This document shows positions 1 to 64,000 of a stretch of DNA of 64,000 nucleotides, one piece after another. Each line of letters starts with the position of its first letter. Positions within the stretch are counted from its first letter, which is position 1. The stretch lies in NCBI GenBank assembly GCA_945897725.1, contig CAMDFR010000002.1:70200-134199 (forward strand). Direction: 5' to 3'. This DNA comes from Chitinophaga pinensis. GTDB taxonomy: Bacteria; Bacteroidota; Bacteroidia; Chitinophagales; CAMDFR01. A program made the translations under genes and the position numbers. The notes beneath the pieces are model-generated. The model worked only from the letters and a program-made list of their open reading frames with translations, was not told the origin of the DNA and did not search any database.

Positions 1-454
1 GAGTAGCCAATTCTGTATAGTCTAAATCAGGTTTTCTTCTTAATAATTTCTCTTTATAAGTACCAGAGAGAACGGTGGTTTTTGTAGCAATGAGTCCCAC
101 TCTATGAATACGCTCGTCGCCAATCACAGCCTCAACAATAGGGTCGATTACATTGATGATTGGTCTAATGCCTTTATGAGCATCTCGAAGATATTCATAA
201 GCGGCGGCAGAGGCTGTATTACAAGCAATGACAATGGCTTTGCATTTTTTTTCGTGGAGCAGAAAATCACTTATCTTAAGCGCATAGTGTTTAATCAAAT
301 CTTTCGATTTGTCGCCATACGGCATATGCGCTGTATCGCCAAAATAGATAAGCTCCTCATCGGGCAATAGCTTAGAAATAGCATTGGCGACTGTTAGGCC
401 GCCAATTCCTGAGTCAAATATTCCAACAGGTTGTTTACTATTTTCTTTTTTCAT
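1..454 (-). CDS. murI: Glutamate racemase (5' part; runs off the window start)
   Basis: Manual minus-strand translation from ATG at 454 (alternative in-frame ATG at 466) gives MKKENSKQPVGIFDSGIGGLTV...FGDTAHMPYG...VIACNTASA, the MurI motifs. It follows skp, as is usual in Bacteroidota. Not in the ORF track. Confidence 0.93.
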   Translation of the reverse strand, partial: MKKENSKQPVGIFDSGIGGLTVANAISKLLPDEELIYFGDTAHMPYGDKSKDLIKHYALKISDFLLHEKKCKAIVIACNTASAAAYEYLRDAHKGIRPIINVIDPIVEAVIGDERIHRVGLIATKTTVLSGTYKEKLLRRKPDLDYTELAT

Positions 455-490
455 TTTTAGAGTCATCTATCATGACCAATGAGCCCAATC

Positions 491-994
491 TTATAGAGCT
501 AATTTTTTCTTAATTAGTCCGATTACATTATCCGTTTCTGGAGCATAAAAAATAGCACCAGATGACATATCAAAGATATAGGTATAGCCATTTTCTGTAG
601 CAACTGTTTTTACAATAGATTGTACTTTTAGACGAATAGGAGCCATCATCTTCTCTTGTAAATCATCTAATCTAGCTTTGGAATCTTCTTGAAAAGATTG
701 AAGATTGCTTTCTTGATTTGCTAAGTCTTTCTCAGAAGCTTCACGGATCAAAGCAGTCATCTTGTCTTTATTGATATTATAGTCATTTAATTTTTGAGAA
801 TAATCTTGATACATCATCTCCGCTTTCTTTTGCAAAGCATCAGAATTTTCTGTCAATACGGTATCCATATGTTTAACCTCTGGCATCAAAACCAATAATT
901 CTTGACTGTTGAAATAGCCTAGCTTTTGAGCTTTTGACTCTTTAGCGTTTAATAATAAAGTGGCTGCAAATAAAATAAAAAGTAGTTTCTTCAT
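491..994 (-). CDS. skp: OmpH/Skp family periplasmic chaperone
   Basis: Signal peptide, AQKLGYFNSQELL start, coiled-coil middle, VATENGYTYIFD end; downstream of bamA. Confidence 0.92.
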   Translation of the reverse strand: MKKLLFILFAATLLLNAKESKAQKLGYFNSQELLVLMPEVKHMDTVLTENSDALQKKAEMMYQDYSQKLNDYNINKDKMTALIREASEKDLANQESNLQSFQEDSKARLDDLQEKMMAPIRLKVQSIVKTVATENGYTYIFDMSSGAIFYAPETDNVIGLIKKKLAL

Positions 995-1056
995 TGTGTT
1001 TTTTTAATGTTAATTATTGTGTTTAGATGTTGAATAGCAAATATACAAATATGCTC

Positions 1057-1569
1057 CTATTTAATGCCCAAGCCTTGCAATATTTCGTCGCTTTTGTCGT
1101 AAAGAGGATTGGTATAAAGCATATAAGGGCCATTGGCTTTATCAAAAATGAAATCATATTTTTTTTCAGTTGCCATCTTTTGTATCTCATTGTATACTTG
1201 ATCTTGAATCGGCTTAATCAATTCTTGTCTTTTCTTAAACAATTCACCGTTGGGACCGAATTTATCTTTCTGTAATTGTTTAATCTCTTTCTCCTTATTT
1301 TCAATAGCGGTCATACGTTGTTGTTTCAATTGTTCCGTCAACAATACTTGCTCGCTTTGAAAGGCATTATACATCTTGCTTACATCGGCCATCTTGGTCT
1401 CAATATCTTTTTGCCATGTGGCAGAAACCTCATCCAATTGTTTTTGTGCCCTTTGATAAGCAGGTATAGCTTTAAGAATATAATCCATATCTACATAGGC
1501 TATCTTCTGTGCATCAGCAGCAGTAGTACCTATCAGTACTGCTACAAAAAACATGATTAACTTTTTCAT
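1057..1569 (-). CDS. skp: OmpH/Skp family periplasmic chaperone
   Basis: AQKIAYVDMDYIL...LFKKRQELIKPIQD...YDFIFDK; tandem skp pair after bamA. Confidence 0.93.
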   Translation of the reverse strand: MKKLIMFFVAVLIGTTAADAQKIAYVDMDYILKAIPAYQRAQKQLDEVSATWQKDIETKMADVSKMYNAFQSEQVLLTEQLKQQRMTAIENKEKEIKQLQKDKFGPNGELFKKRQELIKPIQDQVYNEIQKMATEKKYDFIFDKANGPYMLYTNPLYDKSDEILQGLGIK

Positions 1570-1594
1570 TTTCTACAGTTTTAGTTTAAAAAAT

Positions 1595-4237
1595 TTATTC
1601 GGGTTCAAAACCTAAGATAATTCTAAATTTACCATACTTGGTGAATAAATTATTACCGTTTCCTTTTACCTCATCAAAGCCTATGCCATAGTCAAATCCA
1701 AGCAAACCAAACATCGGTAAAAAGATACGTACACCCGCACCAACAGAGCGTTTCAGGTTGGCTGGATTATATTTTTTAATGTCGTTGTACACGTTTCCAC
1801 CTTCAGCAAACAATAAAGTATAGACTGTGGCCGATGGATTCAACGAAATAGGATACCTCAATTCGAAAGTAAACTTATTAAAGATAGGAGAACCGTTTGT
1901 TTGATTCAATACATCGTATCCTCTTAAAGAAACGATGTCTCTAGCTGTTAACTGATACCCGCCCGATAATCCATCGCCACCTAACTCAAATCGTCCAAAT
2001 GGCGTAAGACCAACATTCCTATTATAACTAAATAAGAATCCAAATTTGGCAGAAGCACGGAAAACTAATTTCTGGTTCTTGCTCAAAGGTGTGTACCAAT
2101 CTAATTTCAATTTTAATTTGCTATACTCTAACCATTTGAAACGGTCCTGCGCCGGCAAGTCGGTGCTTGTATAATCCAATTGTCTGCTTGATATAAACAA
2201 TGAGTAAGGTAAGGTAAACTGACCGGAAAGTTCAATATTAGCGCCTCTTCTAGGGTAAATAGACTGATCGACAGAATTTCTAGAAAACATCAAATTTAGA
2301 TTCAAATCATGCGAATATCCATTCTGGAAAATAAAATTATTGCTTGTCCAATTTTTTAAACCGTACAGCTGATAATTGATAGAAGGAAGGAAAGTGAAAT
2401 AATCATCAGGCCATTTTAGTCGAGTACCAAACTGAACGGTAGCCGAAGTGGTTCGCAACCACCCATTCACCTTATTTGTAGTCGTATTCACATCATTGAT
2501 ATGCGTTCGAAAGAAACTTAAAGTCAAGGAATTCGGATGACTACCACCTAGCCAAGGCTCCGTAAAAGAGACATTATAAGATTGATATTGTCTACCATTC
2601 GCCTGAACGCGTATGGATAATTTTTGTCCATCACCTGTAGGCAATGGTGTCCATGCTTGTTTTTTAAAGATGTTGCGTAAGGAAAAATTGGTAAATGAAA
2701 CGCCCGCCGTACCTACAATTCCTCTGCCTTTGCCTCCCCATCCTGCACTCAACTCTAATTGATCTGATGGTTTTTCTACTACCTTAAACTCTACATCCAC
2801 CGTGCCATTTTCTGGATTTGGTGTTGGGATAATTTCAATTTGCTCTGGGTCAAAATACCCTAAGGAGCCAATTTCTCTTTGCGAACGAATTAGGTCGGCA
2901 CGACTAAATTTATTCCCTGGAATCACCCGAAGCTCTCTTCTGATTACATGCTCATTGGTCTTGGTATTGCCCGATATGGTTACCTTATTGATCGTAGCTT
3001 GTGCCCCTTCAAACAAACGCATTTCCAAATCTACCGAATCGCCTTCTATCATAATTTCTGTTGGCGTCACTTGAAAAAACAAATAACCGTCGTCCATATA
3101 AATGGAACTCACATCACCACCCGTCTGACTCATCTGCAATTTTTCATCCAATAATGCTTGATTGTATATGGTCCCTTTTTTAATACTCAATACATAGTTC
3201 AAGGTAGAATCGTCGTACTTTGTATTGCCCTTCCAATAAATGTTTCGGATATAATATTTAGGTCCTTCGCTGATGCGAATTTCAATATTCATGTTAGAAG
3301 GGTTTTCCATATAGATGCTATCAGAAACAATTTTAGCATCTCTATAACCAAGATTATTGTACATGTTTATAATCTTATCTTTGTCCTTTTCGTATGCTTT
3401 GGCATCAAACTTCGATGCTTTAAAAATATTGATATTGGCAAACCTATCGAGGTATTCGTAAGCCACCGAAGGAGATAAATTAGCGAGCATACGTGCAAAG
3501 TTCCATTTACGAGGATCTTTACGATTCTTCTTGCCAGCAAAAATTTCTTTAGTATCTAACTTTATCTTTTCCTTCGTGTCCTTCATCTGGCGCTGTATCT
3601 TAGAGTCTGTCACGTTTTCATTGCCATAAAACTGGATGTCGTTAATCTTTACTTTTAATCCTTTTTGAATATAAATGGCAACAATTCTACTGTTCAACAT
3701 CACCGAATCTTTCTGCTCCACCATACTCACCGTCACATCCAAAAAGCCTTTGTCTTTGTAGTAATCTTTGATAATTTTTGCCGTAGAGAACTTTAAATTT
3801 TCGGTAATAATTTGTCCAGCCGTTAAATTTAATTTCTTTCTCAATTCATCCACATCTGCATTCGGGATGCCTTTAAAAATAAAGCGCGAAAGGCGAGGTC
3901 GCTCTTCCAACTGAATTTCTAAAAAGGCCACATCACCAATCGTATGATCTAAGACAATATTTATTTTAGTAAATAATTTTTGATCCCATAAATTTTTAAT
4001 TGCCTTCGAAATATCTTCACTGGGAATGGTGATTTTTGTACCAGGACGTAAGCCCGAAATCGAAATCAATACATTCTTATCCAGGTATTGAGTACCTGTA
4101 ACTTTCACTGTGCCTATCTCATATTCACGAGCCAAAGAATAGTCCATTGTGGCAAGACTGTCCTGTGCTATCAAAGTACTAGAAATAAAAAGGAATAGTA
4201 GAAACAGACTATGCTGTAGAATCGAATTTTTCTTCAT
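1595..4237 (-). CDS. bamA: Outer-membrane protein assembly factor BamA
   Basis: 880 aa with signal peptide, POTRA-like repeats (GNTKTNEHVIRRELR), LRGY motif and a C-terminal barrel (GAGVRIFLPMFGLLGFDYG). Confidence 0.96.
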   Translation of the reverse strand: MKKNSILQHSLFLLFLFISSTLIAQDSLATMDYSLAREYEIGTVKVTGTQYLDKNVLISISGLRPGTKITIPSEDISKAIKNLWDQKLFTKINIVLDHTIGDVAFLEIQLEERPRLSRFIFKGIPNADVDELRKKLNLTAGQIITENLKFSTAKIIKDYYKDKGFLDVTVSMVEQKDSVMLNSRIVAIYIQKGLKVKINDIQFYGNENVTDSKIQRQMKDTKEKIKLDTKEIFAGKKNRKDPRKWNFARMLANLSPSVAYEYLDRFANINIFKASKFDAKAYEKDKDKIINMYNNLGYRDAKIVSDSIYMENPSNMNIEIRISEGPKYYIRNIYWKGNTKYDDSTLNYVLSIKKGTIYNQALLDEKLQMSQTGGDVSSIYMDDGYLFFQVTPTEIMIEGDSVDLEMRLFEGAQATINKVTISGNTKTNEHVIRRELRVIPGNKFSRADLIRSQREIGSLGYFDPEQIEIIPTPNPENGTVDVEFKVVEKPSDQLELSAGWGGKGRGIVGTAGVSFTNFSLRNIFKKQAWTPLPTGDGQKLSIRVQANGRQYQSYNVSFTEPWLGGSHPNSLTLSFFRTHINDVNTTTNKVNGWLRTTSATVQFGTRLKWPDDYFTFLPSINYQLYGLKNWTSNNFIFQNGYSHDLNLNLMFSRNSVDQSIYPRRGANIELSGQFTLPYSLFISSRQLDYTSTDLPAQDRFKWLEYSKLKLKLDWYTPLSKNQKLVFRASAKFGFLFSYNRNVGLTPFGRFELGGDGLSGGYQLTARDIVSLRGYDVLNQTNGSPIFNKFTFELRYPISLNPSATVYTLLFAEGGNVYNDIKKYNPANLKRSVGAGVRIFLPMFGLLGFDYGIGFDEVKGNGNNLFTKYGKFRIILGFEPE

Positions 4238-4244
4238 GCTTTAA

Positions 4245-4994
4245 TTATGAGGGCGTACTGATTTGTTCACTTGTTTTTCCAAATCGTCGCTCTCTCTTTT
4301 GATAATCTAAAATGGCCTCGTACAAATTTTCTTTTCTAAATTCTGGCCAATAAGTTTCGGTAAAATAAAATTCGGTATAAGCCATTTGCCATAATAAAAA
4401 GTTGCTGATGCGGTTCTCGCCACTCGTTCTTATCAGCAATTCAGGATCAGGAATTTCATTGGTAAAGAGATGTTTTTGTATGTCCTCTTCCGTCAAATCA
4501 TCAGCATTAATTTGCTTTGCCTGCACCTCTTTGCTAATCGCTTTCACTGCCTGTAATATTTCGTCGCGCCCGCTATAACTCAATGCCAATACCAAATCCA
4601 TGGCACTATTATTTTTTGTAATCTCTATGCTTTCTAGCAATTCTTTGTGACATCTACTTGGCAATGTTTCTATATTTCCAATGGCTTTCAAACGAATATT
4701 ATTGTCCATTAGTGTGCGCGTTTCTTTTCTAATGGTTTGCACCAATAATTCCATCAATGCCACCACTTCCAACTTCGGTCTATTCCAATTTTCTGTAGAA
4801 AAAGCATAGAGTGTCAGGTATTTTACACCCAATTCTGCACAAGCTTCAGACACTTCACGCACGCTTTTCACGCCATTGCTATGTCCAAAAATTCTGTTTT
4901 TGCCTTGTTCTTTTGCCCAACGTCCATTGCCATCCATAATCACAGCAATATGCTGAGGCAGTTTGTTGGTATCTATTAAGTTTTTTAAAGACAT
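4245..4994 (-). CDS. uppS: Undecaprenyl diphosphate synthase (isoprenyl transferase)
   Basis: HIAVIMDGNGRWA, YAFSTENWNRP and LLIRTSGENRISNFLLWQ motifs. Confidence 0.97.
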   Translation of the reverse strand: MSLKNLIDTNKLPQHIAVIMDGNGRWAKEQGKNRIFGHSNGVKSVREVSEACAELGVKYLTLYAFSTENWNRPKLEVVALMELLVQTIRKETRTLMDNNIRLKAIGNIETLPSRCHKELLESIEITKNNSAMDLVLALSYSGRDEILQAVKAISKEVQAKQINADDLTEEDIQKHLFTNEIPDPELLIRTSGENRISNFLLWQMAYTEFYFTETYWPEFRKENLYEAILDYQKRERRFGKTSEQISTPS

Positions 4995-5117
4995 AAATGC
5001 TTGCGTGATAAATAGCCGACAAAAATAGAAAATCTAGCGCTATAATGCACCATAGACGGACAAATTAGAATATATTAACGCTTTTCTTCAACAATCAAGA
5101 CTTTCCTTTTTCTTTAT

Positions 5118-5264
5118 GGGGTGTGCCCCTAGCCTTGCATAGCAATCCTTGGCTATGCGCCATTGTAAGCACCTAAATGGCTAGGGTCCTGCTGTTCACT
5201 TCTATCTTTTTATGGACTCGCAAAGCCTCGTCATAAAAAGGATAACGTTGCCATCAGTCACACG
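5118..5264 (+). ncRNA. Structured element copy 1 (Flavo-1-like RNA/repeat)
   Basis: T-rich lead, GG-GTGTG-CC [stem CTAGCC...GGCTAG] GGTC-CTG...TATC-TTTTTATG...CATAAAAA-G-GATA...TGCCA-T-CAG-T-CACAC. Same architecture as three other copies in the window. The family name is from memory only. Confidence 0.62.
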
Positions 5265-5300
5265 GGCATTTCGACATCAGCATGATTTGAATTCATTTTG

Positions 5301-5367
5301 TGCCGCTCCGCTGGAGCTGGTTTCAATACTTATTATAGATCTAGTAATATTTCGCTCCTCCGGAGCT
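5301..5367. repeat. Two short REP-like palindromes (CGCTCC-N3-GGAGCT)
   Basis: CGCTCCgctGGAGCT at about 5304-5318 and CGCTCCtccGGAGCT at about 5353-5367. Confidence 0.6.
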
Positions 5368-5401
5368 TTGATGCCATACCTAAATCTATACATTGTTTTC
5401 T

Positions 5402-5530
5402 CTCGCAAGCGGACGCTTGTGAGTTCTACTAAAAAAATAACAACATATTCTATCCTATCTCTCGCAACTGTCCGCTTGTTAGCTTTTCTAAACAATTACC
5501 CTTATTCTCTCGCAAGCGTCCGCTTGTGAG
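5402..5530. repeat. Three 22-bp REP-like palindromes (CTCGCAAGCG-NN-CGCTTGTGAG)
   Basis: Direct copies at 5402-5423, 5461-5482 (degenerate) and 5509-5530, separated by AT-rich spacers of 37 and 26 nt. Confidence 0.8.
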
Positions 5531-5780
5531 CTCTTTTCTAATACATCAAAGTAGAAAATCATGCCCCGACTGTCATTGCGAAAGCCAACCGGCTGCTCTT
5601 GGCTTGTGGCAATCTTAAGTCGAAGTGTCGCTCTTCCCATCGCATCATAAATTTCAAATTTAACATCACTAAATTCAAATTTACAAATTCATAAATTCAC
5701 TCATTTTCAAATTGAATATTTGATCCAAAGGTTGTTATAATCCAATGCATTGCCTCTTCGCCTACCACATCGAAATGTTT

Positions 5781-5861
5781 GCGTGACGGACTGGCAGCAG
5801 TACCTTGTACTGCCTAAGGCCGGACAGCGGCTCTTGGCTGTTTTCAGCCGCTGGCACGCCC
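5781..5861 (-). ncRNA. Structured element copy 2 (Flavo-1-like), convergent to copy 1
   Basis: Reverse complement reads GG-GCGTG-CC-AGCGGCT...AGCCGCT-GTC-CGG...GCAGTAC-AA-G-GTACTGC-TGCCA-GT-CCG-T-CACGC. Confidence 0.62.
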
Positions 5862-5878
5862 AATAAAAAGAATAAATT

Positions 5879-6727
5879 TTAATTGCCGACGAACTTGCCT
5901 TCTGGATAGGGATGTGGGCAAATCAATGATTTGAAGGTATAAGAAAGGGTGAAACTAAAAAACATATAATGGTCTTTTTTAGTAGAGCTGCCGCGCTGAT
6001 AACCAGGTTTACCAATCACTTCGCCTTTCTCACCACTTCGGTCCATGAGCTTATAGGCGATGCCTTTATTGCCATCTGGCAAGGAGACGGGACTTACATA
6101 ATCGGTGCTTACATCATCCAAATAATCGGTAAAAGTGACTCTGTTTTGAAAGTCTAGACCTACCGACCAATAACGGTTACAAGCCAATTTAATGCCACCG
6201 CCTATAGGAATGGCTAAATTGTACAACTTATACTTTCTATTGCTGGTATAATTCGGGTCATTCTGCCCTTCCGTGCCAAGGGGTTGCAAGTTGTACCATC
6301 TGTTTTGGTATTTTGCCTGCGGATTAAAAAAGAAGACGCAAAGCCCCGTGGAAACATAAGGAGAAACAATCATCTTACGGCTTCGTGTCAAGAAATCAAG
6401 AAAATTAAATTCCAACATTTCACTTAATTCAAAAATATCGGAACGAAAGGATAGATTTCTGTTTTTTTGAAATTGATTTTTGGACAATTGATCATCGGCA
6501 GAAACCTGACCATAAGCAAATGCATGTTTGAACGAAAAGCGCGTCCCTATATTGTTTCTCATGAAAACACCCGCCGATGGACCAACCTTTTGGAAGCTGG
6601 TATTGGTGTTTAGATCACCGGTATAATTAGCACCGCCCAACATGATTCCAACTTCTATTTTTTGAGAGAATGTAGCGAGGAAGACCAAGTTTCCAAGTAA
6701 AAAGAAAAGGATGATTCTGCTGTTCAA
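5879..6727 (-). CDS. DUF6089 / PorG-like outer-membrane beta-barrel protein
   Basis: Signal peptide, GGANYTGDL, RNLSFRS, LQPLGTEGQ and FTDYLDDVS motifs typical of DUF6089; sits upstream of uppS-bamA. TTG start. Confidence 0.8.
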   Translation of the reverse strand: MNSRIILFFLLGNLVFLATFSQKIEVGIMLGGANYTGDLNTNTSFQKVGPSAGVFMRNNIGTRFSFKHAFAYGQVSADDQLSKNQFQKNRNLSFRSDIFELSEMLEFNFLDFLTRSRKMIVSPYVSTGLCVFFFNPQAKYQNRWYNLQPLGTEGQNDPNYTSNRKYKLYNLAIPIGGGIKLACNRYWSVGLDFQNRVTFTDYLDDVSTDYVSPVSLPDGNKGIAYKLMDRSGEKGEVIGKPGYQRGSSTKKDHYMFFSFTLSYTFKSLICPHPYPEGKFVGN

Positions 6728-6790
6728 TGCGGATAATTTATTTGTTGCCTATATGTAAAACGCATAAATAGAGATTAGATTGTTCTACAT

Positions 6791-6820
6791 AAAAAATCCT
6801 ACTTGAATTCAAGTAGGATT
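6791..6820 (-). terminator. Rho-independent terminator of the 6842-7279 gene
   Basis: Perfect palindrome AATCCTACTTGAATTCAAGTAGGATT followed by a T-tract on the minus strand. Confidence 0.75.
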
Positions 6821-6841
6821 GTATGCTATCTGTAACAAATG

Positions 6842-7279
6842 TTATTTTGATTTTTTTGTATTTTTTGCTGTTGTAGTTGCAGCTACTGGAGTTGTACCAG
6901 ATTTGCAAGTAGTGCCAGATTTGCAACAAGCTTTTTCTGGTCCAGTAGCAGTACCACTTACGTGTGTGCAAGTAGTTGGAGTACCAGAAGAATGCGAACA
7001 AGTTGAGGCAACCGGAGGATTGGTAGCGTTGCTATTTGCAACAGCAGTGTTTGTTGAAGTACCATTACCTGCAGGCATTGTTGTACTCATCACGGTAGAT
7101 GGAGTTTTATCCGCGTTCATTACAGGAGCAGCAATTCTAGCAGCTGGGGTATTCGCTGTTGTCATCGTTGTTGTTGTTCCTGTAGTCGTTGTTGTTGTCG
7201 CTGCTGCTGCTGCTGTTTGAGCATTAGCTGCAAAAAAAGTGATAGCAGTGAAAGTGAATCCTAATAATAATTTTTTCAT
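6842..7279 (-). CDS. Secreted Thr/Ala-rich low-complexity protein with a Cys/His-containing tail
   Basis: Typical signal peptide MKKLLLGFTFTAITFFAANAQ, A-rich leader and its own terminator. Confidence 0.75.
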   Translation of the reverse strand: MKKLLLGFTFTAITFFAANAQTAAAAATTTTTTGTTTTMTTANTPAARIAAPVMNADKTPSTVMSTTMPAGNGTSTNTAVANSNATNPPVASTCSHSSGTPTTCTHVSGTATGPEKACCKSGTTCKSGTTPVAATTTAKNTKKSK

Positions 7280-7325
7280 TGTTTTTATTTTTAATGTAAG
7301 TAAATAATATTGTTTGATTGCTAAA

Positions 7326-7991
7326 TTACAAAAGATTCCCCAATATTGTCTCTCCCCCTCTTACCTTTTGGTTTAATTTAACATTTACTTGGGTTCCTAA
7401 GGGAAGATAGAGATCTACTCTTGAACCAAACTTGATAAAACCGAGTTCATGTCCTTGTTCGGCCATAGCGCCAACTTTGCTATAGCACACAATTTTTTTA
7501 GCAAACTTTCCGGCAATTTGACGGATTAAAATTTCTGCATTTTCGTTGGCAATGACCACCGTATTTCTTTCGTTTTGTGTAGACGATTTTGGATGCCAAG
7601 CAACTAAATATTTACCAGCATGGTATTGCACATATTTGACAATGCCACTGATAGGGTTACGATTAACATGTACATTGGTTGGGGACATAAAAATCGATAG
7701 TTGCAATCGTTTGTCTTTAAAATATTCTGGTTCTTCTACCTCTTCAAGTACCACTACTTTTCCATCTGCTGGTGCGATAATATTGTGTAAACCGTCGGGT
7801 ACCATTCTTGATGGCAATCGAAAGAAAGAGGCTGTAAATAAAAAGATGATTGCCGATAGGCCCAACACTGTAAGATGCGCAATTCTTGAATCGGAGATGG
7901 CTTCTACCAACATGATGATGATAAATAAAGAGACTCCTGTAACAAGAATTATCTTATATCCTTCTCTATGTATGCTTATTCTTTTCTTCAT
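7326..7991 (-). CDS. psd: Phosphatidylserine decarboxylase proenzyme
   Basis: FFRLP, APADGKVV, SIFMSPTNVHVNR and GFIKFGSRVD (self-cleavage site). Start moved to MKKRISIHREG at 7991, just downstream of a TATCTTTG promoter element. Confidence 0.93.
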   Translation of the reverse strand: MKKRISIHREGYKIILVTGVSLFIIIMLVEAISDSRIAHLTVLGLSAIIFLFTASFFRLPSRMVPDGLHNIIAPADGKVVVLEEVEEPEYFKDKRLQLSIFMSPTNVHVNRNPISGIVKYVQYHAGKYLVAWHPKSSTQNERNTVVIANENAEILIRQIAGKFAKKIVCYSKVGAMAEQGHELGFIKFGSRVDLYLPLGTQVNVKLNQKVRGGETILGNLL

Positions 7992-8016
7992 TTCGGTCAC
8001 AAAGATACAAAACTTA

Positions 8017-8862
8017 TCAGAAACGCAAGATGATGTATGTGGCGATGATGGGTAAACTATAGAGAATAGCGTCAAATCGGTCTAAAAAACCACCATGGCC
8101 TGGAATGGCAGAGCCACTATCTTTAATTTGTAGACTTCTCTTGAATAAGCTCTCCACCAAGTCGCCAATAATAGCGCCAGTACTAGATAAAACGGCAATA
8201 ATCAACCAATCTAAAAGAGGGATTTGACCTATGATATAAAAGCCTAAGACGCCACCGATTAAGTTTACCAAATAGCCGCCTACAGTGCCCTCTATCGTTT
8301 TTTTTGGAGAAACTCTAGTAAAGAGCGGATGCTTGCCGAACCAATTACCCATAAAATAGGCGCCCACATCATTGAGCATTACGAGTAGCATGGCACCCAA
8401 TAAAATGCGACCATCATACAAGATACCTGTTTCGGTATTTGATAATTGGATGATATAGTTGCTCATAAAAATCGGAATGCCGATATAAAGTAAACCCATT
8501 ACATTGAGGCCAATATTGTATAAAGGTTTGCTTGATTTAGAAAATAACTCTAAAAAAAGAATTAATAAGAAAGCGAAAGGAGCAATAGACAAATACTTTG
8601 TAGGGAGTATGGTAAGCCTTTCTAGGAAGCCGGCAATAAAAATAGCACAGATGTATATGCTTACTGCTATTCCATGAAAATTTGCTAGGACATCATCGGG
8701 TTCTCTTTCAGCTTTAATGATTTTAAAAAATTCATGAGTACAGAGGAGGATGATTAACAACATGATCAAAGCATATGTCCATGGCGAGAAGTATATGGCG
8801 CTCACAATGATGGCTGCAAAGCTCAATCCAGGTATGATTCTTTTTTTTAGGCTATCCCACAT
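8017..8862 (-). CDS. cdsA: Phosphatidate cytidylyltransferase
   Basis: Multi-TM protein with SPKKTIEG and GDLVESLFKRSLQIKDSGSAIPGHGGFLDRFD. Confidence 0.96.
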   Translation of the reverse strand: MWDSLKKRIIPGLSFAAIIVSAIYFSPWTYALIMLLIILLCTHEFFKIIKAEREPDDVLANFHGIAVSIYICAIFIAGFLERLTILPTKYLSIAPFAFLLILFLELFSKSSKPLYNIGLNVMGLLYIGIPIFMSNYIIQLSNTETGILYDGRILLGAMLLVMLNDVGAYFMGNWFGKHPLFTRVSPKKTIEGTVGGYLVNLIGGVLGFYIIGQIPLLDWLIIAVLSSTGAIIGDLVESLFKRSLQIKDSGSAIPGHGGFLDRFDAILYSLPIIATYIILRF

Positions 8863-8877
8863 TTTTAATCTTTTTAA

Positions 8878-9816
8878 CTATGCCGTTTCAGTATTTTCTT
8901 GATCAGTGACCGAGGCTTCAATATCGAATTTTTTCTTATAGAATAAGTAGAGCAAGAACATCATTGCTATGCCTGCCACTAAAGGAATATAGAAGGGTAA
9001 TTTTTCTTCTGGGTTGAATTTGATTGTACCGTTTTGATAAAAATACAAGCTAATAAAGGAGATGGCGTTATTCATAAAATGTAGAAAAATGGTGAGCCAG
9101 ATATTTTTAGTCATACTATACAAAGCACCTAGCACAAACCCCATAAAACATAAGGCGAAGAAATTAAAAAACTCCATATGCATCATTCCAAAAAGTGTCC
9201 CAGATATAAGTATGGCAGGCCATTCTGTTTTGGACCATGAGGCGATGCTTTTTTGGATGACACCTCTAAAAAGCAATTCTTCTCCAATAGCAGGAAGCAC
9301 AGCAATCATGATAAAGATGATAGAGAAATGAAATACACCTTTGATACCAGTCAATTGCTTTACAAAGGAGTCGTATGCTGTTTGTGTATTCATGGAAGAA
9401 GCTTCTAGCCATTTCAGCCATGAAGGAAAAACGAAGGTCTCTTTGTCAATAATTAAGAATTGTAGGAAGAAACCAGCTAAAAAAACAATGGCAAATCCTA
9501 GTAAATATTTTTTGAGATTGCGCTTGTCCTGACTTAAAAAATAACCAAATAGCGAACCTGTCATCAAATAGGAGAAGCATAATGGGGGAAAGATAAAGGT
9601 AAACAACTGTGAAATCATCTGTGCTGCTACGAGGTTTCTGAGACCGCCACTTTGCATGGAAAGCGCTTCTTTGAGTGGAACTTTGGCGCCATTAAGCACC
9701 ATTATGGCCAACATGGCTATGCCGGTTCCAATGAGGAGTCCTATGATAATTAATGCAATGACTAATAAAAATTGAACAGTAGGAGAAATGTTTTGTAGAA
9801 CACCTTTTTTTTTCAT
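8878..9816 (-). CDS. CPBP (CAAX/Abi) family intramembrane metalloprotease
   Basis: PAIGEELLFRG, FGMMH and HFMNN motifs; multi-TM. Confidence 0.9.
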   Translation of the reverse strand: MKKKGVLQNISPTVQFLLVIALIIIGLLIGTGIAMLAIMVLNGAKVPLKEALSMQSGGLRNLVAAQMISQLFTFIFPPLCFSYLMTGSLFGYFLSQDKRNLKKYLLGFAIVFLAGFFLQFLIIDKETFVFPSWLKWLEASSMNTQTAYDSFVKQLTGIKGVFHFSIIFIMIAVLPAIGEELLFRGVIQKSIASWSKTEWPAILISGTLFGMMHMEFFNFFALCFMGFVLGALYSMTKNIWLTIFLHFMNNAISFISLYFYQNGTIKFNPEEKLPFYIPLVAGIAMMFLLYLFYKKKFDIEASVTDQENTETA

Positions 9817-9819
9817 TTG

Positions 9820-10428
9820 TTATTTTAGTTTACCATATCTAATAAATAATCGGCCGGTGAATCCATTTAAATCATTGCTGTTGAGTCCGTTTAGTCGCAG
9901 GCCAGCATTAATTCTATAGCTGAGTCCAATGCCTGCTGCTAAATTCTTGTGCAGATTAATCAACATGTTTAGAGAGGGTTCTACCACCATAAAATTATAA
10001 CGATAGATGGCGCCCACAGGATATTGATATTTGACCATTGCCCAATTGACACTCGCTTCTGGATTAAAGCTCAGCCGTTTATTTGCGAATACAATATAGC
10101 CTGCTTTGATACCAGCATTTTGGTGCTCGAGTATGATATCGTCCTTAGATGTGTTGGGCACAAATTTGTTGAGTGCTTCTTCACTAGTAAGTTTTTGATA
10201 GAGGATTCCAATATAATATTGCTTAGGAAACAACCAGCAGGCACTAAAGGTGGTGTACATCGCAGCACTTTTCAGGGTCTGAGAAATCTGCATATCGGCC
10301 TGTAAAAAATATCGATGGTTATGTGCTGCAGAGGAGAGCGTATCTGTCTTTGCCACAGCAACATTTTGTCCTATAGAAGGACATATAGCCATCCACAAAA
10401 CGATGACAACAATGCACAGATTCCTCAA
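9820..10428 (-). CDS. Hypothetical exported protein, probable small beta-barrel
   Basis: Signal-like N-terminus, alternating hydrophobic strands, C-terminal FIRYGKLK. TTG start is uncertain. Confidence 0.6.
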   Translation of the reverse strand: MRNLCIVVIVLWMAICPSIGQNVAVAKTDTLSSAAHNHRYFLQADMQISQTLKSAAMYTTFSACWLFPKQYYIGILYQKLTSEEALNKFVPNTSKDDIILEHQNAGIKAGYIVFANKRLSFNPEASVNWAMVKYQYPVGAIYRYNFMVVEPSLNMLINLHKNLAAGIGLSYRINAGLRLNGLNSNDLNGFTGRLFIRYGKLK

Positions 10429-10618
10429 AAATGTCTGAATTAAAAGGTGATACTAACAAATATTTCGCTCCTCAAACCTACGAAATAGAACTTTAGAAAT
10501 CAAATTTAGGTTAGAAGGCCATAGGAAATCCTTTTCTTAAAAAAATATACACTTCGGTATAGAAGTGTTGAGAATAATGTTTATGAAAACTTCAAAAGAA
10601 CAATAACTTAGCGCATCC

Positions 10619-11959
10619 ATGTTTGCAATAATAGATACAGAAACTACCGGAGGTAAGCCTTTAAATGATAGGATTACCGAAATCGCAATTATCATCCATA
10701 ATGGAAAGAGAGTTGTAGAAAGTTATTCGACTTTGATTAATCCTTGTCGTAAAATAGACCCATTTGTGTCTGGTATGACTGGAATTACTGATGAAATGGT
10801 GGCCGATGCTCCATTGTTTGCTGATGTGATACAAAGAGTCATCGATTTAACAGAAGGTAAAATATTTGTTGCACACAATGTACGTTTTGACTATGGTGTC
10901 ATTAGAAATGAGTTTAAGAGATTGGGTAAGACTTTTATCAGAAAACAATTATGCACGGTTAAATTATCCAGAAAAATATTACCAGGACTTCCGTCCTACA
11001 GTTTAGGTCGCTTGTGCGAAAGCTTGGATATTCATATTTTAAATCGACATAGAGCTTTGGGTGATGCAGAAGCAACCTCAATATTATTTGAAAAGTTACT
11101 GCTCAATGATAGGAAAGAGGTGATAAGAAGTGAATTGGCAGAAGGTTTGGTAGATGGTATTCTACCAGCAAATCTTTCTAAAAGCCAAGTGGAAGAATTA
11201 CCCGAAGAACCAGGTGTTTATTATTTTTTAGATCAACAACAAAAGGTGCTTTATATTGGCAAGAGCACTAACATAAGAAAACGCGTGATTAGCCATTTTT
11301 CTAATGATTTGAAGTCACAGAAGAGTGCTTCAATGAAAGAAAAAATATACCATGTAGATTATCGTTTGACGGGAAATGAATTGGTGGCCCTATTGGAGGA
11401 GAGTCATGAAATAAAAAGACAAATGCCACCTTATAATGTTACTCAGAGGATAAAAAAATATAGGCAGGGTATCTTTTTGAGAAGTGATGAACATGGTTTT
11501 CGTTTTTTTAAAATGGAAGCGTTGAAATTGCATGAAGAACCGGTAATGAAGGCCACTACGCCAAGAATTGCACAAAAAATGATTGACGAGTTAAATCTTA
11601 GGCATCATTTGAGGGCTTATGTAAACCTTACTCCAAAGTTATTAAAACAGGGCACTTTAGAGTCATTCCGTGATTCACACAATCAAAAAGTAGAGGAGAT
11701 ATTAAAAGCATTTTATTTTTCACACCCGCACTTTTTTATTGTTACGGAGGCCATTAATCCTGAAGAAAGAACGCTTATTTGGGTAGAAAACAATCAATAC
11801 AAAGGTTTTGGAAACGTTTCGGTGCATGATAATTTTGATGATATTGAATCACTGAAACTCCGCATCAAACCTTATATAGACCATCCAGATATTCGAGGAA
11901 TACTTAAGTCATGGCTGAAAAAAAGCAAAAAAACAGAGTTAATCAAATACCAACTTTAG
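10619..11959 (+). CDS. DEDDh (DnaQ-like) 3'-5' exonuclease fused to a UvrC-like GIY-YIG domain
   Basis: IIDTETTG, VAHNVRFD and HRALGDA, then PEEPGVYYF...LYIGKSTNIRKRV. Confidence 0.9.
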   Translation: MFAIIDTETTGGKPLNDRITEIAIIIHNGKRVVESYSTLINPCRKIDPFVSGMTGITDEMVADAPLFADVIQRVIDLTEGKIFVAHNVRFDYGVIRNEFKRLGKTFIRKQLCTVKLSRKILPGLPSYSLGRLCESLDIHILNRHRALGDAEATSILFEKLLLNDRKEVIRSELAEGLVDGILPANLSKSQVEELPEEPGVYYFLDQQQKVLYIGKSTNIRKRVISHFSNDLKSQKSASMKEKIYHVDYRLTGNELVALLEESHEIKRQMPPYNVTQRIKKYRQGIFLRSDEHGFRFFKMEALKLHEEPVMKATTPRIAQKMIDELNLRHHLRAYVNLTPKLLKQGTLESFRDSHNQKVEEILKAFYFSHPHFFIVTEAINPEERTLIWVENNQYKGFGNVSVHDNFDDIESLKLRIKPYIDHPDIRGILKSWLKKSKKTELIKYQL

Positions 11960-11965
11960 AGGAGC

Positions 11966-12772
11966 TTATGGAAGCATTGCTTTGAAGGCATTGTATGCTG
12001 TTGTGTCTTGAGCAGCACTGATAGTCCCCCCAGCACATGAAGAAGATAAGGCTTGGTTGTCGATGTTTTCAACTCGATTTTCTGGATTCGGATGTGTGCT
12101 AAGGAAAGCCGGTGGCTGAGCTGCACCGCTATCAATAATTTTCTTAAAAAATGCAGAAGCCCCATTTGCTCTATAAACTGTAGGACATAGATAAATAACG
12201 GAGTATTTGTCAGCTTCCTTTTCATTGGTTCTGCTGAATTGCAAATTCACCAAGCTTAATGCAATATCGCTAAGCATACCTTGGTTTTTGCCTAGCGCAA
12301 CCTGTGCTAGTGTTGATATTCCATATTGTTGCGTCATGGCTTCCGTAGAATGTCTTTTGTCTGCATGTCCCATTTCATGTCCCATCACCCCTGCCAAAGC
12401 AGAAGCGTTATCTAGGTATTTTATCAAGCCTGTATAGATGTAAATATAACCACCAGGAGTACAAAAAGCATTTTGAGTATTGTCATCATGAATAATATAC
12501 AATTCCCAAGCAAAATCATCTTTGTGGGTTACTTGGCCACTATTCAAAATGGTTGTTTTCATGCTCTCTAAATAGCTGTAGGCATCAGCATAACTTGTTT
12601 TGTTGAGTATGGGATATTCGTCTGGCTTCGAAGCAATTTCATCTCTCACTTGCAGTCCCAATGTTTTATCGTCTTCAATAGAAAAGATATTTAAACCTTC
12701 GCCTTTATTACATCCTGAAAGAAAAATAAAAGAAAGGAGTATCGCAACAGAGAAAATTTTAGCTGATTTCAT
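11966..12772 (-). CDS. M48 family metallopeptidase lipoprotein
   Basis: Lipobox LSGC; NAFCTPGG, HEMGH, EKEAD and FLSTHP motifs. Confidence 0.92.
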   Translation of the reverse strand: MKSAKIFSVAILLSFIFLSGCNKGEGLNIFSIEDDKTLGLQVRDEIASKPDEYPILNKTSYADAYSYLESMKTTILNSGQVTHKDDFAWELYIIHDDNTQNAFCTPGGYIYIYTGLIKYLDNASALAGVMGHEMGHADKRHSTEAMTQQYGISTLAQVALGKNQGMLSDIALSLVNLQFSRTNEKEADKYSVIYLCPTVYRANGASAFFKKIIDSGAAQPPAFLSTHPNPENRVENIDNQALSSSCAGGTISAAQDTTAYNAFKAMLP

Positions 12773-13259
12773 ATTAATGATATATGTGTTAGAGGAATTG
12801 CAAAGATAAAGCCAAAATGTCTAATAAGAATGATGGCCGTAAAACAAGAATCAAAAGCAGGAGGATGATGTTGAGCAATAAATTATTTGTGGAATAATGG
12901 GGGATGCGTAATGTCGGCAATTTGCATGGAATGATGTCGGGCGTGTACTTGTAGAAACTTAAACATATTCAACAATGTCATCTTCCCCACCAAAGGATGT
13001 TTACACAAATCCTTCTGATCATATTCTTTGTCTATGAGGCGCAGTAAAATTTTGTATTCTTTTCTTAAACGGATCCAATTTTATTTAGCTTGTAAACAAT
13101 TGTTTCTTTTGGCTGAATAAGGTTTGTAGGCGTTTTAAACTACAAGGGTAACGAAAGCGCAATGTTCAAAACGTTTTTTCTGAAGGCTAATTTCAAGGAT
13201 GTTTTGTTCAGCGCTACTTTATCTGAGGCCAGCTTTTTATCAAAATCCAATCCTTTTTT

Positions 13260-13901
13260 TTAGAATGGAGCGCTTACAAAGTCGTCTTTTTCGAGTCCAA
13301 GTTTATGTCGAATGGTGGCTGCTAAAATATTGATGGCAACCTGGTTTTCTCCTCCTAATGGCACAATAATATCAGCGTACTTTTTCGTAGGCTCAATGAA
13401 TTGCTCATGCATAGGCTTTACTGTATCTGTGTATCTATCTAATGTTTGTTCTATACTTCTTCCTCTTTCGATGATGTCTCTCTTGATAACGCGCAATAAT
13501 CGTTCGTCTGAAGGTGCGTCTACAAATATTTTTACATTGCATACATCACGAAGATCTTTGTCTGTGAACAATAGTATGCCCTCTAAAATAATTACCCCTT
13601 TACTTTGAATAGGAATGGTTTCTTTAGCCCTTGTGCAAGTGATGTACGAATAAATTGGCATTTCAATATTCTCTCCACGTTTGAGCTTCTCCACATCCTT
13701 CAACAAGAGTTCAAATTCTATGGAGTCTGGATGGTCAAAGTTGATATATTTCCTTTGCTCTAGAGGGATATGTCCATTGTCTTTATAATAGGCATCTTGA
13801 GAAAGAATGGCCACTTGGTCTTTGGGTAAAATTTCTAAAATTTTGTTGACGACGGTGGTCTTTCCGGATCCTGTTCCGCCGCATATCCCTATTATTAACA
13901 T
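13260..13901 (-). CDS. udk: Uridine kinase
   Basis: GICGGTGSGKTT, QDAYY, NFDHP, RDIIERGR and IEPTKKYADII. Confidence 0.95.
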   Translation of the reverse strand: MLIIGICGGTGSGKTTVVNKILEILPKDQVAILSQDAYYKDNGHIPLEQRKYINFDHPDSIEFELLLKDVEKLKRGENIEMPIYSYITCTRAKETIPIQSKGVIILEGILLFTDKDLRDVCNVKIFVDAPSDERLLRVIKRDIIERGRSIEQTLDRYTDTVKPMHEQFIEPTKKYADIIVPLGGENQVAINILAATIRHKLGLEKDDFVSAPF

Positions 13902-13995
13902 AAGCTAAAGATAATCAAATTTGAGTGATGATGTGTTTAAAAAAATGCTGTGTGGTATATGGTTTCTGTACACAAATAAATTTTAAATGTGTTTT

Positions 13996-14385
13996 TTAGA
14001 TTTCAGTAAATGTTAAAGTTGCTTGGTACTTGCTGAAGTCGGCAGCTTCACCAGATTTTGGATATGGTAGCACTTCCTTAAGATCTATGCGATACGTTTT
14101 TGAGCCAATTTGAACGACCAAGCCATCAAATCGAGTGGTCAATGTTTCTATTTGCTTATTGATTCGAATCAATAACGAAACGGTTCCTGCTACCAAACAT
14201 TGGCTCCCTGTAGGGCATCTGCTATCCTCCAATACTTTAATAAATTGTATTTTAAAATTATTGACCTTGGTTTTTTGTTTAACAGTCAAGGTTGCAGAAT
14301 TTTTACCAGAAGTTGCCTGAGCTGAGGCCTCAAAGGAAATGATTAGACTAATGCTAAAAAAGAGAAGTGCAAAAAATCGATACAT
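13996..14385 (-). CDS. Hypothetical exported protein (DSRCP...C motif)
   Basis: Signal peptide; VLEDSRCPTGSQCLVAG and LPYP motifs recur in small uncharacterised exported proteins. Confidence 0.7.
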   Translation of the reverse strand: MYRFFALLFFSISLIISFEASAQATSGKNSATLTVKQKTKVNNFKIQFIKVLEDSRCPTGSQCLVAGTVSLLIRINKQIETLTTRFDGLVVQIGSKTYRIDLKEVLPYPKSGEAADFSKYQATLTFTEI

Positions 14386-14594
14386 GCGTCTGAATGTTTA
14401 ATTTAAAATCGATGTATCAAGAGCTTTATTGTTCATTGACACAGATTCTACCGCAAAGATATCAGATAAATTATTAACTTGGCTAGTATTAAAGTTTTCT
14501 TTCACGACAACTCTATTTCCTGTGCAATTTGAGTGTATAGACTCTAGAGTAACTCCATCGAAGTATATAAATATGATAAGGCATAGGTAGGGGT

Positions 14595-15644
14595 TTATTT
14601 TGCTTTTTTAAGCATAAACCAGAATGTAGAACCTTTTCCTACGGTGCTTCTCACGTTGATGGATTGCCCATGTCCTTCAACGATATGTTTTACGATGGCC
14701 AAACCTAGACCAGTACCGCCTTCTGTACGAGATCGATGTTTGTCTACTCTATAAAATCTTTCAAACAATCGTGGTAGATGTTCTTCGGATATACCTGGAC
14801 CATTATCACCTACCTCAATTAATAAATTAGGTTCCATCTCAAAAAAACCAATACTTACCTCACCATCTTGATTGCCATAATTGATCGCGTTGACGATTAA
14901 GTTGTTAAATACTTGAGCAATTCTAGCTTTATCAGCCATCACATAAAATGGTTTGTCTGATCCTTTTTTGAAAACGAGTTTTATTTTTTTATCGTGTGCC
15001 TTAATTTCAAAAGAATCAAAAATTTCTTTGACCAATTGCGTCACATCAAATCGGTCTATCTCTAAGGATAGTTTACCTGCTTCGTATTGTGAAATTTCTA
15101 ATAGATCCTGTACAATATTATTTAATCTTTCAACATTCGCTGCAGCTTTTAATAAATATTGTTTATTGATGGTGGGGTCGTCTACTGCCCCGTCCAATAA
15201 GGTTTCTATATAACCTTGAATATTAAAAATCGGTGTTTTTAACTCATGTGATACATTCCCAAAAAAATCTTTTCTATAATTTTCCATTGTCTTTAACTGC
15301 TCAATTTCTGCGATTTTATTTCTTTCATATTCTTCTACTTCTTTTCTCACTCTGTCGAAAAGATTCTCGTCATTCTCTAGAATGTCTTTTACTTTTCCTT
15401 TTTCAGACTTTTGAATAGAAATGGTTTTATATATCAACTTAATTTTACTGTAAATAAATCGTCCAACAAGAATCTGTATGATGATATAAACAGCTATAAA
15501 AACCACCCCAGGCAAAACCGTAAAAAAGTACCATTTCAGTTTGGTTTGTGTAAATAGCATGGTGGCAAAAACAAGTACCAAAACTGCGAATGCCGCCAAG
15601 CTTGCTGTATAAAAAGATAATTTTTTGAGTGATATATTGTTCAC
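14595..15644 (-). CDS. phoR: Sensor histidine kinase, PhoR-like
   Basis: Two N-terminal TMs; NVSHELKTP, NLIVNAINY, DNGPGI and RLFERFYRVDKHRSR...GGTGLGLAIVKH (PhoR-type signature). Confidence 0.8.
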   Translation of the reverse strand: MNNISLKKLSFYTASLAAFAVLVLVFATMLFTQTKLKWYFFTVLPGVVFIAVYIIIQILVGRFIYSKIKLIYKTISIQKSEKGKVKDILENDENLFDRVRKEVEEYERNKIAEIEQLKTMENYRKDFFGNVSHELKTPIFNIQGYIETLLDGAVDDPTINKQYLLKAAANVERLNNIVQDLLEISQYEAGKLSLEIDRFDVTQLVKEIFDSFEIKAHDKKIKLVFKKGSDKPFYVMADKARIAQVFNNLIVNAINYGNQDGEVSIGFFEMEPNLLIEVGDNGPGISEEHLPRLFERFYRVDKHRSRTEGGTGLGLAIVKHIVEGHGQSINVRSTVGKGSTFWFMLKKAK

Positions 15645-15738
15645 TAGTTCGCGTTTTTCGTTGCTAAAATATAAATGTTTGATTAAATGATTCTGAAATT
15701 AGAAGGCTAATCACCATTTACATAAGCATCGTATCCTT

Positions 15739-16419
15739 TTATAAGTCAAATTTATAACCAACTCCCTTTATGGTCTTAAAATAGTCGTCGCCTATTTTTT
15801 CTCTCAATTTACGAATATGCACATCAATTGTTCTGTCGCCAACTATCGTTTCGGTTCCCCAAACTTTATTCATAATTTCTTCTCGAGTAAATACCCTTCC
15901 TGGTTTTGACATGAGTAATTGTAAGAGTTGAAATTCTTTTCGCGGCAGATTTAACTCATCATTATCTTTATAGACCATGTATTTGTCTTCGTCAAGTTCT
16001 ATGTTTCCAACGCGTATACTCGACTTTTTTGTTTCTGTTTCACCTCTTCTCAAAAGGGCCTGTAATCTGCTTAAGAAGACACGTGGTTTTACTGGCTTGG
16101 TTACATAGTCGTCGGCTCCAACCTCAAATCCTGCAATCTGAGAATAGTCTTCATCTCTAGCTGTTAAAAAGATAATGATGGTGTTTTTAAACTGTTCCAA
16201 GCTTCTAAACTCTCTGCAGGTTTCCATTCCATCCATTTCCGGCATCATCACATCAAGGACGATAAGCCTTGGATCTATTTGTTTGGCGATGTTTAATGCA
16301 TCTTTGCCATTTGAGGCTGTAAAGACAGAATAACCTTCCTTTTTGAGACTATAAGACAGGAACTCTAATACATCTGGCTCATCATCTACTAATAATATTT
16401 TTACTGGCGTTCTGCTCAT
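15739..16419 (-). CDS. phoP: OmpR-family response regulator, PhoB/PhoP-like
   Basis: Receiver domain (LVDDE, LDVMMP, YVTKP) and winged helix with DRTIDVHIRKLREK; adjacent to the PhoR-like kinase. Confidence 0.78.
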   Translation of the reverse strand: MSRTPVKILLVDDEPDVLEFLSYSLKKEGYSVFTASNGKDALNIAKQIDPRLIVLDVMMPEMDGMETCREFRSLEQFKNTIIIFLTARDEDYSQIAGFEVGADDYVTKPVKPRVFLSRLQALLRRGETETKKSSIRVGNIELDEDKYMVYKDNDELNLPRKEFQLLQLLMSKPGRVFTREEIMNKVWGTETIVGDRTIDVHIRKLREKIGDDYFKTIKGVGYKFDL

Positions 16420-16503
16420 AATATGTTTTTATCTAATTGCAATTTTAATGTTATCATATAAATTGTATACACATTTAATATTAACTAATTCTTATCAATT
16501 AGT

Positions 16504-19302
16504 CTATTTAAATGTGTAGGTAAATGATAGAGTATAGGTCCTTTGGTTCTTTTGTTCAATTAAGACGGTGTCAAATTCTTTTTGGAAGTTAGAATTTTTG
16601 CCTGCACCACTATTCTGATAAAAGAAACTTGATTTAGCAATTAGATCAGAAAAAGTCAATTTTAAAACCCCATTTTTTAGTACTTTTTTACTTATCTGGA
16701 AATCTAATAATGGTCTTGAATTTTCATACATGTCTGGATAATCGCTTGTTCCAACAACGGCCAATCTACGTCCTGCTTGATTGTACATTATTGTGAAGGA
16801 AAGGTCTAACCTAGGCTGTCTATAAGTCGCGCTTGCATTGATAACAAAAGGGGACTGACCTTGCAATGGACGGGAGCTTGCACCAGTGCTAGAGGAAATA
16901 CTTGACAAATCGATCTTGGAATAGATGTAAGAGAAATTACCAGTAAACATAAAATCTTCCCAATGCTTCCATTTGCTGATGAAGTCAAGATTTTTTCTGA
17001 ACTCAAACTCTACTCCACCATTATGAGCAAAAGAGGCATTGTTAAACGAGAAAAGAGTATAGTCCGCACCTTTCAGAGTTACTACTTGTTCTATCGGGGC
17101 TTTAAAGTATTTATAGTAAAGACTCACAGCTGCCATCTGTCCTTTGCCAAAGAAGTATTCGTAACGAATATCTGCATTATGAATTCTAGTTTGATTTAAC
17201 GAATCAAACCCAGTTATAGTAAAAGTGGTGTTGAAGTCATAAAAAGAGAAAGGTGAGATTTCTCTAAACTCTGGTCTTGCTAATGTCATTGAGTAGGATA
17301 CTCTGAAATTTGATTTGCTCGTAGTTGAATAAATAAAGTTCATAGATGGAAGAACGGTAGGGTATTTCTTGTCCACTTTAATGGTATCATTACTATAGTT
17401 AAATGAACTCAATTGTTGACGGAAATATTCAAATCGTGCTCCCCAAACAATTTTAAATCTTTTCGCAAATGCATTTTCAAACATCGCGTATCCTGCATAT
17501 AAATCTGCTGATGCGGTGTATTTATCGCTCTTATTGGTGATGTCAGAAATATTAAAGCCTCTTGCCGAAAAATTAGCAGTGTCAAAAATACTGGCTTGAT
17601 CAAGAGAAAGCAGACTTCTGTCAAATGTAGACACTCTGGCAATGGTTAATCCCATCACCCTTGCCGAAAAATCTCTGTCCTTATGTTGTATATAAAATCC
17701 TGTTTTAAATAATTGTTTAGTAGATTGAATTTTAAATGGTACCGAAACATCTGCACCACCACTATAAATTTTTTCGTCTAGACTTGAGTAAAAAAGTCCT
17801 CCTTGTCCAATATTTACCTGATTAGAAATATCTGCATGATATAAAGTGTCGTCTGGATTGGTATAGTCAATTGAATAGGACATTCTGCGTGTTTGAGGTT
17901 GAGTTCTTCTTATCCAAGAAAAACCACCAGTCCATTTAATTTTGATACCGGGCTTACGTATTAAATGTTCACCAATAATTTGATTGGCTAGTAACCTAGA
18001 TGACGTAAATTCAAACGAGTTTTTTTCAAATTGTCTTATTTGGTCTATGTTTTGTCCCGTTCTTAAAGTGGTTCTATCCTCTGAATTAATATTAAATGTA
18101 TTTTTAAAACTAATTTTTTGGTCATTCTTTATCAAAAAAGTGAGATTTAGTAAGGCGCCAATGGCAATAGGGTTTGAATAGGCCACATCATCATAGTCAA
18201 ATATGCCTGAACCGTCGGCATTAAAATCATACCTATTAGAAAAAATAGTTCTCAATGAATTCGAATAGCTCAGAGAAGCTACTGATCCGATTTTAACATT
18301 TTTCAAATCCTTTACAAAGCCGCCACTGAATTGAAAACTTTGACCTGGATAAGCAATTTTTTTCTTTTGTAGACCCCAATTATTTGGAAGCGATTTAGCA
18401 TAAGGATAACGCTGAGAGTTTGGAAGTTTTTGTAGTGAATCGGACGCAATAAAACTTGCTGGTAATGCCCTAGTTCCGTCATCAACCCCTAAGAAGTCAG
18501 TCTTGCCTCCTTTGTAGGTATAATAGGGTTTGAATGTTGCTTTTTCAATAAATGATTGTCCAATAGTTAAATTGAAAAAACTTTTTTCTGGAATATCCCT
18601 AGTATTTAGCTGAATGATTCCTCCAGCAAATTCTGCCGGTAAATCCGGTTGAGCTGTTTTTGTGATGATAATATTGTCTAGTAAGTTGGAAGGAAACATG
18701 TCGAAAGCAAAGGCCTTTCTATCTGGTTCTGTACTTGGTAATACTGCTCCGTTTACCATCGCATAGTTGTATCTGTCGCTCAAACCACGAATTATCGCAA
18801 ATTTATTGTCCTGAATAGTTGCGCCGCTAACTCTCTTAATTACATCACCCGAACTTCTATCTGGTGAACGTTTAATTTCTTCTCCTGAAATACCACTCGA
18901 AATTGTACTGCTGTTTTTTTGCATTGTAACGATGGCAGAAGTGTTGTCTCTACTTATTTTAGCCGTCACTATTACTTCTTTTATTTCTTTTTCCGCTGTA
19001 TTCATAGTAATGCTAAGTGAGCTCACATTATCTGCCGTCACCTCAATATTAGAATCTAGCCTTTCAACATAGCCTATGTAGGTTGTTCTAATGGTATATA
19101 TACCAGGTGCTAAGTTTTTGATACTATAGTTTCCGTCAATATCGCTTACAGAACCTATTGATGTATTCACAATCAAAACTGTTGCACCAATGAGCGTTTC
19201 ACCTGTTCTTGCATCAATGATTTTACCAGCAATGGAGCCATTGCCTGCAAAGATGCTGCCGAAACCCAAAAGCATCAAAAGTGTTGAATAAACGTATTTC
19301 AT
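16504..19302 (-). CDS. TonB-dependent outer-membrane receptor with an N-terminal CarboxypepD_reg-like domain
   Basis: GKIIDARTGETLIGATV, plug (IIRGLSDRYN...LPSTEPDRKAF), RPEFREISPF, LQGQSPF and a C-terminal aromatic strand. Confidence 0.92.
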   Translation of the reverse strand: MKYVYSTLLMLLGFGSIFAGNGSIAGKIIDARTGETLIGATVLIVNTSIGSVSDIDGNYSIKNLAPGIYTIRTTYIGYVERLDSNIEVTADNVSSLSITMNTAEKEIKEVIVTAKISRDNTSAIVTMQKNSSTISSGISGEEIKRSPDRSSGDVIKRVSGATIQDNKFAIIRGLSDRYNYAMVNGAVLPSTEPDRKAFAFDMFPSNLLDNIIITKTAQPDLPAEFAGGIIQLNTRDIPEKSFFNLTIGQSFIEKATFKPYYTYKGGKTDFLGVDDGTRALPASFIASDSLQKLPNSQRYPYAKSLPNNWGLQKKKIAYPGQSFQFSGGFVKDLKNVKIGSVASLSYSNSLRTIFSNRYDFNADGSGIFDYDDVAYSNPIAIGALLNLTFLIKNDQKISFKNTFNINSEDRTTLRTGQNIDQIRQFEKNSFEFTSSRLLANQIIGEHLIRKPGIKIKWTGGFSWIRRTQPQTRRMSYSIDYTNPDDTLYHADISNQVNIGQGGLFYSSLDEKIYSGGADVSVPFKIQSTKQLFKTGFYIQHKDRDFSARVMGLTIARVSTFDRSLLSLDQASIFDTANFSARGFNISDITNKSDKYTASADLYAGYAMFENAFAKRFKIVWGARFEYFRQQLSSFNYSNDTIKVDKKYPTVLPSMNFIYSTTSKSNFRVSYSMTLARPEFREISPFSFYDFNTTFTITGFDSLNQTRIHNADIRYEYFFGKGQMAAVSLYYKYFKAPIEQVVTLKGADYTLFSFNNASFAHNGGVEFEFRKNLDFISKWKHWEDFMFTGNFSYIYSKIDLSSISSSTGASSRPLQGQSPFVINASATYRQPRLDLSFTIMYNQAGRRLAVVGTSDYPDMYENSRPLLDFQISKKVLKNGVLKLTFSDLIAKSSFFYQNSGAGKNSNFQKEFDTVLIEQKNQRTYTLSFTYTFK

Positions 19303-19324
19303 AGATTGTCAATTAAATTTATCG

Positions 19325-19380
19325 CAAAGTTATATTTACAATAAAAACACAAGTTAATCCCAATGTTAAGCAAGTGTTAA
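19325..19380 (-). promoter_or_regulatory. TBDR promoter: TTAACA direct repeats (putative Pho box) plus TAACTTTG -7 element
   Basis: Minus strand reads TTAACA-CTTGC-TTAACA-TTGGGA-TTAACT (19380 to 19352), then TAACTTTG at 19332-19325. Confidence 0.6.
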
Positions 19381-19516
19381 ATAAAGAAAAAAGCATGCTA
19401 AATCATTGTCTATATAATCTTTAAACAGAAAACAAATGCAACCTTATCTAAATTAAGATTGGTAGAAATAACGCGCTATGTTCTGCGGAGTATTTTAATG
19501 GACGTATCTTAAAATG

Positions 19517-20593
19517 CTATATGGATGCCTGATGGGTTGGATAGTACTTTTTCTTCAACCAAAATGCCACATTAACCAAAGCAATTAAGGCAGGCACTTC
19601 TACCAGCGGTCCAACAACTCCGACAAAGGCTTGTCCGCTATTAATCCCAAACACACCTATAGAAACGGCAATGGCTAATTCAAAATTATTACCAGCAGCA
19701 GTGAAGGAGACAGAAGCACTGTCTCTATAGTTTGACCCCAAAAATTTTGCTGTAAAAAACATGAGCATAAACATAACAGCAAAATAGATGACTAGAGGAA
19801 TCGCTACTTTTAGAACATCTAGTGGAATATTAATGATCATTTCTCCTTTTAAGCTAAACATAACAACAATGGTAAACAACAATGCGATAAGGGTGATGGG
19901 TGAAACGAAAGGAATAAATTTCTGATGAAACCACTTTTCACCTTTTAATTTAAGAAGGGTAAATCTACTTAGCATAGCGGCAGCAAAAGGCACTCCCAAA
20001 TACAATCCTACTGTTTTTGCAATTTCGGGAATGCTCACATTAATGATTTGACCTTTCATTCCGAAAAGTGGTAACATGATTTCTAAATAGAAATAAGCAT
20101 AGAGGCTAAAAAAGAAAACTTGTAAGAGACTATTAATTCCAATCAATCCTGCTGTGAACGCTCGATTGCCTTCCGCTAACTCGCTCCAAACAATCACCAT
20201 GGCAATGCATGGAGCGAGGCCAATGATAATGAGTCCTGTCATGTATTCTACGTGCTCTTTCAAAAAAATGATGGATAAAAGAAACATTAAAAAAGGACCA
20301 ATAACCCAAGTGACAAACAATGTTACAAAAAGCAATTTGGGCTTGTTAAAGATGTCTTTCAAGGTCGAAAAATCAATTTTAGTGAGTGGTGGATACATCA
20401 TTAAAATTAGGCCGATGGCAATCGGGATATTGATAGTCCCTTTAGAAAATGATTGTATAGTGGTAGAAGCACTAGGGATAAAATAGGCAACAAGAACACC
20501 AATAAGCATTGCCGAAAATATCCATAGGGTTAAGTACTTATCTAAAAATCCTAACTTTTTCTTCTTGCCGATGTTTGCTGCTGCTGTTGACAT
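19517..20593 (-). CDS. acr3: Acr3 family arsenite efflux transporter
   Basis: LDKYLTLWI, GLILMMYPP, GLAPCIAMV, AAGNNFELAIAV and GPLVEVP. Confidence 0.95.
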   Translation of the reverse strand: MSTAAANIGKKKKLGFLDKYLTLWIFSAMLIGVLVAYFIPSASTTIQSFSKGTINIPIAIGLILMMYPPLTKIDFSTLKDIFNKPKLLFVTLFVTWVIGPFLMFLLSIIFLKEHVEYMTGLIIIGLAPCIAMVIVWSELAEGNRAFTAGLIGINSLLQVFFFSLYAYFYLEIMLPLFGMKGQIINVSIPEIAKTVGLYLGVPFAAAMLSRFTLLKLKGEKWFHQKFIPFVSPITLIALLFTIVVMFSLKGEMIINIPLDVLKVAIPLVIYFAVMFMLMFFTAKFLGSNYRDSASVSFTAAGNNFELAIAVSIGVFGINSGQAFVGVVGPLVEVPALIALVNVAFWLKKKYYPTHQASI

Positions 20594-20606
20594 TTCTACT
20601 TTAATT

Positions 20607-20626
20607 TAATATTGCAATATTACGAT
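20607..20626. promoter_or_regulatory. Palindromic operator upstream of acr3 (ArsR-type candidate)
   Basis: Perfect 16-bp palindrome TAATATTGCAATATTA at 20607-20622, 13 nt before the acr3 start. Confidence 0.55.
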
Positions 20627-20679
20627 AATAAAATATGGTAGAATATTTACGCTAGGTTTAAATCAAATGCTTCTGAATA

Positions 20680-22071
20680 TTATACAAATTCATTTAAGAT
20701 TTCACTCACAACAAACTCGCCAGTTTCCATCGCACCATGCACGGTGGCAACATGTCCTTTCGTGTGGGTGGCCTCACCTGCAAAGTAGACTTGCTTATTA
20801 ATACTTTGAGCCAATTGTGTTCTTAAATCAATAATTCCTGCCTCTGAAGCAAATGAATATGCACCTTTAATAAATGGATTTTTTAGCCAATCCTCAATGT
20901 GGCTGTCAACAATACTTCCACTAGCTATCCCAGCACCATACATGTTGTCTAAGTCTGCTAACACAATATTCACAGCATTATTACCCTCAGTGCTCAAAGC
21001 GCTTGCCTTGTCTCCCATAACGAAAGCGGTAAGCACATGGTCATTTCCTCTTCCTTTTGATGTATACCAATATTCAGGCACAGGTCCATTACCATAGATA
21101 GAGCCTGCGTTTTCATCCCAAAAGCGAGTGCTGAATTTTAAAATTATTTTCATGCCTGCACCCATTCCAATTTTATCGATGGCTTCTTGTTTAGAAGTTG
21201 GCAAAATGGGTGAAAATGTGATATCATTCGCTTTTAAAATTGTCAAAGGAACGCAAACAATCACCTTGTCGGCCGTAAAAGTATTTCCTGATTGATCCGT
21301 TAATAAAATATCGCTTTGTGAATAGTCGATGTTTTTTATCTGAGTATTATAGGTAACTAATGAAAGCGCCTCAGAAAATTTTTCTTCTAAAATAGAATGA
21401 TAGGAACGATTAGAAACATTGTAATTCGCTGTTCCGCTAGTCCATAAATTATCTTCTGCGCTAACGCCAGGTGCACTTAACAAACTCGCGCTTGTTCCAT
21501 ATTCGTTTCCTGTCAACGCATTGAAATAAGGCAATCCTATTGAACCCACCCCTTGAGAAAGGGCATAGGCTTCGCAGCTGACTTCGCCACCAGAATATCT
21601 TACCACTGTCCCAGCAGCATCATCTGCCTTCACATAGGCATCAATAGACTTTGCACTATCTTCGCTCTCTAATCGGTTGTCAAGCATCACAAAATCTGTC
21701 TCACTTCTACTAGCCGTGAACAAGTTTGCATTAGTGCTACTTACAATATCATACCACTTTGATTTTTTGCCATGTATTTCCTCCGCCCCTAATTCTATGT
21801 TAAAGTCTGCAAATCCTTCAAGTGCCTTAATTCTGCCACCAAAAGTATTGCTTGCTTCCAATATTTGAATCGTTGCATTAGGCGCATATTGACGAAGTAA
21901 ACTTGCTGCATAAATGCCGGCTGCACCAGCCCCGATAATCACTATCTTTCCCTTCCATGAAACACTTGGTAAATCGTCTTTTTGGCAAGATTGCAGAAAG
22001 CTTGGAATAAGCACCATACCCGGAATGGCAATGGCAAGGGTTTTAATAAATTTTTTTCTCTCTACATTCAT
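20680..22071 (-). CDS. Flavin monoamine-oxidase-family FAD oxidoreductase, lipoprotein
   Basis: IIGAGAAG, EAS...GGRI, ELGAEEIHG, GAYS and YFAGEAT...TVHGAMETG; N-terminal LQSC lipobox. Confidence 0.88.
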   Translation of the reverse strand: MNVERKKFIKTLAIAIPGMVLIPSFLQSCQKDDLPSVSWKGKIVIIGAGAAGIYAASLLRQYAPNATIQILEASNTFGGRIKALEGFADFNIELGAEEIHGKKSKWYDIVSSTNANLFTASRSETDFVMLDNRLESEDSAKSIDAYVKADDAAGTVVRYSGGEVSCEAYALSQGVGSIGLPYFNALTGNEYGTSASLLSAPGVSAEDNLWTSGTANYNVSNRSYHSILEEKFSEALSLVTYNTQIKNIDYSQSDILLTDQSGNTFTADKVIVCVPLTILKANDITFSPILPTSKQEAIDKIGMGAGMKIILKFSTRFWDENAGSIYGNGPVPEYWYTSKGRGNDHVLTAFVMGDKASALSTEGNNAVNIVLADLDNMYGAGIASGSIVDSHIEDWLKNPFIKGAYSFASEAGIIDLRTQLAQSINKQVYFAGEATHTKGHVATVHGAMETGEFVVSEILNEFV

Positions 22072-22223
22072 TTTTTTTAGTTTTTGGTTGATAGGTTTTG
22101 CAAAAAAAGATGTCGTTTAAGGTCGAAAACAACTCTTTTGATGTATGTTCTAATTCTGTAAATTTAATACAAATACTAAATATGGCAAACCGAAAATAAT
22201 AGAAGAACATAATCCAAATATAT

Positions 22224-22279
22224 TTAACACAATCTTAACAAAGGGGTAAGTATAAAATAATAACATAGTCATTTGTTTG
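22224..22279 (+). promoter_or_regulatory. Promoter of the T9SS cargo gene: TTAACA direct repeats (putative Pho box)
   Basis: TTAACA at 22224 and 22235 (11-bp period). TTTGTTTG at 22272 lies at the same 48-nt offset as the -7 element in the TBDR promoter. Confidence 0.58.
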
Positions 22280-22317
22280 CACTGTAATTAAACAAACAAA
22301 TAAAAAACAAAAATCCA

Positions 22318-23931
22318 ATGAGAAAACTATTACACTTTTTTGCCTTTGTAGCCTTGACTATACTAAGCGCAAATACTTTTGCCGCAGATGTTCCAGTATC
22401 TGGAAATATCACTTCTAATACTACATGGACTAAAGATAACATCTACTTGTTAACAGGTTTTGTCTATGTAAAGAGTGGTGCTACACTTACGATCGAGGCA
22501 GGTACTTTAATCAAAGGTGACAAACCAAGTAAGGGCACATTGATTATTACAAGAGGTTCAAAAATTTCAGCGGTTGGTACTGAATGTGAGCCTATCGTTT
22601 TTACGTCTAACCAACCAATTGGTGACCGTGCTCCTGGAGATTGGGGTGGAATTATCTTGTTAGGAGACGCACCTATCAATATCAAGGATTCAGCTACTGG
22701 TTTGCCAATTGACGGTATTATTGAAGGTGGTGTTGATAATTCAGCCGGAGATGGTCGTTATGGTGGAACTAATGCAAATAGCAATTCTGGTACGATGCAA
22801 TATGTAAGAATAGAATATCCAGGTATCGCTTTCGTTTTGAATAATGAAATCAATGGATTGACGTTTGGTGGTGTTGGAGCAGGTACAACAATCGACCACA
22901 TCCAAATTTCTTACAGTGGTGACGATAGCTACGAGTGGTTTGGTGGTACTGTAAATTGTAAAAACTTAATAGCATTTAAAGGAACTGATGATGATTTTGA
23001 TACTGACTTCGGATATAGTGGACATTGTCAATTTTTATTAGCAGTTAGAGATACAGCTTACTATGATGCGGCGGGTGCTTCTAATAGTTTTGAATCAGAT
23101 AATAATGCTACTGGATCTTCTGTAACACCACTTACTAGTTCAGTATTTAGTAATGTGACTTCAATCGGACCAAAATCCACAGTTTCATTCCCAGCACCTT
23201 CTTATTTTAAGAGAGGAGCACACATCAGAAAAAACTCTACTCAATCAATCTACAACTCTATTTTTATGGGATGGCCGATTGGTGAATTTATCGACGGTAC
23301 AGCTTCCAAAGCAAACTATACTGCAGGAACTTTAGAATTAAAAAATAATGTTTGGGCAGGATGTGGCAGAGATCACGAAGCAGCTTTTGATTCCGCAAAC
23401 GTTCCTTCAGTTGGTAATAGCAATACTTTTTATGCAGCAGCTACAGGCGCTATGTTAGCAGATCCATTCAATGCAACAACTCCTGACGTAATGCCTTCTA
23501 CAGGTTCTCCAGTGTTAAATGGTGCAACCTTTTTCGCAGCTAATTTAAGTAGCTCATTTTTTGATAATACAGTAACTTTCAGAGGTGCTTTCGGAACAAC
23601 AAACTGGATGACTTGTTGGACAAACTTTGATTCTGACAATACACCATACACTTCAGTAAATGAGATTTCAAATTTGAACAACATCAATTTGTATCCAAAT
23701 CCATTCACAGAGAATTTTAATATCAACATTACTGCTGTCGCTTCAATGAAATTAAATATTTCTTTGGTAGACATTAGCGGTCGTATCATTAAAGAAGTGA
23801 TGAATGACAATGTAACGGCTGGTGCACATACATATACTGTAAATACAGAGAACATTCAAAGTGGTATTTACTTTGTAAAAATACAAAGCAATAATCAAGC
23901 AACAACTTTGAAAATGGTTTGTAACAAATAG
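22318..23931 (+). CDS. T9SS type-A CTD secreted protein of unknown function (Gly/Asp-rich, probable beta-helix)
   Basis: Signal peptide; GDWGGIILLG, YVRIEYPG, EINGLTFGGVG, DDSYEWFGG and DDDFDTDFG motifs; C-terminal YPNP...DISGR...SGIYFVKI...K CTD. Confidence 0.88.
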   Translation: MRKLLHFFAFVALTILSANTFAADVPVSGNITSNTTWTKDNIYLLTGFVYVKSGATLTIEAGTLIKGDKPSKGTLIITRGSKISAVGTECEPIVFTSNQPIGDRAPGDWGGIILLGDAPINIKDSATGLPIDGIIEGGVDNSAGDGRYGGTNANSNSGTMQYVRIEYPGIAFVLNNEINGLTFGGVGAGTTIDHIQISYSGDDSYEWFGGTVNCKNLIAFKGTDDDFDTDFGYSGHCQFLLAVRDTAYYDAAGASNSFESDNNATGSSVTPLTSSVFSNVTSIGPKSTVSFPAPSYFKRGAHIRKNSTQSIYNSIFMGWPIGEFIDGTASKANYTAGTLELKNNVWAGCGRDHEAAFDSANVPSVGNSNTFYAAATGAMLADPFNATTPDVMPSTGSPVLNGATFFAANLSSSFFDNTVTFRGAFGTTNWMTCWTNFDSDNTPYTSVNEISNLNNINLYPNPFTENFNINITAVASMKLNISLVDISGRIIKEVMNDNVTAGAHTYTVNTENIQSGIYFVKIQSNNQATTLKMVCNK

Positions 23932-23976
23932 TATTGGATTTAGTGTTTTTTCATCGAAATAGGTATTGATTTAAGG

Positions 23977-24006
23977 AAGGCGGCTGATTTCAGTCGCCTT
24001 TTCTTT
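23977..24006 (+). terminator. Rho-independent terminator
   Basis: AAGGCGGCTGA-T-TTCAGTCGCCTT followed by TTCTTT. Confidence 0.75.
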
Positions 24007-24011
24007 ATTTA

Positions 24012-24059
24012 TTAATATGCTGTCAGCATTCAATTAACATGCTTTTTGTAATCTTAACC
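24012..24059 (+). promoter_or_regulatory. Degenerate TTAACA repeats upstream of the PlcP-like gene
   Basis: TTAATA (24012), TCAGCA (24023) and TTAACA (24034) at an 11-bp period, plus TTAACC at 24054. Confidence 0.45.
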
Positions 24060-24081
24060 CATCAATAATATTCTTGTAACT

Positions 24082-24897
24082 ATGTCAAAAAGATATGTCG
24101 AAATCGCAGTTGTTTCTGATGTTCATCTTGGCACCTTTGGTTGTCATGCAAAAGAATTAAACGCTTACCTAAAATCAATTAATCCAAGCACTCTAGTACT
24201 CAATGGCGATATCATTGACATGTGGCAACTGAACAAAAATTACTTCCCTACAGAACATACCAAAGTCTTACGCCGTATCCTAAAAATGATGCAAAATGGC
24301 ACACAGGTCTATTATATTACAGGTAACCACGACGAATATCTTAGAAAGTTTAGTCATATTCAGTTGGGTAATTTTAAATTGGTCAATCAACTAACATTAC
24401 AGCTCAATCACGAAACATTTTGGTTTTTTCATGGTGACGTATTTGATGTTACGATGCAACATTCTAAATGGTTGGCAAAACTTGGTGGCAAAGGTTACGA
24501 CTATCTTATTATACTTAATAGAGCCATCAATTTTGTATTAGAAAAAACAGGAAGAGAAAAAATGTCCTTATCAAAAAGAGTCAAAGACGGCGTAAAAAAA
24601 GCCGCAAAATTTATCAGCGACTTCGAGCACAACACAGCGGTGTTCGCGCACGAAAAAGGTGTTAAATATGTTGTTTGTGGACACATCCATGAACCTTGTA
24701 TTAAAGACATCAACATTGAAGGCGAAACCATTCATTATTTAAATTCTGGAGATTGGGTAGAAAATTTAAGTGCACTTGAATATAATTTAGGCGAATGGAA
24801 TCTAATTCATTACAAAGACCTAGCCATCACTTTTTCAGAAGATGATTTAGATATAACAGATTTCAATATTCAATCTATTATCAATAAAGCAATGTAG
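24082..24897 (+). CDS. Calcineurin-like metallophosphoesterase, PlcP/LpxH-like
   Basis: SDVHLG, NGDIID, GNHD, HGDVFD, CGHIH and YLNSGDWVE; KWLAKLG...YD...LN segment; paired with a glycosyltransferase. Confidence 0.85.
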   Translation: MSKRYVEIAVVSDVHLGTFGCHAKELNAYLKSINPSTLVLNGDIIDMWQLNKNYFPTEHTKVLRRILKMMQNGTQVYYITGNHDEYLRKFSHIQLGNFKLVNQLTLQLNHETFWFFHGDVFDVTMQHSKWLAKLGGKGYDYLIILNRAINFVLEKTGREKMSLSKRVKDGVKKAAKFISDFEHNTAVFAHEKGVKYVVCGHIHEPCIKDINIEGETIHYLNSGDWVENLSALEYNLGEWNLIHYKDLAITFSEDDLDITDFNIQSIINKAM

Positions 24898-24956
24898 TTG
24901 TATGAACGTTTAAGGCAAGGAAAAGCAACGGTCTTGATATTATTAAACTTCATAGA

Positions 24957-25967
24957 ATGAAAATATTGTATGGCATACAAGCCACGGGGAACGGACATAT
25001 TACACGCTCTATTGAGATCATAGAACAACTAGCTTTGGAGCCAGAAATTGAGAGAATCGATGTTGTCATTAGTGGCAATAATGCTGATATACAATTGCCT
25101 CGAGATATTAATTATAATTGCAAAGGCATCAGCTTTAAATATGGTAAAGAAGGAAAGATATCATATCTCAAAAGTTTTGCAAAGCTCGATCTCTACGCCT
25201 TTGTAAAATCCATCAAAAGTATCCCATTCAAAAAGTACGACTTAGTCATTTCAGATTATGAACCCATTTCTTGTTGGGGCGCTAAAATATATAACATACC
25301 TTGTATTGGTATTGGAAATATATATGCGCTTACCTCAAAAAATTTTCCTCGTTTACATGGCTTAAAACTAAAAACAAATATCGTTACTAAAATACTTTGT
25401 CCTGTAAAAGCGAAGATTGGCATGCATTTCACCAAAATGGATGATTTTATATATTATCCAGTGGTAAGAAAAGAAATTCGAAACGCAACAATCACAAACG
25501 AAAATTTTATCCTCATCTATTTGCTTACATACTCAGATGATGAATTGATGAATATATTGAGAGATAATCGATTTGAAGACTATAAGTTTATTATCTATTC
25601 AAAAACAGAAAAAAGGCCGAACACTATTAAAAACATAAGCATCTTTCCGCTAAACATGGAAAGCTTCACCATGCACCTAACGCAATGTGCTGGCATTATT
25701 ACAGCAGGAGGATTTCAAACCATTTCGGAAGCGCTTTATTTGCATAAAAAATTGCTGGTCATTCCGATGAAAGGTCAGCCCGAACAAAAAGCCAACGCAA
25801 GTATTCTGGAAAAAATGAATGTGCCAATCGCCAAAAATCCTGATGCAGCATCATTGTTGAAATGGTTGCAGGACGACACGAACAACAATCATATAGAAAT
25901 GAAAAATGATATTGATAAAATTATCCATAGAATTATGGATATTGGACATGCTCTGGTAGAAAATTAA
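24957..25967 (+). CDS. GT-B glycosyltransferase (MJ1255/VC2487-like)
   Basis: MKILYGIQATGNGHITRS, ISDYEP and AGGFQTISEALYLHKKLLVIPMKGQPEQKANA. Confidence 0.88.
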   Translation: MKILYGIQATGNGHITRSIEIIEQLALEPEIERIDVVISGNNADIQLPRDINYNCKGISFKYGKEGKISYLKSFAKLDLYAFVKSIKSIPFKKYDLVISDYEPISCWGAKIYNIPCIGIGNIYALTSKNFPRLHGLKLKTNIVTKILCPVKAKIGMHFTKMDDFIYYPVVRKEIRNATITNENFILIYLLTYSDDELMNILRDNRFEDYKFIIYSKTEKRPNTIKNISIFPLNMESFTMHLTQCAGIITAGGFQTISEALYLHKKLLVIPMKGQPEQKANASILEKMNVPIAKNPDAASLLKWLQDDTNNNHIEMKNDIDKIIHRIMDIGHALVEN

Positions 25968-25988
25968 AAAGCAATATTTGCTAATTAT

Positions 25989-27923
25989 TTAGCCGATCTG
26001 CTCCAATACATCTTCCCAGTCTTTCATCAATTGGGCTTGTTCTTGCTTTACCGCGTCATACTTTTTGTAGAAAGAAGGGTCGTTTCCTACCTCTTTAAAA
26101 GATTCGGGATCTTTCAATTTTTTCTCAAATTCCTCTATCTTATTATCCAATTCAGAAATCTGATTCTCTAGCTTAGAAGCTTTGTTCTTTAATGCTTTTG
26201 CTTCCTTGTCGTCAGGTTTATGAGGTGCCGAACTTTGTTTTTTTGCTTCTGCTCTAGAATTCAATTTTGCTAAGGGAATATTGCCGTTTTTAGCCCGTTC
26301 ATATTCTCTAAAATCTTCCGCTTTCTTTTCTTCCAAGAAATCATAAATGTCGCCAACATGCTCCTTAATTCCTGTGTCGGTAAACTCCATAATACGATTC
26401 GTCAAGCCTTGTAAAAAATCTCTATCGTGACTTACCAATATCAATGTTCCTTTATATTCTTTCAATGCTAGCTTCAAAGTCTCTTTCGACACCATGTCCA
26501 GGTGATTCGTAGGCTCATCCAATATCAATAAATTCATGGGTTCTAACAAAAGTTTGGCCATCGCCACCCTTCCTTTCTCCCCGCCACTCAATACTTTTAC
26601 CTTCTTTTCTACATCTTCACCACTAAATAAAAAGCAACCCAATAAGGTTCTTACTTTGGTTCTCATCTCTCCTGTTGCAGCCTCATCAATGGTTTCAAAC
26701 ACTGTCTTGTTGCCATCCAATGTCTCTGCCTGATGCTGTGCGTAATAACCCAAGTGCACATTGTAACCTCTTTTTATTTCACCATCAAAATCCAAATCGC
26801 CGGCAATCATCCGACTCAAGGTCGTTTTACCTGTTCCGTTTTTGCCTACAAAAGCAATCCTGTCACCTTTATCTACATAAAAACTCTCATTGTGAATAAT
26901 GGTTTTATTGCCGTATTTTTTTACAGCGTGTTTCACTTCTAAAACCACTTTGCCCGAAGGCACGGCATCTGGAAAACGCAAATTCATTTTCGACACATCT
27001 TCTTCGTCAACCTCAATGATGTCTAGCTTATCCAACTTCTTTACCAAAGATTGCGCAAAGGCCGCTTTTGATGCTTTGGCCCTAAAGCGCTCAATATTTC
27101 TTTCTATCTGACGTATCTCTCTTTCTTGATTTTTCTTCGCATTAATCTGATTCGCTTTGCGCTCTTTTCTTAGGTCGATATATTTGGAATAGTTCGCTTT
27201 ATAATCATCAATGTCGCCATTAAAAATTTCAATGGTTCTATTGGTCACATTATTCAAAAAGGCTTTATCATGCGATATCAAAAGGATGGCGCCATCATAA
27301 TCTCTAAGAAAATTCTCTAACCAAGTGATCGAATGAATATCCAAGTGATTTGTGGGCTCATCAAACAAAATTAAATCTGGTTTCTGCAATAATATTTTGG
27401 CCAACTCAATTCTCATCTGCCAACCACCACTCAATTCACTCACGGGCGTCTGCATATCCTTGGGCTCAAAACCAAGCCCTTTCAATATTTTCTCTATCTC
27501 TTCATCAATATTGTGAGAACCCATCATGTGAAATAAGGCATCTTTTTCACCATACACAGTAATCAAATCCATATAGGAATCACTATCATAGTCAGTACGC
27601 GTTTCCATTTGATGCGACAAGCTTTTTAGCTCAGTTTCCAAAGCAAGAAACTTGCTAAAAGCGGTCTTAGTTTCTTCGTAAACGGTCTTGGTACTCTGAC
27701 TATTGATATCTTGAGGTAGATAGCCTATTTCAAAATCTTTGGGCGTCGATATATCGCCGTTGTCTGGCTTTTGAAAGCCCGTCAATACTTTTAATAATGT
27801 CGATTTGCCTGCTCCGTTCCTACCTACGAGCCCGATTCTGTCTGTCCGAACGATTTGGAAGGTGATGCCATCGAATAAAGTTCTACCTCCGAAATGTAAT
27901 GATAAATTTGATACTGTTAACAC
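25989..27923 (-). CDS. ABC-F family ribosome-associated ATPase
   Basis: Two ABC domains (GRNGAGKST/LSGGW/DEPTNHLD and GKNGTGKTT/LSGGE/DEPTNHLD), no TM segments, C-terminal coiled coil. Confidence 0.94.
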   Translation of the reverse strand: MLTVSNLSLHFGGRTLFDGITFQIVRTDRIGLVGRNGAGKSTLLKVLTGFQKPDNGDISTPKDFEIGYLPQDINSQSTKTVYEETKTAFSKFLALETELKSLSHQMETRTDYDSDSYMDLITVYGEKDALFHMMGSHNIDEEIEKILKGLGFEPKDMQTPVSELSGGWQMRIELAKILLQKPDLILFDEPTNHLDIHSITWLENFLRDYDGAILLISHDKAFLNNVTNRTIEIFNGDIDDYKANYSKYIDLRKERKANQINAKKNQEREIRQIERNIERFRAKASKAAFAQSLVKKLDKLDIIEVDEEDVSKMNLRFPDAVPSGKVVLEVKHAVKKYGNKTIIHNESFYVDKGDRIAFVGKNGTGKTTLSRMIAGDLDFDGEIKRGYNVHLGYYAQHQAETLDGNKTVFETIDEAATGEMRTKVRTLLGCFLFSGEDVEKKVKVLSGGEKGRVAMAKLLLEPMNLLILDEPTNHLDMVSKETLKLALKEYKGTLILVSHDRDFLQGLTNRIMEFTDTGIKEHVGDIYDFLEEKKAEDFREYERAKNGNIPLAKLNSRAEAKKQSSAPHKPDDKEAKALKNKASKLENQISELDNKIEEFEKKLKDPESFKEVGNDPSFYKKYDAVKQEQAQLMKDWEDVLEQIG

Positions 27924-28027
27924 GCTGCAAGATTATCGAATTTTTAGCTGATTTTCTCAGTTTTTCTCAAAATAAGTTGTGAGTCTGTAAAAGTTTTTAC
28001 ATTTTTGCAATACAAATAATTCTTGTT

Positions 28028-28261
28028 ATGTCTAAAGTTATCGGTATCATTTTCACCCTCATCGGGACGATAGTAAGTGTTTACACTTATTTTTTAATCT
28101 TAAATTCAAGCGCATATTTGCCTTATAATCCAACCGATCCAACGGCACATGCTTCTAGCTATGGCTTGACATTGCCACTGATTGTTGGCTTATCATTATG
28201 CACCATTGGCATCACTTTCTTGTTGGTAGCCAAAGAGGACAATAGTGAAATGCGTCCATAG
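28028..28261 (+). CDS. Small two-TM membrane protein, hypothetical
   Basis: ATG start, two hydrophobic helices, followed by a terminator hairpin. Confidence 0.6.
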   Translation: MSKVIGIIFTLIGTIVSVYTYFLILNSSAYLPYNPTDPTAHASSYGLTLPLIVGLSLCTIGITFLLVAKEDNSEMRP

Positions 28262-28288
28262 TCAACCGTTTTTTAAAATATATTTATC

Positions 28289-28316
28289 AAGCCTATCCTT
28301 ATCGATAGGCTTTTTT
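28289..28316 (+). terminator. Rho-independent terminator
   Basis: AAGCCTATC-cttatc-GATAGGCTT followed by a T-tract. Confidence 0.7.
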
Positions 28317-28328
28317 ATTTGTTTTTTT

Positions 28329-28422
28329 GGGCGCGCCCTTTGCCCCAAAAATCCAAGGGCAAAGGTCCTGTGTTCTGTCGTACGTCCTTTGCAAGGGCGG
28401 TACTCCTGCCACCCAGTCGCGC
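28329..28422 (+). ncRNA. Structured element copy 3 (Flavo-1-like)
   Basis: T7-GG-GCGCG-CC-CTTTGCCC...GGGCAAAG-GTC-CTG...GTAC-GTCCTT-tgc-AAGGGC-G-GTAC...TGCCA-CC-CAG-T-CGCGC. Confidence 0.62.
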
Positions 28423-28523
28423 AGCATTTCGTTCAATTGAATGTTCTCGAATGTATGGTCAGCCTGCTGGTCCGCATTTGCATTGCTGATCCCCTCCTAG
28501 AAAGTATTTGCAATGCTTCTTTA

Positions 28524-28620
28524 GCGCGAGGGAATGCAGCAAGTACCCCCGATTTTTCATCGGGGTACTGCGAAATGCCCGACCAAGGCTTTCTGTATTT
28601 TTAAAGCCTGGGACGCGCCC
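28524..28620 (-). ncRNA. Structured element copy 4 (Flavo-1-like), convergent to copy 3
   Basis: Reverse complement reads T6-GG-GCGCG-TCC-CAGGCTTT...AAAGCCTTG-GTC-GGG...GCAGTAC-CCCGAT...ATCGGG-G-GTAC...TGCATT-CCC-T-CGCGC. Confidence 0.62.
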
Positions 28621-28694
28621 AAAAAACATTTAAATACTATGAAAAGAAACATGTAGAATCATTAAATTAATTTTGGTTTTAAGTATAAATAGCG

Positions 28695-28749
28695 TACATT
28701 TGCATTGTAAACGAAAAAAAGAAAGAGGGGACTATTAGTCCCCTCTTTT
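28695..28749 (+). promoter_or_regulatory. rimP promoter (-7 TACATTTG) and rimP leader hairpin
   Basis: TACATTTG at 28695; hairpin AAAGAGGGGACTA-T-TAGTCCCCTCTTT at 28722-28748, just upstream of rimP. Confidence 0.7.
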
Positions 28750-28763
28750 GTTTCTAAATTGAA

Positions 28764-29261
28764 ATGAAGGACGCAGTAGAAAAAATAAGAGAGATACTTT
28801 TACCGAAAATAGCCGAAGAAAATTTGTATTTGGTAGACGTGAAAGTATTGCAGGGCAAGAGAATACAAGTTTTTGTAGATGGCTTTGAAAACATAACCAT
28901 CAATCAATGTACCATCTTGAGTAGATACTTGGAAGAGTTTTTGGACAAGGGTGGCATTGTGCCTTTGGATTATGGATTAGAACTATCGAGTCCAGGCATG
29001 ACCAATCCATTGAAAGTGCCTCAACAGTACAAAAAGAGAATTGGGAGTACATTGGATATTGTGAAAACGAGTGGGGAAAAGATCTCTGGCCGTTTGATTT
29101 ATAGCGACGACGAGAAAGTGGTATTAGAACAAATATTGAAAGAAGTAAAAAAGAAGAAGAAAAAAGCAGGTGAGCCAGCAGACGAAGAAGTGCTTCCAAA
29201 GCAATATGAGCTGACTTATGCCCAGATAAAAAGTGCATTGATACAATTTAATTTTAAATAA
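28764..29261 (+). CDS. rimP: Ribosome maturation factor RimP
   Basis: YLVDV, ITINQCTILSR and LELSSPGMTNPLK; first gene before nusA-infB. Confidence 0.92.
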   Translation: MKDAVEKIREILLPKIAEENLYLVDVKVLQGKRIQVFVDGFENITINQCTILSRYLEEFLDKGGIVPLDYGLELSSPGMTNPLKVPQQYKKRIGSTLDIVKTSGEKISGRLIYSDDEKVVLEQILKEVKKKKKKAGEPADEEVLPKQYELTYAQIKSALIQFNFK

Positions 29262-29301
29262 AAAAATTTTTAGGAATCAAAAAAACAAAAACTAAAAAAT
29301 C

Positions 29302-30546
29302 ATGAATAGTATAGAGTTGATAGACTCATTTGCCGAGTTTAAAGAATTTAAGAACATTGACAGACCTACAATGATGAAGGTTTTAGAAGATGTATTTAGA
29401 ACCTTATTGAAAAAGAAATATGGTAGTACAGATAATTTTGATATTATCGTGAATACTGACAAAGGTGATCTTGAAATTTGGCATAGAAGAACCATCATGG
29501 AAGATGGTTTTGTAGAGGATGATGTGGCCGAAGTTGATTTAGCAGTGGCGCAAAAAATTGATCCTGAATATCAAATCGGTGATGAATTATATGAAGAAAT
29601 TACTTTAGCAAGTTTCGGTCGTCGTTCGGTATTGGCAGCTCGTCAAACATTGGCGTCGCGGGTATTAGAGCTCGAGAAAGACGAAGTATATAAAAAGTAT
29701 AAAGACAGAGTAGGTGAAATTATTTCTGGTGAAGTATATCAGGTTTGGAAAAAAGAAATCTTGATTTTGGACGACGAAGGCAATGAATTATTGTTGCCTA
29801 AGAGCGAGCAAATTCGTGCAGATTTCTATCAAAAAGGCGATACTTTGCGTGCGGTGATTAAGCGTGTAGATATGCACAACAACAATCCTAAGATTATCTT
29901 GTCTAGAACGGACAGTGCTTTCTTAGCAAAGTTATTAGAGATGGAAGTGCCTGAGATTTTTGATGGTTTGATTACCTTGAAAAAAATTGTTCGTGAGCCA
30001 GGTGAAAAAGCGAAAGTAGCTGTAGAATCTTTTGATGATAGAATTGATCCAGTAGGTGCTTGTGTGGGGATGAAAGGTTCTAGAATCCATGCGATTGTTC
30101 GTGAATTAAAAAATGAAAATATCGATATTGTTAATTATACAAGCAATTTGAACTTGATGATTCAACGTGCCTTGGCACCAGCGAAAATCGATTCGTTGAG
30201 TATTGACGAGGAGAATAAGAAGGTAGCTGTCTACTTAAAGCCAGATCAGATTTCCTTAGCTATTGGTAAAAAAGGTTTAAACATAAAGCTTGCAAGCCGT
30301 TTGGTGGATTATGAAATAGACGTGTTTAGAGATGCTGAAGAAGTAGAAGATGACTTTGATATTGATTTGGAAGAATTTTCAGATGAGATTGATGCTTGGG
30401 TAATTGATATTTTGAAGGGAATAGGTTGCGATACTGCGAGAAGCGTGTTAGATTTGGATCCCGAAGAATTAGCTAGAAGAGCAGATTTGGAAGATGAAAC
30501 GGTACAACATGTAATTAGTGTTTTAAAAGCTGAGTTTGAAGACTAA
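29302..30546 (+). CDS. nusA: Transcription termination factor NusA
   Basis: S1/KH domains, REPGEKAKVAV...DPVGACVGMKGSRI and LAIGKKGLNIKLA. Confidence 0.97.
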   Translation: MNSIELIDSFAEFKEFKNIDRPTMMKVLEDVFRTLLKKKYGSTDNFDIIVNTDKGDLEIWHRRTIMEDGFVEDDVAEVDLAVAQKIDPEYQIGDELYEEITLASFGRRSVLAARQTLASRVLELEKDEVYKKYKDRVGEIISGEVYQVWKKEILILDDEGNELLLPKSEQIRADFYQKGDTLRAVIKRVDMHNNNPKIILSRTDSAFLAKLLEMEVPEIFDGLITLKKIVREPGEKAKVAVESFDDRIDPVGACVGMKGSRIHAIVRELKNENIDIVNYTSNLNLMIQRALAPAKIDSLSIDEENKKVAVYLKPDQISLAIGKKGLNIKLASRLVDYEIDVFRDAEEVEDDFDIDLEEFSDEIDAWVIDILKGIGCDTARSVLDLDPEELARRADLEDETVQHVISVLKAEFED

Positions 30547-30623
30547 AATGTTGCGTATGAAATAATAATAAAAAATGTTTTCGCAGGTGCGGAAACCAAA
30601 AAAAGATAATTTAAAAAAGATAT

Positions 30624-33542
30624 ATGTCTGAAGAAGCAAAACCAATGCAACTCCCCAAAGCCGCCTCCATGTGCAATGTAAGCGCCGCTACACTCGTGGC
30701 CGAATTGCAGAAAAAGGGCTTTACGGTAGAAAATAAACCGACCACTAAACTGTCTCCGGATATGGTTGCCGTATTGATGAAAGAGTTTAATGTGGATATG
30801 GGTCACAAGGGCGAAGCTGCACAGGTAGAATTGGGCATCAACAAGAAACGTGAGAATATTGAAATAGATAATTCATCGATTTTTACAGATAAGAAAGCCA
30901 AAGAAAAGGAAAGTGATGAGATAAGAATTAAAACAACCTTGTTGCCTACTGTCGAAAAGGAAAAGAAGATAGAGTTAGAAAAGAAACCAGAGGTAGTTAT
31001 TGAGACGAACTCGGTGAAATTGGAAGGTCCAAAAATTATTGGGAATATTGATTTAGGGAAGAAAGAAAAGCCAGCAGAAAAGAAAAAAACGGCTGTTGCT
31101 AAAGAAGAAACACTTTCAACAGTAGAGCCCACGTCAGAAGAACAAAAGACAGATGAAGGCAAGGCAAAAAAGGTAAAAGCAAAAAAAGAGGAGGATTCTA
31201 AGGTAGAAGAACCGACAAAGTTAGAGGAAAAGTCTACTGAAATTGAAGTTGTAGCAGACGAGAAAGATCTGAACAATATTGAAACTAAATATGAAAAGCT
31301 TGATGGAATAAAGCTTTTAGGAAAAATAGATTTAGAATCTACGCGCCCTAAACGCGATGATAGCAAAGGCAAGCCTGGAGGAAAACCTGGTGAGAGTGCT
31401 TCAGATGCAGATAAAAAGCCTAGAAAGCGAATTTTTAAAACAGAGAACCCTTCACAAGCAGGCAAAGCCCAACCGGCACAGCATGATAGTACAAGACAAA
31501 ACAGAGCGCCAGGCACTCAAGGTGGAGGCTTCAATAGACCAGGCGGTGGAGGTGGCTATAATAGACCGGCAGGTCCAGGTGGATTTAACCGCGCTCCTTT
31601 TGATAAAAACAAAGGCAAAAAACCAGATAATGTAGACCAAGCAGTTTCCGAAAAGGAAATTGAAGATAAGATCAAGGAGACGATGGCGAGATTGGCCAAT
31701 GCAACTGGGAAGAGTAACCGTTCTAAGATGAAGAAAGGCAAGCGTATTGCTGCCGCTGAAGAGAATCAAAGAGAACAAGATGCAGTTCAAGATAACTTAT
31801 TGGAATTGACAGAGTTTGTTTCCGTAAGTGAGTTGGCAAGTTTTATGGATGTTTCTGCTTCTGAGGTTATTAAAACCTGTATGAATTTGGGTGTTATTGT
31901 TTCAATCAACCAAAGACTTGATGCAGAAATCATCGAATTGGTGGCAAACGAATTTAAGTTCGAAGTGAAATTTATTTCGGCTGCTGATGAAGAATTTATT
32001 GAAGAAGAAGAGGAAAACCCTGAAGATTTATTAGAGCGAGCACCTATTGTAACCATTATGGGTCACGTCGATCATGGTAAGACCTCTTTGCTAGATTATA
32101 TTCGTAAGGCAAATGTGGTAGCGAAAGAGTCGGGTGGTATCACACAACATATTGGTGCCTATGACGTAACAACTCCAAGTGGAAAGAAAATCTCCTTCTT
32201 AGATACACCAGGTCACGAGGCCTTCACAGCCATGCGAGCGAGAGGAGCGAAACTAACAGATATTGCCATCATTGTAATTGCAGCGGATGATCAGATCATG
32301 CCTCAAACAAAAGAGGCGATTAGTCATGCTCAATCGGCAAGTGTTCCTATGATTTTTGCATTCAATAAAATGGACAAGCCTGGGGCAAACGCTGACAGAA
32401 TTAGGGAGCAATTGAGCACTATGAATATTTTGGTAGAAGAATGGGGTGGTAAGTTTCAAACCGCTGAAATATCTGCAAAAATGGGTACGAATGTACAATT
32501 ACTTCTAGATAAAATCTTGCTCGAAGCAGAGTTAATGGAACTAAAAGCCAATCCAGATAAATTAGCTATTGGTAGTGTCATAGAAGCCTCTTTGGATAAA
32601 GGTCGTGGATATATGGCTACCATTCTAGTACAGTCGGGTACTTTAAACATCGGCGACATGATGGTTTGTGGTCCTTATTTTGGTAAGGTGAAAGCAATGA
32701 CGGACCATACTGGTAAGAAAATGAAAAATGCAGGACCTTCTGTACCAGTGCAAATACTTGGTCTGAATGGAGCACCACAGGCAGGTGAAAAATTTAGAGT
32801 ATTTGATGATGAGCAAGAAGCAAAATCAACAGCAACAAGACGTGCACAGATTGATAGAGAAACGGGTATGAGAACCAAAAAACATATCACTTTGGATGAA
32901 ATTGGCCGTCGTTTGGCATTAGGTAACTTTAAGGAATTGAATATCATTATCAAGGGCGACGTGGATGGTTCTATAGAGGCTTTGACAGATTCTTTGTTGA
33001 AATTGTCTACTGAAGAAGTACAAGTAAATGTATTACACAAGGCGGTTGGTCCTATTAATGAAACCGATATTTTGTTGGCATCGGCATCTGACGCGATTGT
33101 GATTGGATTCCAAGTAAGACCTTCAACGCAAGCACGAAAAATTGCAGAAAATGAGGGAGTAGAAATCAGAACATACTCTATTATTTACAATGCTATTGAA
33201 GATGTGAAATCTGCTATGGAAGGACTTCTAGAGCCTAAAATGGAAGAGAAGGTGATTGCAAATATTGAAATTCGTGAGGTCTTCAATATTACCAAAGTAG
33301 GTACCATTGCAGGATGTTATGTGTTAGATGGTAAGGTGACAAGAAGTGCTAAAATCAGACTAGTAAGAGATGGAATCGTTCAGTATACAGGAGAATTGGC
33401 TTCCTTAAAAAGATTTAAAGACGATGTGAAAGATGTTGCTGCAGGATATGAATGTGGATTAAACATCAAAAATTATAATGACCTCCGAGTGGGAGATGTT
33501 GTGGAGGCATTCGAAGAAATAGAGGTGCAAAGAAAATTGTAA
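30624..33542 (+). CDS. infB: Translation initiation factor IF-2
   Basis: [35 protein letters not shown] and [10 protein letters not shown]. Confidence 0.98.
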
Positions 33543-33562
33543 TCCAAAGAATAGGTCATCAG

Positions 33563-33594
33563 AAAATGTCAGCTCCACAAGGCTGACATTTTTT
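33563..33594 (+). terminator. Rho-independent terminator after infB
   Basis: AAAATGTCAGC...GCTGACATTTTTT. Confidence 0.8.
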
Positions 33595-33615
33595 ATAAAA
33601 AAAGAGGTTTGCTCC

Positions 33616-35277
33616 TTGAGAAATTCAATAGCTATTAAGTATTTTACATTGCTCGTACATCTTGTAGTCCTTGGACTTATAGTTGGTGGATGCGCTAATA
33701 TCGTGCCTCCTTCAGGCGGTCCAAGAGACGTGCAAAAGCCACAAATAAAAGAGGTGGAGCCAGCTAATTACAGTTTGCATTTTGAGGCTAAAAAAGTAAC
33801 GATTACTTTCAACGAGTTTTTTAATCTAGATAATCCAGCGCAACAAATCATTGTTTCTCCACCAATGGAAAAGCAGCCAGACTATGTGATAAGCGGTAAA
33901 AAGCTAGTGCTTAAATTTAGGGGCAGTTTCCAAGCAAATACAACCTATAACATAGATTTCGGAAACGCATTGAAGGATTATAGCGAAGGGAATATTCAAG
34001 ATAGTTTTAAATATGTTTTTAGCACAGGTGACTTTATAGATAGTGCATCCATCGGTGGAAGACTAATTCAGGCTAGTGATAATCTTGCAGCGGAGGATTA
34101 CAGTGTGATGTTATACACAGATTTAAGCGATAGTATCGTCTTTAAGAGCAAACCCTTGTATGTAGCGAGAACTAATAAGGAAGGACTTTTTAAAATAGAA
34201 AATATCAAACCAGGGACCTATAAACTTGTTGCTTTGAAAGATCAAGATTATGATTATCTATATGACGCGGAAGTAGAACAGATAGCTTTTTCCGACTCTT
34301 TTATCAATATGTATGATAGCACAAAAACAACGAATTTCTTGCTGCGTGGTTTTGTTGAAGAGCCAAGTAAAACAATGCTTTTAGACGTAGCCAACCCACA
34401 ATTAGGATTGATTAAATTTATATACAACCGTCCAATACAGAATATAAAGTTTGACGCAGATATCTATAACAAGAATGATATTGCTATTGTTAATGAGACA
34501 AAAGACACCATTAGTTATTACTATGCCGACTATACTAAGAATAACACGGTCTTTACCATCACCACCAATGGGAACATCAATGATACGGTATCCAAAGAAT
34601 TATTCTTTATCAAAGAAAACGAGTTAAAAGATAATGCCATTAGTCCGCTAAACGCGTCCAATATTTTGGCAAAAATGAAGGAAAAGCAGGATTTGTCACA
34701 CGACATCTTTAAGCCTTATGTGTTGACCTTAACAAGACCTTTTAAAGTTGTTGATTTAGCAAGGATAAGATTGCTTGAAGATACTGCCTTAAAAGAGGTT
34801 AAGGCTACTATTTTGCAAAACAAAAAAGATGTGCGACAACTTGAACTTACATATGATTGGCAAGCGGGCACGAACTATCAAATTGAGGTTAAAAAGGGAG
34901 CGTTGTTAGATGTTTTTGGACAAGAAAACGAAACGTTTTTACAATCATTTATGACCATGTCCAAGCAAAATTATGGTAATATTATTATTCACAATAAATT
35001 GACAAGAGATAATTTTTTCCTACTTCAAATATTGAATGAAAAAGGACAAAAGATTTATCAGAAAAACATATCGTTGAATGATTTGGATAAGACAATCACG
35101 GTGCCTAATCTTCCAAGTGGCTATTATAAAATTCTTGTTGTTGAAGATTTGAATCAAAACGGGCGTTGGGATACCGGAAACTACCTTTTACATAGGCAAG
35201 CAGAAAAGATTTACACCTTTGGAGACAAAGTTTTTTTGAAACCCGGATGGGATGCCGATATAGATGTGAGTCTTTAA
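33616..35277 (+). CDS. Ig-like (Big_5) domain lipoprotein
   Basis: Lipobox GGC, then ANIVPPSGGPRD, FNEF, TYNIDFG, YVFSTG and DLNQNGRWDTG; conserved Bacteroidota family. TTG start. Confidence 0.8.
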   Translation: MRNSIAIKYFTLLVHLVVLGLIVGGCANIVPPSGGPRDVQKPQIKEVEPANYSLHFEAKKVTITFNEFFNLDNPAQQIIVSPPMEKQPDYVISGKKLVLKFRGSFQANTTYNIDFGNALKDYSEGNIQDSFKYVFSTGDFIDSASIGGRLIQASDNLAAEDYSVMLYTDLSDSIVFKSKPLYVARTNKEGLFKIENIKPGTYKLVALKDQDYDYLYDAEVEQIAFSDSFINMYDSTKTTNFLLRGFVEEPSKTMLLDVANPQLGLIKFIYNRPIQNIKFDADIYNKNDIAIVNETKDTISYYYADYTKNNTVFTITTNGNINDTVSKELFFIKENELKDNAISPLNASNILAKMKEKQDLSHDIFKPYVLTLTRPFKVVDLARIRLLEDTALKEVKATILQNKKDVRQLELTYDWQAGTNYQIEVKKGALLDVFGQENETFLQSFMTMSKQNYGNIIIHNKLTRDNFFLLQILNEKGQKIYQKNISLNDLDKTITVPNLPSGYYKILVVEDLNQNGRWDTGNYLLHRQAEKIYTFGDKVFLKPGWDADIDVSL

Positions 35278-35333
35278 CCTTCGTGCACTCTGTAAGAATC
35301 CAATCATTATTTCTAACAAATTAAATAAGAGAA

Positions 35334-35849
35334 ATGCCACCTTTAGTTTTAACAGTACAAAACAAAAAACCTCAATTCGGAACGAATATTTTTTTAGCTG
35401 AAAATGCTACTGTGATTGGGGATGTATTGATGGGAGATGATTGTAGTGTGTGGTTTCAGGCAGTAGTTAGAGGTGATGTTAATTCAATTAAAATAGGCAA
35501 TAAAGTAAATATACAAGATGGGGCTATTTTGCATTGTACCTATCAAAAAGCAGCCTTGCAAATTGGTAATAATGTTTCTATTGGGCATCGTGCGTTGGTG
35601 CATGGGTGTACGATAGAGGATGATGTGCTCATAGGAATGGGTGCCATTGTGATGGATCACGCATTGGTAAAAAAGAATGTAATCATAGCTGCAGGAGCCA
35701 TTGTTTTGGAGCATACGGTATGTGAGGAGAATTCAGTTTATGCGGGCATTCCAGCAAGAAAAGTAAAGGAATTGAATCCTGGGCTTTTTAAAGATCAAAT
35801 TGAAAGAATAGCGAATAATTATGTCATGTATTCCGATTGGTTTAAGTAG
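35334..35849 (+). CDS. Gamma carbonic anhydrase family hexapeptide-repeat protein
   Basis: VVRGDVNSIKIG, NIQDGAILH and IGHRALVHGC. Confidence 0.92.
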   Translation: MPPLVLTVQNKKPQFGTNIFLAENATVIGDVLMGDDCSVWFQAVVRGDVNSIKIGNKVNIQDGAILHCTYQKAALQIGNNVSIGHRALVHGCTIEDDVLIGMGAIVMDHALVKKNVIIAAGAIVLEHTVCEENSVYAGIPARKVKELNPGLFKDQIERIANNYVMYSDWFK

Positions 35850-35940
35850 CAATATTGAAATTATATCGAAAGAGAAAAGTCTTTTGATGATTTTAATTAC
35901 TTTTGAAATGCAATAATTGGCAAATAAAATCAGAAAAATA

Positions 35941-36468
35941 ATGGTTGAAGAAAGAGTAGTACTCGTAAATAATGATGGTGAAGAGATTGGCACGATGGGC
36001 AAACAAGAGGCCCATGAAAAAGGCTTATTGCACAAAGCAATCAGCATCATTATTTATAATTCGGATGGTGAAATGCTTATTCAGCAAAGAGCACACAGTA
36101 AATATCATTGGGCCGGCATTTGGAGTAATAGTTGTTGTTCTCACCCACGCGAAAACGAGAGTTTTGCGGCCGCGGCGCATAGACGATTGTTTGAGGAGCT
36201 CGGATTTCAAACAGATTTAACCGAAGAGTTTGATTTTATTTACAAGGCTTTTGACGAACCAAGTGGATTAACTGAGCATGAGTTTGATACTGTTTTTACA
36301 GGTGTATATGATGGCGAAATGAATCTAAATCCTGATGAAGTGGAAGCTGTAGAATGGATACGGCCCCTTGCGTTAATGGAGGATGTACGACAATATCCAG
36401 AAAAATATTCATTTTGGTTCAAAATAATTTTGGAGGAATTGATAAAAAATGGCAAGCTTTCAATGTAA
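35941..36468 (+). CDS. idi: Isopentenyl-diphosphate delta-isomerase, type 1
   Basis: AHEKGLLHKAIS, WSNSCCSHP, RRLFEELG and EHEFD. ATG at 35941 preferred over TTG at 35917. Confidence 0.95.
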   Translation: MVEERVVLVNNDGEEIGTMGKQEAHEKGLLHKAISIIIYNSDGEMLIQQRAHSKYHWAGIWSNSCCSHPRENESFAAAAHRRLFEELGFQTDLTEEFDFIYKAFDEPSGLTEHEFDTVFTGVYDGEMNLNPDEVEAVEWIRPLALMEDVRQYPEKYSFWFKIILEELIKNGKLSM

Positions 36469-36592
36469 ATTATAGATCATAAATAAATAAAAATAGTTTA
36501 AGAAAAATACTTTGTAATCATTGATTTATCGTTACTTTGCATAAGGTTTTTAAAATTTACAATTTACAACGACAAGAATCACCAAAATATCC

Positions 36593-37615
36593 ATGGGATT
36601 ATTCAATTTTTTAACGCATGAAATAGCCATAGACCTAGGTACGGCAAACATTTTGATTGTGCACAATGATAAGGTAGTGGTTGATGAACCATCCATTGTA
36701 GCTATTGATAGACGGACCGATAAAGTTATCGCCGTTGGTAAAAGAGCGATGATGATGCATGAGAAAACGCATTCTAACATTAAAACCATTAGACCATTGA
36801 AAGATGGTGTCATAGCTGATTTTAATGCTGCGGAAAGCATGATACGTGAGATGATTAAATTGATCCACGGTAATAAAAAGTTTCTTTTCCCACCTTCCTA
36901 TAAAATGGTTATTTGTATCCCATCTGGTATTACGGAAGTTGAAAAAAGAGCCGTAAGAGATAGTGCTGAACAAGCCGGAGCCAAGGAGGTAAAGCTTATT
37001 CATGAGCCAATGGCTGCTGCGATAGGTATCGGTATTGACGTTGAGGAGCCTCAAGGAAATATGATTATTGATATTGGAGGCGGTACAACTGAGATAGCTG
37101 TAATTGCATTGTCAGGCATTGTTTGTGATCAATCCATCCGAGTAGCGGGAGATGAATTTACACTCGATATTGTGGATTATATGAGACGTCAACATAATAT
37201 GCTCATAGGTGAGCGTTCTGCCGAAAACATTAAAATTCAAATCGGTTCAGCTTTGCCAGAGTTAGATAACCCTCCAGCTGATTATCCTGTAAATGGAAGA
37301 GATTTGATGACAGGTATTCCTAAGCAAATTGTGGTGTCCTATTCTGAAATTGCCCACGCCATTGATAAATCAATCTCTAAAATTGAAGAAGCTATCTTGA
37401 AAGCATTGGAAACAACGCCTCCTGAATTGGCTGCAGATATTTATAGAACGGGATTGTACTTAACAGGTGGTGGTGCCTTGCTGCATGGTTTAGACAAACG
37501 TATTAGTCAGAAAACAAAATTGCCAGTATTCGTTGCCGAAGATCCTTTGCGCGCTGTTGCAAGAGGCACAGGTATTGCACTGAAAAATATGGATAAGTTC
37601 ACATTCTTAATGTAA
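36593..37615 (+). CDS. mreB: Rod shape-determining protein MreB
   Basis: IDLGTAN, RPLKDGVIADF, DIGGGTTE and LTGGGALL. Confidence 0.97.
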   Translation: MGLFNFLTHEIAIDLGTANILIVHNDKVVVDEPSIVAIDRRTDKVIAVGKRAMMMHEKTHSNIKTIRPLKDGVIADFNAAESMIREMIKLIHGNKKFLFPPSYKMVICIPSGITEVEKRAVRDSAEQAGAKEVKLIHEPMAAAIGIGIDVEEPQGNMIIDIGGGTTEIAVIALSGIVCDQSIRVAGDEFTLDIVDYMRRQHNMLIGERSAENIKIQIGSALPELDNPPADYPVNGRDLMTGIPKQIVVSYSEIAHAIDKSISKIEEAILKALETTPPELAADIYRTGLYLTGGGALLHGLDKRISQKTKLPVFVAEDPLRAVARGTGIALKNMDKFTFLM

Positions 37616-37636
37616 CCTCAGAACTATAATACATCA

Positions 37637-38485
37637 ATGCGTTATCTATTTAGATTTTTATCTAATAACTACTTTTTATTTTTATTTATTTTTTTTGAAA
37701 TTATCTGTATGTATTTAGTGTCTAACAACAATAGATACTACAATAGTAGTTTTGTAAATACCAGTAACGAGGTAACCTCAAGCATTTATCAATCCGAAAA
37801 TAACATCCTCAAGTTTTTCTCTTTGGGCAGGGTGAATGATAGTTTGATCATTGAAAATGTAAAACTACAACAACTCCTTTCTAGAAATTATGTTTCCAAT
37901 GCAGTTACAATTGACTCTCTTCAAGATACTTCTGATGCCGAATTAGAGCAAGTCTATTCGTTGATGCATGCACAAGTAATCAATAACACGACAGATAAGT
38001 CCAAAAATTTTATTTATCTAGATAAAGGGAGCAAAGATGGCATTGCAAAAAACATGGGTGTGTATAATGACAAGGGGATCGTTGGTATTACCATCGGTGT
38101 TTCAAAAAATTACTCTGTGGTGATGTCTGTTTTGAATACAGACTCAAGGGTTGGTGTAAAACTTACAAAAGATAATTATTTTGGTAATTTGACTTGGGAC
38201 ACTAAAAGTAGTAAATATGCCACTCTTAGCCAGATTCCAAACCACGTTAAAGTTGCCAAACACGACACAGTAATGACGAGTGGATATTCCTCCTTTTTTC
38301 CTGCAGGAATCATGGTAGGAACGGTAGAGTCTTGGCAGGAGATTACAGGTTCTAATTTACTAGAGCTAAAAATAAAATTATCGACAGACTTCCATAATTT
38401 GAATTATCTCTATATTGTTAATCATATGCGAAAGAATGAACTTAATGCATTGGAAAAATTAGTTGATGAACCGGCAGAACATTAA
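37637..38485 (+). CDS. mreC: Rod shape-determining protein MreC
   Basis: N-terminal TM, coiled coil, DKGSKDGI and TSGYSSFFPAGIMVG; operon position. Confidence 0.93.
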   Translation: MRYLFRFLSNNYFLFLFIFFEIICMYLVSNNNRYYNSSFVNTSNEVTSSIYQSENNILKFFSLGRVNDSLIIENVKLQQLLSRNYVSNAVTIDSLQDTSDAELEQVYSLMHAQVINNTTDKSKNFIYLDKGSKDGIAKNMGVYNDKGIVGITIGVSKNYSVVMSVLNTDSRVGVKLTKDNYFGNLTWDTKSSKYATLSQIPNHVKVAKHDTVMTSGYSSFFPAGIMVGTVESWQEITGSNLLELKIKLSTDFHNLNYLYIVNHMRKNELNALEKLVDEPAEH

Positions 38486-38987
38486 ATATATTGGACATTG
38501 CATCCTAATCATCTTGGTTCAGGTATTGATATTAAACCACATCAATATCAATGGAATGATTAATCCCTATATCTATCCTTTGCTCATTATTCTTTTGCCT
38601 ATAACCGTACGTCCCTATAATCTATTGATCATTGCTTTTTCTGTAGGTTTTGTCATAGATGTTTTTCGTGACACTCTTGGTATGCACACTTCAGCTTTAG
38701 TGTTGGTGGCTTTTTTGCGTCCATTGCTTTTTAAACTACTCAATCCCAAAGAGCAGGAAACAAATGATTTAATGGACATGTATTATCATGGGGTTACTTG
38801 GTTTGTAGTATACGTTTCAATCGTTGTTTTTATACACCATTCCGTATTCTTCCTAGTTGAAAAAGGAAATTTTGTTTCCTATCATTATACGTTCTTTAAA
38901 ACAATTATCAGTAGTATGTTTTCGGTGCTTTTTATGATGATGTATTTGCTGTTTTCATCTAACAAGTCAGCAGCTAAATATAACTAA
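38466..38987 (+). CDS. mreD: Rod shape-determining protein MreD
   Basis: Multi-TM with NPYIYPL and DVFRDTLGMH; lies between mreC and mrdA. Confidence 0.88.
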   Translation: MNRQNIKYIGHCILIILVQVLILNHININGMINPYIYPLLIILLPITVRPYNLLIIAFSVGFVIDVFRDTLGMHTSALVLVAFLRPLLFKLLNPKEQETNDLMDMYYHGVTWFVVYVSIVVFIHHSVFFLVEKGNFVSYHYTFFKTIISSMFSVLFMMMYLLFSSNKSAAKYN

Positions 38988-38989
38988 AC

Positions 38990-40861
38990 TTGAAAGATTT
39001 ATTTTCCTCAAGAGCATCGGTCATTAAAATTGTTTTCATTGTAATTGGGTCTATGTTTTTTTTGAGATTGTTTTATCTCCAGGTTCTTAGCAGTGAGTTT
39101 GCTCAGCAGGCAAACAACAATGCTATCAAACAAAGAAGGGTAGAACCAGCAAGAGGTTTGATTTACGATAGAAACGGCAAGATATTGGTTTATAATGCTC
39201 CAATCTATGATGTTTTCGTGAATCCTTCGCAGGCAAAAAATAAAGCAATAGATACGACTAAATTCTGTGAGTTGTTGTCTATTTCTAAAGAGCAATTTAT
39301 CAAGTATTATAAAAAGGCAAAGTTGGAGTTTCCAAACAAACAATCTGTTTTTTTAAGTCAAGTTTCCATCGAAGACTACTCAAAATTTCAAGAGTACTTA
39401 AATCAGTTTACGGGCTATAGTGGCGTGGTAAGAACGATGAGACAATATCCCTATAATAGCGCTCCTAATTTATTTGGATATATTGGAGAAGTGAGCGACA
39501 GACAAATCGAAGCGTCAGAAGGATATTACCAACCCGGAGACTATGCCGGCAAATTTGGCTTGGAAATGAAGTACGATGATTATTTGAGGGGAACCATTGG
39601 AATCAATTATTATTATGTTGACAAACTTGGCAGAGAGCAAGGCTCCTACGAAAAGGGTGAATATGACCAAAAGCCAATTGCCGGAAAAAATCTAATTTCT
39701 ACCATCGATATAGAGTTACAGCAGTACGGGGAGAAATTGATGCAGAACAAGAGAGGAAGCATTGTTGCCATTGAGCCAAAAACTGGTGAAATTCTTTGTT
39801 TAGTAAGTAGTCCTTCTTTTGACCCTAATTTATTGACCGGTAGGAAGCGTGGAGAGAATTATATGAAACTCTTGAATGACCCTCAGAAACCATTAATCGA
39901 TAGGCCTTTGACAGCTACCTATCCACCAGGATCTACTTTTAAAGTATTTAATGCATTGATCGCATTGGGAGATGGAAGTATCACTTCTGATTATGGATGG
40001 TCTTGTGGTGGTGGTTATCATTTGGGAGGGGGTAAAGTGGTGAGATGCTCGCATCCACATCCCTCTGCGGCCAATCTCATGGATGGATTAAAGTATTCTT
40101 GTAACCCATATTTCTGTGCCACATTCAAAGCTTCAGTAGAAAATGCTATTTATACTTCTACAGAGGTCGGTTATCTTCATTGGAGGAATGTGATGTTAGC
40201 TATGGGAGTAGGTCAAAAAACGGGTATTGATCTTGCTGGTGAAAAAAGTGGTAATGTTCCTACCCCTGAATATTATAATAAGATTTATGGAAAAGGACAA
40301 TGGCATGCTAATACAATTATTTCTTTAAGTATTGGTCAGGGCGAGATTCTGATGACACCTCTACAAATGGCAAATGGGTATGCATTAATTGCTAACCGAG
40401 GATATTATTATACACCTCACTTGATTAAGAAGGTAGAAGGCGATTCAACAAATGAATTTAAATTGAATTATCCATTACATAATCCTGGTATTGCTTATAT
40501 TCTGTACGATGCCGTCTGTGAAGGATTAAGAAGGGTGGTGGAGTCTGGAACGGCACATTCTTGTGCGATTCCATCTATTCAAATGTGTGGTAAAACAGGT
40601 ACGGCTCAGAATCCTCATGGTGAAAACCATTCATTGTTTGCTGGATATGCTCCTTTTGAAAATCCTAAAATTGCAATTGCTGTAATTGTTGAAAATGGTG
40701 GCTATGGCGCTACCTATGCAGCACCTATCGTAAGTTTAATGGTGGAAAAATATATCAATGATACTATTGAAACAAGTAGACAGAAGATGGAAAAAAGAAT
40801 GTTTGACGCAGACTTATTAAATACAGGAAACTATGGAAAGAAACCGGAAATTATTGAATGA
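38990..40861 (+). CDS. mrdA: Penicillin-binding protein 2
   Basis: RGLIYDRNG, YPPGSTFK (SxxK), SCN (SxN) and KTGTAQ. Confidence 0.95.
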   Translation: MKDLFSSRASVIKIVFIVIGSMFFLRLFYLQVLSSEFAQQANNNAIKQRRVEPARGLIYDRNGKILVYNAPIYDVFVNPSQAKNKAIDTTKFCELLSISKEQFIKYYKKAKLEFPNKQSVFLSQVSIEDYSKFQEYLNQFTGYSGVVRTMRQYPYNSAPNLFGYIGEVSDRQIEASEGYYQPGDYAGKFGLEMKYDDYLRGTIGINYYYVDKLGREQGSYEKGEYDQKPIAGKNLISTIDIELQQYGEKLMQNKRGSIVAIEPKTGEILCLVSSPSFDPNLLTGRKRGENYMKLLNDPQKPLIDRPLTATYPPGSTFKVFNALIALGDGSITSDYGWSCGGGYHLGGGKVVRCSHPHPSAANLMDGLKYSCNPYFCATFKASVENAIYTSTEVGYLHWRNVMLAMGVGQKTGIDLAGEKSGNVPTPEYYNKIYGKGQWHANTIISLSIGQGEILMTPLQMANGYALIANRGYYYTPHLIKKVEGDSTNEFKLNYPLHNPGIAYILYDAVCEGLRRVVESGTAHSCAIPSIQMCGKTGTAQNPHGENHSLFAGYAPFENPKIAIAVIVENGGYGATYAAPIVSLMVEKYINDTIETSRQKMEKRMFDADLLNTGNYGKKPEIIE

Positions 40862-42179
40862 GTTTGATTGGGTCATCATTGCCATCTATGCGACCTTATT
40901 ACTCTTTGGTTGTTTATCTGTATATGCAGCATCCTTTCGTGAGTTAGAAGCTTCTTCTTTTGCACAAGTATTTGATATAAAAACGTCATTTGGAAAACAA
41001 ATGATGTGGGTGGCTATCTGCATTGTGATGGTAACTTTTGTCTTATTAGTAGACAGTAAATTCTTTACATCTCTTGCGTATCTAAGTTATATCATTTCAA
41101 TACTTTTATTGGTTGCGGTATTAGTCGTTGGCAAAGAAATCCATGGTAATAAATCATGGTTTGGTATTGGTTCATTTGGAATTCAACCAGCAGAATTTGC
41201 TAAGTTTTGCACAGCACTTGCATTAGCAAAGTTTTTATCCAATCAAAATATTGAGATAAAGAACATGAGGAATATGCTTACTGCATTTGCTATTATTGGA
41301 TTGCCTGCAGCACTTGTACTTATGCAACCTGATTTAGGTTCAATGTTGGTGTTCTGTTCTTTTGTTATTGTATTATATCGAGAAGGCCTAAACCCTTTAT
41401 TTCTTATTGTTCCATTCTTACTTCTGCTATTTAGTATTGTGGCGCTGAAATTTGGAGCACTGGTTCTCGCAATACTTGTTTTAGTTTCTTTGTCATTGTT
41501 TATATACTACAATTTTAAAAAAAGTATAAGAGCGATCATGCTTATTGTGTTCTTGCATTGTTTTGTAATTGGTTATGGCTATTCGGTAGATTTTATCTAT
41601 AACAAAGTCATGAAGGATTATCAAAGAGCCAGAATTGATTATACACTTCGAATTAGTTCCAAGCAAACTATTAACAAGCCTTTAGTTAAAGAAGAGGTAG
41701 TCTTAAAGCCCCATACTGGCGAAAAAAAACATCGTAAATTTGATGATTGGAATATTCGTCAATCCATCATTGCTATTGGATCAGGAGGATTACTCGGTAA
41801 AGGTTTTCTAAAGGGAACGCAAACAAAATTTGAGTTTGTACCAGAGCAAACGACAGATTTTATTTTTTGTACCATTGGAGAAGAAGAGGGCTTCTGGGGA
41901 ACAACGTTAATACTTGCATTATACATCGGTTTACTATTGCGACTTGTGTGGATGGCAGACAGACAAAGATCTAAATTTAGTAGAATCTATGGTTACAGCG
42001 TTGCATGTATTTTGTTTTTTCATTTTTTAATTAATATTGGAATGACTATTGGAGTTGTTCCTGTGATTGGCATACCTCTGCCATTCATTAGCTATGGAGG
42101 TTCTTCCTTGCTTGCCTTTACTTTGCTTTTAATGATTATGGTGAAGCTAGATGCGGATAGATTGCATGTGTTAAGATAG
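40833..42179 (+). CDS. rodA: Rod shape-determining protein RodA
   Basis: IQPAEFAK, QPDLGS, QSIIAIGSGG, PEQTTDFIF and PLPFISYGGSS. Confidence 0.95.
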   Translation: MERNRKLLNEFDWVIIAIYATLLLFGCLSVYAASFRELEASSFAQVFDIKTSFGKQMMWVAICIVMVTFVLLVDSKFFTSLAYLSYIISILLLVAVLVVGKEIHGNKSWFGIGSFGIQPAEFAKFCTALALAKFLSNQNIEIKNMRNMLTAFAIIGLPAALVLMQPDLGSMLVFCSFVIVLYREGLNPLFLIVPFLLLLFSIVALKFGALVLAILVLVSLSLFIYYNFKKSIRAIMLIVFLHCFVIGYGYSVDFIYNKVMKDYQRARIDYTLRISSKQTINKPLVKEEVVLKPHTGEKKHRKFDDWNIRQSIIAIGSGGLLGKGFLKGTQTKFEFVPEQTTDFIFCTIGEEEGFWGTTLILALYIGLLLRLVWMADRQRSKFSRIYGYSVACILFFHFLINIGMTIGVVPVIGIPLPFISYGGSSLLAFTLLLMIMVKLDADRLHVLR

Positions 42180-42887
42180 TACCTGATGTAGAATTGGCGG
42201 CGATTTTAGGGGTTTGAAATTTTCGATATGATAACGAAAATAAAGTTGCACTGCATCCAACATTTCTCTTCTTTCTTGGTTTTTTTCATAAATATTTGCA
42301 GGGAATTCCTGTTGCAGTACCTCATTCCAATATCGGCTGCATGTCCTATTAATGGAGTATTCGTCTTGAGGAATAGAATGAAACAATCCCTCCTTAAGAC
42401 TAAAAAAAGGATGCAGGTTGTCGAACTCATTTCCAGGTTCGTAGCCTATCTGTTTGCTCAACTGAATGGCAAACCATACAGGAAAAGCAACATCATCACA
42501 ATCCATTTTATCTAAATGTAAGATGCTGTTGATTATAAAATGGTAAAGAGAATCGTTGTTTTCTTGTTCTTGGATGGAGTGGTTTAGAAGTTCCAAAGTA
42601 AAAAGACAAATGCTTGTCTTAATGATATGATGCGAGATATGTTTGAAAAGGTGTGCCAGTTTATATTCCTTCACGTGTTGAAGATTTTTATTCTCTCTAT
42701 TGTACACTTCAAGATCTAAAATATTTCCCGCTTGTAACAAAACAGCTTTTCCAATAGATTTAGTCGATCTAACGCCATTTACCATGTAAGAAACAAGTCC
42801 AAATTTTTCGGTATATATCCTACAGATAAGGCTAGATTCGCCATATTTAAGCGTTTGTAAAACAATTCCTTGGGTAGATTGTATCAT
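42171..42887 (-). CDS. recO: DNA repair protein RecO
   Basis: TQGIVLQTLKYGESSLICRIYTEKFG N-terminus; YFRYHIENF...KS C-terminus. Confidence 0.92.
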   Translation of the reverse strand: MIQSTQGIVLQTLKYGESSLICRIYTEKFGLVSYMVNGVRSTKSIGKAVLLQAGNILDLEVYNRENKNLQHVKEYKLAHLFKHISHHIIKTSICLFTLELLNHSIQEQENNDSLYHFIINSILHLDKMDCDDVAFPVWFAIQLSKQIGYEPGNEFDNLHPFFSLKEGLFHSIPQDEYSINRTCSRYWNEVLQQEFPANIYEKNQERREMLDAVQLYFRYHIENFKPLKSPPILHQVLS

Positions 42888-43074
42888 CTTGTAGAAACAA
42901 CATTTTTGTTGCTGAAATAATATAGTGCTTTAAAAGGGCTTTTTTAAGAAATGAATTGTTTACACAATCAAGAATGCAAATTTACGTTTATCTTATCAAA
43001 GTGAGATTAAATTTAAAGCATGTTAATTGTTGAATTTTAATTTGAGAATACATTATTCTATATAATATTGCATT

Positions 43075-43740
43075 ATGATAGCAAGACAACTGATAGCAGA
43101 TACCATTCCTGCTCTAAATCTCCAAGACAGTGCCTCCAAAGCCCTCGATCAGATGCAGGAATTTGGGATTGAAATGCTTCCAGTGGTTGACGAAAACAAA
43201 AAGTATGTGGGCTTGTTAACGGATGAAGCTATTCTTGATATTCAAGATATGGACCTTCCACTTAAAGATTTGCCATATGCCTTAACACATCCTTTTGTGA
43301 AAGCCAACATGCATATTTTTGAAGTTATAAAAATTGCAGCAGAGAATAATCTTTCATTGATACCGGTGTTGGAGGATGATAACTTGTTTATTGGAACCAT
43401 CACTTTGCAAAGTCTGTTTAGGTATTTTTCTAATATTAATTCCCTGACTGAGCCTGGAGCAATCATTATTTTAGAAACAGCCATAAATAGCTATTCACTC
43501 TCAGAAATCTCTAGAATTGTTGATTCTTGTGATATCAAAGTACTTGCCTTATATGTAAATATACTAAGAGATAAGTCAACTATTGAAATTACGATGAAAC
43601 TCGACAAGACAGATTTATCGTCGCTATTAAATACATTCGAAAGATTCCAATACACAATCCTAGCTTCCTTTCAAGAAAAGGAATACATCCAGGATTTAAA
43701 AGAACGATACGATGAATTCATGAATTTTTTGGATATTTAG
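43075..43740 (+). CDS. CBS domain protein
   Basis: Two CBS repeats (LPVVD, IPVLE) and the C-terminal YSLSEISRIV...ERYDEFMNFLDI typical of the Bacteroidota family. Confidence 0.88.
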   Translation: MIARQLIADTIPALNLQDSASKALDQMQEFGIEMLPVVDENKKYVGLLTDEAILDIQDMDLPLKDLPYALTHPFVKANMHIFEVIKIAAENNLSLIPVLEDDNLFIGTITLQSLFRYFSNINSLTEPGAIIILETAINSYSLSEISRIVDSCDIKVLALYVNILRDKSTIEITMKLDKTDLSSLLNTFERFQYTILASFQEKEYIQDLKERYDEFMNFLDI

Positions 43741-43876
43741 TTGGTTTTTGTCTAATATCCTGTAATCCAACTCTGTTAACAATTTTATTTATTTCTAAGA
43801 TACATTGCATATAGGGCCAATAACCCTTATTTTTGCACTTCTTTTTTTAAGTAAACATTACTAAACAAACACTTAA

Positions 43877-46036
43877 ATGGCAGTTATAGGTAAAATACGT
43901 GGGCTAGGATGGAAATTAGCCTTTATTATTGGGATAGTCTTATTTTTATTCCTTATCAGCAGTGAGTTACAGAATGTCAATGGCTTATTTAATGGTAGCA
44001 AAACTACCTTAGCTAATATTAATGGAACTTCCATTAGTCCCCAAGATTTTGACAAAAAGATAAACGAAAACGAAGCTAACTTTTTGCTAAACAAAAGAGA
44101 TGGTAACCAAAACATCAGTGAAGAAGAAAGACAGCAAATTAGAGAACAAACATGGAATGAGTTGAAAACTAGTACCATCATGGATAAGGTATATCAGGAA
44201 AATGGTCTTTTAGTGACTACTGAAGAGAAACTCGAATTGACTCAAGGCAAATTTGCTCATCCTGTAATGAAACAAAATTTTCCAGATCCAGCTACTGGTG
44301 GTGTGAACAGCATGGCTGTGAAACAATTTGTAACTAGTTTAGATAAACCTCAAGAAGGTTTTGAACCAGGTCAGAAGAGAAAAATTTGGACTAACTTGGA
44401 AAAATATATTGTTGATGATAGACATAACACAAAATATACTGGACTCCTTTCCAAGACTATCTATGCTCCAAAGTGGGCCGGAGAGATGCTGTATAATGAT
44501 TATACTACAACGTCAGACTTAAGTGTGATTCAATTGCTATATGGTTCTATACCAGATAAAGATGTAAAAATTGAAGACCAAGATTTGAAGGAATATTTGA
44601 CCGCACATTCTAAAAAGTATGAAACAAAAGAAGAGAGCAGAAGAATTAAGTTTGTGACTTTTGCAGTTACTCCTTCTACTTTTGATTCTTTGGAAGTTTC
44701 AAAATATATGTCAGAGAAATTTGCTGAGTTAAAAACAACAGACAATGACACCGTATTTATTAACTTATATTCTGAGTCACAATACAACGGCCAATGGCAA
44801 CGGAAGTCAGAGATGTCTGGTGCTAATATAGACTCAATATTCAGCCTTCCTGTTGGAGGATATGCTGGTCCTTACTACGATGGGATGGCTATGAAAGTAG
44901 CTAAAGTAACCAATAGAAAAATGCTTTCTGATTCAGTACAATACCAACAAGTATTTTTTAGCATTAAAACTCAAGAAGAGGCAAATGCAAAAATTGTCAT
45001 CTTCGACAGTTTGTTCAAACAACTAGATACATTAGGTGGTGACATGACAGCCATTGCAAATGCCTTCAGTGAAGATCCAGCAAATACCCAGCAAATTAGT
45101 GCAACAGAAGGAATGAAACTAGGAGGATTTAAAGGCTGGACAACAAAAAGTATGGTTTCGCCTCAATTAGCTTATTTCTTGTTTGACAACAACGAAGGTA
45201 GGTATATGAAGGTTCAGGACGATAAAGGTATCTATATTTTAAAGGTGGTGCGAGACAATCCTACAGTACCTGCCATCAAAGTATCGTACCTTACAAAATC
45301 TATCATTCCTAGCAAAGAAACCGAAGATGGTATTCTTTCAACGGTATCTAAATTTGCAAATGATAATCATGATGCCAATAAATTTGAGCTTGCAACTAAA
45401 AAAATCTCCCCTCTAAATACTAGAGAATTTACCCTCGCAGAAAATGATTATCAAATTCCTGGTGTTGGAATCTCTCGACAATTAATTCGTTGGGTATATG
45501 AAGCCAAAAAATTTGACGTATCAACTCCTTTCCGTGTTGACGATAAATATGTAGTAGCAATGGTGAGACAAATAGTTCCTAAAGGAGTACCATCTGTTGA
45601 TCAAATTAAAGTGGAGCTAACATCTGCTGTTTTAAAAGAGAAAAAGGCAGCTTTGCTTTCCAAAAAAGTAACAGCAGCTGCAGCAAAAAGTATTGATCTA
45701 CTTGCATCTAAATTGGGTGTTCAAGTGGTTCAAATACCTGGTGTTAATTTTGCAAACCCATATGTTGGAAATTTGAGTAGAAATGGAGAACCTGCTGTGG
45801 TTGGTGCTGCTGCTGGTCTTGTAAAAGGTAAATTATCTTCTCCAATAGTTGGAAACGAAGGTGTATATGTATTGGTGGTGAATGACGTTAAACCGGTTCC
45901 GGTAAAAGATGCATCTCAATACAAAATATATGGATCTGGTGTTGGACAACAAATTGCTTCAAGAATCGTTTCGGGCATTGCTAAGGCAATTGTAGAGAAG
46001 GCAAATATCACCGACAATAGAAGTACATTCTATTAG
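43877..46036 (+). CDS. PpiD-like periplasmic chaperone / peptidyl-prolyl isomerase (SurA N-terminal domain)
   Basis: MAVIGKIR plus TM anchor, SurA_N-like region, degenerate rotamase (FSEDP...GGFKGW) and EPAVVGAA...GNEGVYV. Confidence 0.85.
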   Translation: MAVIGKIRGLGWKLAFIIGIVLFLFLISSELQNVNGLFNGSKTTLANINGTSISPQDFDKKINENEANFLLNKRDGNQNISEEERQQIREQTWNELKTSTIMDKVYQENGLLVTTEEKLELTQGKFAHPVMKQNFPDPATGGVNSMAVKQFVTSLDKPQEGFEPGQKRKIWTNLEKYIVDDRHNTKYTGLLSKTIYAPKWAGEMLYNDYTTTSDLSVIQLLYGSIPDKDVKIEDQDLKEYLTAHSKKYETKEESRRIKFVTFAVTPSTFDSLEVSKYMSEKFAELKTTDNDTVFINLYSESQYNGQWQRKSEMSGANIDSIFSLPVGGYAGPYYDGMAMKVAKVTNRKMLSDSVQYQQVFFSIKTQEEANAKIVIFDSLFKQLDTLGGDMTAIANAFSEDPANTQQISATEGMKLGGFKGWTTKSMVSPQLAYFLFDNNEGRYMKVQDDKGIYILKVVRDNPTVPAIKVSYLTKSIIPSKETEDGILSTVSKFANDNHDANKFELATKKISPLNTREFTLAENDYQIPGVGISRQLIRWVYEAKKFDVSTPFRVDDKYVVAMVRQIVPKGVPSVDQIKVELTSAVLKEKKAALLSKKVTAAAAKSIDLLASKLGVQVVQIPGVNFANPYVGNLSRNGEPAVVGAAAGLVKGKLSSPIVGNEGVYVLVVNDVKPVPVKDASQYKIYGSGVGQQIASRIVSGIAKAIVEKANITDNRSTFY

Positions 46037-46058
46037 TCTAAATATAAGTGAACAATTC

Positions 46059-46089
46059 AAAAAGGTTTGCACTAATGCAAACCTTTTTT
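46059..46089 (+). terminator. Rho-independent terminator (bidirectional form)
   Basis: AAAAAGGTTTGCA-cta-ATGCAAACCTTTTTT. Confidence 0.8.
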
Positions 46090-46169
46090 ATTGTCTTTTG
46101 TAGTTTTATGCAGCTATTTTAGCACCCTTGTTTCTTTTTTATTTAAGCATTCGCATCAAAAATAATAAA

Positions 46170-46691
46170 ATGAAAGAGCCCCAAAATTCAGTTATTAATA
46201 AGTCTATAGAAACGATAGATCTTGCGACTTGGCTACCATCGGAGAGTGAAATTTTGCTCTTTGATATAAAACCATTTCTTTACAAAGATTTAATATTAAA
46301 AGAAGATGACTTTAGAAATGCCTTAAAGCAAATAAATTGGGCCTTGTATCAAAATAAATTTGTTATGATTCAATGCTCCAATAATGCCATAGTTCCAATT
46401 TGGGCATATATGTTGGTTGCAAGTTGCTTGGCTCCTTTTGTATCTTATTCGTCATTTAGTTCCAACATGAATGAGTTCAAGTCACGTCTGCTTATTCATC
46501 TGCTATCACAATACGAGATTTCTAGGTTCAAGAACAAAAGGGTTGTGATTAAGGGTTGTGGCGATAAAAGTATTGGGAATGAAATCTATGTTGCACTTAC
46601 CATAGCGCTGACTCCAATAGCAAGGGCAATTATGTATGGCGAGCCTTGCAGTATGGTTCCAATTTTTAAACAATCTGTAGATGTACAATAA
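46170..46691 (+). CDS. DUF2480 family protein
   Basis: LILKEDDFR, AIVPIWAYMLV, VVIKGCG and IMYGEPCSMVPIFK. ATG at 46170 preferred. Confidence 0.85.
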   Translation: MKEPQNSVINKSIETIDLATWLPSESEILLFDIKPFLYKDLILKEDDFRNALKQINWALYQNKFVMIQCSNNAIVPIWAYMLVASCLAPFVSYSSFSSNMNEFKSRLLIHLLSQYEISRFKNKRVVIKGCGDKSIGNEIYVALTIALTPIARAIMYGEPCSMVPIFKQSVDVQ

Positions 46692-46698
46692 GGAAGCA

Positions 46699-47664
46699 AT
46701 GTCCAAAATAAATACAAGGTTATTTTTTTTGTTGTCCACCCTGGGCGTCTTTATAACGTTGGCTTTTACAAGTCAAAAGAGGCATCAATACGCAGCAAAT
46801 TTCATTCGTCCTGCTGAAAACAACAACACAGTTTTATCTGAAAAAGAAGTAGATGACTCACTTCATTATTTACCTGTGTTGCCGGTAAGATTGGGTGATA
46901 GCCTTAATTTTTGCGGAGAAAGAATGCCACTTGAGGACTGGGATGTTAAAGAAAGAATGGATAGAGAAATGCTTGTGAATTTATATTATCAAAGTAATAC
47001 TATACAATATTTAAAGTTGAGCAAACGATACTTCGCTGATATAGAAAAAACATTGAAAGAACAAGGAGTTCCTGAGGATTTTAAATATTTGGCTTTGGCA
47101 GAAAGTGGTTTGCGAAATGTAACTTCTCCCTCAAAGGCAGTTGGTTTTTGGCAGTTTTTAAGAGAAACCGGAATACATTATGGATTAGAAAGTAATGAAT
47201 ATGTTGATATGAGGTATGATCCACATAGTGCTACTCTCGCTGCTTGTAAGTACCTAAAAGAAGCATATAAGAAGTTTGGCAGTTGGACAATGGCTGCCGC
47301 ATCCTACAACATGGGACAGGCAGGATTATCCAATGATGCTTCCTTTCAACAATCTAATAATTATTATGATTTACTCTTAAATACAGAAACCTCTCGTTAT
47401 ATTTTTAGAATCGTAGCTCTTAAAGAGATCTGTGAACATCCTAGCAAGTATGGGTTTCATTTAGACGAGGATGACCTCTACAAGCCTATTCCTTATACAA
47501 TAGTAACAGTGGATAGCTCTATCAACGATTTGGTAGGCTTTGCCCAAAGTTATGGTTGCAACTATAAACAACTAAAATTGATGAATCCATGGATACAAGG
47601 TCGTTATTTTAATAACAAATACAATAAGCCTTATGATATTAAAATACCTTACACAAACAAATAG
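46699..47664 (+). CDS. Lytic transglycosylase (SLT domain, MltD-like)
   Basis: YLALAESGL, AVGFWQF, AAASYNMG and ETSRY; LysM-like tail. Confidence 0.9.
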   Translation: MSKINTRLFFLLSTLGVFITLAFTSQKRHQYAANFIRPAENNNTVLSEKEVDDSLHYLPVLPVRLGDSLNFCGERMPLEDWDVKERMDREMLVNLYYQSNTIQYLKLSKRYFADIEKTLKEQGVPEDFKYLALAESGLRNVTSPSKAVGFWQFLRETGIHYGLESNEYVDMRYDPHSATLAACKYLKEAYKKFGSWTMAAASYNMGQAGLSNDASFQQSNNYYDLLLNTETSRYIFRIVALKEICEHPSKYGFHLDEDDLYKPIPYTIVTVDSSINDLVGFAQSYGCNYKQLKLMNPWIQGRYFNNKYNKPYDIKIPYTNK

Positions 47665-47714
47665 CTTGTTCTTTTAAAAAAAGTTTATATTTTTGCAATC
47701 CATTTAAACAAAAT

Positions 47715-47787
47715 GGTTCGGTAGCTCAGTTGGTAGAGCAAAGGACTGAAAATCCTTGTGTCGACGGTTCGATCCCGCCCCGAACCA
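47715..47787 (+). tRNA. tRNA-Phe(GAA)
   Basis: GGTTCGG acceptor stem pairing with CCGAACC, D-arm AGCTCAGTTGGTAGAGC, anticodon loop CTGAAAA, T-loop TTCGATC; CCA not encoded. Confidence 0.96.
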
Positions 47788-47801
47788 CTTTAAGTTTCAA
47801 A

Positions 47802-47837
47802 GACGCCTTGTAAATCAAAAATTTGCAAGGCGTTTTT
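47802..47837 (+). terminator. Terminator after tRNA-Phe
   Basis: GACGCCTTGTAAAT...ATTTGCAAGGCGTT followed by a T-tract. Confidence 0.7.
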
Positions 47838-47938
47838 ATTTAATGTTGTCAGCACCTAATTTAAAAATAAACACGCGAGTAAATGACTTTGCTTTCATAA
47901 TACATGTTTTTGAATAAGCATTGGAGGGGCACAAGACT

Positions 47939-48637
47939 TTAGTCTGGTAGATTTGCTGTTTTGTATAGTCTTGGTAAATCAAGAATTTTTATTTTTTTAC
48001 CAACGAGTTCAATCATGCGATCATTTCTAAATTCAGACAATAATCGAATGGCTGTTTCTGTTGCTGTGCCAACAAGATTGGCAATCTCTTCTCTAGAAAG
48101 GGTTACATTCAGTGTTTGTTGGTCCGACTCGAAATCATACGTATCTTTCATAATCAGAATCGCTTCTGCCATGCGCTCCCTTACGGGTTTTTGAGCAAGA
48201 TGTGTCATCTGTACCTCAGCATCTTTTAGGTCATCAGCAAGCAGTTTCATCATTTCAAAGGATAGTTGGCTATTTGCTTTTAAAACTTCAATAAAAATAT
48301 CTTTTGGGATAAAAATAAGTTCGCAAGATTCAAGGGCAACGGCAGAAGCATTGTATAAACTATCACTCAATAATGCCCTATATCCCATTATGTCACCTTC
48401 CTTAACAAGATGAATAATTTTTTCTTTGCCATCGTCACCAGTAATAGATAATTTAAATTTACCACTTTGAATACAATATAATCCTAACGCAGTAGTGCCT
48501 TCACGAAAAACAGTTTCTCCCTTTTTGAAAAAAGAATGTTCTAGGTCAGCATTCTTTATCAAGTTTTTAGTTTGCTCAAACAACGAGCTAAACTTTTTCT
48601 GAGTATTGTTTGATGGGGGTTGTTGGCTAGATGTCAT
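47939..48637 (-). CDS. Crp/Fnr family transcriptional regulator
   Basis: cNMP-binding-like domain (FKKGETVFREG...GDIMGYRALL) and HTH LSREEIANLVGTATETAIRLLSEF. Confidence 0.93.
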   Translation of the reverse strand: MTSSQQPPSNNTQKKFSSLFEQTKNLIKNADLEHSFFKKGETVFREGTTALGLYCIQSGKFKLSITGDDGKEKIIHLVKEGDIMGYRALLSDSLYNASAVALESCELIFIPKDIFIEVLKANSQLSFEMMKLLADDLKDAEVQMTHLAQKPVRERMAEAILIMKDTYDFESDQQTLNVTLSREEIANLVGTATETAIRLLSEFRNDRMIELVGKKIKILDLPRLYKTANLPD

Positions 48638-48741
48638 AAATTTACATTCACCCCTAAAATTAATAAATATTTTATGCTTTTAAAACAGATTCGTAGAATA
48701 TTTGTTATACAGGCATCTGTGAATCATTGTTGCAATTACCT

Positions 48742-48755
48742 TTGATGTTTGTCAT
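48742..48755. promoter_or_regulatory. Fnr/Crp-like box between the Crp/Fnr gene and ctaA
   Basis: TTGATGTTTGTCAT resembles TTGAT-N4-ATCAA (TGA-N6-TCA core). Confidence 0.45.
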
Positions 48756-48811
48756 AAAAATAAAAAAATACGTTTAAATCCATTTAATTTTACAACTAAC
48801 TTATAATAAAA

Positions 48812-49891
48812 ATGTTTCGAGATTCAGCATACAAACCTTTGGCATTATGGCTAATGATAGGTATCATAATGGTTTTTGTTCAGGTAATTATCGGTGGAAT
48901 TACTAGATTAACAGATTCAGGTTTATCTATTACAGAATGGAAAATTGTGGAAGGTACCTTGCCTCCATTGAACCAAACGGAGTGGGACAAAACCTTTGAT
49001 AATTATAAGGTACATGCAAAAAAACAATACGAAGCATTGCATCCAAATATGGACCTGGCGCAATTTAAGGTGATTTATTTTTGGGAGTATTTTCATAGGT
49101 TGTGGGCAAGGTCAATGGCTATGGTATTCGTAATTGGGTTTACTTTCTTTCTGCTTGCAAGGAAAATATCAAAAAACCTTTTAGGTCAGCTTCTCCTTGT
49201 GATAGCATTGGCCTCTCTAGAAGGCTTGTTTGGTTGGATTATGGTTTCTAGCGGATTAAATGAAGATAGTCGAACATGGGTTAGTGCCTATAAACTTATC
49301 ATACATCTGATGATTGCCACACTACTTTTTTCCTACTTGTGCTGGACTTTTATCTCCTACACAACTAAAGAAACGATGCAATTCTCTATCTCAAAAAAGA
49401 CCAAACAGCTTGCATGGTCATTGCTTCCTGTTGCCTTGCTTCAAATTTTGTTAGGTGGATTAATGGCTGGTATGCGCGCTGGAGTTGTGTTGCCTTATTT
49501 TCCCATATGGTTGCACTTAGATAGAGTAATACTAGGATTGAATCAAACGTTTGTGTGGAACACAGAAAATCTTCTAAATTATGAGCCATCTGTTTATATA
49601 AAGATGATGGTGCAATTGTTGCATCGGGCTACTGCATTGTTACTAACTGTTCAAGTTATTCTTCTTTATTTACTTCTTAAAAAAACAGAAATCTCTTTGA
49701 CGATGAAAAAGGGAAGTCTCACTTTATTAGCCTTGATTTTTGTTCAATTAATCTTGGGCGTGCTTACAGTTATTGGATGTAACAATAAAACGCCCGTTGT
49801 CTTAGGAGTTATGCATCAGGCAACGGCACTCGTTTTTTTAGCCTCTCTTGTTTTTGTTTTGTTTAAAGTTAAAACAAGCCCTAGTCGTTAG
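48812..49891 (+). CDS. ctaA: Heme A synthase (COX15/CtaA)
   Basis: GGITRLTDSGLSITEW, FWEYFHRL, GWIMVSSGL, and the LHR and MHQ histidines. Confidence 0.93.
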   Translation: MFRDSAYKPLALWLMIGIIMVFVQVIIGGITRLTDSGLSITEWKIVEGTLPPLNQTEWDKTFDNYKVHAKKQYEALHPNMDLAQFKVIYFWEYFHRLWARSMAMVFVIGFTFFLLARKISKNLLGQLLLVIALASLEGLFGWIMVSSGLNEDSRTWVSAYKLIIHLMIATLLFSYLCWTFISYTTKETMQFSISKKTKQLAWSLLPVALLQILLGGLMAGMRAGVVLPYFPIWLHLDRVILGLNQTFVWNTENLLNYEPSVYIKMMVQLLHRATALLLTVQVILLYLLLKKTEISLTMKKGSLTLLALIFVQLILGVLTVIGCNNKTPVVLGVMHQATALVFLASLVFVLFKVKTSPSR

Positions 49892-49977
49892 GTATTTATA
49901 GCGATTATACTACTGTTACCGAAGAATCAATCTCACAAAAAAAGAAATGAATTGGTTAATAAATGCGTTAGTATTAC

Positions 49978-50661
49978 ATGGTGATTAAATTTTTTATAAA
50001 ATTATCATTTCTGCTGTTTATGAGTCATGTGCTTGTTGCTCAGAGTCCAAGTGCGGAAAACCTTGTCTCAACTAGTTCAGATGAAATGTGGACTAAAGAC
50101 CAGTTCAGATTATTTTTAGTAGAATCAGATTCTTCTTTCTCATTTACAAAAAATGACGAGCCATTGATTGATTATATCAACGGTAAGTGGCTAGAGAAAG
50201 AGGATACTTTCTTTTTTTTTAGCAATGACTCCTATCGTCTATTGTATTTTACCATAATTAGAGGCGACAGTATCCATCGAAAAGTCGTTCACGTTGATCC
50301 AAGAATTTATGATTCTTATCAAGGAAAATTTCCTAGTTACCTTTATTTAAATAAATCCTTTTATCCAAATGGAGCCATCCATAAAGTCTATGATTTTATC
50401 CGAAATGGAGACCTTAGTGAAGACCCAGAAGAGCTAAAAATCCAATGTTTTACCGAGAAAGGTAGTATAGGATATACTTTAACAATTAACTTGAAACTAA
50501 ACGATGCAGTATATATAGAATACCTTCAAAACGAACATGTATATCCCAAGGAATTGGTTTACGGTAGATACAAAAACGGAATTAGAAAGGGACTTTGGTA
50601 CTTTAACGAGTATGATGTTAATGGAAATAAAAGGCTCAAGACCACAAAGATTAAGTATTAG
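49978..50661 (+). CDS. Hypothetical exported protein
   Basis: 227-aa ORF with signal peptide; weak MORN-like fragments (YPNG, GRYKNGIRKGLW). Confidence 0.6.
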   Translation: MVIKFFIKLSFLLFMSHVLVAQSPSAENLVSTSSDEMWTKDQFRLFLVESDSSFSFTKNDEPLIDYINGKWLEKEDTFFFFSNDSYRLLYFTIIRGDSIHRKVVHVDPRIYDSYQGKFPSYLYLNKSFYPNGAIHKVYDFIRNGDLSEDPEELKIQCFTEKGSIGYTLTINLKLNDAVYIEYLQNEHVYPKELVYGRYKNGIRKGLWYFNEYDVNGNKRLKTTKIKY

Positions 50662-50734
50662 TGCTTCCGGCTAACGGCTAATATAAATTCTTCCTTCTTC
50701 TCATTAAGAATTAGTTTTGAAGCATCAAAAATAA

Positions 50735-51370
50735 ATGGCTAAATTGAAATTTTATACAGTTTGGAAAGGCTTAAATACTGGTGTTTTTAGTAGTTGGGCT
50801 GATTGTCAAAAGCAGATAAAAGGAGTTGAAGGGGCTCAATACAAATCTTTTCCAACTAGAGCAACAGCAGAATATGCATTGAGTAAAAGCTATTGGGATT
50901 ATGTTACAAAGGTGTCACATTCGCCTAAATCTTCCGTTCAATCCCAGGGCTCTCTTTCAACCAAAATCATATCTGATAGTATCTGTGTTGATGCCGCATG
51001 CAGCGGAAATCCTGGTGTAATGGAGTATCGATGCGTAGAAACTAGTACTAAAAAGGAAATTTTCGCTTCACCAAAATATGAAGACGCCACCAACAATATA
51101 GGAGAATTTCTAGGCTTGGTACACGCACTTGCACTTTGTAAGAAGAAGAATGTAGACATTGTTATCTATACAGACAGCAAAACTGCCATTTCATGGGTAA
51201 AGAATAAGAAGGTAAAAACAAGTTTGTCACCAACGTCAAAAAATAAAGTTGTTTTTGATTTGATTGATCGAGCAATCTATTGGCTCAAATCGAATGATTT
51301 TAACAATCAAATCATCAAGTGGGAAACGGAAAAATGGGGAGAAATTCCTGCAGATTATGGACGAAAGTGA
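50735..51370 (+). CDS. rnhA: Ribonuclease HI with an N-terminal hybrid-binding (viroplasmin-like) domain
   Basis: FYTVWKG...GVFSSWADC...GAQYKSF, then VDAACSGNPG, TNNIGEFL, YTDS and WGEIPADYGRK. Confidence 0.92.
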   Translation: MAKLKFYTVWKGLNTGVFSSWADCQKQIKGVEGAQYKSFPTRATAEYALSKSYWDYVTKVSHSPKSSVQSQGSLSTKIISDSICVDAACSGNPGVMEYRCVETSTKKEIFASPKYEDATNNIGEFLGLVHALALCKKKNVDIVIYTDSKTAISWVKNKKVKTSLSPTSKNKVVFDLIDRAIYWLKSNDFNNQIIKWETEKWGEIPADYGRK

Positions 51371-51506
51371 TGCCAATCAAACGTAGCCTCCTTTTTTTTA
51401 TAAAATCTTTGGTTAAATCGCATATAATTACACTTCAGTTTAATATAAAGTATTAATTTAGCCCACTTTTGTAGAATAAAATTGGAGGTTTGAACCCAAA
51501 AAATAT

Positions 51507-52115
51507 ATGATGCATTTTATCAAAGGAGAATTAGTATCTATACATCCTGCATATGTCGTTGTTGAAACAAATCAGATAGGTTACGGTCTGCATATTAGTT
51601 TGAATACTTTTACAGCAATTCAACATGAAAAATTAGTGAAGCTTTTTACACACCTGCATGTAAAAAACGAAGGAAATAACGTAACAGGTATCGAACTTTT
51701 TGGTTTTTATGAAGAAGAAGAAAAAGAGATCTTCCTTAAGTTGACTTCGGTTTCAGGAATTGGAGTAAACACCGCACGCATGATGCTTTCAAGCCTAACG
51801 GCCTCTGAAGTTGAAAGAGCAATTCTACAAGGAAACGTAGCCCTTATTCAAAGCATTAAAGGGATTGGGCCTAAAACAGCCCAAAGAGCTATTCTAGAAT
51901 TGAAGGACAAGATTGGCGGAACTACATCCTCAACAGGCGCAGGGACTGCTCATTTGCAGCAAAAAATGACTATTCAAGATGAAGCACTTCAAGCTTTGGT
52001 TTCCTTAGGAATTGGTAAACCATTGGCAGAAAAGGCAATTGGAAAATTAATAAATAGCGGCGACACTCCTTTAACAGTGGAAGAATTAATTAAAAAGGCA
52101 TTAAAAGCATTATAA
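51507..52115 (+). CDS. ruvA: Holliday junction branch migration protein RuvA
   Basis: VSGIG, IKGIGPKTAQRAILELKDK and EALQALVSLG. Confidence 0.96.
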   Translation: MMHFIKGELVSIHPAYVVVETNQIGYGLHISLNTFTAIQHEKLVKLFTHLHVKNEGNNVTGIELFGFYEEEEKEIFLKLTSVSGIGVNTARMMLSSLTASEVERAILQGNVALIQSIKGIGPKTAQRAILELKDKIGGTTSSTGAGTAHLQQKMTIQDEALQALVSLGIGKPLAEKAIGKLINSGDTPLTVEELIKKALKAL

Positions 52116-52185
52116 TTGAACAATTAGTTTTTAAAATAATCGTTAATCAACCAAAGAAAAGTAGAGTTCTGATTTGGACAATCAT

Positions 52186-55100
52186 ATGATACGTAATATA
52201 ATTATAGTTGCTGTTTTAGGTTTTGTTTTTTGGAGCAGTGCCTATTCGAGCTCTTTTATACCAGCACCAGACTCCTTAAAGTATCCACTTAAAGATCGTT
52301 TGGGTGATTTTGTGACTGATCCATCTAAAAATTCAGTAGATCTGAACGACCCTTCGAATATTGTTCGTTCCATTGAATATGATCCTGAAACAAACACATA
52401 TGTTATCTATGAAAAAATTGGGGGTATTGACTATCGCCCACCTATGTATTTGACCTACCAGGAATACGTAAAATATGTGGAACAACAACAAAAAAGTGAC
52501 TATATTAAAAGCAGAAACGCGGGTATAAATCTTGTTGAAAAAAAGGGTTTGATACCACCTATTGACACCAAATCAAAATTGGCAGATAGGCTCTTCGGAA
52601 ATACGACCGTTGACATCAGGCCTTCAGGAAATATAGAACTTACACTTGGTGGTAATAGAACAAAGATTGCCAATCCAACACTGCCAGTCAGAAATCAAAA
52701 GAATGGGGGATTTGACTTTGACATGAATATGAACATTAATGTCATCGGTAAAATCGGGAACAAACTTCAGCTTAATCTAGGTTATAATACACAAGGTGGA
52801 TTTAGTTTTGGTAGTGATATTAACAACTTAATCAAACTTCAATATTCAGGAGAAGAAGATGATATTATCCAGGAATTAGCAGCCGGAACCGTTTCCTTAC
52901 CACTGCCCACTCAATTGATTACTAGCACCCAGGCAATGTTTGGTTTTAAGGCTAAGCTTAGGTTTGGACGTCTTACAACATCTGTTTTGATGGCGCAACA
53001 AAAATCAAAAAAAGAAAGTATAACAATTGATAATGGGGTGCAAATTCAGAAATTTGAAATTTCTACCGACCGTTACGATGCCAATAGGCATTTCTTCTTG
53101 TCACAGTATTTTAGGGATAATTATGATAAGGCAATGGCCAACTTGCCGAACATTCAATCTATTGTTAACGTTAATAGGATAGAAGTATGGGTAACCAATA
53201 GAAACGGAGCTACAACCAACGTTAGAGATGTTGTCGGTTTCATGGATTTAGGTGAAAAGGACCCTTATTCCGATTTAATTCATGGCAACTCATCACTCAG
53301 TTTGCCGTCAAATCAAACCAATGATTTGTATAGCCAATTAACTGGAGGAGGTCCGGCGGTATCCTTAGAAAACAGAAGTATCAGTAATGTCACACCATTC
53401 ATTCAAGGAAGTCTAGGGCTTACTCCAGTTCAGGATTATGAGAAAGTATATGCCAGGAAATTACAACCAAGTGAGTACACTTTTGATCCGCTATTAGGAT
53501 ATGTTTCATTAAACAATGTATTGAATCCAAATGAGGTATTAGCCGTTGCCTACGAGTATACCATCAATGGTCAAAAATATCAAGTAGGTGAGTTTGCAAC
53601 ACAGGTATTGGGCGATTCTAATGATTTGAGTAAGGTCCTTTATCTAAAATTATTAAAAGCTACATCTGCTCGTCCTACTTTACCCATATGGAATTTAATG
53701 ATGAAGAATATCTATTCTCTTGGTGCTTACCAAGTGAGCAATGAGGATTTTTTCTTGGATATTTACTATAATGATCCGGGCAATGGTCTTAAAAGATATT
53801 TACCTAAAGGTAATATCCAAGGTAAACAATTGATAAGACTTCTAAATTTAGATAATCTAAATAACCAAGGTGATGCACAGCCGGATGGGGTATTTGACTT
53901 TTTAAATGGAATCACCATTAAGCCACAAAATGGAAGAATTATTTTCCCTATGGTGGAGCCTTTTGGTAGTTTTTTACAAAAGAAATTTGAGGAAAATGGT
54001 GATGCAGCCATTGCCCCAAATTATGTTTACAATCAACTTTATGACTCTACACAGGTTATTGCTTCTCAATATCCCGAGTACAATCGTTTTGTTATCAAGG
54101 GTAGTTACAAATCATCTGGAGGTGGAGACATTAACTTAAATGCTTTTAATATACCTGCCGGTTCGGTGATCGTCACATCAGGTGGTATCCGTTTAACAGA
54201 AGGCGTTGATTATACTGTTGATTATAATTTGGGTCGTGTAAAAATCATCAATGAATCAATAGCAAAATCTGGAAACCAGATAAAAATTGATTTTGAAAAC
54301 GGAGCACAATTTGCTGCGCAACAGAAGGCAGTATATGGCGCTAGATTTGATTATCGCGTTAGTGAAAAATTGAATTTTGGAGCTACAGTACTTCATATGT
54401 CTGAAAGGCCATTCACCCAAAAGGTGAACTTAGGTGAAGACCCAATTAGAAATACCATGTTAGGTTTTGATGTGAAATATAACACAGATGTACCATGGCT
54501 AACCAAAGCATTAGACAAACTACCTATTTATTCTACGAAAGATATGTCAACCTTTACTTTCTATGGTGAGGTGGCTAGATTACAACCAGGTCATTCAAAG
54601 GTGATAGGCAAGAATGGAAATATTTATATTGATGATTTCGAGGGTTCAAGTAATGGTTACGATATCAGACAACCTGTCCAATCATGGAGACTTGCTAGCA
54701 CGCCTCGTGGCTCCAGAGATGTTAATGGCAGGGTGATGTTTCCAGAGTCAGATCGTTTCGATTCCTTGTATAATTTCAATAGAGCAAAATTAAACTGGTA
54801 CAACATTGATCCTTGTTTCAATCAAAGCCAATCGTGTACACCTCAATACATCAAGGATAATCCAGTTCAATATATCGATCATTATACGCGTCAAATTTTG
54901 CAGTCAGAAGTATTTCCAAATAGATCAAATAACCTGGTAAACAATACGCTTCAGACCTTTGACCTCACTTTTGATCCAAGAACGCGAGGCCCTTACAACT
55001 ATGAATCTAAACTTTTTGCAAATGCATTTTCTTATGGAATAGATGACTCGGGTTATTTAAATAATCCAAAAACACGTTGGGGTGGCATCATGCGAAGCCT

Positions 55101-58100
55101 AGATAATACAGACTTTGAGGCATCCAATGTAGAGTACGTGGAATTTTGGGTGTTAGATCCATTTATCGGAGATAGGAATGTGACAAGAGCTGGGGAATTA
55201 TATCTTAATCTCGGAACAATCTCAGAAGATATCCTAAAAGATTCAAGACTTCTTTATGAAAATGGACTAGAATGTGACACAACACAGAACGATAGAACCA
55301 CTTATGGGCAAGTACCTCGATTGGCTCCTATCGTTAATGCATTTAATAATGATCCTAATATAAGAAAGTGTCAGGATGTTGGTTATGATGGATTAGGAGA
55401 TGAACTTGAAAAAAGTAGAAGGAATGATTTCTTAGCGAATATAAGGGCTTCTGTTACATCAAATCTCTTTGAAGTTGCTAGATTAGAAGATGACCCAGCT
55501 AGCGATGATTATAAGTTCTTTAAAGATGCAACTTACGATGATAATTCGGCTCAGATTATAACACACTATTCAAGTTATAATGGACCAGAAGGCAATTCGC
55601 CAGTGGTTACCGGTGATAGCTCTTTTTCAAATGCAGCGACAAATACACCTGACCTAGAAGATTTGAATAGAGATAATACGCTAAACGAAAACGAAGAATA
55701 TTACGAATACAGAATACCAATTTTTCCAGGAATGGATGAGAACAATAATAAGTATATTATTTCTCGTGTTGTCAATACCTCTGCAACAGTGGCATTCGGC
55801 TCTACGAATCTTGAATTGCCAGAATATACTTGGTATCAGTTCAGAATTCCAATTAGAGAATACGATGAAAAGGTTGGTAATATTCAGGATTTTCGTTCCA
55901 TACAATTCGTGCGTTTATTCTTAACAGATTTTGAGAAGCCATTAACGCTTCGGTTTGCAAAGTTTGAATTGATAAGAAACCAATGGAGAGTTTATGATGG
56001 TGTTTTAAAGAATGGAACGGATGCTAATCCAATTGATCCTGATAAAAACACTACCTTCTTCCAAACAGCCGTGAATATTGAAGAAAACAGTGAGAAATTA
56101 CCTGTTAACTATGTCTTGCCACCAAACATTTCACGAGAAAATGGCATTGGTCAAAACGCAAATACCACCATTCAACTAAACGAGCAAGCACTCGCCGTAA
56201 AAGCATGCAATTTGCTTGATGGTGACTCACGTGCATTATTTAAAAACATTGATTTGGATATCAGAAATTACAAGAGACTGCAGATGACAATACATGCGGA
56301 AGAGTCAGCTCCAATTGTTGTTGATAATGATGTAACAAGTTTTATCAGATTAGGAACAGACTTTAAAGACAACTATTATCAATACGAAGTGCCTTTAAAG
56401 ATTACCCCTGCATTAGTGCCACCAGCAGTGTATAATAATGAGAATCTGGCAGACAGAGAAATTGTTTGGCCATCAGAAAACGATGTAGATATTGCTTTAT
56501 CTGTATTCACTGATTTAAAACAAGAACGAAACGAAAAAGGGATTCCACTAACAGTACCTTATTCAAAAAGGGATGATCAAGGAAGACTGTTAACTATCAT
56601 AGGAAACCCTGATTTAGGCATGGTAGCAACTATGATGCTAGGTATCAAAAATCCATCTTCTAGCGATCCATTAAATCCCAAAGGTGATGCTGGAGATGAT
56701 GGTTCGGCTAAGTGTTCGGAAATTTGGTTTAATGAACTTAGGTTAAGTGGACTTGACGAAACTGGTGGTACCGCTACACTTGCCACCGTTAATGTAAAAT
56801 TAGCCGACTTAGGAAACGTTTCATTGGCCACTAAATATCATTCTATAGGGTTTGGGCAAATTGAGCAAAAAGTAGACCAGCGGTTTAGAGATGAGTATGT
56901 CGATTACGATTTTACTTCTAGCATAGAGCTAGGAAAGTTCATTCCAAAAAAAGCAGGATTTAGAATTCCTTTTTATGGCTCTTATGCTCAGAAATTTAGT
57001 ACGCCTCAATATGACCCATACCAGTTAGATATTAAAACAAAAGAACAGTCAGCTCGTTATAAAACAAGTGGTGGCGACACCCTTAAAAATTATAGAGAGT
57101 CCATTCAAACAATCGAAACGAGAAGAGGATTTAATTTCACGAATATCCGAATCGTGCCTCAAAGCAAGAAGAAAAAATTATGGCCATGGAGCCCAAACAA
57201 CTTTACTTTCACCTATGCATTTAGCGAAGTTTATAAGAGTGATCCATTTACAGAATATAATGGTACAAAGAACTATTTAGGAGCGTTCGGATATAATTAT
57301 TCCCCACAACCTAAGTTCATTTATCCTTTCAAGAAAGCAATTAAGAGTAGCAAAAAATGGTGGGATCTTATCAAGGATATTAATATAAATCTCATTCCAA
57401 GCACACTTTCTTTTAATACAGATGTGAATAGACGATTCGGTGAATTGAGGCTTAGGGTGATAGGTAGTGAGGAATTTCCAATTGCACCAACCTATAATAA
57501 GTTCTTTACGTGGAACAGAAATTATGTGTTCAGATGGAGTCCATTCAAATCGGTGAACTTGGATTATAATGCTACTAATAATGCAAGAATAGACGAACCA
57601 AATGGTAAGATTGATAGCAAGGAAAAGAGAAAAGAAATTTGGGATAATGTACTCGCTTTTGGTAGAAATACAAATTATACACAGTCTTTAACTGCCTCTT
57701 ACAATTTGCCAATTAATAAAATTCCTTTGTTAGATTGGGTGCAAGTAAGAAGTAGTTATGCAACAAGCTATACGTGGACAGCATCTCCTTTATTGCGCGA
57801 TAAGTTGACAGATGAGTTTAAACCAAATACCCTTGGAAATGTGATCAATAATTCTCAAAACATTAGTCTAAATGGTGATTTCAATATCAAAAGACTATAT
57901 GATAAATTACCATTCTTAAAAGCATACAATAATCCGAATCCAAATCAAGGAGACGCAAAAAAAAGAAAGGCTGCTGATGACATTATAACCAAGGCAAGAG
58001 AGAAGATTCAGACACAGATTGAAAAAGCACAAAAGGACCTCAACAAGTATAAAGAAACCATAAGAGATATAAAAGAAAATACTAAGAAAACGAAAGAGGA

Positions 58101-59649
58101 AAAAGCAATAGAAATTTCTGTTGTTAAAAAACAAATCAACGATAAAAAGAAGGCAATTCGTAAACTAAAGAAAGACCTCTATGCCAAACAAAAATCTGAG
58201 ATTCCTGGCGTTGCATTACTCATTGAACCGCTTCTTGCACTTAAAAAAGTAAGCGTTACATATAGTGAGAATAGAGCCACAACAGTAAGTGGATTCATGA
58301 ACACTCCCAGAGCTCTTGGAGTAAGTAATGTCAATAGTCCTGGCTATGACTTTGCTTTTGGTAAACAACCAGGTATGTCACCGTTTAAAAATATTAGTTC
58401 TGCAGAAAGGAATAATTGGTTAGATGACGCAGCAGAAAAAGGTTGGATAAGCACAGATACCTTATTAAACAGACCTTTTATTCAAACGTTTGCTCAAACC
58501 TTTAATGTAAAAGCAAATTTTGAACCTTGGCGGGATATAAAAATTGATTTAGAATGGAACAAATCATACACCATCAATCATTCGCAAATGTTTAAGAAAG
58601 AGAATTCTACAGATCCTTTCGAACATTTTTTTCCAAAGGATATGGGAACCTATTCAATAACTACCATTCCAATAAAAGGACTATTCAAGAAATTTGACGA
58701 AACTTTTAATTCAGAACTTTACAAAAATTTTGAAGCGAATAGACCGATTGTTTCAACAAGAATTAGTAAAGAAAATCCTAATGCTGATCCGAATAGTGAA
58801 TACGTAAATCCAGACGGCACCATCAATTCTAATTATAAAAATGGTTATGGACCAAAATCACAAGAGGTATTAATTCCTGCTTTTTTAGCAGCCTATATGG
58901 GTAAGGATGTAAATAAAGTGAAATTAAATCCTTTCAAAAACACACCATTACCCAACTGGAGACTAACCTATAGTGGTTTAACAAATTTTGCATGGGCAAA
59001 GAAAATTTTTGCTAGTTTTAGTTTAACACATGCCTACTCAAGCACCATGAACATCAATAGTTTTGAATCTAACTTTGATTATGTAGGAGATGGTAATTAT
59101 GCCAACTCAGAATCTATTGATACCTTAAACAATAACTATTTTTCTTTATATAGAATGCCAAATATTGTTATCAATGAGGCATTCCAACCATTGATTGGCG
59201 TCAATATGTCGTTTAAAAATAACCTGACGATGAGCTTCGATTTTAAGAAGTCTAGAATTGTTACGATGTCATTTGCAGATTATCAATTGAATGAAATAAA
59301 ATCTACTGCATATACCTTTGGATTGGGCTACAAAATAAGAGGACTTAAAATACCGATTAAGATCAAAGGAAAGCCACTGAAATTGGAAAATGATTTAAAC
59401 TTTAAATTAGATTTCTCATATCGAGATAATATTACCGTTACCAGCAGAATAGATCAAGGAATTCATGAGCCAACCACCGGAAGTAAAATCATCTCTTTTC
59501 TACCTTCTATCGATTATACGGTTAGTAAGAGAATCAATGTTAGAGTGTTTTTTGATTGGAGTCGAACAAAGCCTTACACTTCAGCTTCTTACCCAATTAC
59601 AACAGCAAGAGGGGGGATAACATTAAAATTGTCTTTAAATCCAAACTAA
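52186..59649 (+). CDS. sprA: T9SS outer-membrane translocon SprA
   Basis: About 2,490 aa with FDFDMN, YDANRHFFL, RIEVWVTN, LMMKNIY, YIDDFEG, WGGIMR and WFNELRL; ruvA-sprA-gcvH-vanZ synteny. Start at 52186 (ATG) or 52174 (TTG). Confidence 0.95.
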   Translation: MIRNIIIVAVLGFVFWSSAYSSSFIPAPDSLKYPLKDRLGDFVTDPSKNSVDLNDPSNIVRSIEYDPETNTYVIYEKIGGIDYRPPMYLTYQEYVKYVEQQQKSDYIKSRNAGINLVEKKGLIPPIDTKSKLADRLFGNTTVDIRPSGNIELTLGGNRTKIANPTLPVRNQKNGGFDFDMNMNINVIGKIGNKLQLNLGYNTQGGFSFGSDINNLIKLQYSGEEDDIIQELAAGTVSLPLPTQLITSTQAMFGFKAKLRFGRLTTSVLMAQQKSKKESITIDNGVQIQKFEISTDRYDANRHFFLSQYFRDNYDKAMANLPNIQSIVNVNRIEVWVTNRNGATTNVRDVVGFMDLGEKDPYSDLIHGNSSLSLPSNQTNDLYSQLTGGGPAVSLENRSISNVTPFIQGSLGLTPVQDYEKVYARKLQPSEYTFDPLLGYVSLNNVLNPNEVLAVAYEYTINGQKYQVGEFATQVLGDSNDLSKVLYLKLLKATSARPTLPIWNLMMKNIYSLGAYQVSNEDFFLDIYYNDPGNGLKRYLPKGNIQGKQLIRLLNLDNLNNQGDAQPDGVFDFLNGITIKPQNGRIIFPMVEPFGSFLQKKFEENGDAAIAPNYVYNQLYDSTQVIASQYPEYNRFVIKGSYKSSGGGDINLNAFNIPAGSVIVTSGGIRLTEGVDYTVDYNLGRVKIINESIAKSGNQIKIDFENGAQFAAQQKAVYGARFDYRVSEKLNFGATVLHMSERPFTQKVNLGEDPIRNTMLGFDVKYNTDVPWLTKALDKLPIYSTKDMSTFTFYGEVARLQPGHSKVIGKNGNIYIDDFEGSSNGYDIRQPVQSWRLASTPRGSRDVNGRVMFPESDRFDSLYNFNRAKLNWYNIDPCFNQSQSCTPQYIKDNPVQYIDHYTRQILQSEVFPNRSNNLVNNTLQTFDLTFDPRTRGPYNYESKLFANAFSYGIDDSGYLNNPKTRWGGIMRSLDNTDFEASNVEYVEFWVLDPFIGDRNVTRAGELYLNLGTISEDILKDSRLLYENGLECDTTQNDRTTYGQVPRLAPIVNAFNNDPNIRKCQDVGYDGLGDELEKSRRNDFLANIRASVTSNLFEVARLEDDPASDDYKFFKDATYDDNSAQIITHYSSYNGPEGNSPVVTGDSSFSNAATNTPDLEDLNRDNTLNENEEYYEYRIPIFPGMDENNNKYIISRVVNTSATVAFGSTNLELPEYTWYQFRIPIREYDEKVGNIQDFRSIQFVRLFLTDFEKPLTLRFAKFELIRNQWRVYDGVLKNGTDANPIDPDKNTTFFQTAVNIEENSEKLPVNYVLPPNISRENGIGQNANTTIQLNEQALAVKACNLLDGDSRALFKNIDLDIRNYKRLQMTIHAEESAPIVVDNDVTSFIRLGTDFKDNYYQYEVPLKITPALVPPAVYNNENLADREIVWPSENDVDIALSVFTDLKQERNEKGIPLTVPYSKRDDQGRLLTIIGNPDLGMVATMMLGIKNPSSSDPLNPKGDAGDDGSAKCSEIWFNELRLSGLDETGGTATLATVNVKLADLGNVSLATKYHSIGFGQIEQKVDQRFRDEYVDYDFTSSIELGKFIPKKAGFRIPFYGSYAQKFSTPQYDPYQLDIKTKEQSARYKTSGGDTLKNYRESIQTIETRRGFNFTNIRIVPQSKKKKLWPWSPNNFTFTYAFSEVYKSDPFTEYNGTKNYLGAFGYNYSPQPKFIYPFKKAIKSSKKWWDLIKDININLIPSTLSFNTDVNRRFGELRLRVIGSEEFPIAPTYNKFFTWNRNYVFRWSPFKSVNLDYNATNNARIDEPNGKIDSKEKRKEIWDNVLAFGRNTNYTQSLTASYNLPINKIPLLDWVQVRSSYATSYTWTASPLLRDKLTDEFKPNTLGNVINNSQNISLNGDFNIKRLYDKLPFLKAYNNPNPNQGDAKKRKAADDIITKAREKIQTQIEKAQKDLNKYKETIRDIKENTKKTKEEKAIEISVVKKQINDKKKAIRKLKKDLYAKQKSEIPGVALLIEPLLALKKVSVTYSENRATTVSGFMNTPRALGVSNVNSPGYDFAFGKQPGMSPFKNISSAERNNWLDDAAEKGWISTDTLLNRPFIQTFAQTFNVKANFEPWRDIKIDLEWNKSYTINHSQMFKKENSTDPFEHFFPKDMGTYSITTIPIKGLFKKFDETFNSELYKNFEANRPIVSTRISKENPNADPNSEYVNPDGTINSNYKNGYGPKSQEVLIPAFLAAYMGKDVNKVKLNPFKNTPLPNWRLTYSGLTNFAWAKKIFASFSLTHAYSSTMNINSFESNFDYVGDGNYANSESIDTLNNNYFSLYRMPNIVINEAFQPLIGVNMSFKNNLTMSFDFKKSRIVTMSFADYQLNEIKSTAYTFGLGYKIRGLKIPIKIKGKPLKLENDLNFKLDFSYRDNITVTSRIDQGIHEPTTGSKIISFLPSIDYTVSKRINVRVFFDWSRTKPYTSASYPITTARGGITLKLSLNPN

Positions 59650-59756
59650 CTAAACTTTATCAATCAATAGGTTTTTATACCTGATACTCCTTAGATTTCT
59701 TAAAAAAAACTATCTTTGTAAAATAAACTATTTATTAAAATAAAAATTTTCACTTT

Positions 59757-60131
59757 ATGAATTTTCCAGCAGAACTAAAATATACAAAAGAGCACGAATG
59801 GGTTAGAATTGAAGGCAATACAGCTTACATAGGGATAACTGATTTTGCTCAGAAAGAGTTGGGCGACATTGTTTATGTTGATGTTACAACGTTAGGCGAG
59901 AGTGTTGCCACAGATGATGTTTTTGGCTCGGTAGAAGCAGTTAAAACAGTTTCTGACTTGTTTATGCCAGTGGCTGGAAAAGTACTAGCAACAAATCCAG
60001 AATTAGATGTTAATCCTGAGCTTGTCAATAAAGATCCATACGGAAAAGGATGGATGATCAAGATAGAATTAGAAGGAGACGTTTCCGGCTTAATGGATGC
60101 TGAAACCTACAAGGCACAAATAGGCGCATAG
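59757..60131 (+). CDS. gcvH: Glycine cleavage system H protein
   Basis: [28 protein letters not shown] (lipoyl-Lys) and PYGKGW. Confidence 0.97.
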
Positions 60132-60149
60132 AATATTGCTGATAGAATC

Positions 60150-60527
60150 ATGAGCCTAAGTAATATCGATTTCAAAAAAAGTATGCCCGCCATTGTGTGG
60201 GCATTTTTTATTTTTATACTCTGTGTATTACCGGGTAAAGATTTACCTAAGTCAGATATCATACAGCTAGATAAAATAGTGCATTTTTGCTTTTACTTTA
60301 TTTTTTTCTGGCTGATTTTGTATGGCATTAAACAAAAGAAATTGAAGCACACAATAGTACTTGGATTGTTCTGCTGTTTCTATGGTTTTTGCATTGAATG
60401 TTTTCAAAGTGCTTTTTTAAGTGATAGATTTTATGATGTCTTAGATATTATGGCCAATTGCGTCGGCACCTTATCAGCAATGTTATCATATCAATTCGCA
60501 AAGTCTAGTGGACTGCTGGCAAAGTAA
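60150..60527 (+). CDS. VanZ family membrane protein
   Basis: DKIVHF, IECFQ and DIMANCVG. Confidence 0.85.
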   Translation: MSLSNIDFKKSMPAIVWAFFIFILCVLPGKDLPKSDIIQLDKIVHFCFYFIFFWLILYGIKQKKLKHTIVLGLFCCFYGFCIECFQSAFLSDRFYDVLDIMANCVGTLSAMLSYQFAKSSGLLAK

Positions 60528-60897
60528 AAGCTCATCATTTATTTGTTCAATAATTGCTTTTGCTATGTCTAGCTCTTCTTTAATCAGGTTTCGCAATCAT
60601 TTGTACATGGTCGATGCTGCAGCAATACAATGAAAATCTTAGTATAACATTATTCACACTCTCGTGTGTTTCCTTTTTTTGTATCCATCCAAATCAATAT
60701 TGAGAAGTCGTTCCGAAACAAAAATTTGCTTATTTTATCTGTCACTAAATTTTATTTTTGGTGATTCATTAAAGGATGTTCTACCATCATATTTCCTTTT
60801 TATACTATCTTGTACCTTGTAAGGAAAAGGATTAAGAGTTGTACAAGTGTTTGTTCTACGGCAGGTTTAGCTCAGTTGTTTATTTTAAATAAAGCAT

Positions 60898-61200
60898 ATG
60901 ATAATTTACAATGTTACTGTAAAAGTTGAATTACTGATTCATGAAGAGTGGTTGAGTTGGATGAAGGAAACACATATACCAGATGTGCTTGCCACAGGTT
61001 GTTTTGTTGATAATAAAATCATGAGACTACTTGAAGAGGACAATTCCGATGGCTTTACTTATGCCGTACAATATAGATGTTTAGATATGTCAAACTATAT
61101 GAATTATAAGGAAAAACATGCAGCTGGATTGCAAAAGGAAGTGCTGGCAAAGTACGGTGAAAATTTTGTAGCCTTTAGATCTTTGTTGAAAGAGGTATAG
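60898..61200 (+). CDS. DUF4286 family protein
   Basis: MIIYNVTVKV...WLSWMKETHIPDVLATGCF...TYAVQY...FVAFRSLL. Confidence 0.88.
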   Translation: MIIYNVTVKVELLIHEEWLSWMKETHIPDVLATGCFVDNKIMRLLEEDNSDGFTYAVQYRCLDMSNYMNYKEKHAAGLQKEVLAKYGENFVAFRSLLKEV

Positions 61201-61226
61201 GTTTCATCTTCTATCTTAACCATATC

Positions 61227-62033
61227 TTATTTCTCTACATCCATAGAGCTTATGCTAAATTTGTCAATGCCGAGTTTAATCACGGATTCATTGCTTAGAA
61301 GTATTTTACGCACAGTAGGGTCATCATTCACTTGGTACGTCTCTATGTCAAAGGTATTCAAGTCAATAGATTGAAACTTGTTGTTGTTGTAAAAAAAAAG
61401 TTTTCCATCTTTTACTTGAAAGGATTCCACACTCTTAATTGGAACAGTTTTAAGGTAGGTTCCTAAAATGTCAAACATTAGAATTCCCTTAGCCGTGTCT
61501 AATAAAAAAACATGATTCTCTTGTTCTTTTATTTTGGTAGGAGAAATCGAAGTATTCGTAAGGATCGCAAGGCTTTGGCTTTCATAAATACGATTGCCAA
61601 TATTGTCCATTTTTATAAGTGTAAAACGAGTGGCGTTATACATCCAGATGTTTTGGTCTTTTGAAAAGCAGGCTAGTGTTGGATTTTCGATATCACTATA
61701 CAAATTGACATCTATGCCTCTTACTTCTGTAAGTCGACTATCTAAAATAATAATTTTTTTAAAGTCGGCGAAATACAATAAAATGCGCATGGGTGTACTT
61801 ACATCAATACTTGGTTTTGCGCCGTATTTATTATAGTTGTAGGTATACAATAGTTTTCCTTGGTTATTGTATTTGTATATATTATTGTCTCTTGTTGCAT
61901 ATATAAATCCGATATTGTCACACTGTATTGTCTCAAACGAACCCGCAACTTCAATCGTGCTCGCATTTAAAAAAGTGGAAGAAAGCAAGAAAAAGAGTAG
62001 ACCATAAAAACGCAATGTACCTAGGTTTGTCAC
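61227..62033 (-). CDS. Hypothetical exported protein (probable beta-propeller)
   Basis: Signal peptide; DNIGFIY, IDVSTPMRILLYF and FDILGTY repeats. Confidence 0.7.
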   Translation of the reverse strand: MTNLGTLRFYGLLFFLLSSTFLNASTIEVAGSFETIQCDNIGFIYATRDNNIYKYNNQGKLLYTYNYNKYGAKPSIDVSTPMRILLYFADFKKIIILDSRLTEVRGIDVNLYSDIENPTLACFSKDQNIWMYNATRFTLIKMDNIGNRIYESQSLAILTNTSISPTKIKEQENHVFLLDTAKGILMFDILGTYLKTVPIKSVESFQVKDGKLFFYNNNKFQSIDLNTFDIETYQVNDDPTVRKILLSNESVIKLGIDKFSISSMDVEK

Positions 62034-62794
62034 GATGTTAGTTGGTTTTTGTGATAATACTTTAAAGTAAGATTTTCACCATCAAACTCAGCATAACTAA
62101 AATAAACAAGCCAATCACCAAGATTTATATACCTGCTTTTCTCATTAATTGGAACATCCATCGGTAAATGTCGATGACCAAAAATGAAATAGTCGTATGC
62201 TTTTTCTTTTAGTTTTTCTTTACTGTAAATCAATAACCATTCTTCTTCCCCATAATGTTTCGCATCTTTTCCCGCATTGCCAAGTCTACTTTTTCTACTC
62301 CAAAAGTTTGCAATTCCAATTCCAATGTTCGGATGAATCCACTCAAACAAAAACTGACACAAGCGACTTCTAAAGAAATACTTGAGTATTTTGTAGGCTC
62401 TATCTCTTGGACCTAAGCCATCGCCATGGCCAATGAAAAATGTTTTCCCTCCGGCCGTTAACTCAATAGGTTGGTGATGGACTTTGATTTTCAATTCTTC
62501 CTCAAAATAATTAAAAACCCACATGTCATGATTGCCAGTGAAATAAAAAATAGGAATTCCTTGATCACTCAATTCAGCAAGTTTGCCAAACAATCGTGTA
62601 AAGTACTTGGGTATAGAATGCTTATATTCAAACCAAAAATCAAATACGTCGCCCATTAAATAGAGTGATGTTGCGTCTTTTTTGATGTCATCTAACCATT
62701 GAACAAAAAGCTTTTCGCGTGCTAATGAGCTATCATAATTAGGCACACCAAGATGAAGGTCTGAGACAAAGTAAATTTTTTCTTTTTTTATCAC
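62030..62794 (-). CDS. lpxH: UDP-2,3-diacylglucosamine diphosphatase (Bacteroidota LpxH-like)
   Basis: SDLHLG, MGDVFDFWFEY, GNHDMW, HGDGLGP, FGHRH and NLGDW. Confidence 0.85.
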   Translation of the reverse strand: MIKKEKIYFVSDLHLGVPNYDSSLAREKLFVQWLDDIKKDATSLYLMGDVFDFWFEYKHSIPKYFTRLFGKLAELSDQGIPIFYFTGNHDMWVFNYFEEELKIKVHHQPIELTAGGKTFFIGHGDGLGPRDRAYKILKYFFRSRLCQFLFEWIHPNIGIGIANFWSRKSRLGNAGKDAKHYGEEEWLLIYSKEKLKEKAYDYFIFGHRHLPMDVPINEKSRYINLGDWLVYFSYAEFDGENLTLKYYHKNQLTS

Positions 62795-62854
62795 TATGAT
62801 TGATGTAGTAATTTAGTGTAAAAATAGAGGATAAAAAAGATAAAGCGACAGTAA

Positions 62855-63688
62855 TTAATAAATGGCTTCGTCTACAAATAGCAGGAATATGTTTTGAGTA
62901 CCATGGGCATTCAAAATAAGGGTGTCATTAGATTTGGTATCTACACCAATTTTGTCTGACAAATAGATAGCAAAGGGTAATTCGGTATGATATTTATTAA
63001 ACTTCTTCACTCCTTCCTCCAAATTCTTTACGAGTCTACTTGAGTCTGCAATGATAAGATGAGCATCTGGGAAAACAGACAACCCACGAGTTGAGGCTTG
63101 TTTTGAGGATAAGATGATGGAACCATCAGAAGCAACCATGTATTCACAAAAAGAGACAGCAGCTTGAGAACTTTCTAAACTAGCACCAATAGAAATTTTT
63201 AAGGTGTCTTGGCCTTCTAATAATTGTTTTACCTCATCTTCCCAATAATAAATGTTTTTCCATTTATTTTGCTGTTTCAATTGTTTAAGTATTTCTACCA
63301 ACTCTTCTTTGGTTTCAGCATAAATAAACTTTCCACCGGCAGCAGTAAAGTTTTCTGCAAATTGAACATCTAGCTCAATATGTTGCGAACTAGAATCTTC
63401 TGATTTATATGGTGTCGCACTGTCGAATGTTACTGCAGGTGCCGGAGAAGGAACTGAATGAGAATCATCATATCCAATCACTTTCTTTACTGCCATTGGT
63501 TTGATGGTATTATCGAATTTCGGATTCAGCTCTTTGGTGATGAGTTCAACCGGCTCTTTGTTTTTCTTTTCTTCTATTGCTTCAGCATTCTCTGTCAATA
63601 ATTCAGAAGCTTCCATTTCTTCTTCTGGTCCAAGAAAAAAAGATTTTACTTTATGTAAAAAACGAGAGTTTTTACTTTCAGTCGACAT
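62855..63688 (-). CDS. LUD (LutC/YkgG-like) domain protein
   Basis: FAENFTAAGGKFIY, CEYMVASDGSI and AHG motifs; follows ftsH as in other Bacteroidota. Start at MSTESK (63688) preferred. Confidence 0.75.
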   Translation of the reverse strand: MSTESKNSRFLHKVKSFFLGPEEEMEASELLTENAEAIEEKKNKEPVELITKELNPKFDNTIKPMAVKKVIGYDDSHSVPSPAPAVTFDSATPYKSEDSSSQHIELDVQFAENFTAAGGKFIYAETKEELVEILKQLKQQNKWKNIYYWEDEVKQLLEGQDTLKISIGASLESSQAAVSFCEYMVASDGSIILSSKQASTRGLSVFPDAHLIIADSSRLVKNLEEGVKKFNKYHTELPFAIYLSDKIGVDTKSNDTLILNAHGTQNIFLLFVDEAIY

Positions 63689-63847
63689 GAGTTGTTGTTG
63701 TGTTTTGTTGTTGTACCGTGCGAAATTAGATATAAGCATTACGAAATGCATTTATTTATGTTAATAAATTATCAACAACAACAATGTGCAATAACAAAAA
63801 CAATTCTTTATATCAAATGAATTGTTGTGAATTTGAAGACAAAAAAA

Positions 63848-64000
63848 CTAGTCCTTTTCTGGTGTTGTGCTTTCGACTTTTGTCTTGTCAAAGGGACGTG
63901 GGCCAATGATATTTTCTAAATCATCCTTAAAGAGTACTTCTTTTTCTAACAGGGCATGTGCTAACTTTTCTAGCTGTTCTCTTTTATCTGTTAAAAGTTG
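63848..64000 (-). CDS. ftsH: ATP-dependent zinc metalloprotease FtsH (3' end only)
   Basis: Manual translation QLLTDKREQLEKLAHALLEKEVLFKDDLENIIGPRPFDKTKVESTTPEKD* matches the FtsH C-terminus; upstream of the LUD gene. Confidence 0.85.
   Translation of the reverse strand, partial: QLLTDKREQLEKLAHALLEKEVLFKDDLENIIGPRPFDKTKVESTTPEKD

Follow-up and report, generated by a model that had tools for sequence, protein, structure and literature searches.

Correia/NEMIS elements of Neisseria and the BOX and RUP elements of pneumococci are dispersed intergenic repeats of about 100–150 nt that form a fold once transcribed and influence adjacent genes. The attC sites of integrons are imperfect palindromes with extrahelical bases, variable in sequence and conserved in structure; in cassette arrays they all point the same way, beside the IntI gene, and array homology breaks at the edge of the site. 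REP/BIME repeats and their RAYT transposases are known from E. coli and Pseudomonas and, in Bacteroidetes, from subclass 2.6 (PMC6006769). The repeats are high-copy, extragenic and folded, lie at gene ends, often in inverted pairs, and are retained by the host; PMC3733652 gives mRNA stabilisation, termination and supercoiling as hypotheses for their function. The Flavo-1 RNA motif of Bacteroidota was described by Weinberg et al. in 2010 with 139 hits in RefSeq 25 (PMC2864571) and is filed in Rfam as RF01705 (Gene; sRNA), with a gathering score of 42 bits. It has been listed since then among the commonest bacterial ‘small RNAs’, and none of the literature found by a full-text search for its name assigns it a function.

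The window, which is the whole 64,000-nucleotide stretch analysed here, comes from a lake-water assembly of 2.59 Mb (G000) and holds four elements with a common fold. All four are members of a single large family of structured intergenic repeats of the Flavo-1 type. Copy 1, a canonical Flavo-1, passes the Rfam model, and its arm design recurs in all four; like Flavo-1, the family is multi-copy, intergenic and without an assigned function. The Rfam model, however, covers the arm only, whereas here the arm lies within a closing helix together with a second hairpin, CC and an A-rich tail, and in contrast to its filing as an sRNA the family has the behaviour of a repeat, not that of a single sRNA gene. 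Compared with the REP/BIME repeats, which they resemble in copy number and placement, the elements are not simple hairpins of 20–40 nt with a conserved foot but three-way junctions of 68–170 nt.

Four Flavo-1-type elements and their subfamilies

Copy 1 (5119–5263, minus strand) consists of a canonical Flavo-1 arm inside a 5-bp closing helix, a long second hairpin that makes it a three-way junction, and a terminal CC. Its Rfam match, at 5181–5271, scored 46.4 bits against the cut-off of 42 in the model search that had been proposed for it. Immediately upstream of the closing helix lies a 5' box (5264–5273, minus strand; CGAAATG plus 3 nt), which is present in part of the family only; across 118 tabulated copies the 5' flank is only weakly conserved. 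Copy 1 has an A-rich tail (5105–5118, minus strand, a T-run on the plus strand) that faces the start of uppS (4245–4994, minus strand). Copy 2 (5781–5861, plus strand) is of the short-armed subfamily (‘type C’), and 17 nt separate its tail from the stop codon of a DUF6089 gene (5879–6727, minus strand). Copy 3 (28329–28422, minus strand), also short-armed, faces with its tail a DUF4064 gene (28028–28261, plus strand), and a canonical terminator hairpin lies between them. Copy 4 (28524–28620, plus strand), the remaining short-armed copy, carries an extra tip hairpin that is absent from the closest relative (G002), and its tail lies 144 nt upstream of rimP (28764–29261, plus strand). One metatranscriptome contig (run X15) covers 5786–6309, that is, copy 2 and the DUF6089 gene, and no such contig covers 5053–5754; neither is counted as expression evidence.

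RNA folding returned the three-way junction as the minimum-energy fold in copies 1, 3 and 4 and as a near-minimum fold in copy 2, with z-scores of −1.8 to −3.5. On the folded strand, an optional 5' box precedes the first half of the 5-bp closing helix; an A leads into the Flavo-1 arm, and GAC or GGT separates the arm from a variable hairpin, after which the closing helix is completed and is followed by CC and an A-rich tail. The order within the arm is 3-bp helix, A-G mismatch, 2-bp helix, purine-rich internal loop, distal helix. The earlier note had proposed four elements at these positions with one fold and compensatory changes, and this was borne out in its particulars: the closing helices GTGTG/CACAC, GCGTG/CACGC and, twice, GCGCG/CGCGC, the 3-bp helices CTG/CAG, CGG/CCG, CTG/CAG and GGG/CCC, a GTC linker, which reads GAC on the strand that folds, a variable hairpin, the T-run with its GG, and the CATTTCG that follows three of the copies are all present. 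Its strand labels have to be reversed for every copy, the strand that folds better and is modelled in Rfam being the opposite one.

Copies 2, 3 and 4 gave no Rfam match at E ≤ 10. The likeness to Flavo-1 that the note had proposed holds by score for copy 1, and for the other three by architecture: a 3-bp helix, a single mismatch, a 2-bp helix, 3-nt internal loops and a 2-bp GC helix are found in the Rfam alignment of copy 1 and likewise, by alignment and pair counts, in 43 short-armed copies that include copies 2–4. In copies 2–4 a GUAC-type helix, to which a tip hairpin may be added, takes the place of the long U-rich/A-rich distal stem seen in copy 1. Searches with nhmmer using copies 2–4 as queries recovered 83 loci, and a model of the short-armed type (R1) found 63 in this genome, 50 in G002, one in G009 and none in 58 other relatives. 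Copies 2–4 are members of a lineage-specific short-armed subfamily that escapes the Rfam model and, the single G009 match apart, was found only in this genome and its closest relative.

Further copies, which the earlier note had expected, are abundant. Rfam gave 42 Flavo-1 matches over the cut-off in the genome and 58 at E ≤ 10, and after merging the census stood at no fewer than 160 loci; a full three-way junction could be parsed in 121. Many Flavo-1 matches occur across the order, and within the genus the copy numbers are patchy (46, 28, 0, 1 and 5). A tRNA-like CCA end was considered and rejected, since C-C-A directly follows the invariant G-C pair, which does not give the spacing expected of a discriminator base plus CCA. 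Bacteroidetes promoter motifs are spaced at −33/−7, and a promoter in the loop of hairpin 2 was also rejected, the recurring T-rich loop misfitting this spacing as judged by eye.

Covariation and selection on the stems

A strict structural pattern matched 130 times in the genome and five times in the reversed sequence, far beyond chance. In the 43 aligned copies 98.3% of cells were paired, compared with 71.2% in shuffles (none of 500 shuffles as high), and 12 of 14 pairs changed on both sides; since the scan that selected these rows required the closing and 3-bp helices to be Watson-Crick, an unbiased test comes from the 2-bp and distal helices alone. The 3-bp and 2-bp helices were 100% paired in the 43 short-armed copies, and all five of their pairs changed on both sides.

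Selection at individual loci was visible in 24 pairs of orthologous elements from G000 and G002. Stems had changed at 69 of 1350 sites (5.1%) and loops at 106 of 814 (13.0%), and the flanks had diverged by 18–25% (429 of 1746 sites on the 5' side, 404 of 2278 on the 3' side). Depending on which genome's fold was taken as the reference, 13 or 11 double changes preserved a Watson-Crick pair. The slow stems and the pairing-preserving double changes indicate selection at each locus after insertion, in agreement with the note's proposal of selection on structure. Copy 1 is kept at its orthologous site in G002, and copy 2 differs there by just two changes.

Twenty of the 21 Flavo-1 elements of G002 lie at sites that are also occupied in G000, as do 24 of its 31 parsing short-armed loci, and no insertion differences between the two genomes were seen in the loci examined. 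We infer that the spread of the family predates the split from the closest relative. At the four loci tried in more distant genomes (G001, G003, G004), the flanking genes were not neighbours; a neighbouring gene pair free of elements was split as well, so synteny is too low there for a search for empty sites.

A selfish miniature mobile element with no function, whose fold serves its own copying and whose copies decay in place, would account for the patchy, lineage-specific copy numbers, for subfamilies private to two species, for near-identical copies at separate loci (e.g. C26 and C5) and for the position of the elements in non-coding DNA alongside other repeats. We regard this explanation as highly improbable, since the difference between stems, loops and flanks and the pairing-preserving double changes run counter to decay, the elements follow strict rules of orientation and distance relative to genes, and the loci compared between G000 and G002 showed no differences in insertion. 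The flanks of the copies are not repeats of each other. The elements do not look like MITEs, with no terminal inverted repeats, target-site duplications or insertion polymorphism seen and most G002 loci at orthologous G000 sites. The same features set the family apart from Correia/NEMIS, BOX and RUP elements, from which it also differs in that the sequence varies while the fold is kept.

The composition of the stems bears on the acting molecule. Family-wide, the stems are 98–99% Watson-Crick with no excess of G-U pairs: 601 of 605 closing-helix pairs are Watson-Crick, G-U stands against A-C at 4 to 8 in the three helices, and the corresponding counts in hairpin 2 are 8 and 6. Such a near-absence of G-U is unusual for an RNA and fits a constraint at the DNA level or on both strands. 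Single changes in the orthologous pairs (18 to G-U, 10 to A-C and 31 to other mismatches) gave no clear RNA signature. The strand modelled in Rfam folds better than its complement in 103 of 121 copies (−35.3 versus −31.7 kcal/mol).

Position at gene borders and fast-changing interiors

In a genome that is 88% coding, 99 of 111 copies lie between called ORFs, nine inside mostly tiny ORFs and three at contig ends. Neighbouring copies are arranged head-to-head (5'-to-5') in 19 of 20 cases, as are copies 1 and 2 and copies 3 and 4 in the window; in G005, a genome from another family, there are tandem and tail-to-tail neighbours at distances between 0.4 and 2 kb, so that the orientation rule may not be general. 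The members of a pair differ in helices and subfamily (e.g. copies 3 and 4; C8:12287/12418) and are not mutually complementary, and thus are not REPINs. Among solo copies the tail side is the one nearer to a gene in 55 of 86 (p = 0.013), and of 57 tails (CC plus A-rich) 30 lie 2–30 nt from a stop codon, a separate strong hairpin intervening in only six of the 57. Orientation relative to the flanking genes is mixed, with 30, 28, 21 and 20 copies in the four configurations. The fold is not a canonical intrinsic terminator, since no U-run follows it on either strand: the sense strand finishes with CC and a run of A, and its complement has the T-run ahead of the fold and, 5–7 nt beyond the stem, only a weak stretch of three T.

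The DNA on the 5' side turns over fast and contains REP/RAYT units and accessory genes. The interior of the first pair in the window (5274–5780) is a mosaic of other repeats, with REP hairpins at about 5400–5424, 5459–5483 and 5507–5531 and a two-hairpin repeat at 5296–5368, and two of its stretches (about 70 and 82 nt) are without a counterpart in G002. The interior of the second pair (28423–28523) cannot be aligned with that of G002, which is about twice as long. Elsewhere, head-to-head copies enclose a RAYT-like gene and the REPs that belong to it, an unassigned ORF next to a HigA-like antitoxin gene, 7.4 kb of genes, or a Y1 gene, and an integrase gene lies 170 nt from the 5' end of one element. 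Homology with G002 stops 0–12 nt from the 5' edge in six of the 24 orthologous pairs and at the 3' edge in one of 24. In one case the same gene end is occupied by different subfamilies in the two species, and the downstream DNA differs as well.

These observations raise the question of whether the elements act as DNA, the purine-rich strand folding as single-stranded DNA (e.g. on the lagging-strand template) into a site for an HUH-type or other recombinase, with the 5' edge as the exchange joint. The sharp 5' breaks, the combined difference in subfamily and downstream DNA at one gene end, the accessory DNA between head-to-head copies, the nearby integrase gene, the nearly pure Watson-Crick stems, the lack of an orientation bias towards transcription and the patchy copy numbers in the genus would all be accommodated. 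We consider this reading rather unlikely. A sharp 5' break can equally be the border between constrained and neutral DNA, the shared sites of 20 of 21 G002 elements show no recent movement, and a cognate enzyme was not found among the candidates considered. Both RAYT-type genes (C8:84408–84953 and C9:7279–7833) are flanked by other, simple hairpins, as the supplement 2 of PMC6006769 describes for Bacteroidetes subclass 2.6, and the elements were rejected as their cognate REPs. Each of the two IS200-like genes is single, and both, being 65% alike, fall under the non-IS subclass 1.2 type; the Y1 gene within one head-to-head pair is of this type as well and was rejected as a partner, the best six Y1 loci of other genomes having no such element nearby. 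The Y1 subclasses found here are ones reported from Bacteroidetes in PMC6006769. No RVT_1 match was present in G000 or G002 (85% and 87% complete), which speaks against a reverse transcriptase as the enzyme, and a retro-element with an encoded A-tail was rejected on this ground. The likeness to attC sites lies in variable sequence and conserved structure; but neighbours here are inverted (19 of 20) and form no arrays, and the genome has only three tyrosine recombinase matches, two of about 305 aa that were taken as Xer-sized; in these respects the elements do not resemble integron attC sites.

A proposed boundary function and the probable acting molecule

We propose, with about even confidence, that these elements are REP-like cis-acting boundary elements of a Flavo-1-type family, and that read-through RNA is the likelier actor. 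On this view the element would act in cis, much as REP/BIME repeats do, by placing a very stable fold at a transcription-unit border. The link would be with the tail-side gene, whose transcript or promoter it may protect or insulate from the fast-changing DNA on the 5' side of the element; the acting molecule would more probably be RNA, produced by read-through of neighbouring genes. The earlier note had considered an ncRNA, a ribozyme-like RNA or a mobile unit folding as single-stranded DNA; nothing points to a ribozyme, and the elements have the behaviour of a dispersed, REP-like family more than that of a single small-RNA gene.

Trans-acting small RNA genes, as filed in Rfam, would explain why the sense strand folds better in most copies. 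Data on Flavobacterium psychrophilum also speak for them in part: in supplement file 4 of PMC9723704 about nine of the 14 Flavo-1 features inspected give a sense-strand signal above background, and six of these 14 fall in one expression cluster that goes up with diluted agar, late growth, and blood or plasma. Array signals from a repeat can cross-hybridise between copies, and the authors of that study describe Flavo-1 hits as sense or antisense to transcribed regions, many of them not transcribed. Small RNA genes nonetheless appear very unlikely to us. The 5' flanks of 118 copies contain no promoter-like motif at a fixed distance, loops and hairpins vary among the more than 160 copies, which share no conserved single-stranded seed, tails abut stop codons, and the short-armed subfamily is limited to two species. 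In addition, the interiors of some head-to-head pairs measure just 20–65 nt, so that both members cannot be sense-transcribed from inside. The results speak against scoring Flavo-1 hits as sRNA genes when genomes are annotated.

Beyond the proposed cis-acting boundary function, it is conceivable, if unlikely, that Flavo-1-type elements are directional boundary modules, each bound up with its tail-side gene, which block transcription from the 5' side or mark a joint of DNA exchange, the interior of a head-to-head pair being a safe harbour. If so, REP/RAYT units, toxin-antitoxin genes, integrase-bearing DNA and blocks of genes would come and go between copies while the flanking genes stay undisturbed. 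Experimental handles on the family are now available in the recognition of the Rfam model as one arm of a larger three-way junction, in whole lineage-specific subfamilies that escape this model, in the orientation rule at gene borders, and in the purifying and compensatory selection on stems at individual loci. The closing helix, CC and A-rich tail are also seen in copies from other families of the order and recur in the 5' UTR sequences of F. psychrophilum given in supplement file 8 of PMC9723704.

A common fold in the four window copies

Four look-alike folds are arranged in the window as two pairs, copies 1 (5119-5263) and 2 (5781-5861) forming pair 1 and copies 3 (28329-28422) and 4 (28524-28620) forming pair 2. 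As the earlier note had described, they have one common fold, built in every copy from one series of parts. Read on the folded purine-rich strand modelled by Flavo-1 (RF01705), hereafter the Rfam strand, the 5-bp closing helix and an A lead into the arm, which consists of a 3-bp helix, an A-G (or G-A) mismatch, a 2-bp helix, a purine-rich internal loop and a distal helix. The return strand and GAC then lead to a variable hairpin; one or two G precede the second strand of the closing helix, and CC and an A-rich tail complete the element. In RNA folding, the three-way junction was the fold of lowest energy for copies 1, 3 and 4, and nearly so for copy 2. The earlier note had placed the same fold on the opposite strand, but the Rfam strand was the more stable one in all four copies, with -48.8 versus -41.1 kcal/mol in copy 1, -35.7 versus -33.9 kcal/mol in copy 2, -35.6 versus -32.4 kcal/mol in copy 3 and -39.4 versus -38.5 kcal/mol in copy 4. 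Scanning the whole window with Rfam at gathering thresholds gave two matches, one tRNA and one Flavo-1, the latter at 5181-5271 on the minus strand with 46.4 bits against a cut-off of 42. Since this was the sole Flavo-1 match, and Rfam scans of 4500-6500 and 27800-29200 at E<=10 detected no further one, copy 1 is a Flavo-1 of the canonical type and the model misses copies 2-4; the suggested likeness to Flavo-1 thus held at the level of Rfam for copy 1 and not for the other three. Family membership and fold are secure. The tRNA gene, at 47715-47787 (67.1 bits), is unrelated to the Flavo-1-type elements.

Genome-wide copies, pairing and conservation

The assembly around the window comes from lake water and comprises 2.59 Mb in 50 contigs, with 84.7% completeness. 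In this genome (G000), at least 58 matches to the Flavo-1 model were found at E<=10 among the best 150 of 583 candidates, at least 42 of them above the cut-off, and nhmmer queried with copies 2-4 yielded 83 merged loci, mostly distinct from those matches. A strict structural pattern matched 130 times in the genome versus 5 times in the reversed genome; it demanded, within 180 nt, a closing helix of five Watson-Crick pairs with G as its first base, next to it an A, then both strands of a 3-bp helix, the second of them preceding G-R-Y, and lastly the closing complement with CC. An arm-motif filter kept 111 of the 130, two of which were dropped as coding-like. Merging the three lists gave 160 loci, and complete junctions were parsed in 121; 27 of the 39 others are 'type A' Flavo-1 copies, short and lacking the second hairpin. 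In the parsed copies, Watson-Crick pairs accounted for 601 of 605 in the closing helix, 359 of 363 in the 3-bp helix and 235 of 242 in the 2-bp helix, with G-U occurring four times and A-C eight times across the three, and second-hairpin stems contained 615 Watson-Crick, 8 G-U and 6 A-C pairs. The helices of the parsed copies are almost purely Watson-Crick. In a MAFFT alignment of 43 copies of the short-armed subfamily, the lineage-specific type of copies 2-4, 98.3% of cells were paired versus 71.2% in shuffles (0 of 500 as high), and 12 of 14 pairs changed on both sides while none showed a one-sided (wobble) change; because selection of these rows already required pairing in the closing and 3-bp helices, the cleaner covariation test is provided by the 2-bp helix, screened against non-wobble mismatches alone, and the unscreened distal helix. 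The further genomic copies and the covariation that the earlier note had called for were both found, and no support emerged in this analysis for the ribozyme-like RNA it had also considered.

The near-absence of G-U pairs favours a role at the DNA level, in which the folded element would be a site of recognition or recombination; we consider this main rival to an RNA-based reading possible though rather unlikely. Folded as RNA, the Rfam strand was the more stable in 103 of the 121 parsed copies and the other strand in 17, with mean folding energies of -35.3 versus -31.7 kcal/mol (Wilcoxon p ~1e-15), and the G-U share of the minimum-energy folds was the same on the two strands (214/3842 versus 203/3639 pairs). 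The asymmetry in stability is attributed, on the basis of sequence, to the purine-rich internal loops with their G-A mismatches, as these loops would consist of pyrimidines in the opposite strand.

The closest relative, G002 (~89% identity here), retains all four window copies at orthologous sites, with the pair interiors carrying indels or not alignable. Forty short-armed loci were fetched from G002; nine could not be parsed and seven had no G000 match spanning element and flank, leaving 24 orthologous pairs. Changes affected 69 of 1350 stem positions (5.1%), 106 of 814 in loops (13.0%), 429 of 1746 in the 5' flank (24.6%) and 404 of 2278 in the 3' flank (17.7%). With the G000 and G002 folds as reference, respectively, 13 and 11 double changes kept Watson-Crick pairing and 5 and 4 broke it, and single changes led to G-U in 8 and 10 cases, to A-C in 2 and 8 and to other mismatches in 18 and 13. 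Since simple arithmetic predicts one or two double hits among ~650 pairs at 5% per site, the compensatory class is clearly enriched over chance. That the elements are a selfish repeat devoid of function appears very improbable to us.

At E<=1e-5, the Flavo-1 model matched 46 times in G000, 28 times in G002, 0, 1 and 5 times in the other species of the genus (G001, G003 and G004) and 58 times in G005, from elsewhere in the order; 24 of 61 genomes of the order had any such match. R1, a model made from the short-armed subfamily, matched at least 63 times in G000, at least 50 times in G002 and at least once in G009, and not in 58 other genomes, among the best 68 or fewer candidates per genome. Twenty of 21 fetched Flavo-1 elements of G002 lie at sites that carry one in G000 too, and the whole locus of the 21st is without a match there. 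The outer closing helix, CC and A-rich tail were also seen in copies from other families of the order, the full three-way junction in one copy from G023, and the same design in two of the F. psychrophilum 5' UTR sequences in supplement file 8 of PMC9723704.

Placement relative to genes and expression

With crude ORF calls (ATG to stop, at least 90 aa) covering 88% of the genome, 99 of the 111 copies fall between ORFs; of the other 12, 9 are inside ORFs, mostly tiny ones, and 3 at contig ends. The four arrangements of flanking-gene direction are all common (30, 28, 21 and 20). Neighbours within 1.5 kb were head-to-head, with 5' ends facing and tails outward, in 19 of 20 pairs, as are both window pairs; none was tail-to-tail, and the single tandem lies within a local duplication. 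For solo copies, the gene was nearer on the tail side in 55 of 86 (p=0.013) and the 5'-side gene read towards the element in 57 of 86. Where the tail-side gene points to the element (57 cases), the stop-codon gap was at most 30 nt in 30 and only 6 had a distinct strong hairpin with a T-run after it; where it points away, the median distance to the gene start was ~104 nt for solo and 132 nt for paired copies. Across 118 copies, the 5' flank contained no promoter-like motif and was weakly conserved, as A-A-A at positions -7 to -5 and as C/T at -2 and -1, and tail positions +3 to +9 were A at 54-76%. We propose that the element is REP-like and would act in cis as a boundary belonging to the tail-side gene; the folded purine-rich strand would carry this activity, most likely within read-through RNA. 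We rate this reading as evenly balanced between right and wrong. Identification as a terminator, a MITE or an attC array was rejected, the elements lacking the characteristic features of each.

According to PMC9723704, Flavo-1 hits of F. psychrophilum are sense or antisense of transcribed regions, many are untranscribed, and the list of structured 5' regions contains six labelled Flavo-1 and four Flavo-1 on the opposite strand. Of the strand-specific array features 0001-0014 of that study, ~5 were at background and ~9 above it in standard cultures, signals that possibly include cross-hybridisation among copies. Six of them belong to one expression cluster, rising on diluted agar, in late growth and in blood or plasma, a cluster that goes unmentioned in the main text. 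A family of sRNAs acting in trans, to which such expression might be ascribed, seems improbable. The element upstream of rimP is absent in three other species of the genus, where the neighbour gene differs. Separately, a strong hairpin in the rimP leader (28719-28749) is kept in five of five genomes of the genus, and PMC9723704 lists a structured 5' element ahead of rimP as conserved in Flavobacteriaceae.

DNA on the 5' side and neighbouring systems

Homology with G002 ended 0-12 nt from the 5' edge in 6 of the 24 orthologous pairs, with element and 3' flank still alike, and the reverse pattern occurred in one. Larger differences likewise occupied the 5' side or the interior of a head-to-head pair: a gene block of 7.4 kb (C7:18820-26209); 1.4 kb with a HigA-like antitoxin gene and a neighbouring 217-aa unassigned ORF (C7:103672-105107, in locus L082, C7:103400-105600), abutting a Flavo-1 element at its 5' edge and absent in G002; 1.1 kb with a RAYT-like gene and its hairpins (C9:7079-8196), between head-to-head elements and absent at the same G002 site; and a pair on contig C11 (45 nt versus 516 nt). 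At one orthologous gene end, the copy is long-armed in G000 and short-armed in G002, and the downstream DNA differs. The breaks at the 5' edge are a second point in favour of the DNA-level role; they can be read as a recombination joint or, more sparingly, as a plain border between constrained sequence and fast-evolving spacer. On the 4.1-kb contig C49, an open frame of 381 aa (2368-3776) that matches a tyrosine integrase starts 170 nt from an element's 5' end, and G002 homology on the integrase side ends after 70 nt.

An identity as the REP of a RAYT, distinct from the REP-like boundary proposed here, was rejected, both RAYT-type genes being surrounded by other, simple hairpins. The gene at C8:84408-84953 (L080, C8:83300-85400) matched NF047646 with 95.4 bits against a cut-off of 80, and its simple hairpin also occurs three times inside pair 1 (5400-5424, 5459-5483 and 5507-5531); together, gene and hairpins make up a genuine REP/RAYT system that is distinct from the Flavo-1-type family. 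The RAYT-like gene at C9:7279-7833 (L081, C9:6800-8700; 184 aa) scored 78.2 bits, just below the cut-off, and has many copies of a different simple hairpin on both sides. Both hairpins resemble subclass 2.6 REPs listed for Bacteroidetes in PMC6006769. A link to IS200-like genes was rejected as well: the two single-copy Y1 genes, at L077 (C14:29000-32000) and L078 (153 and 160 aa, 65% alike in DNA), have the Y..NQ..HH motif of, and fit, the non-IS subclass 1.2, described in that paper as without IS ends; one of them sits between head-to-head elements. A retro-element was also rejected, no reverse transcriptase gene being found in G000 or G002.

Two further segments lie within pair 1. The segment at 5296-5368 is another dispersed repeat with two small hairpins, and the copies checked, on C1, C3 and C18, adjoin Flavo-1-type elements; C1 carries one further copy of the repeat. 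The segment at 5555-5630 is almost unchanged in G002, unlike its surroundings; since it contains a hairpin whose loop resembles the one in the second hairpin of the elements, the segment may be the relic of a further copy.
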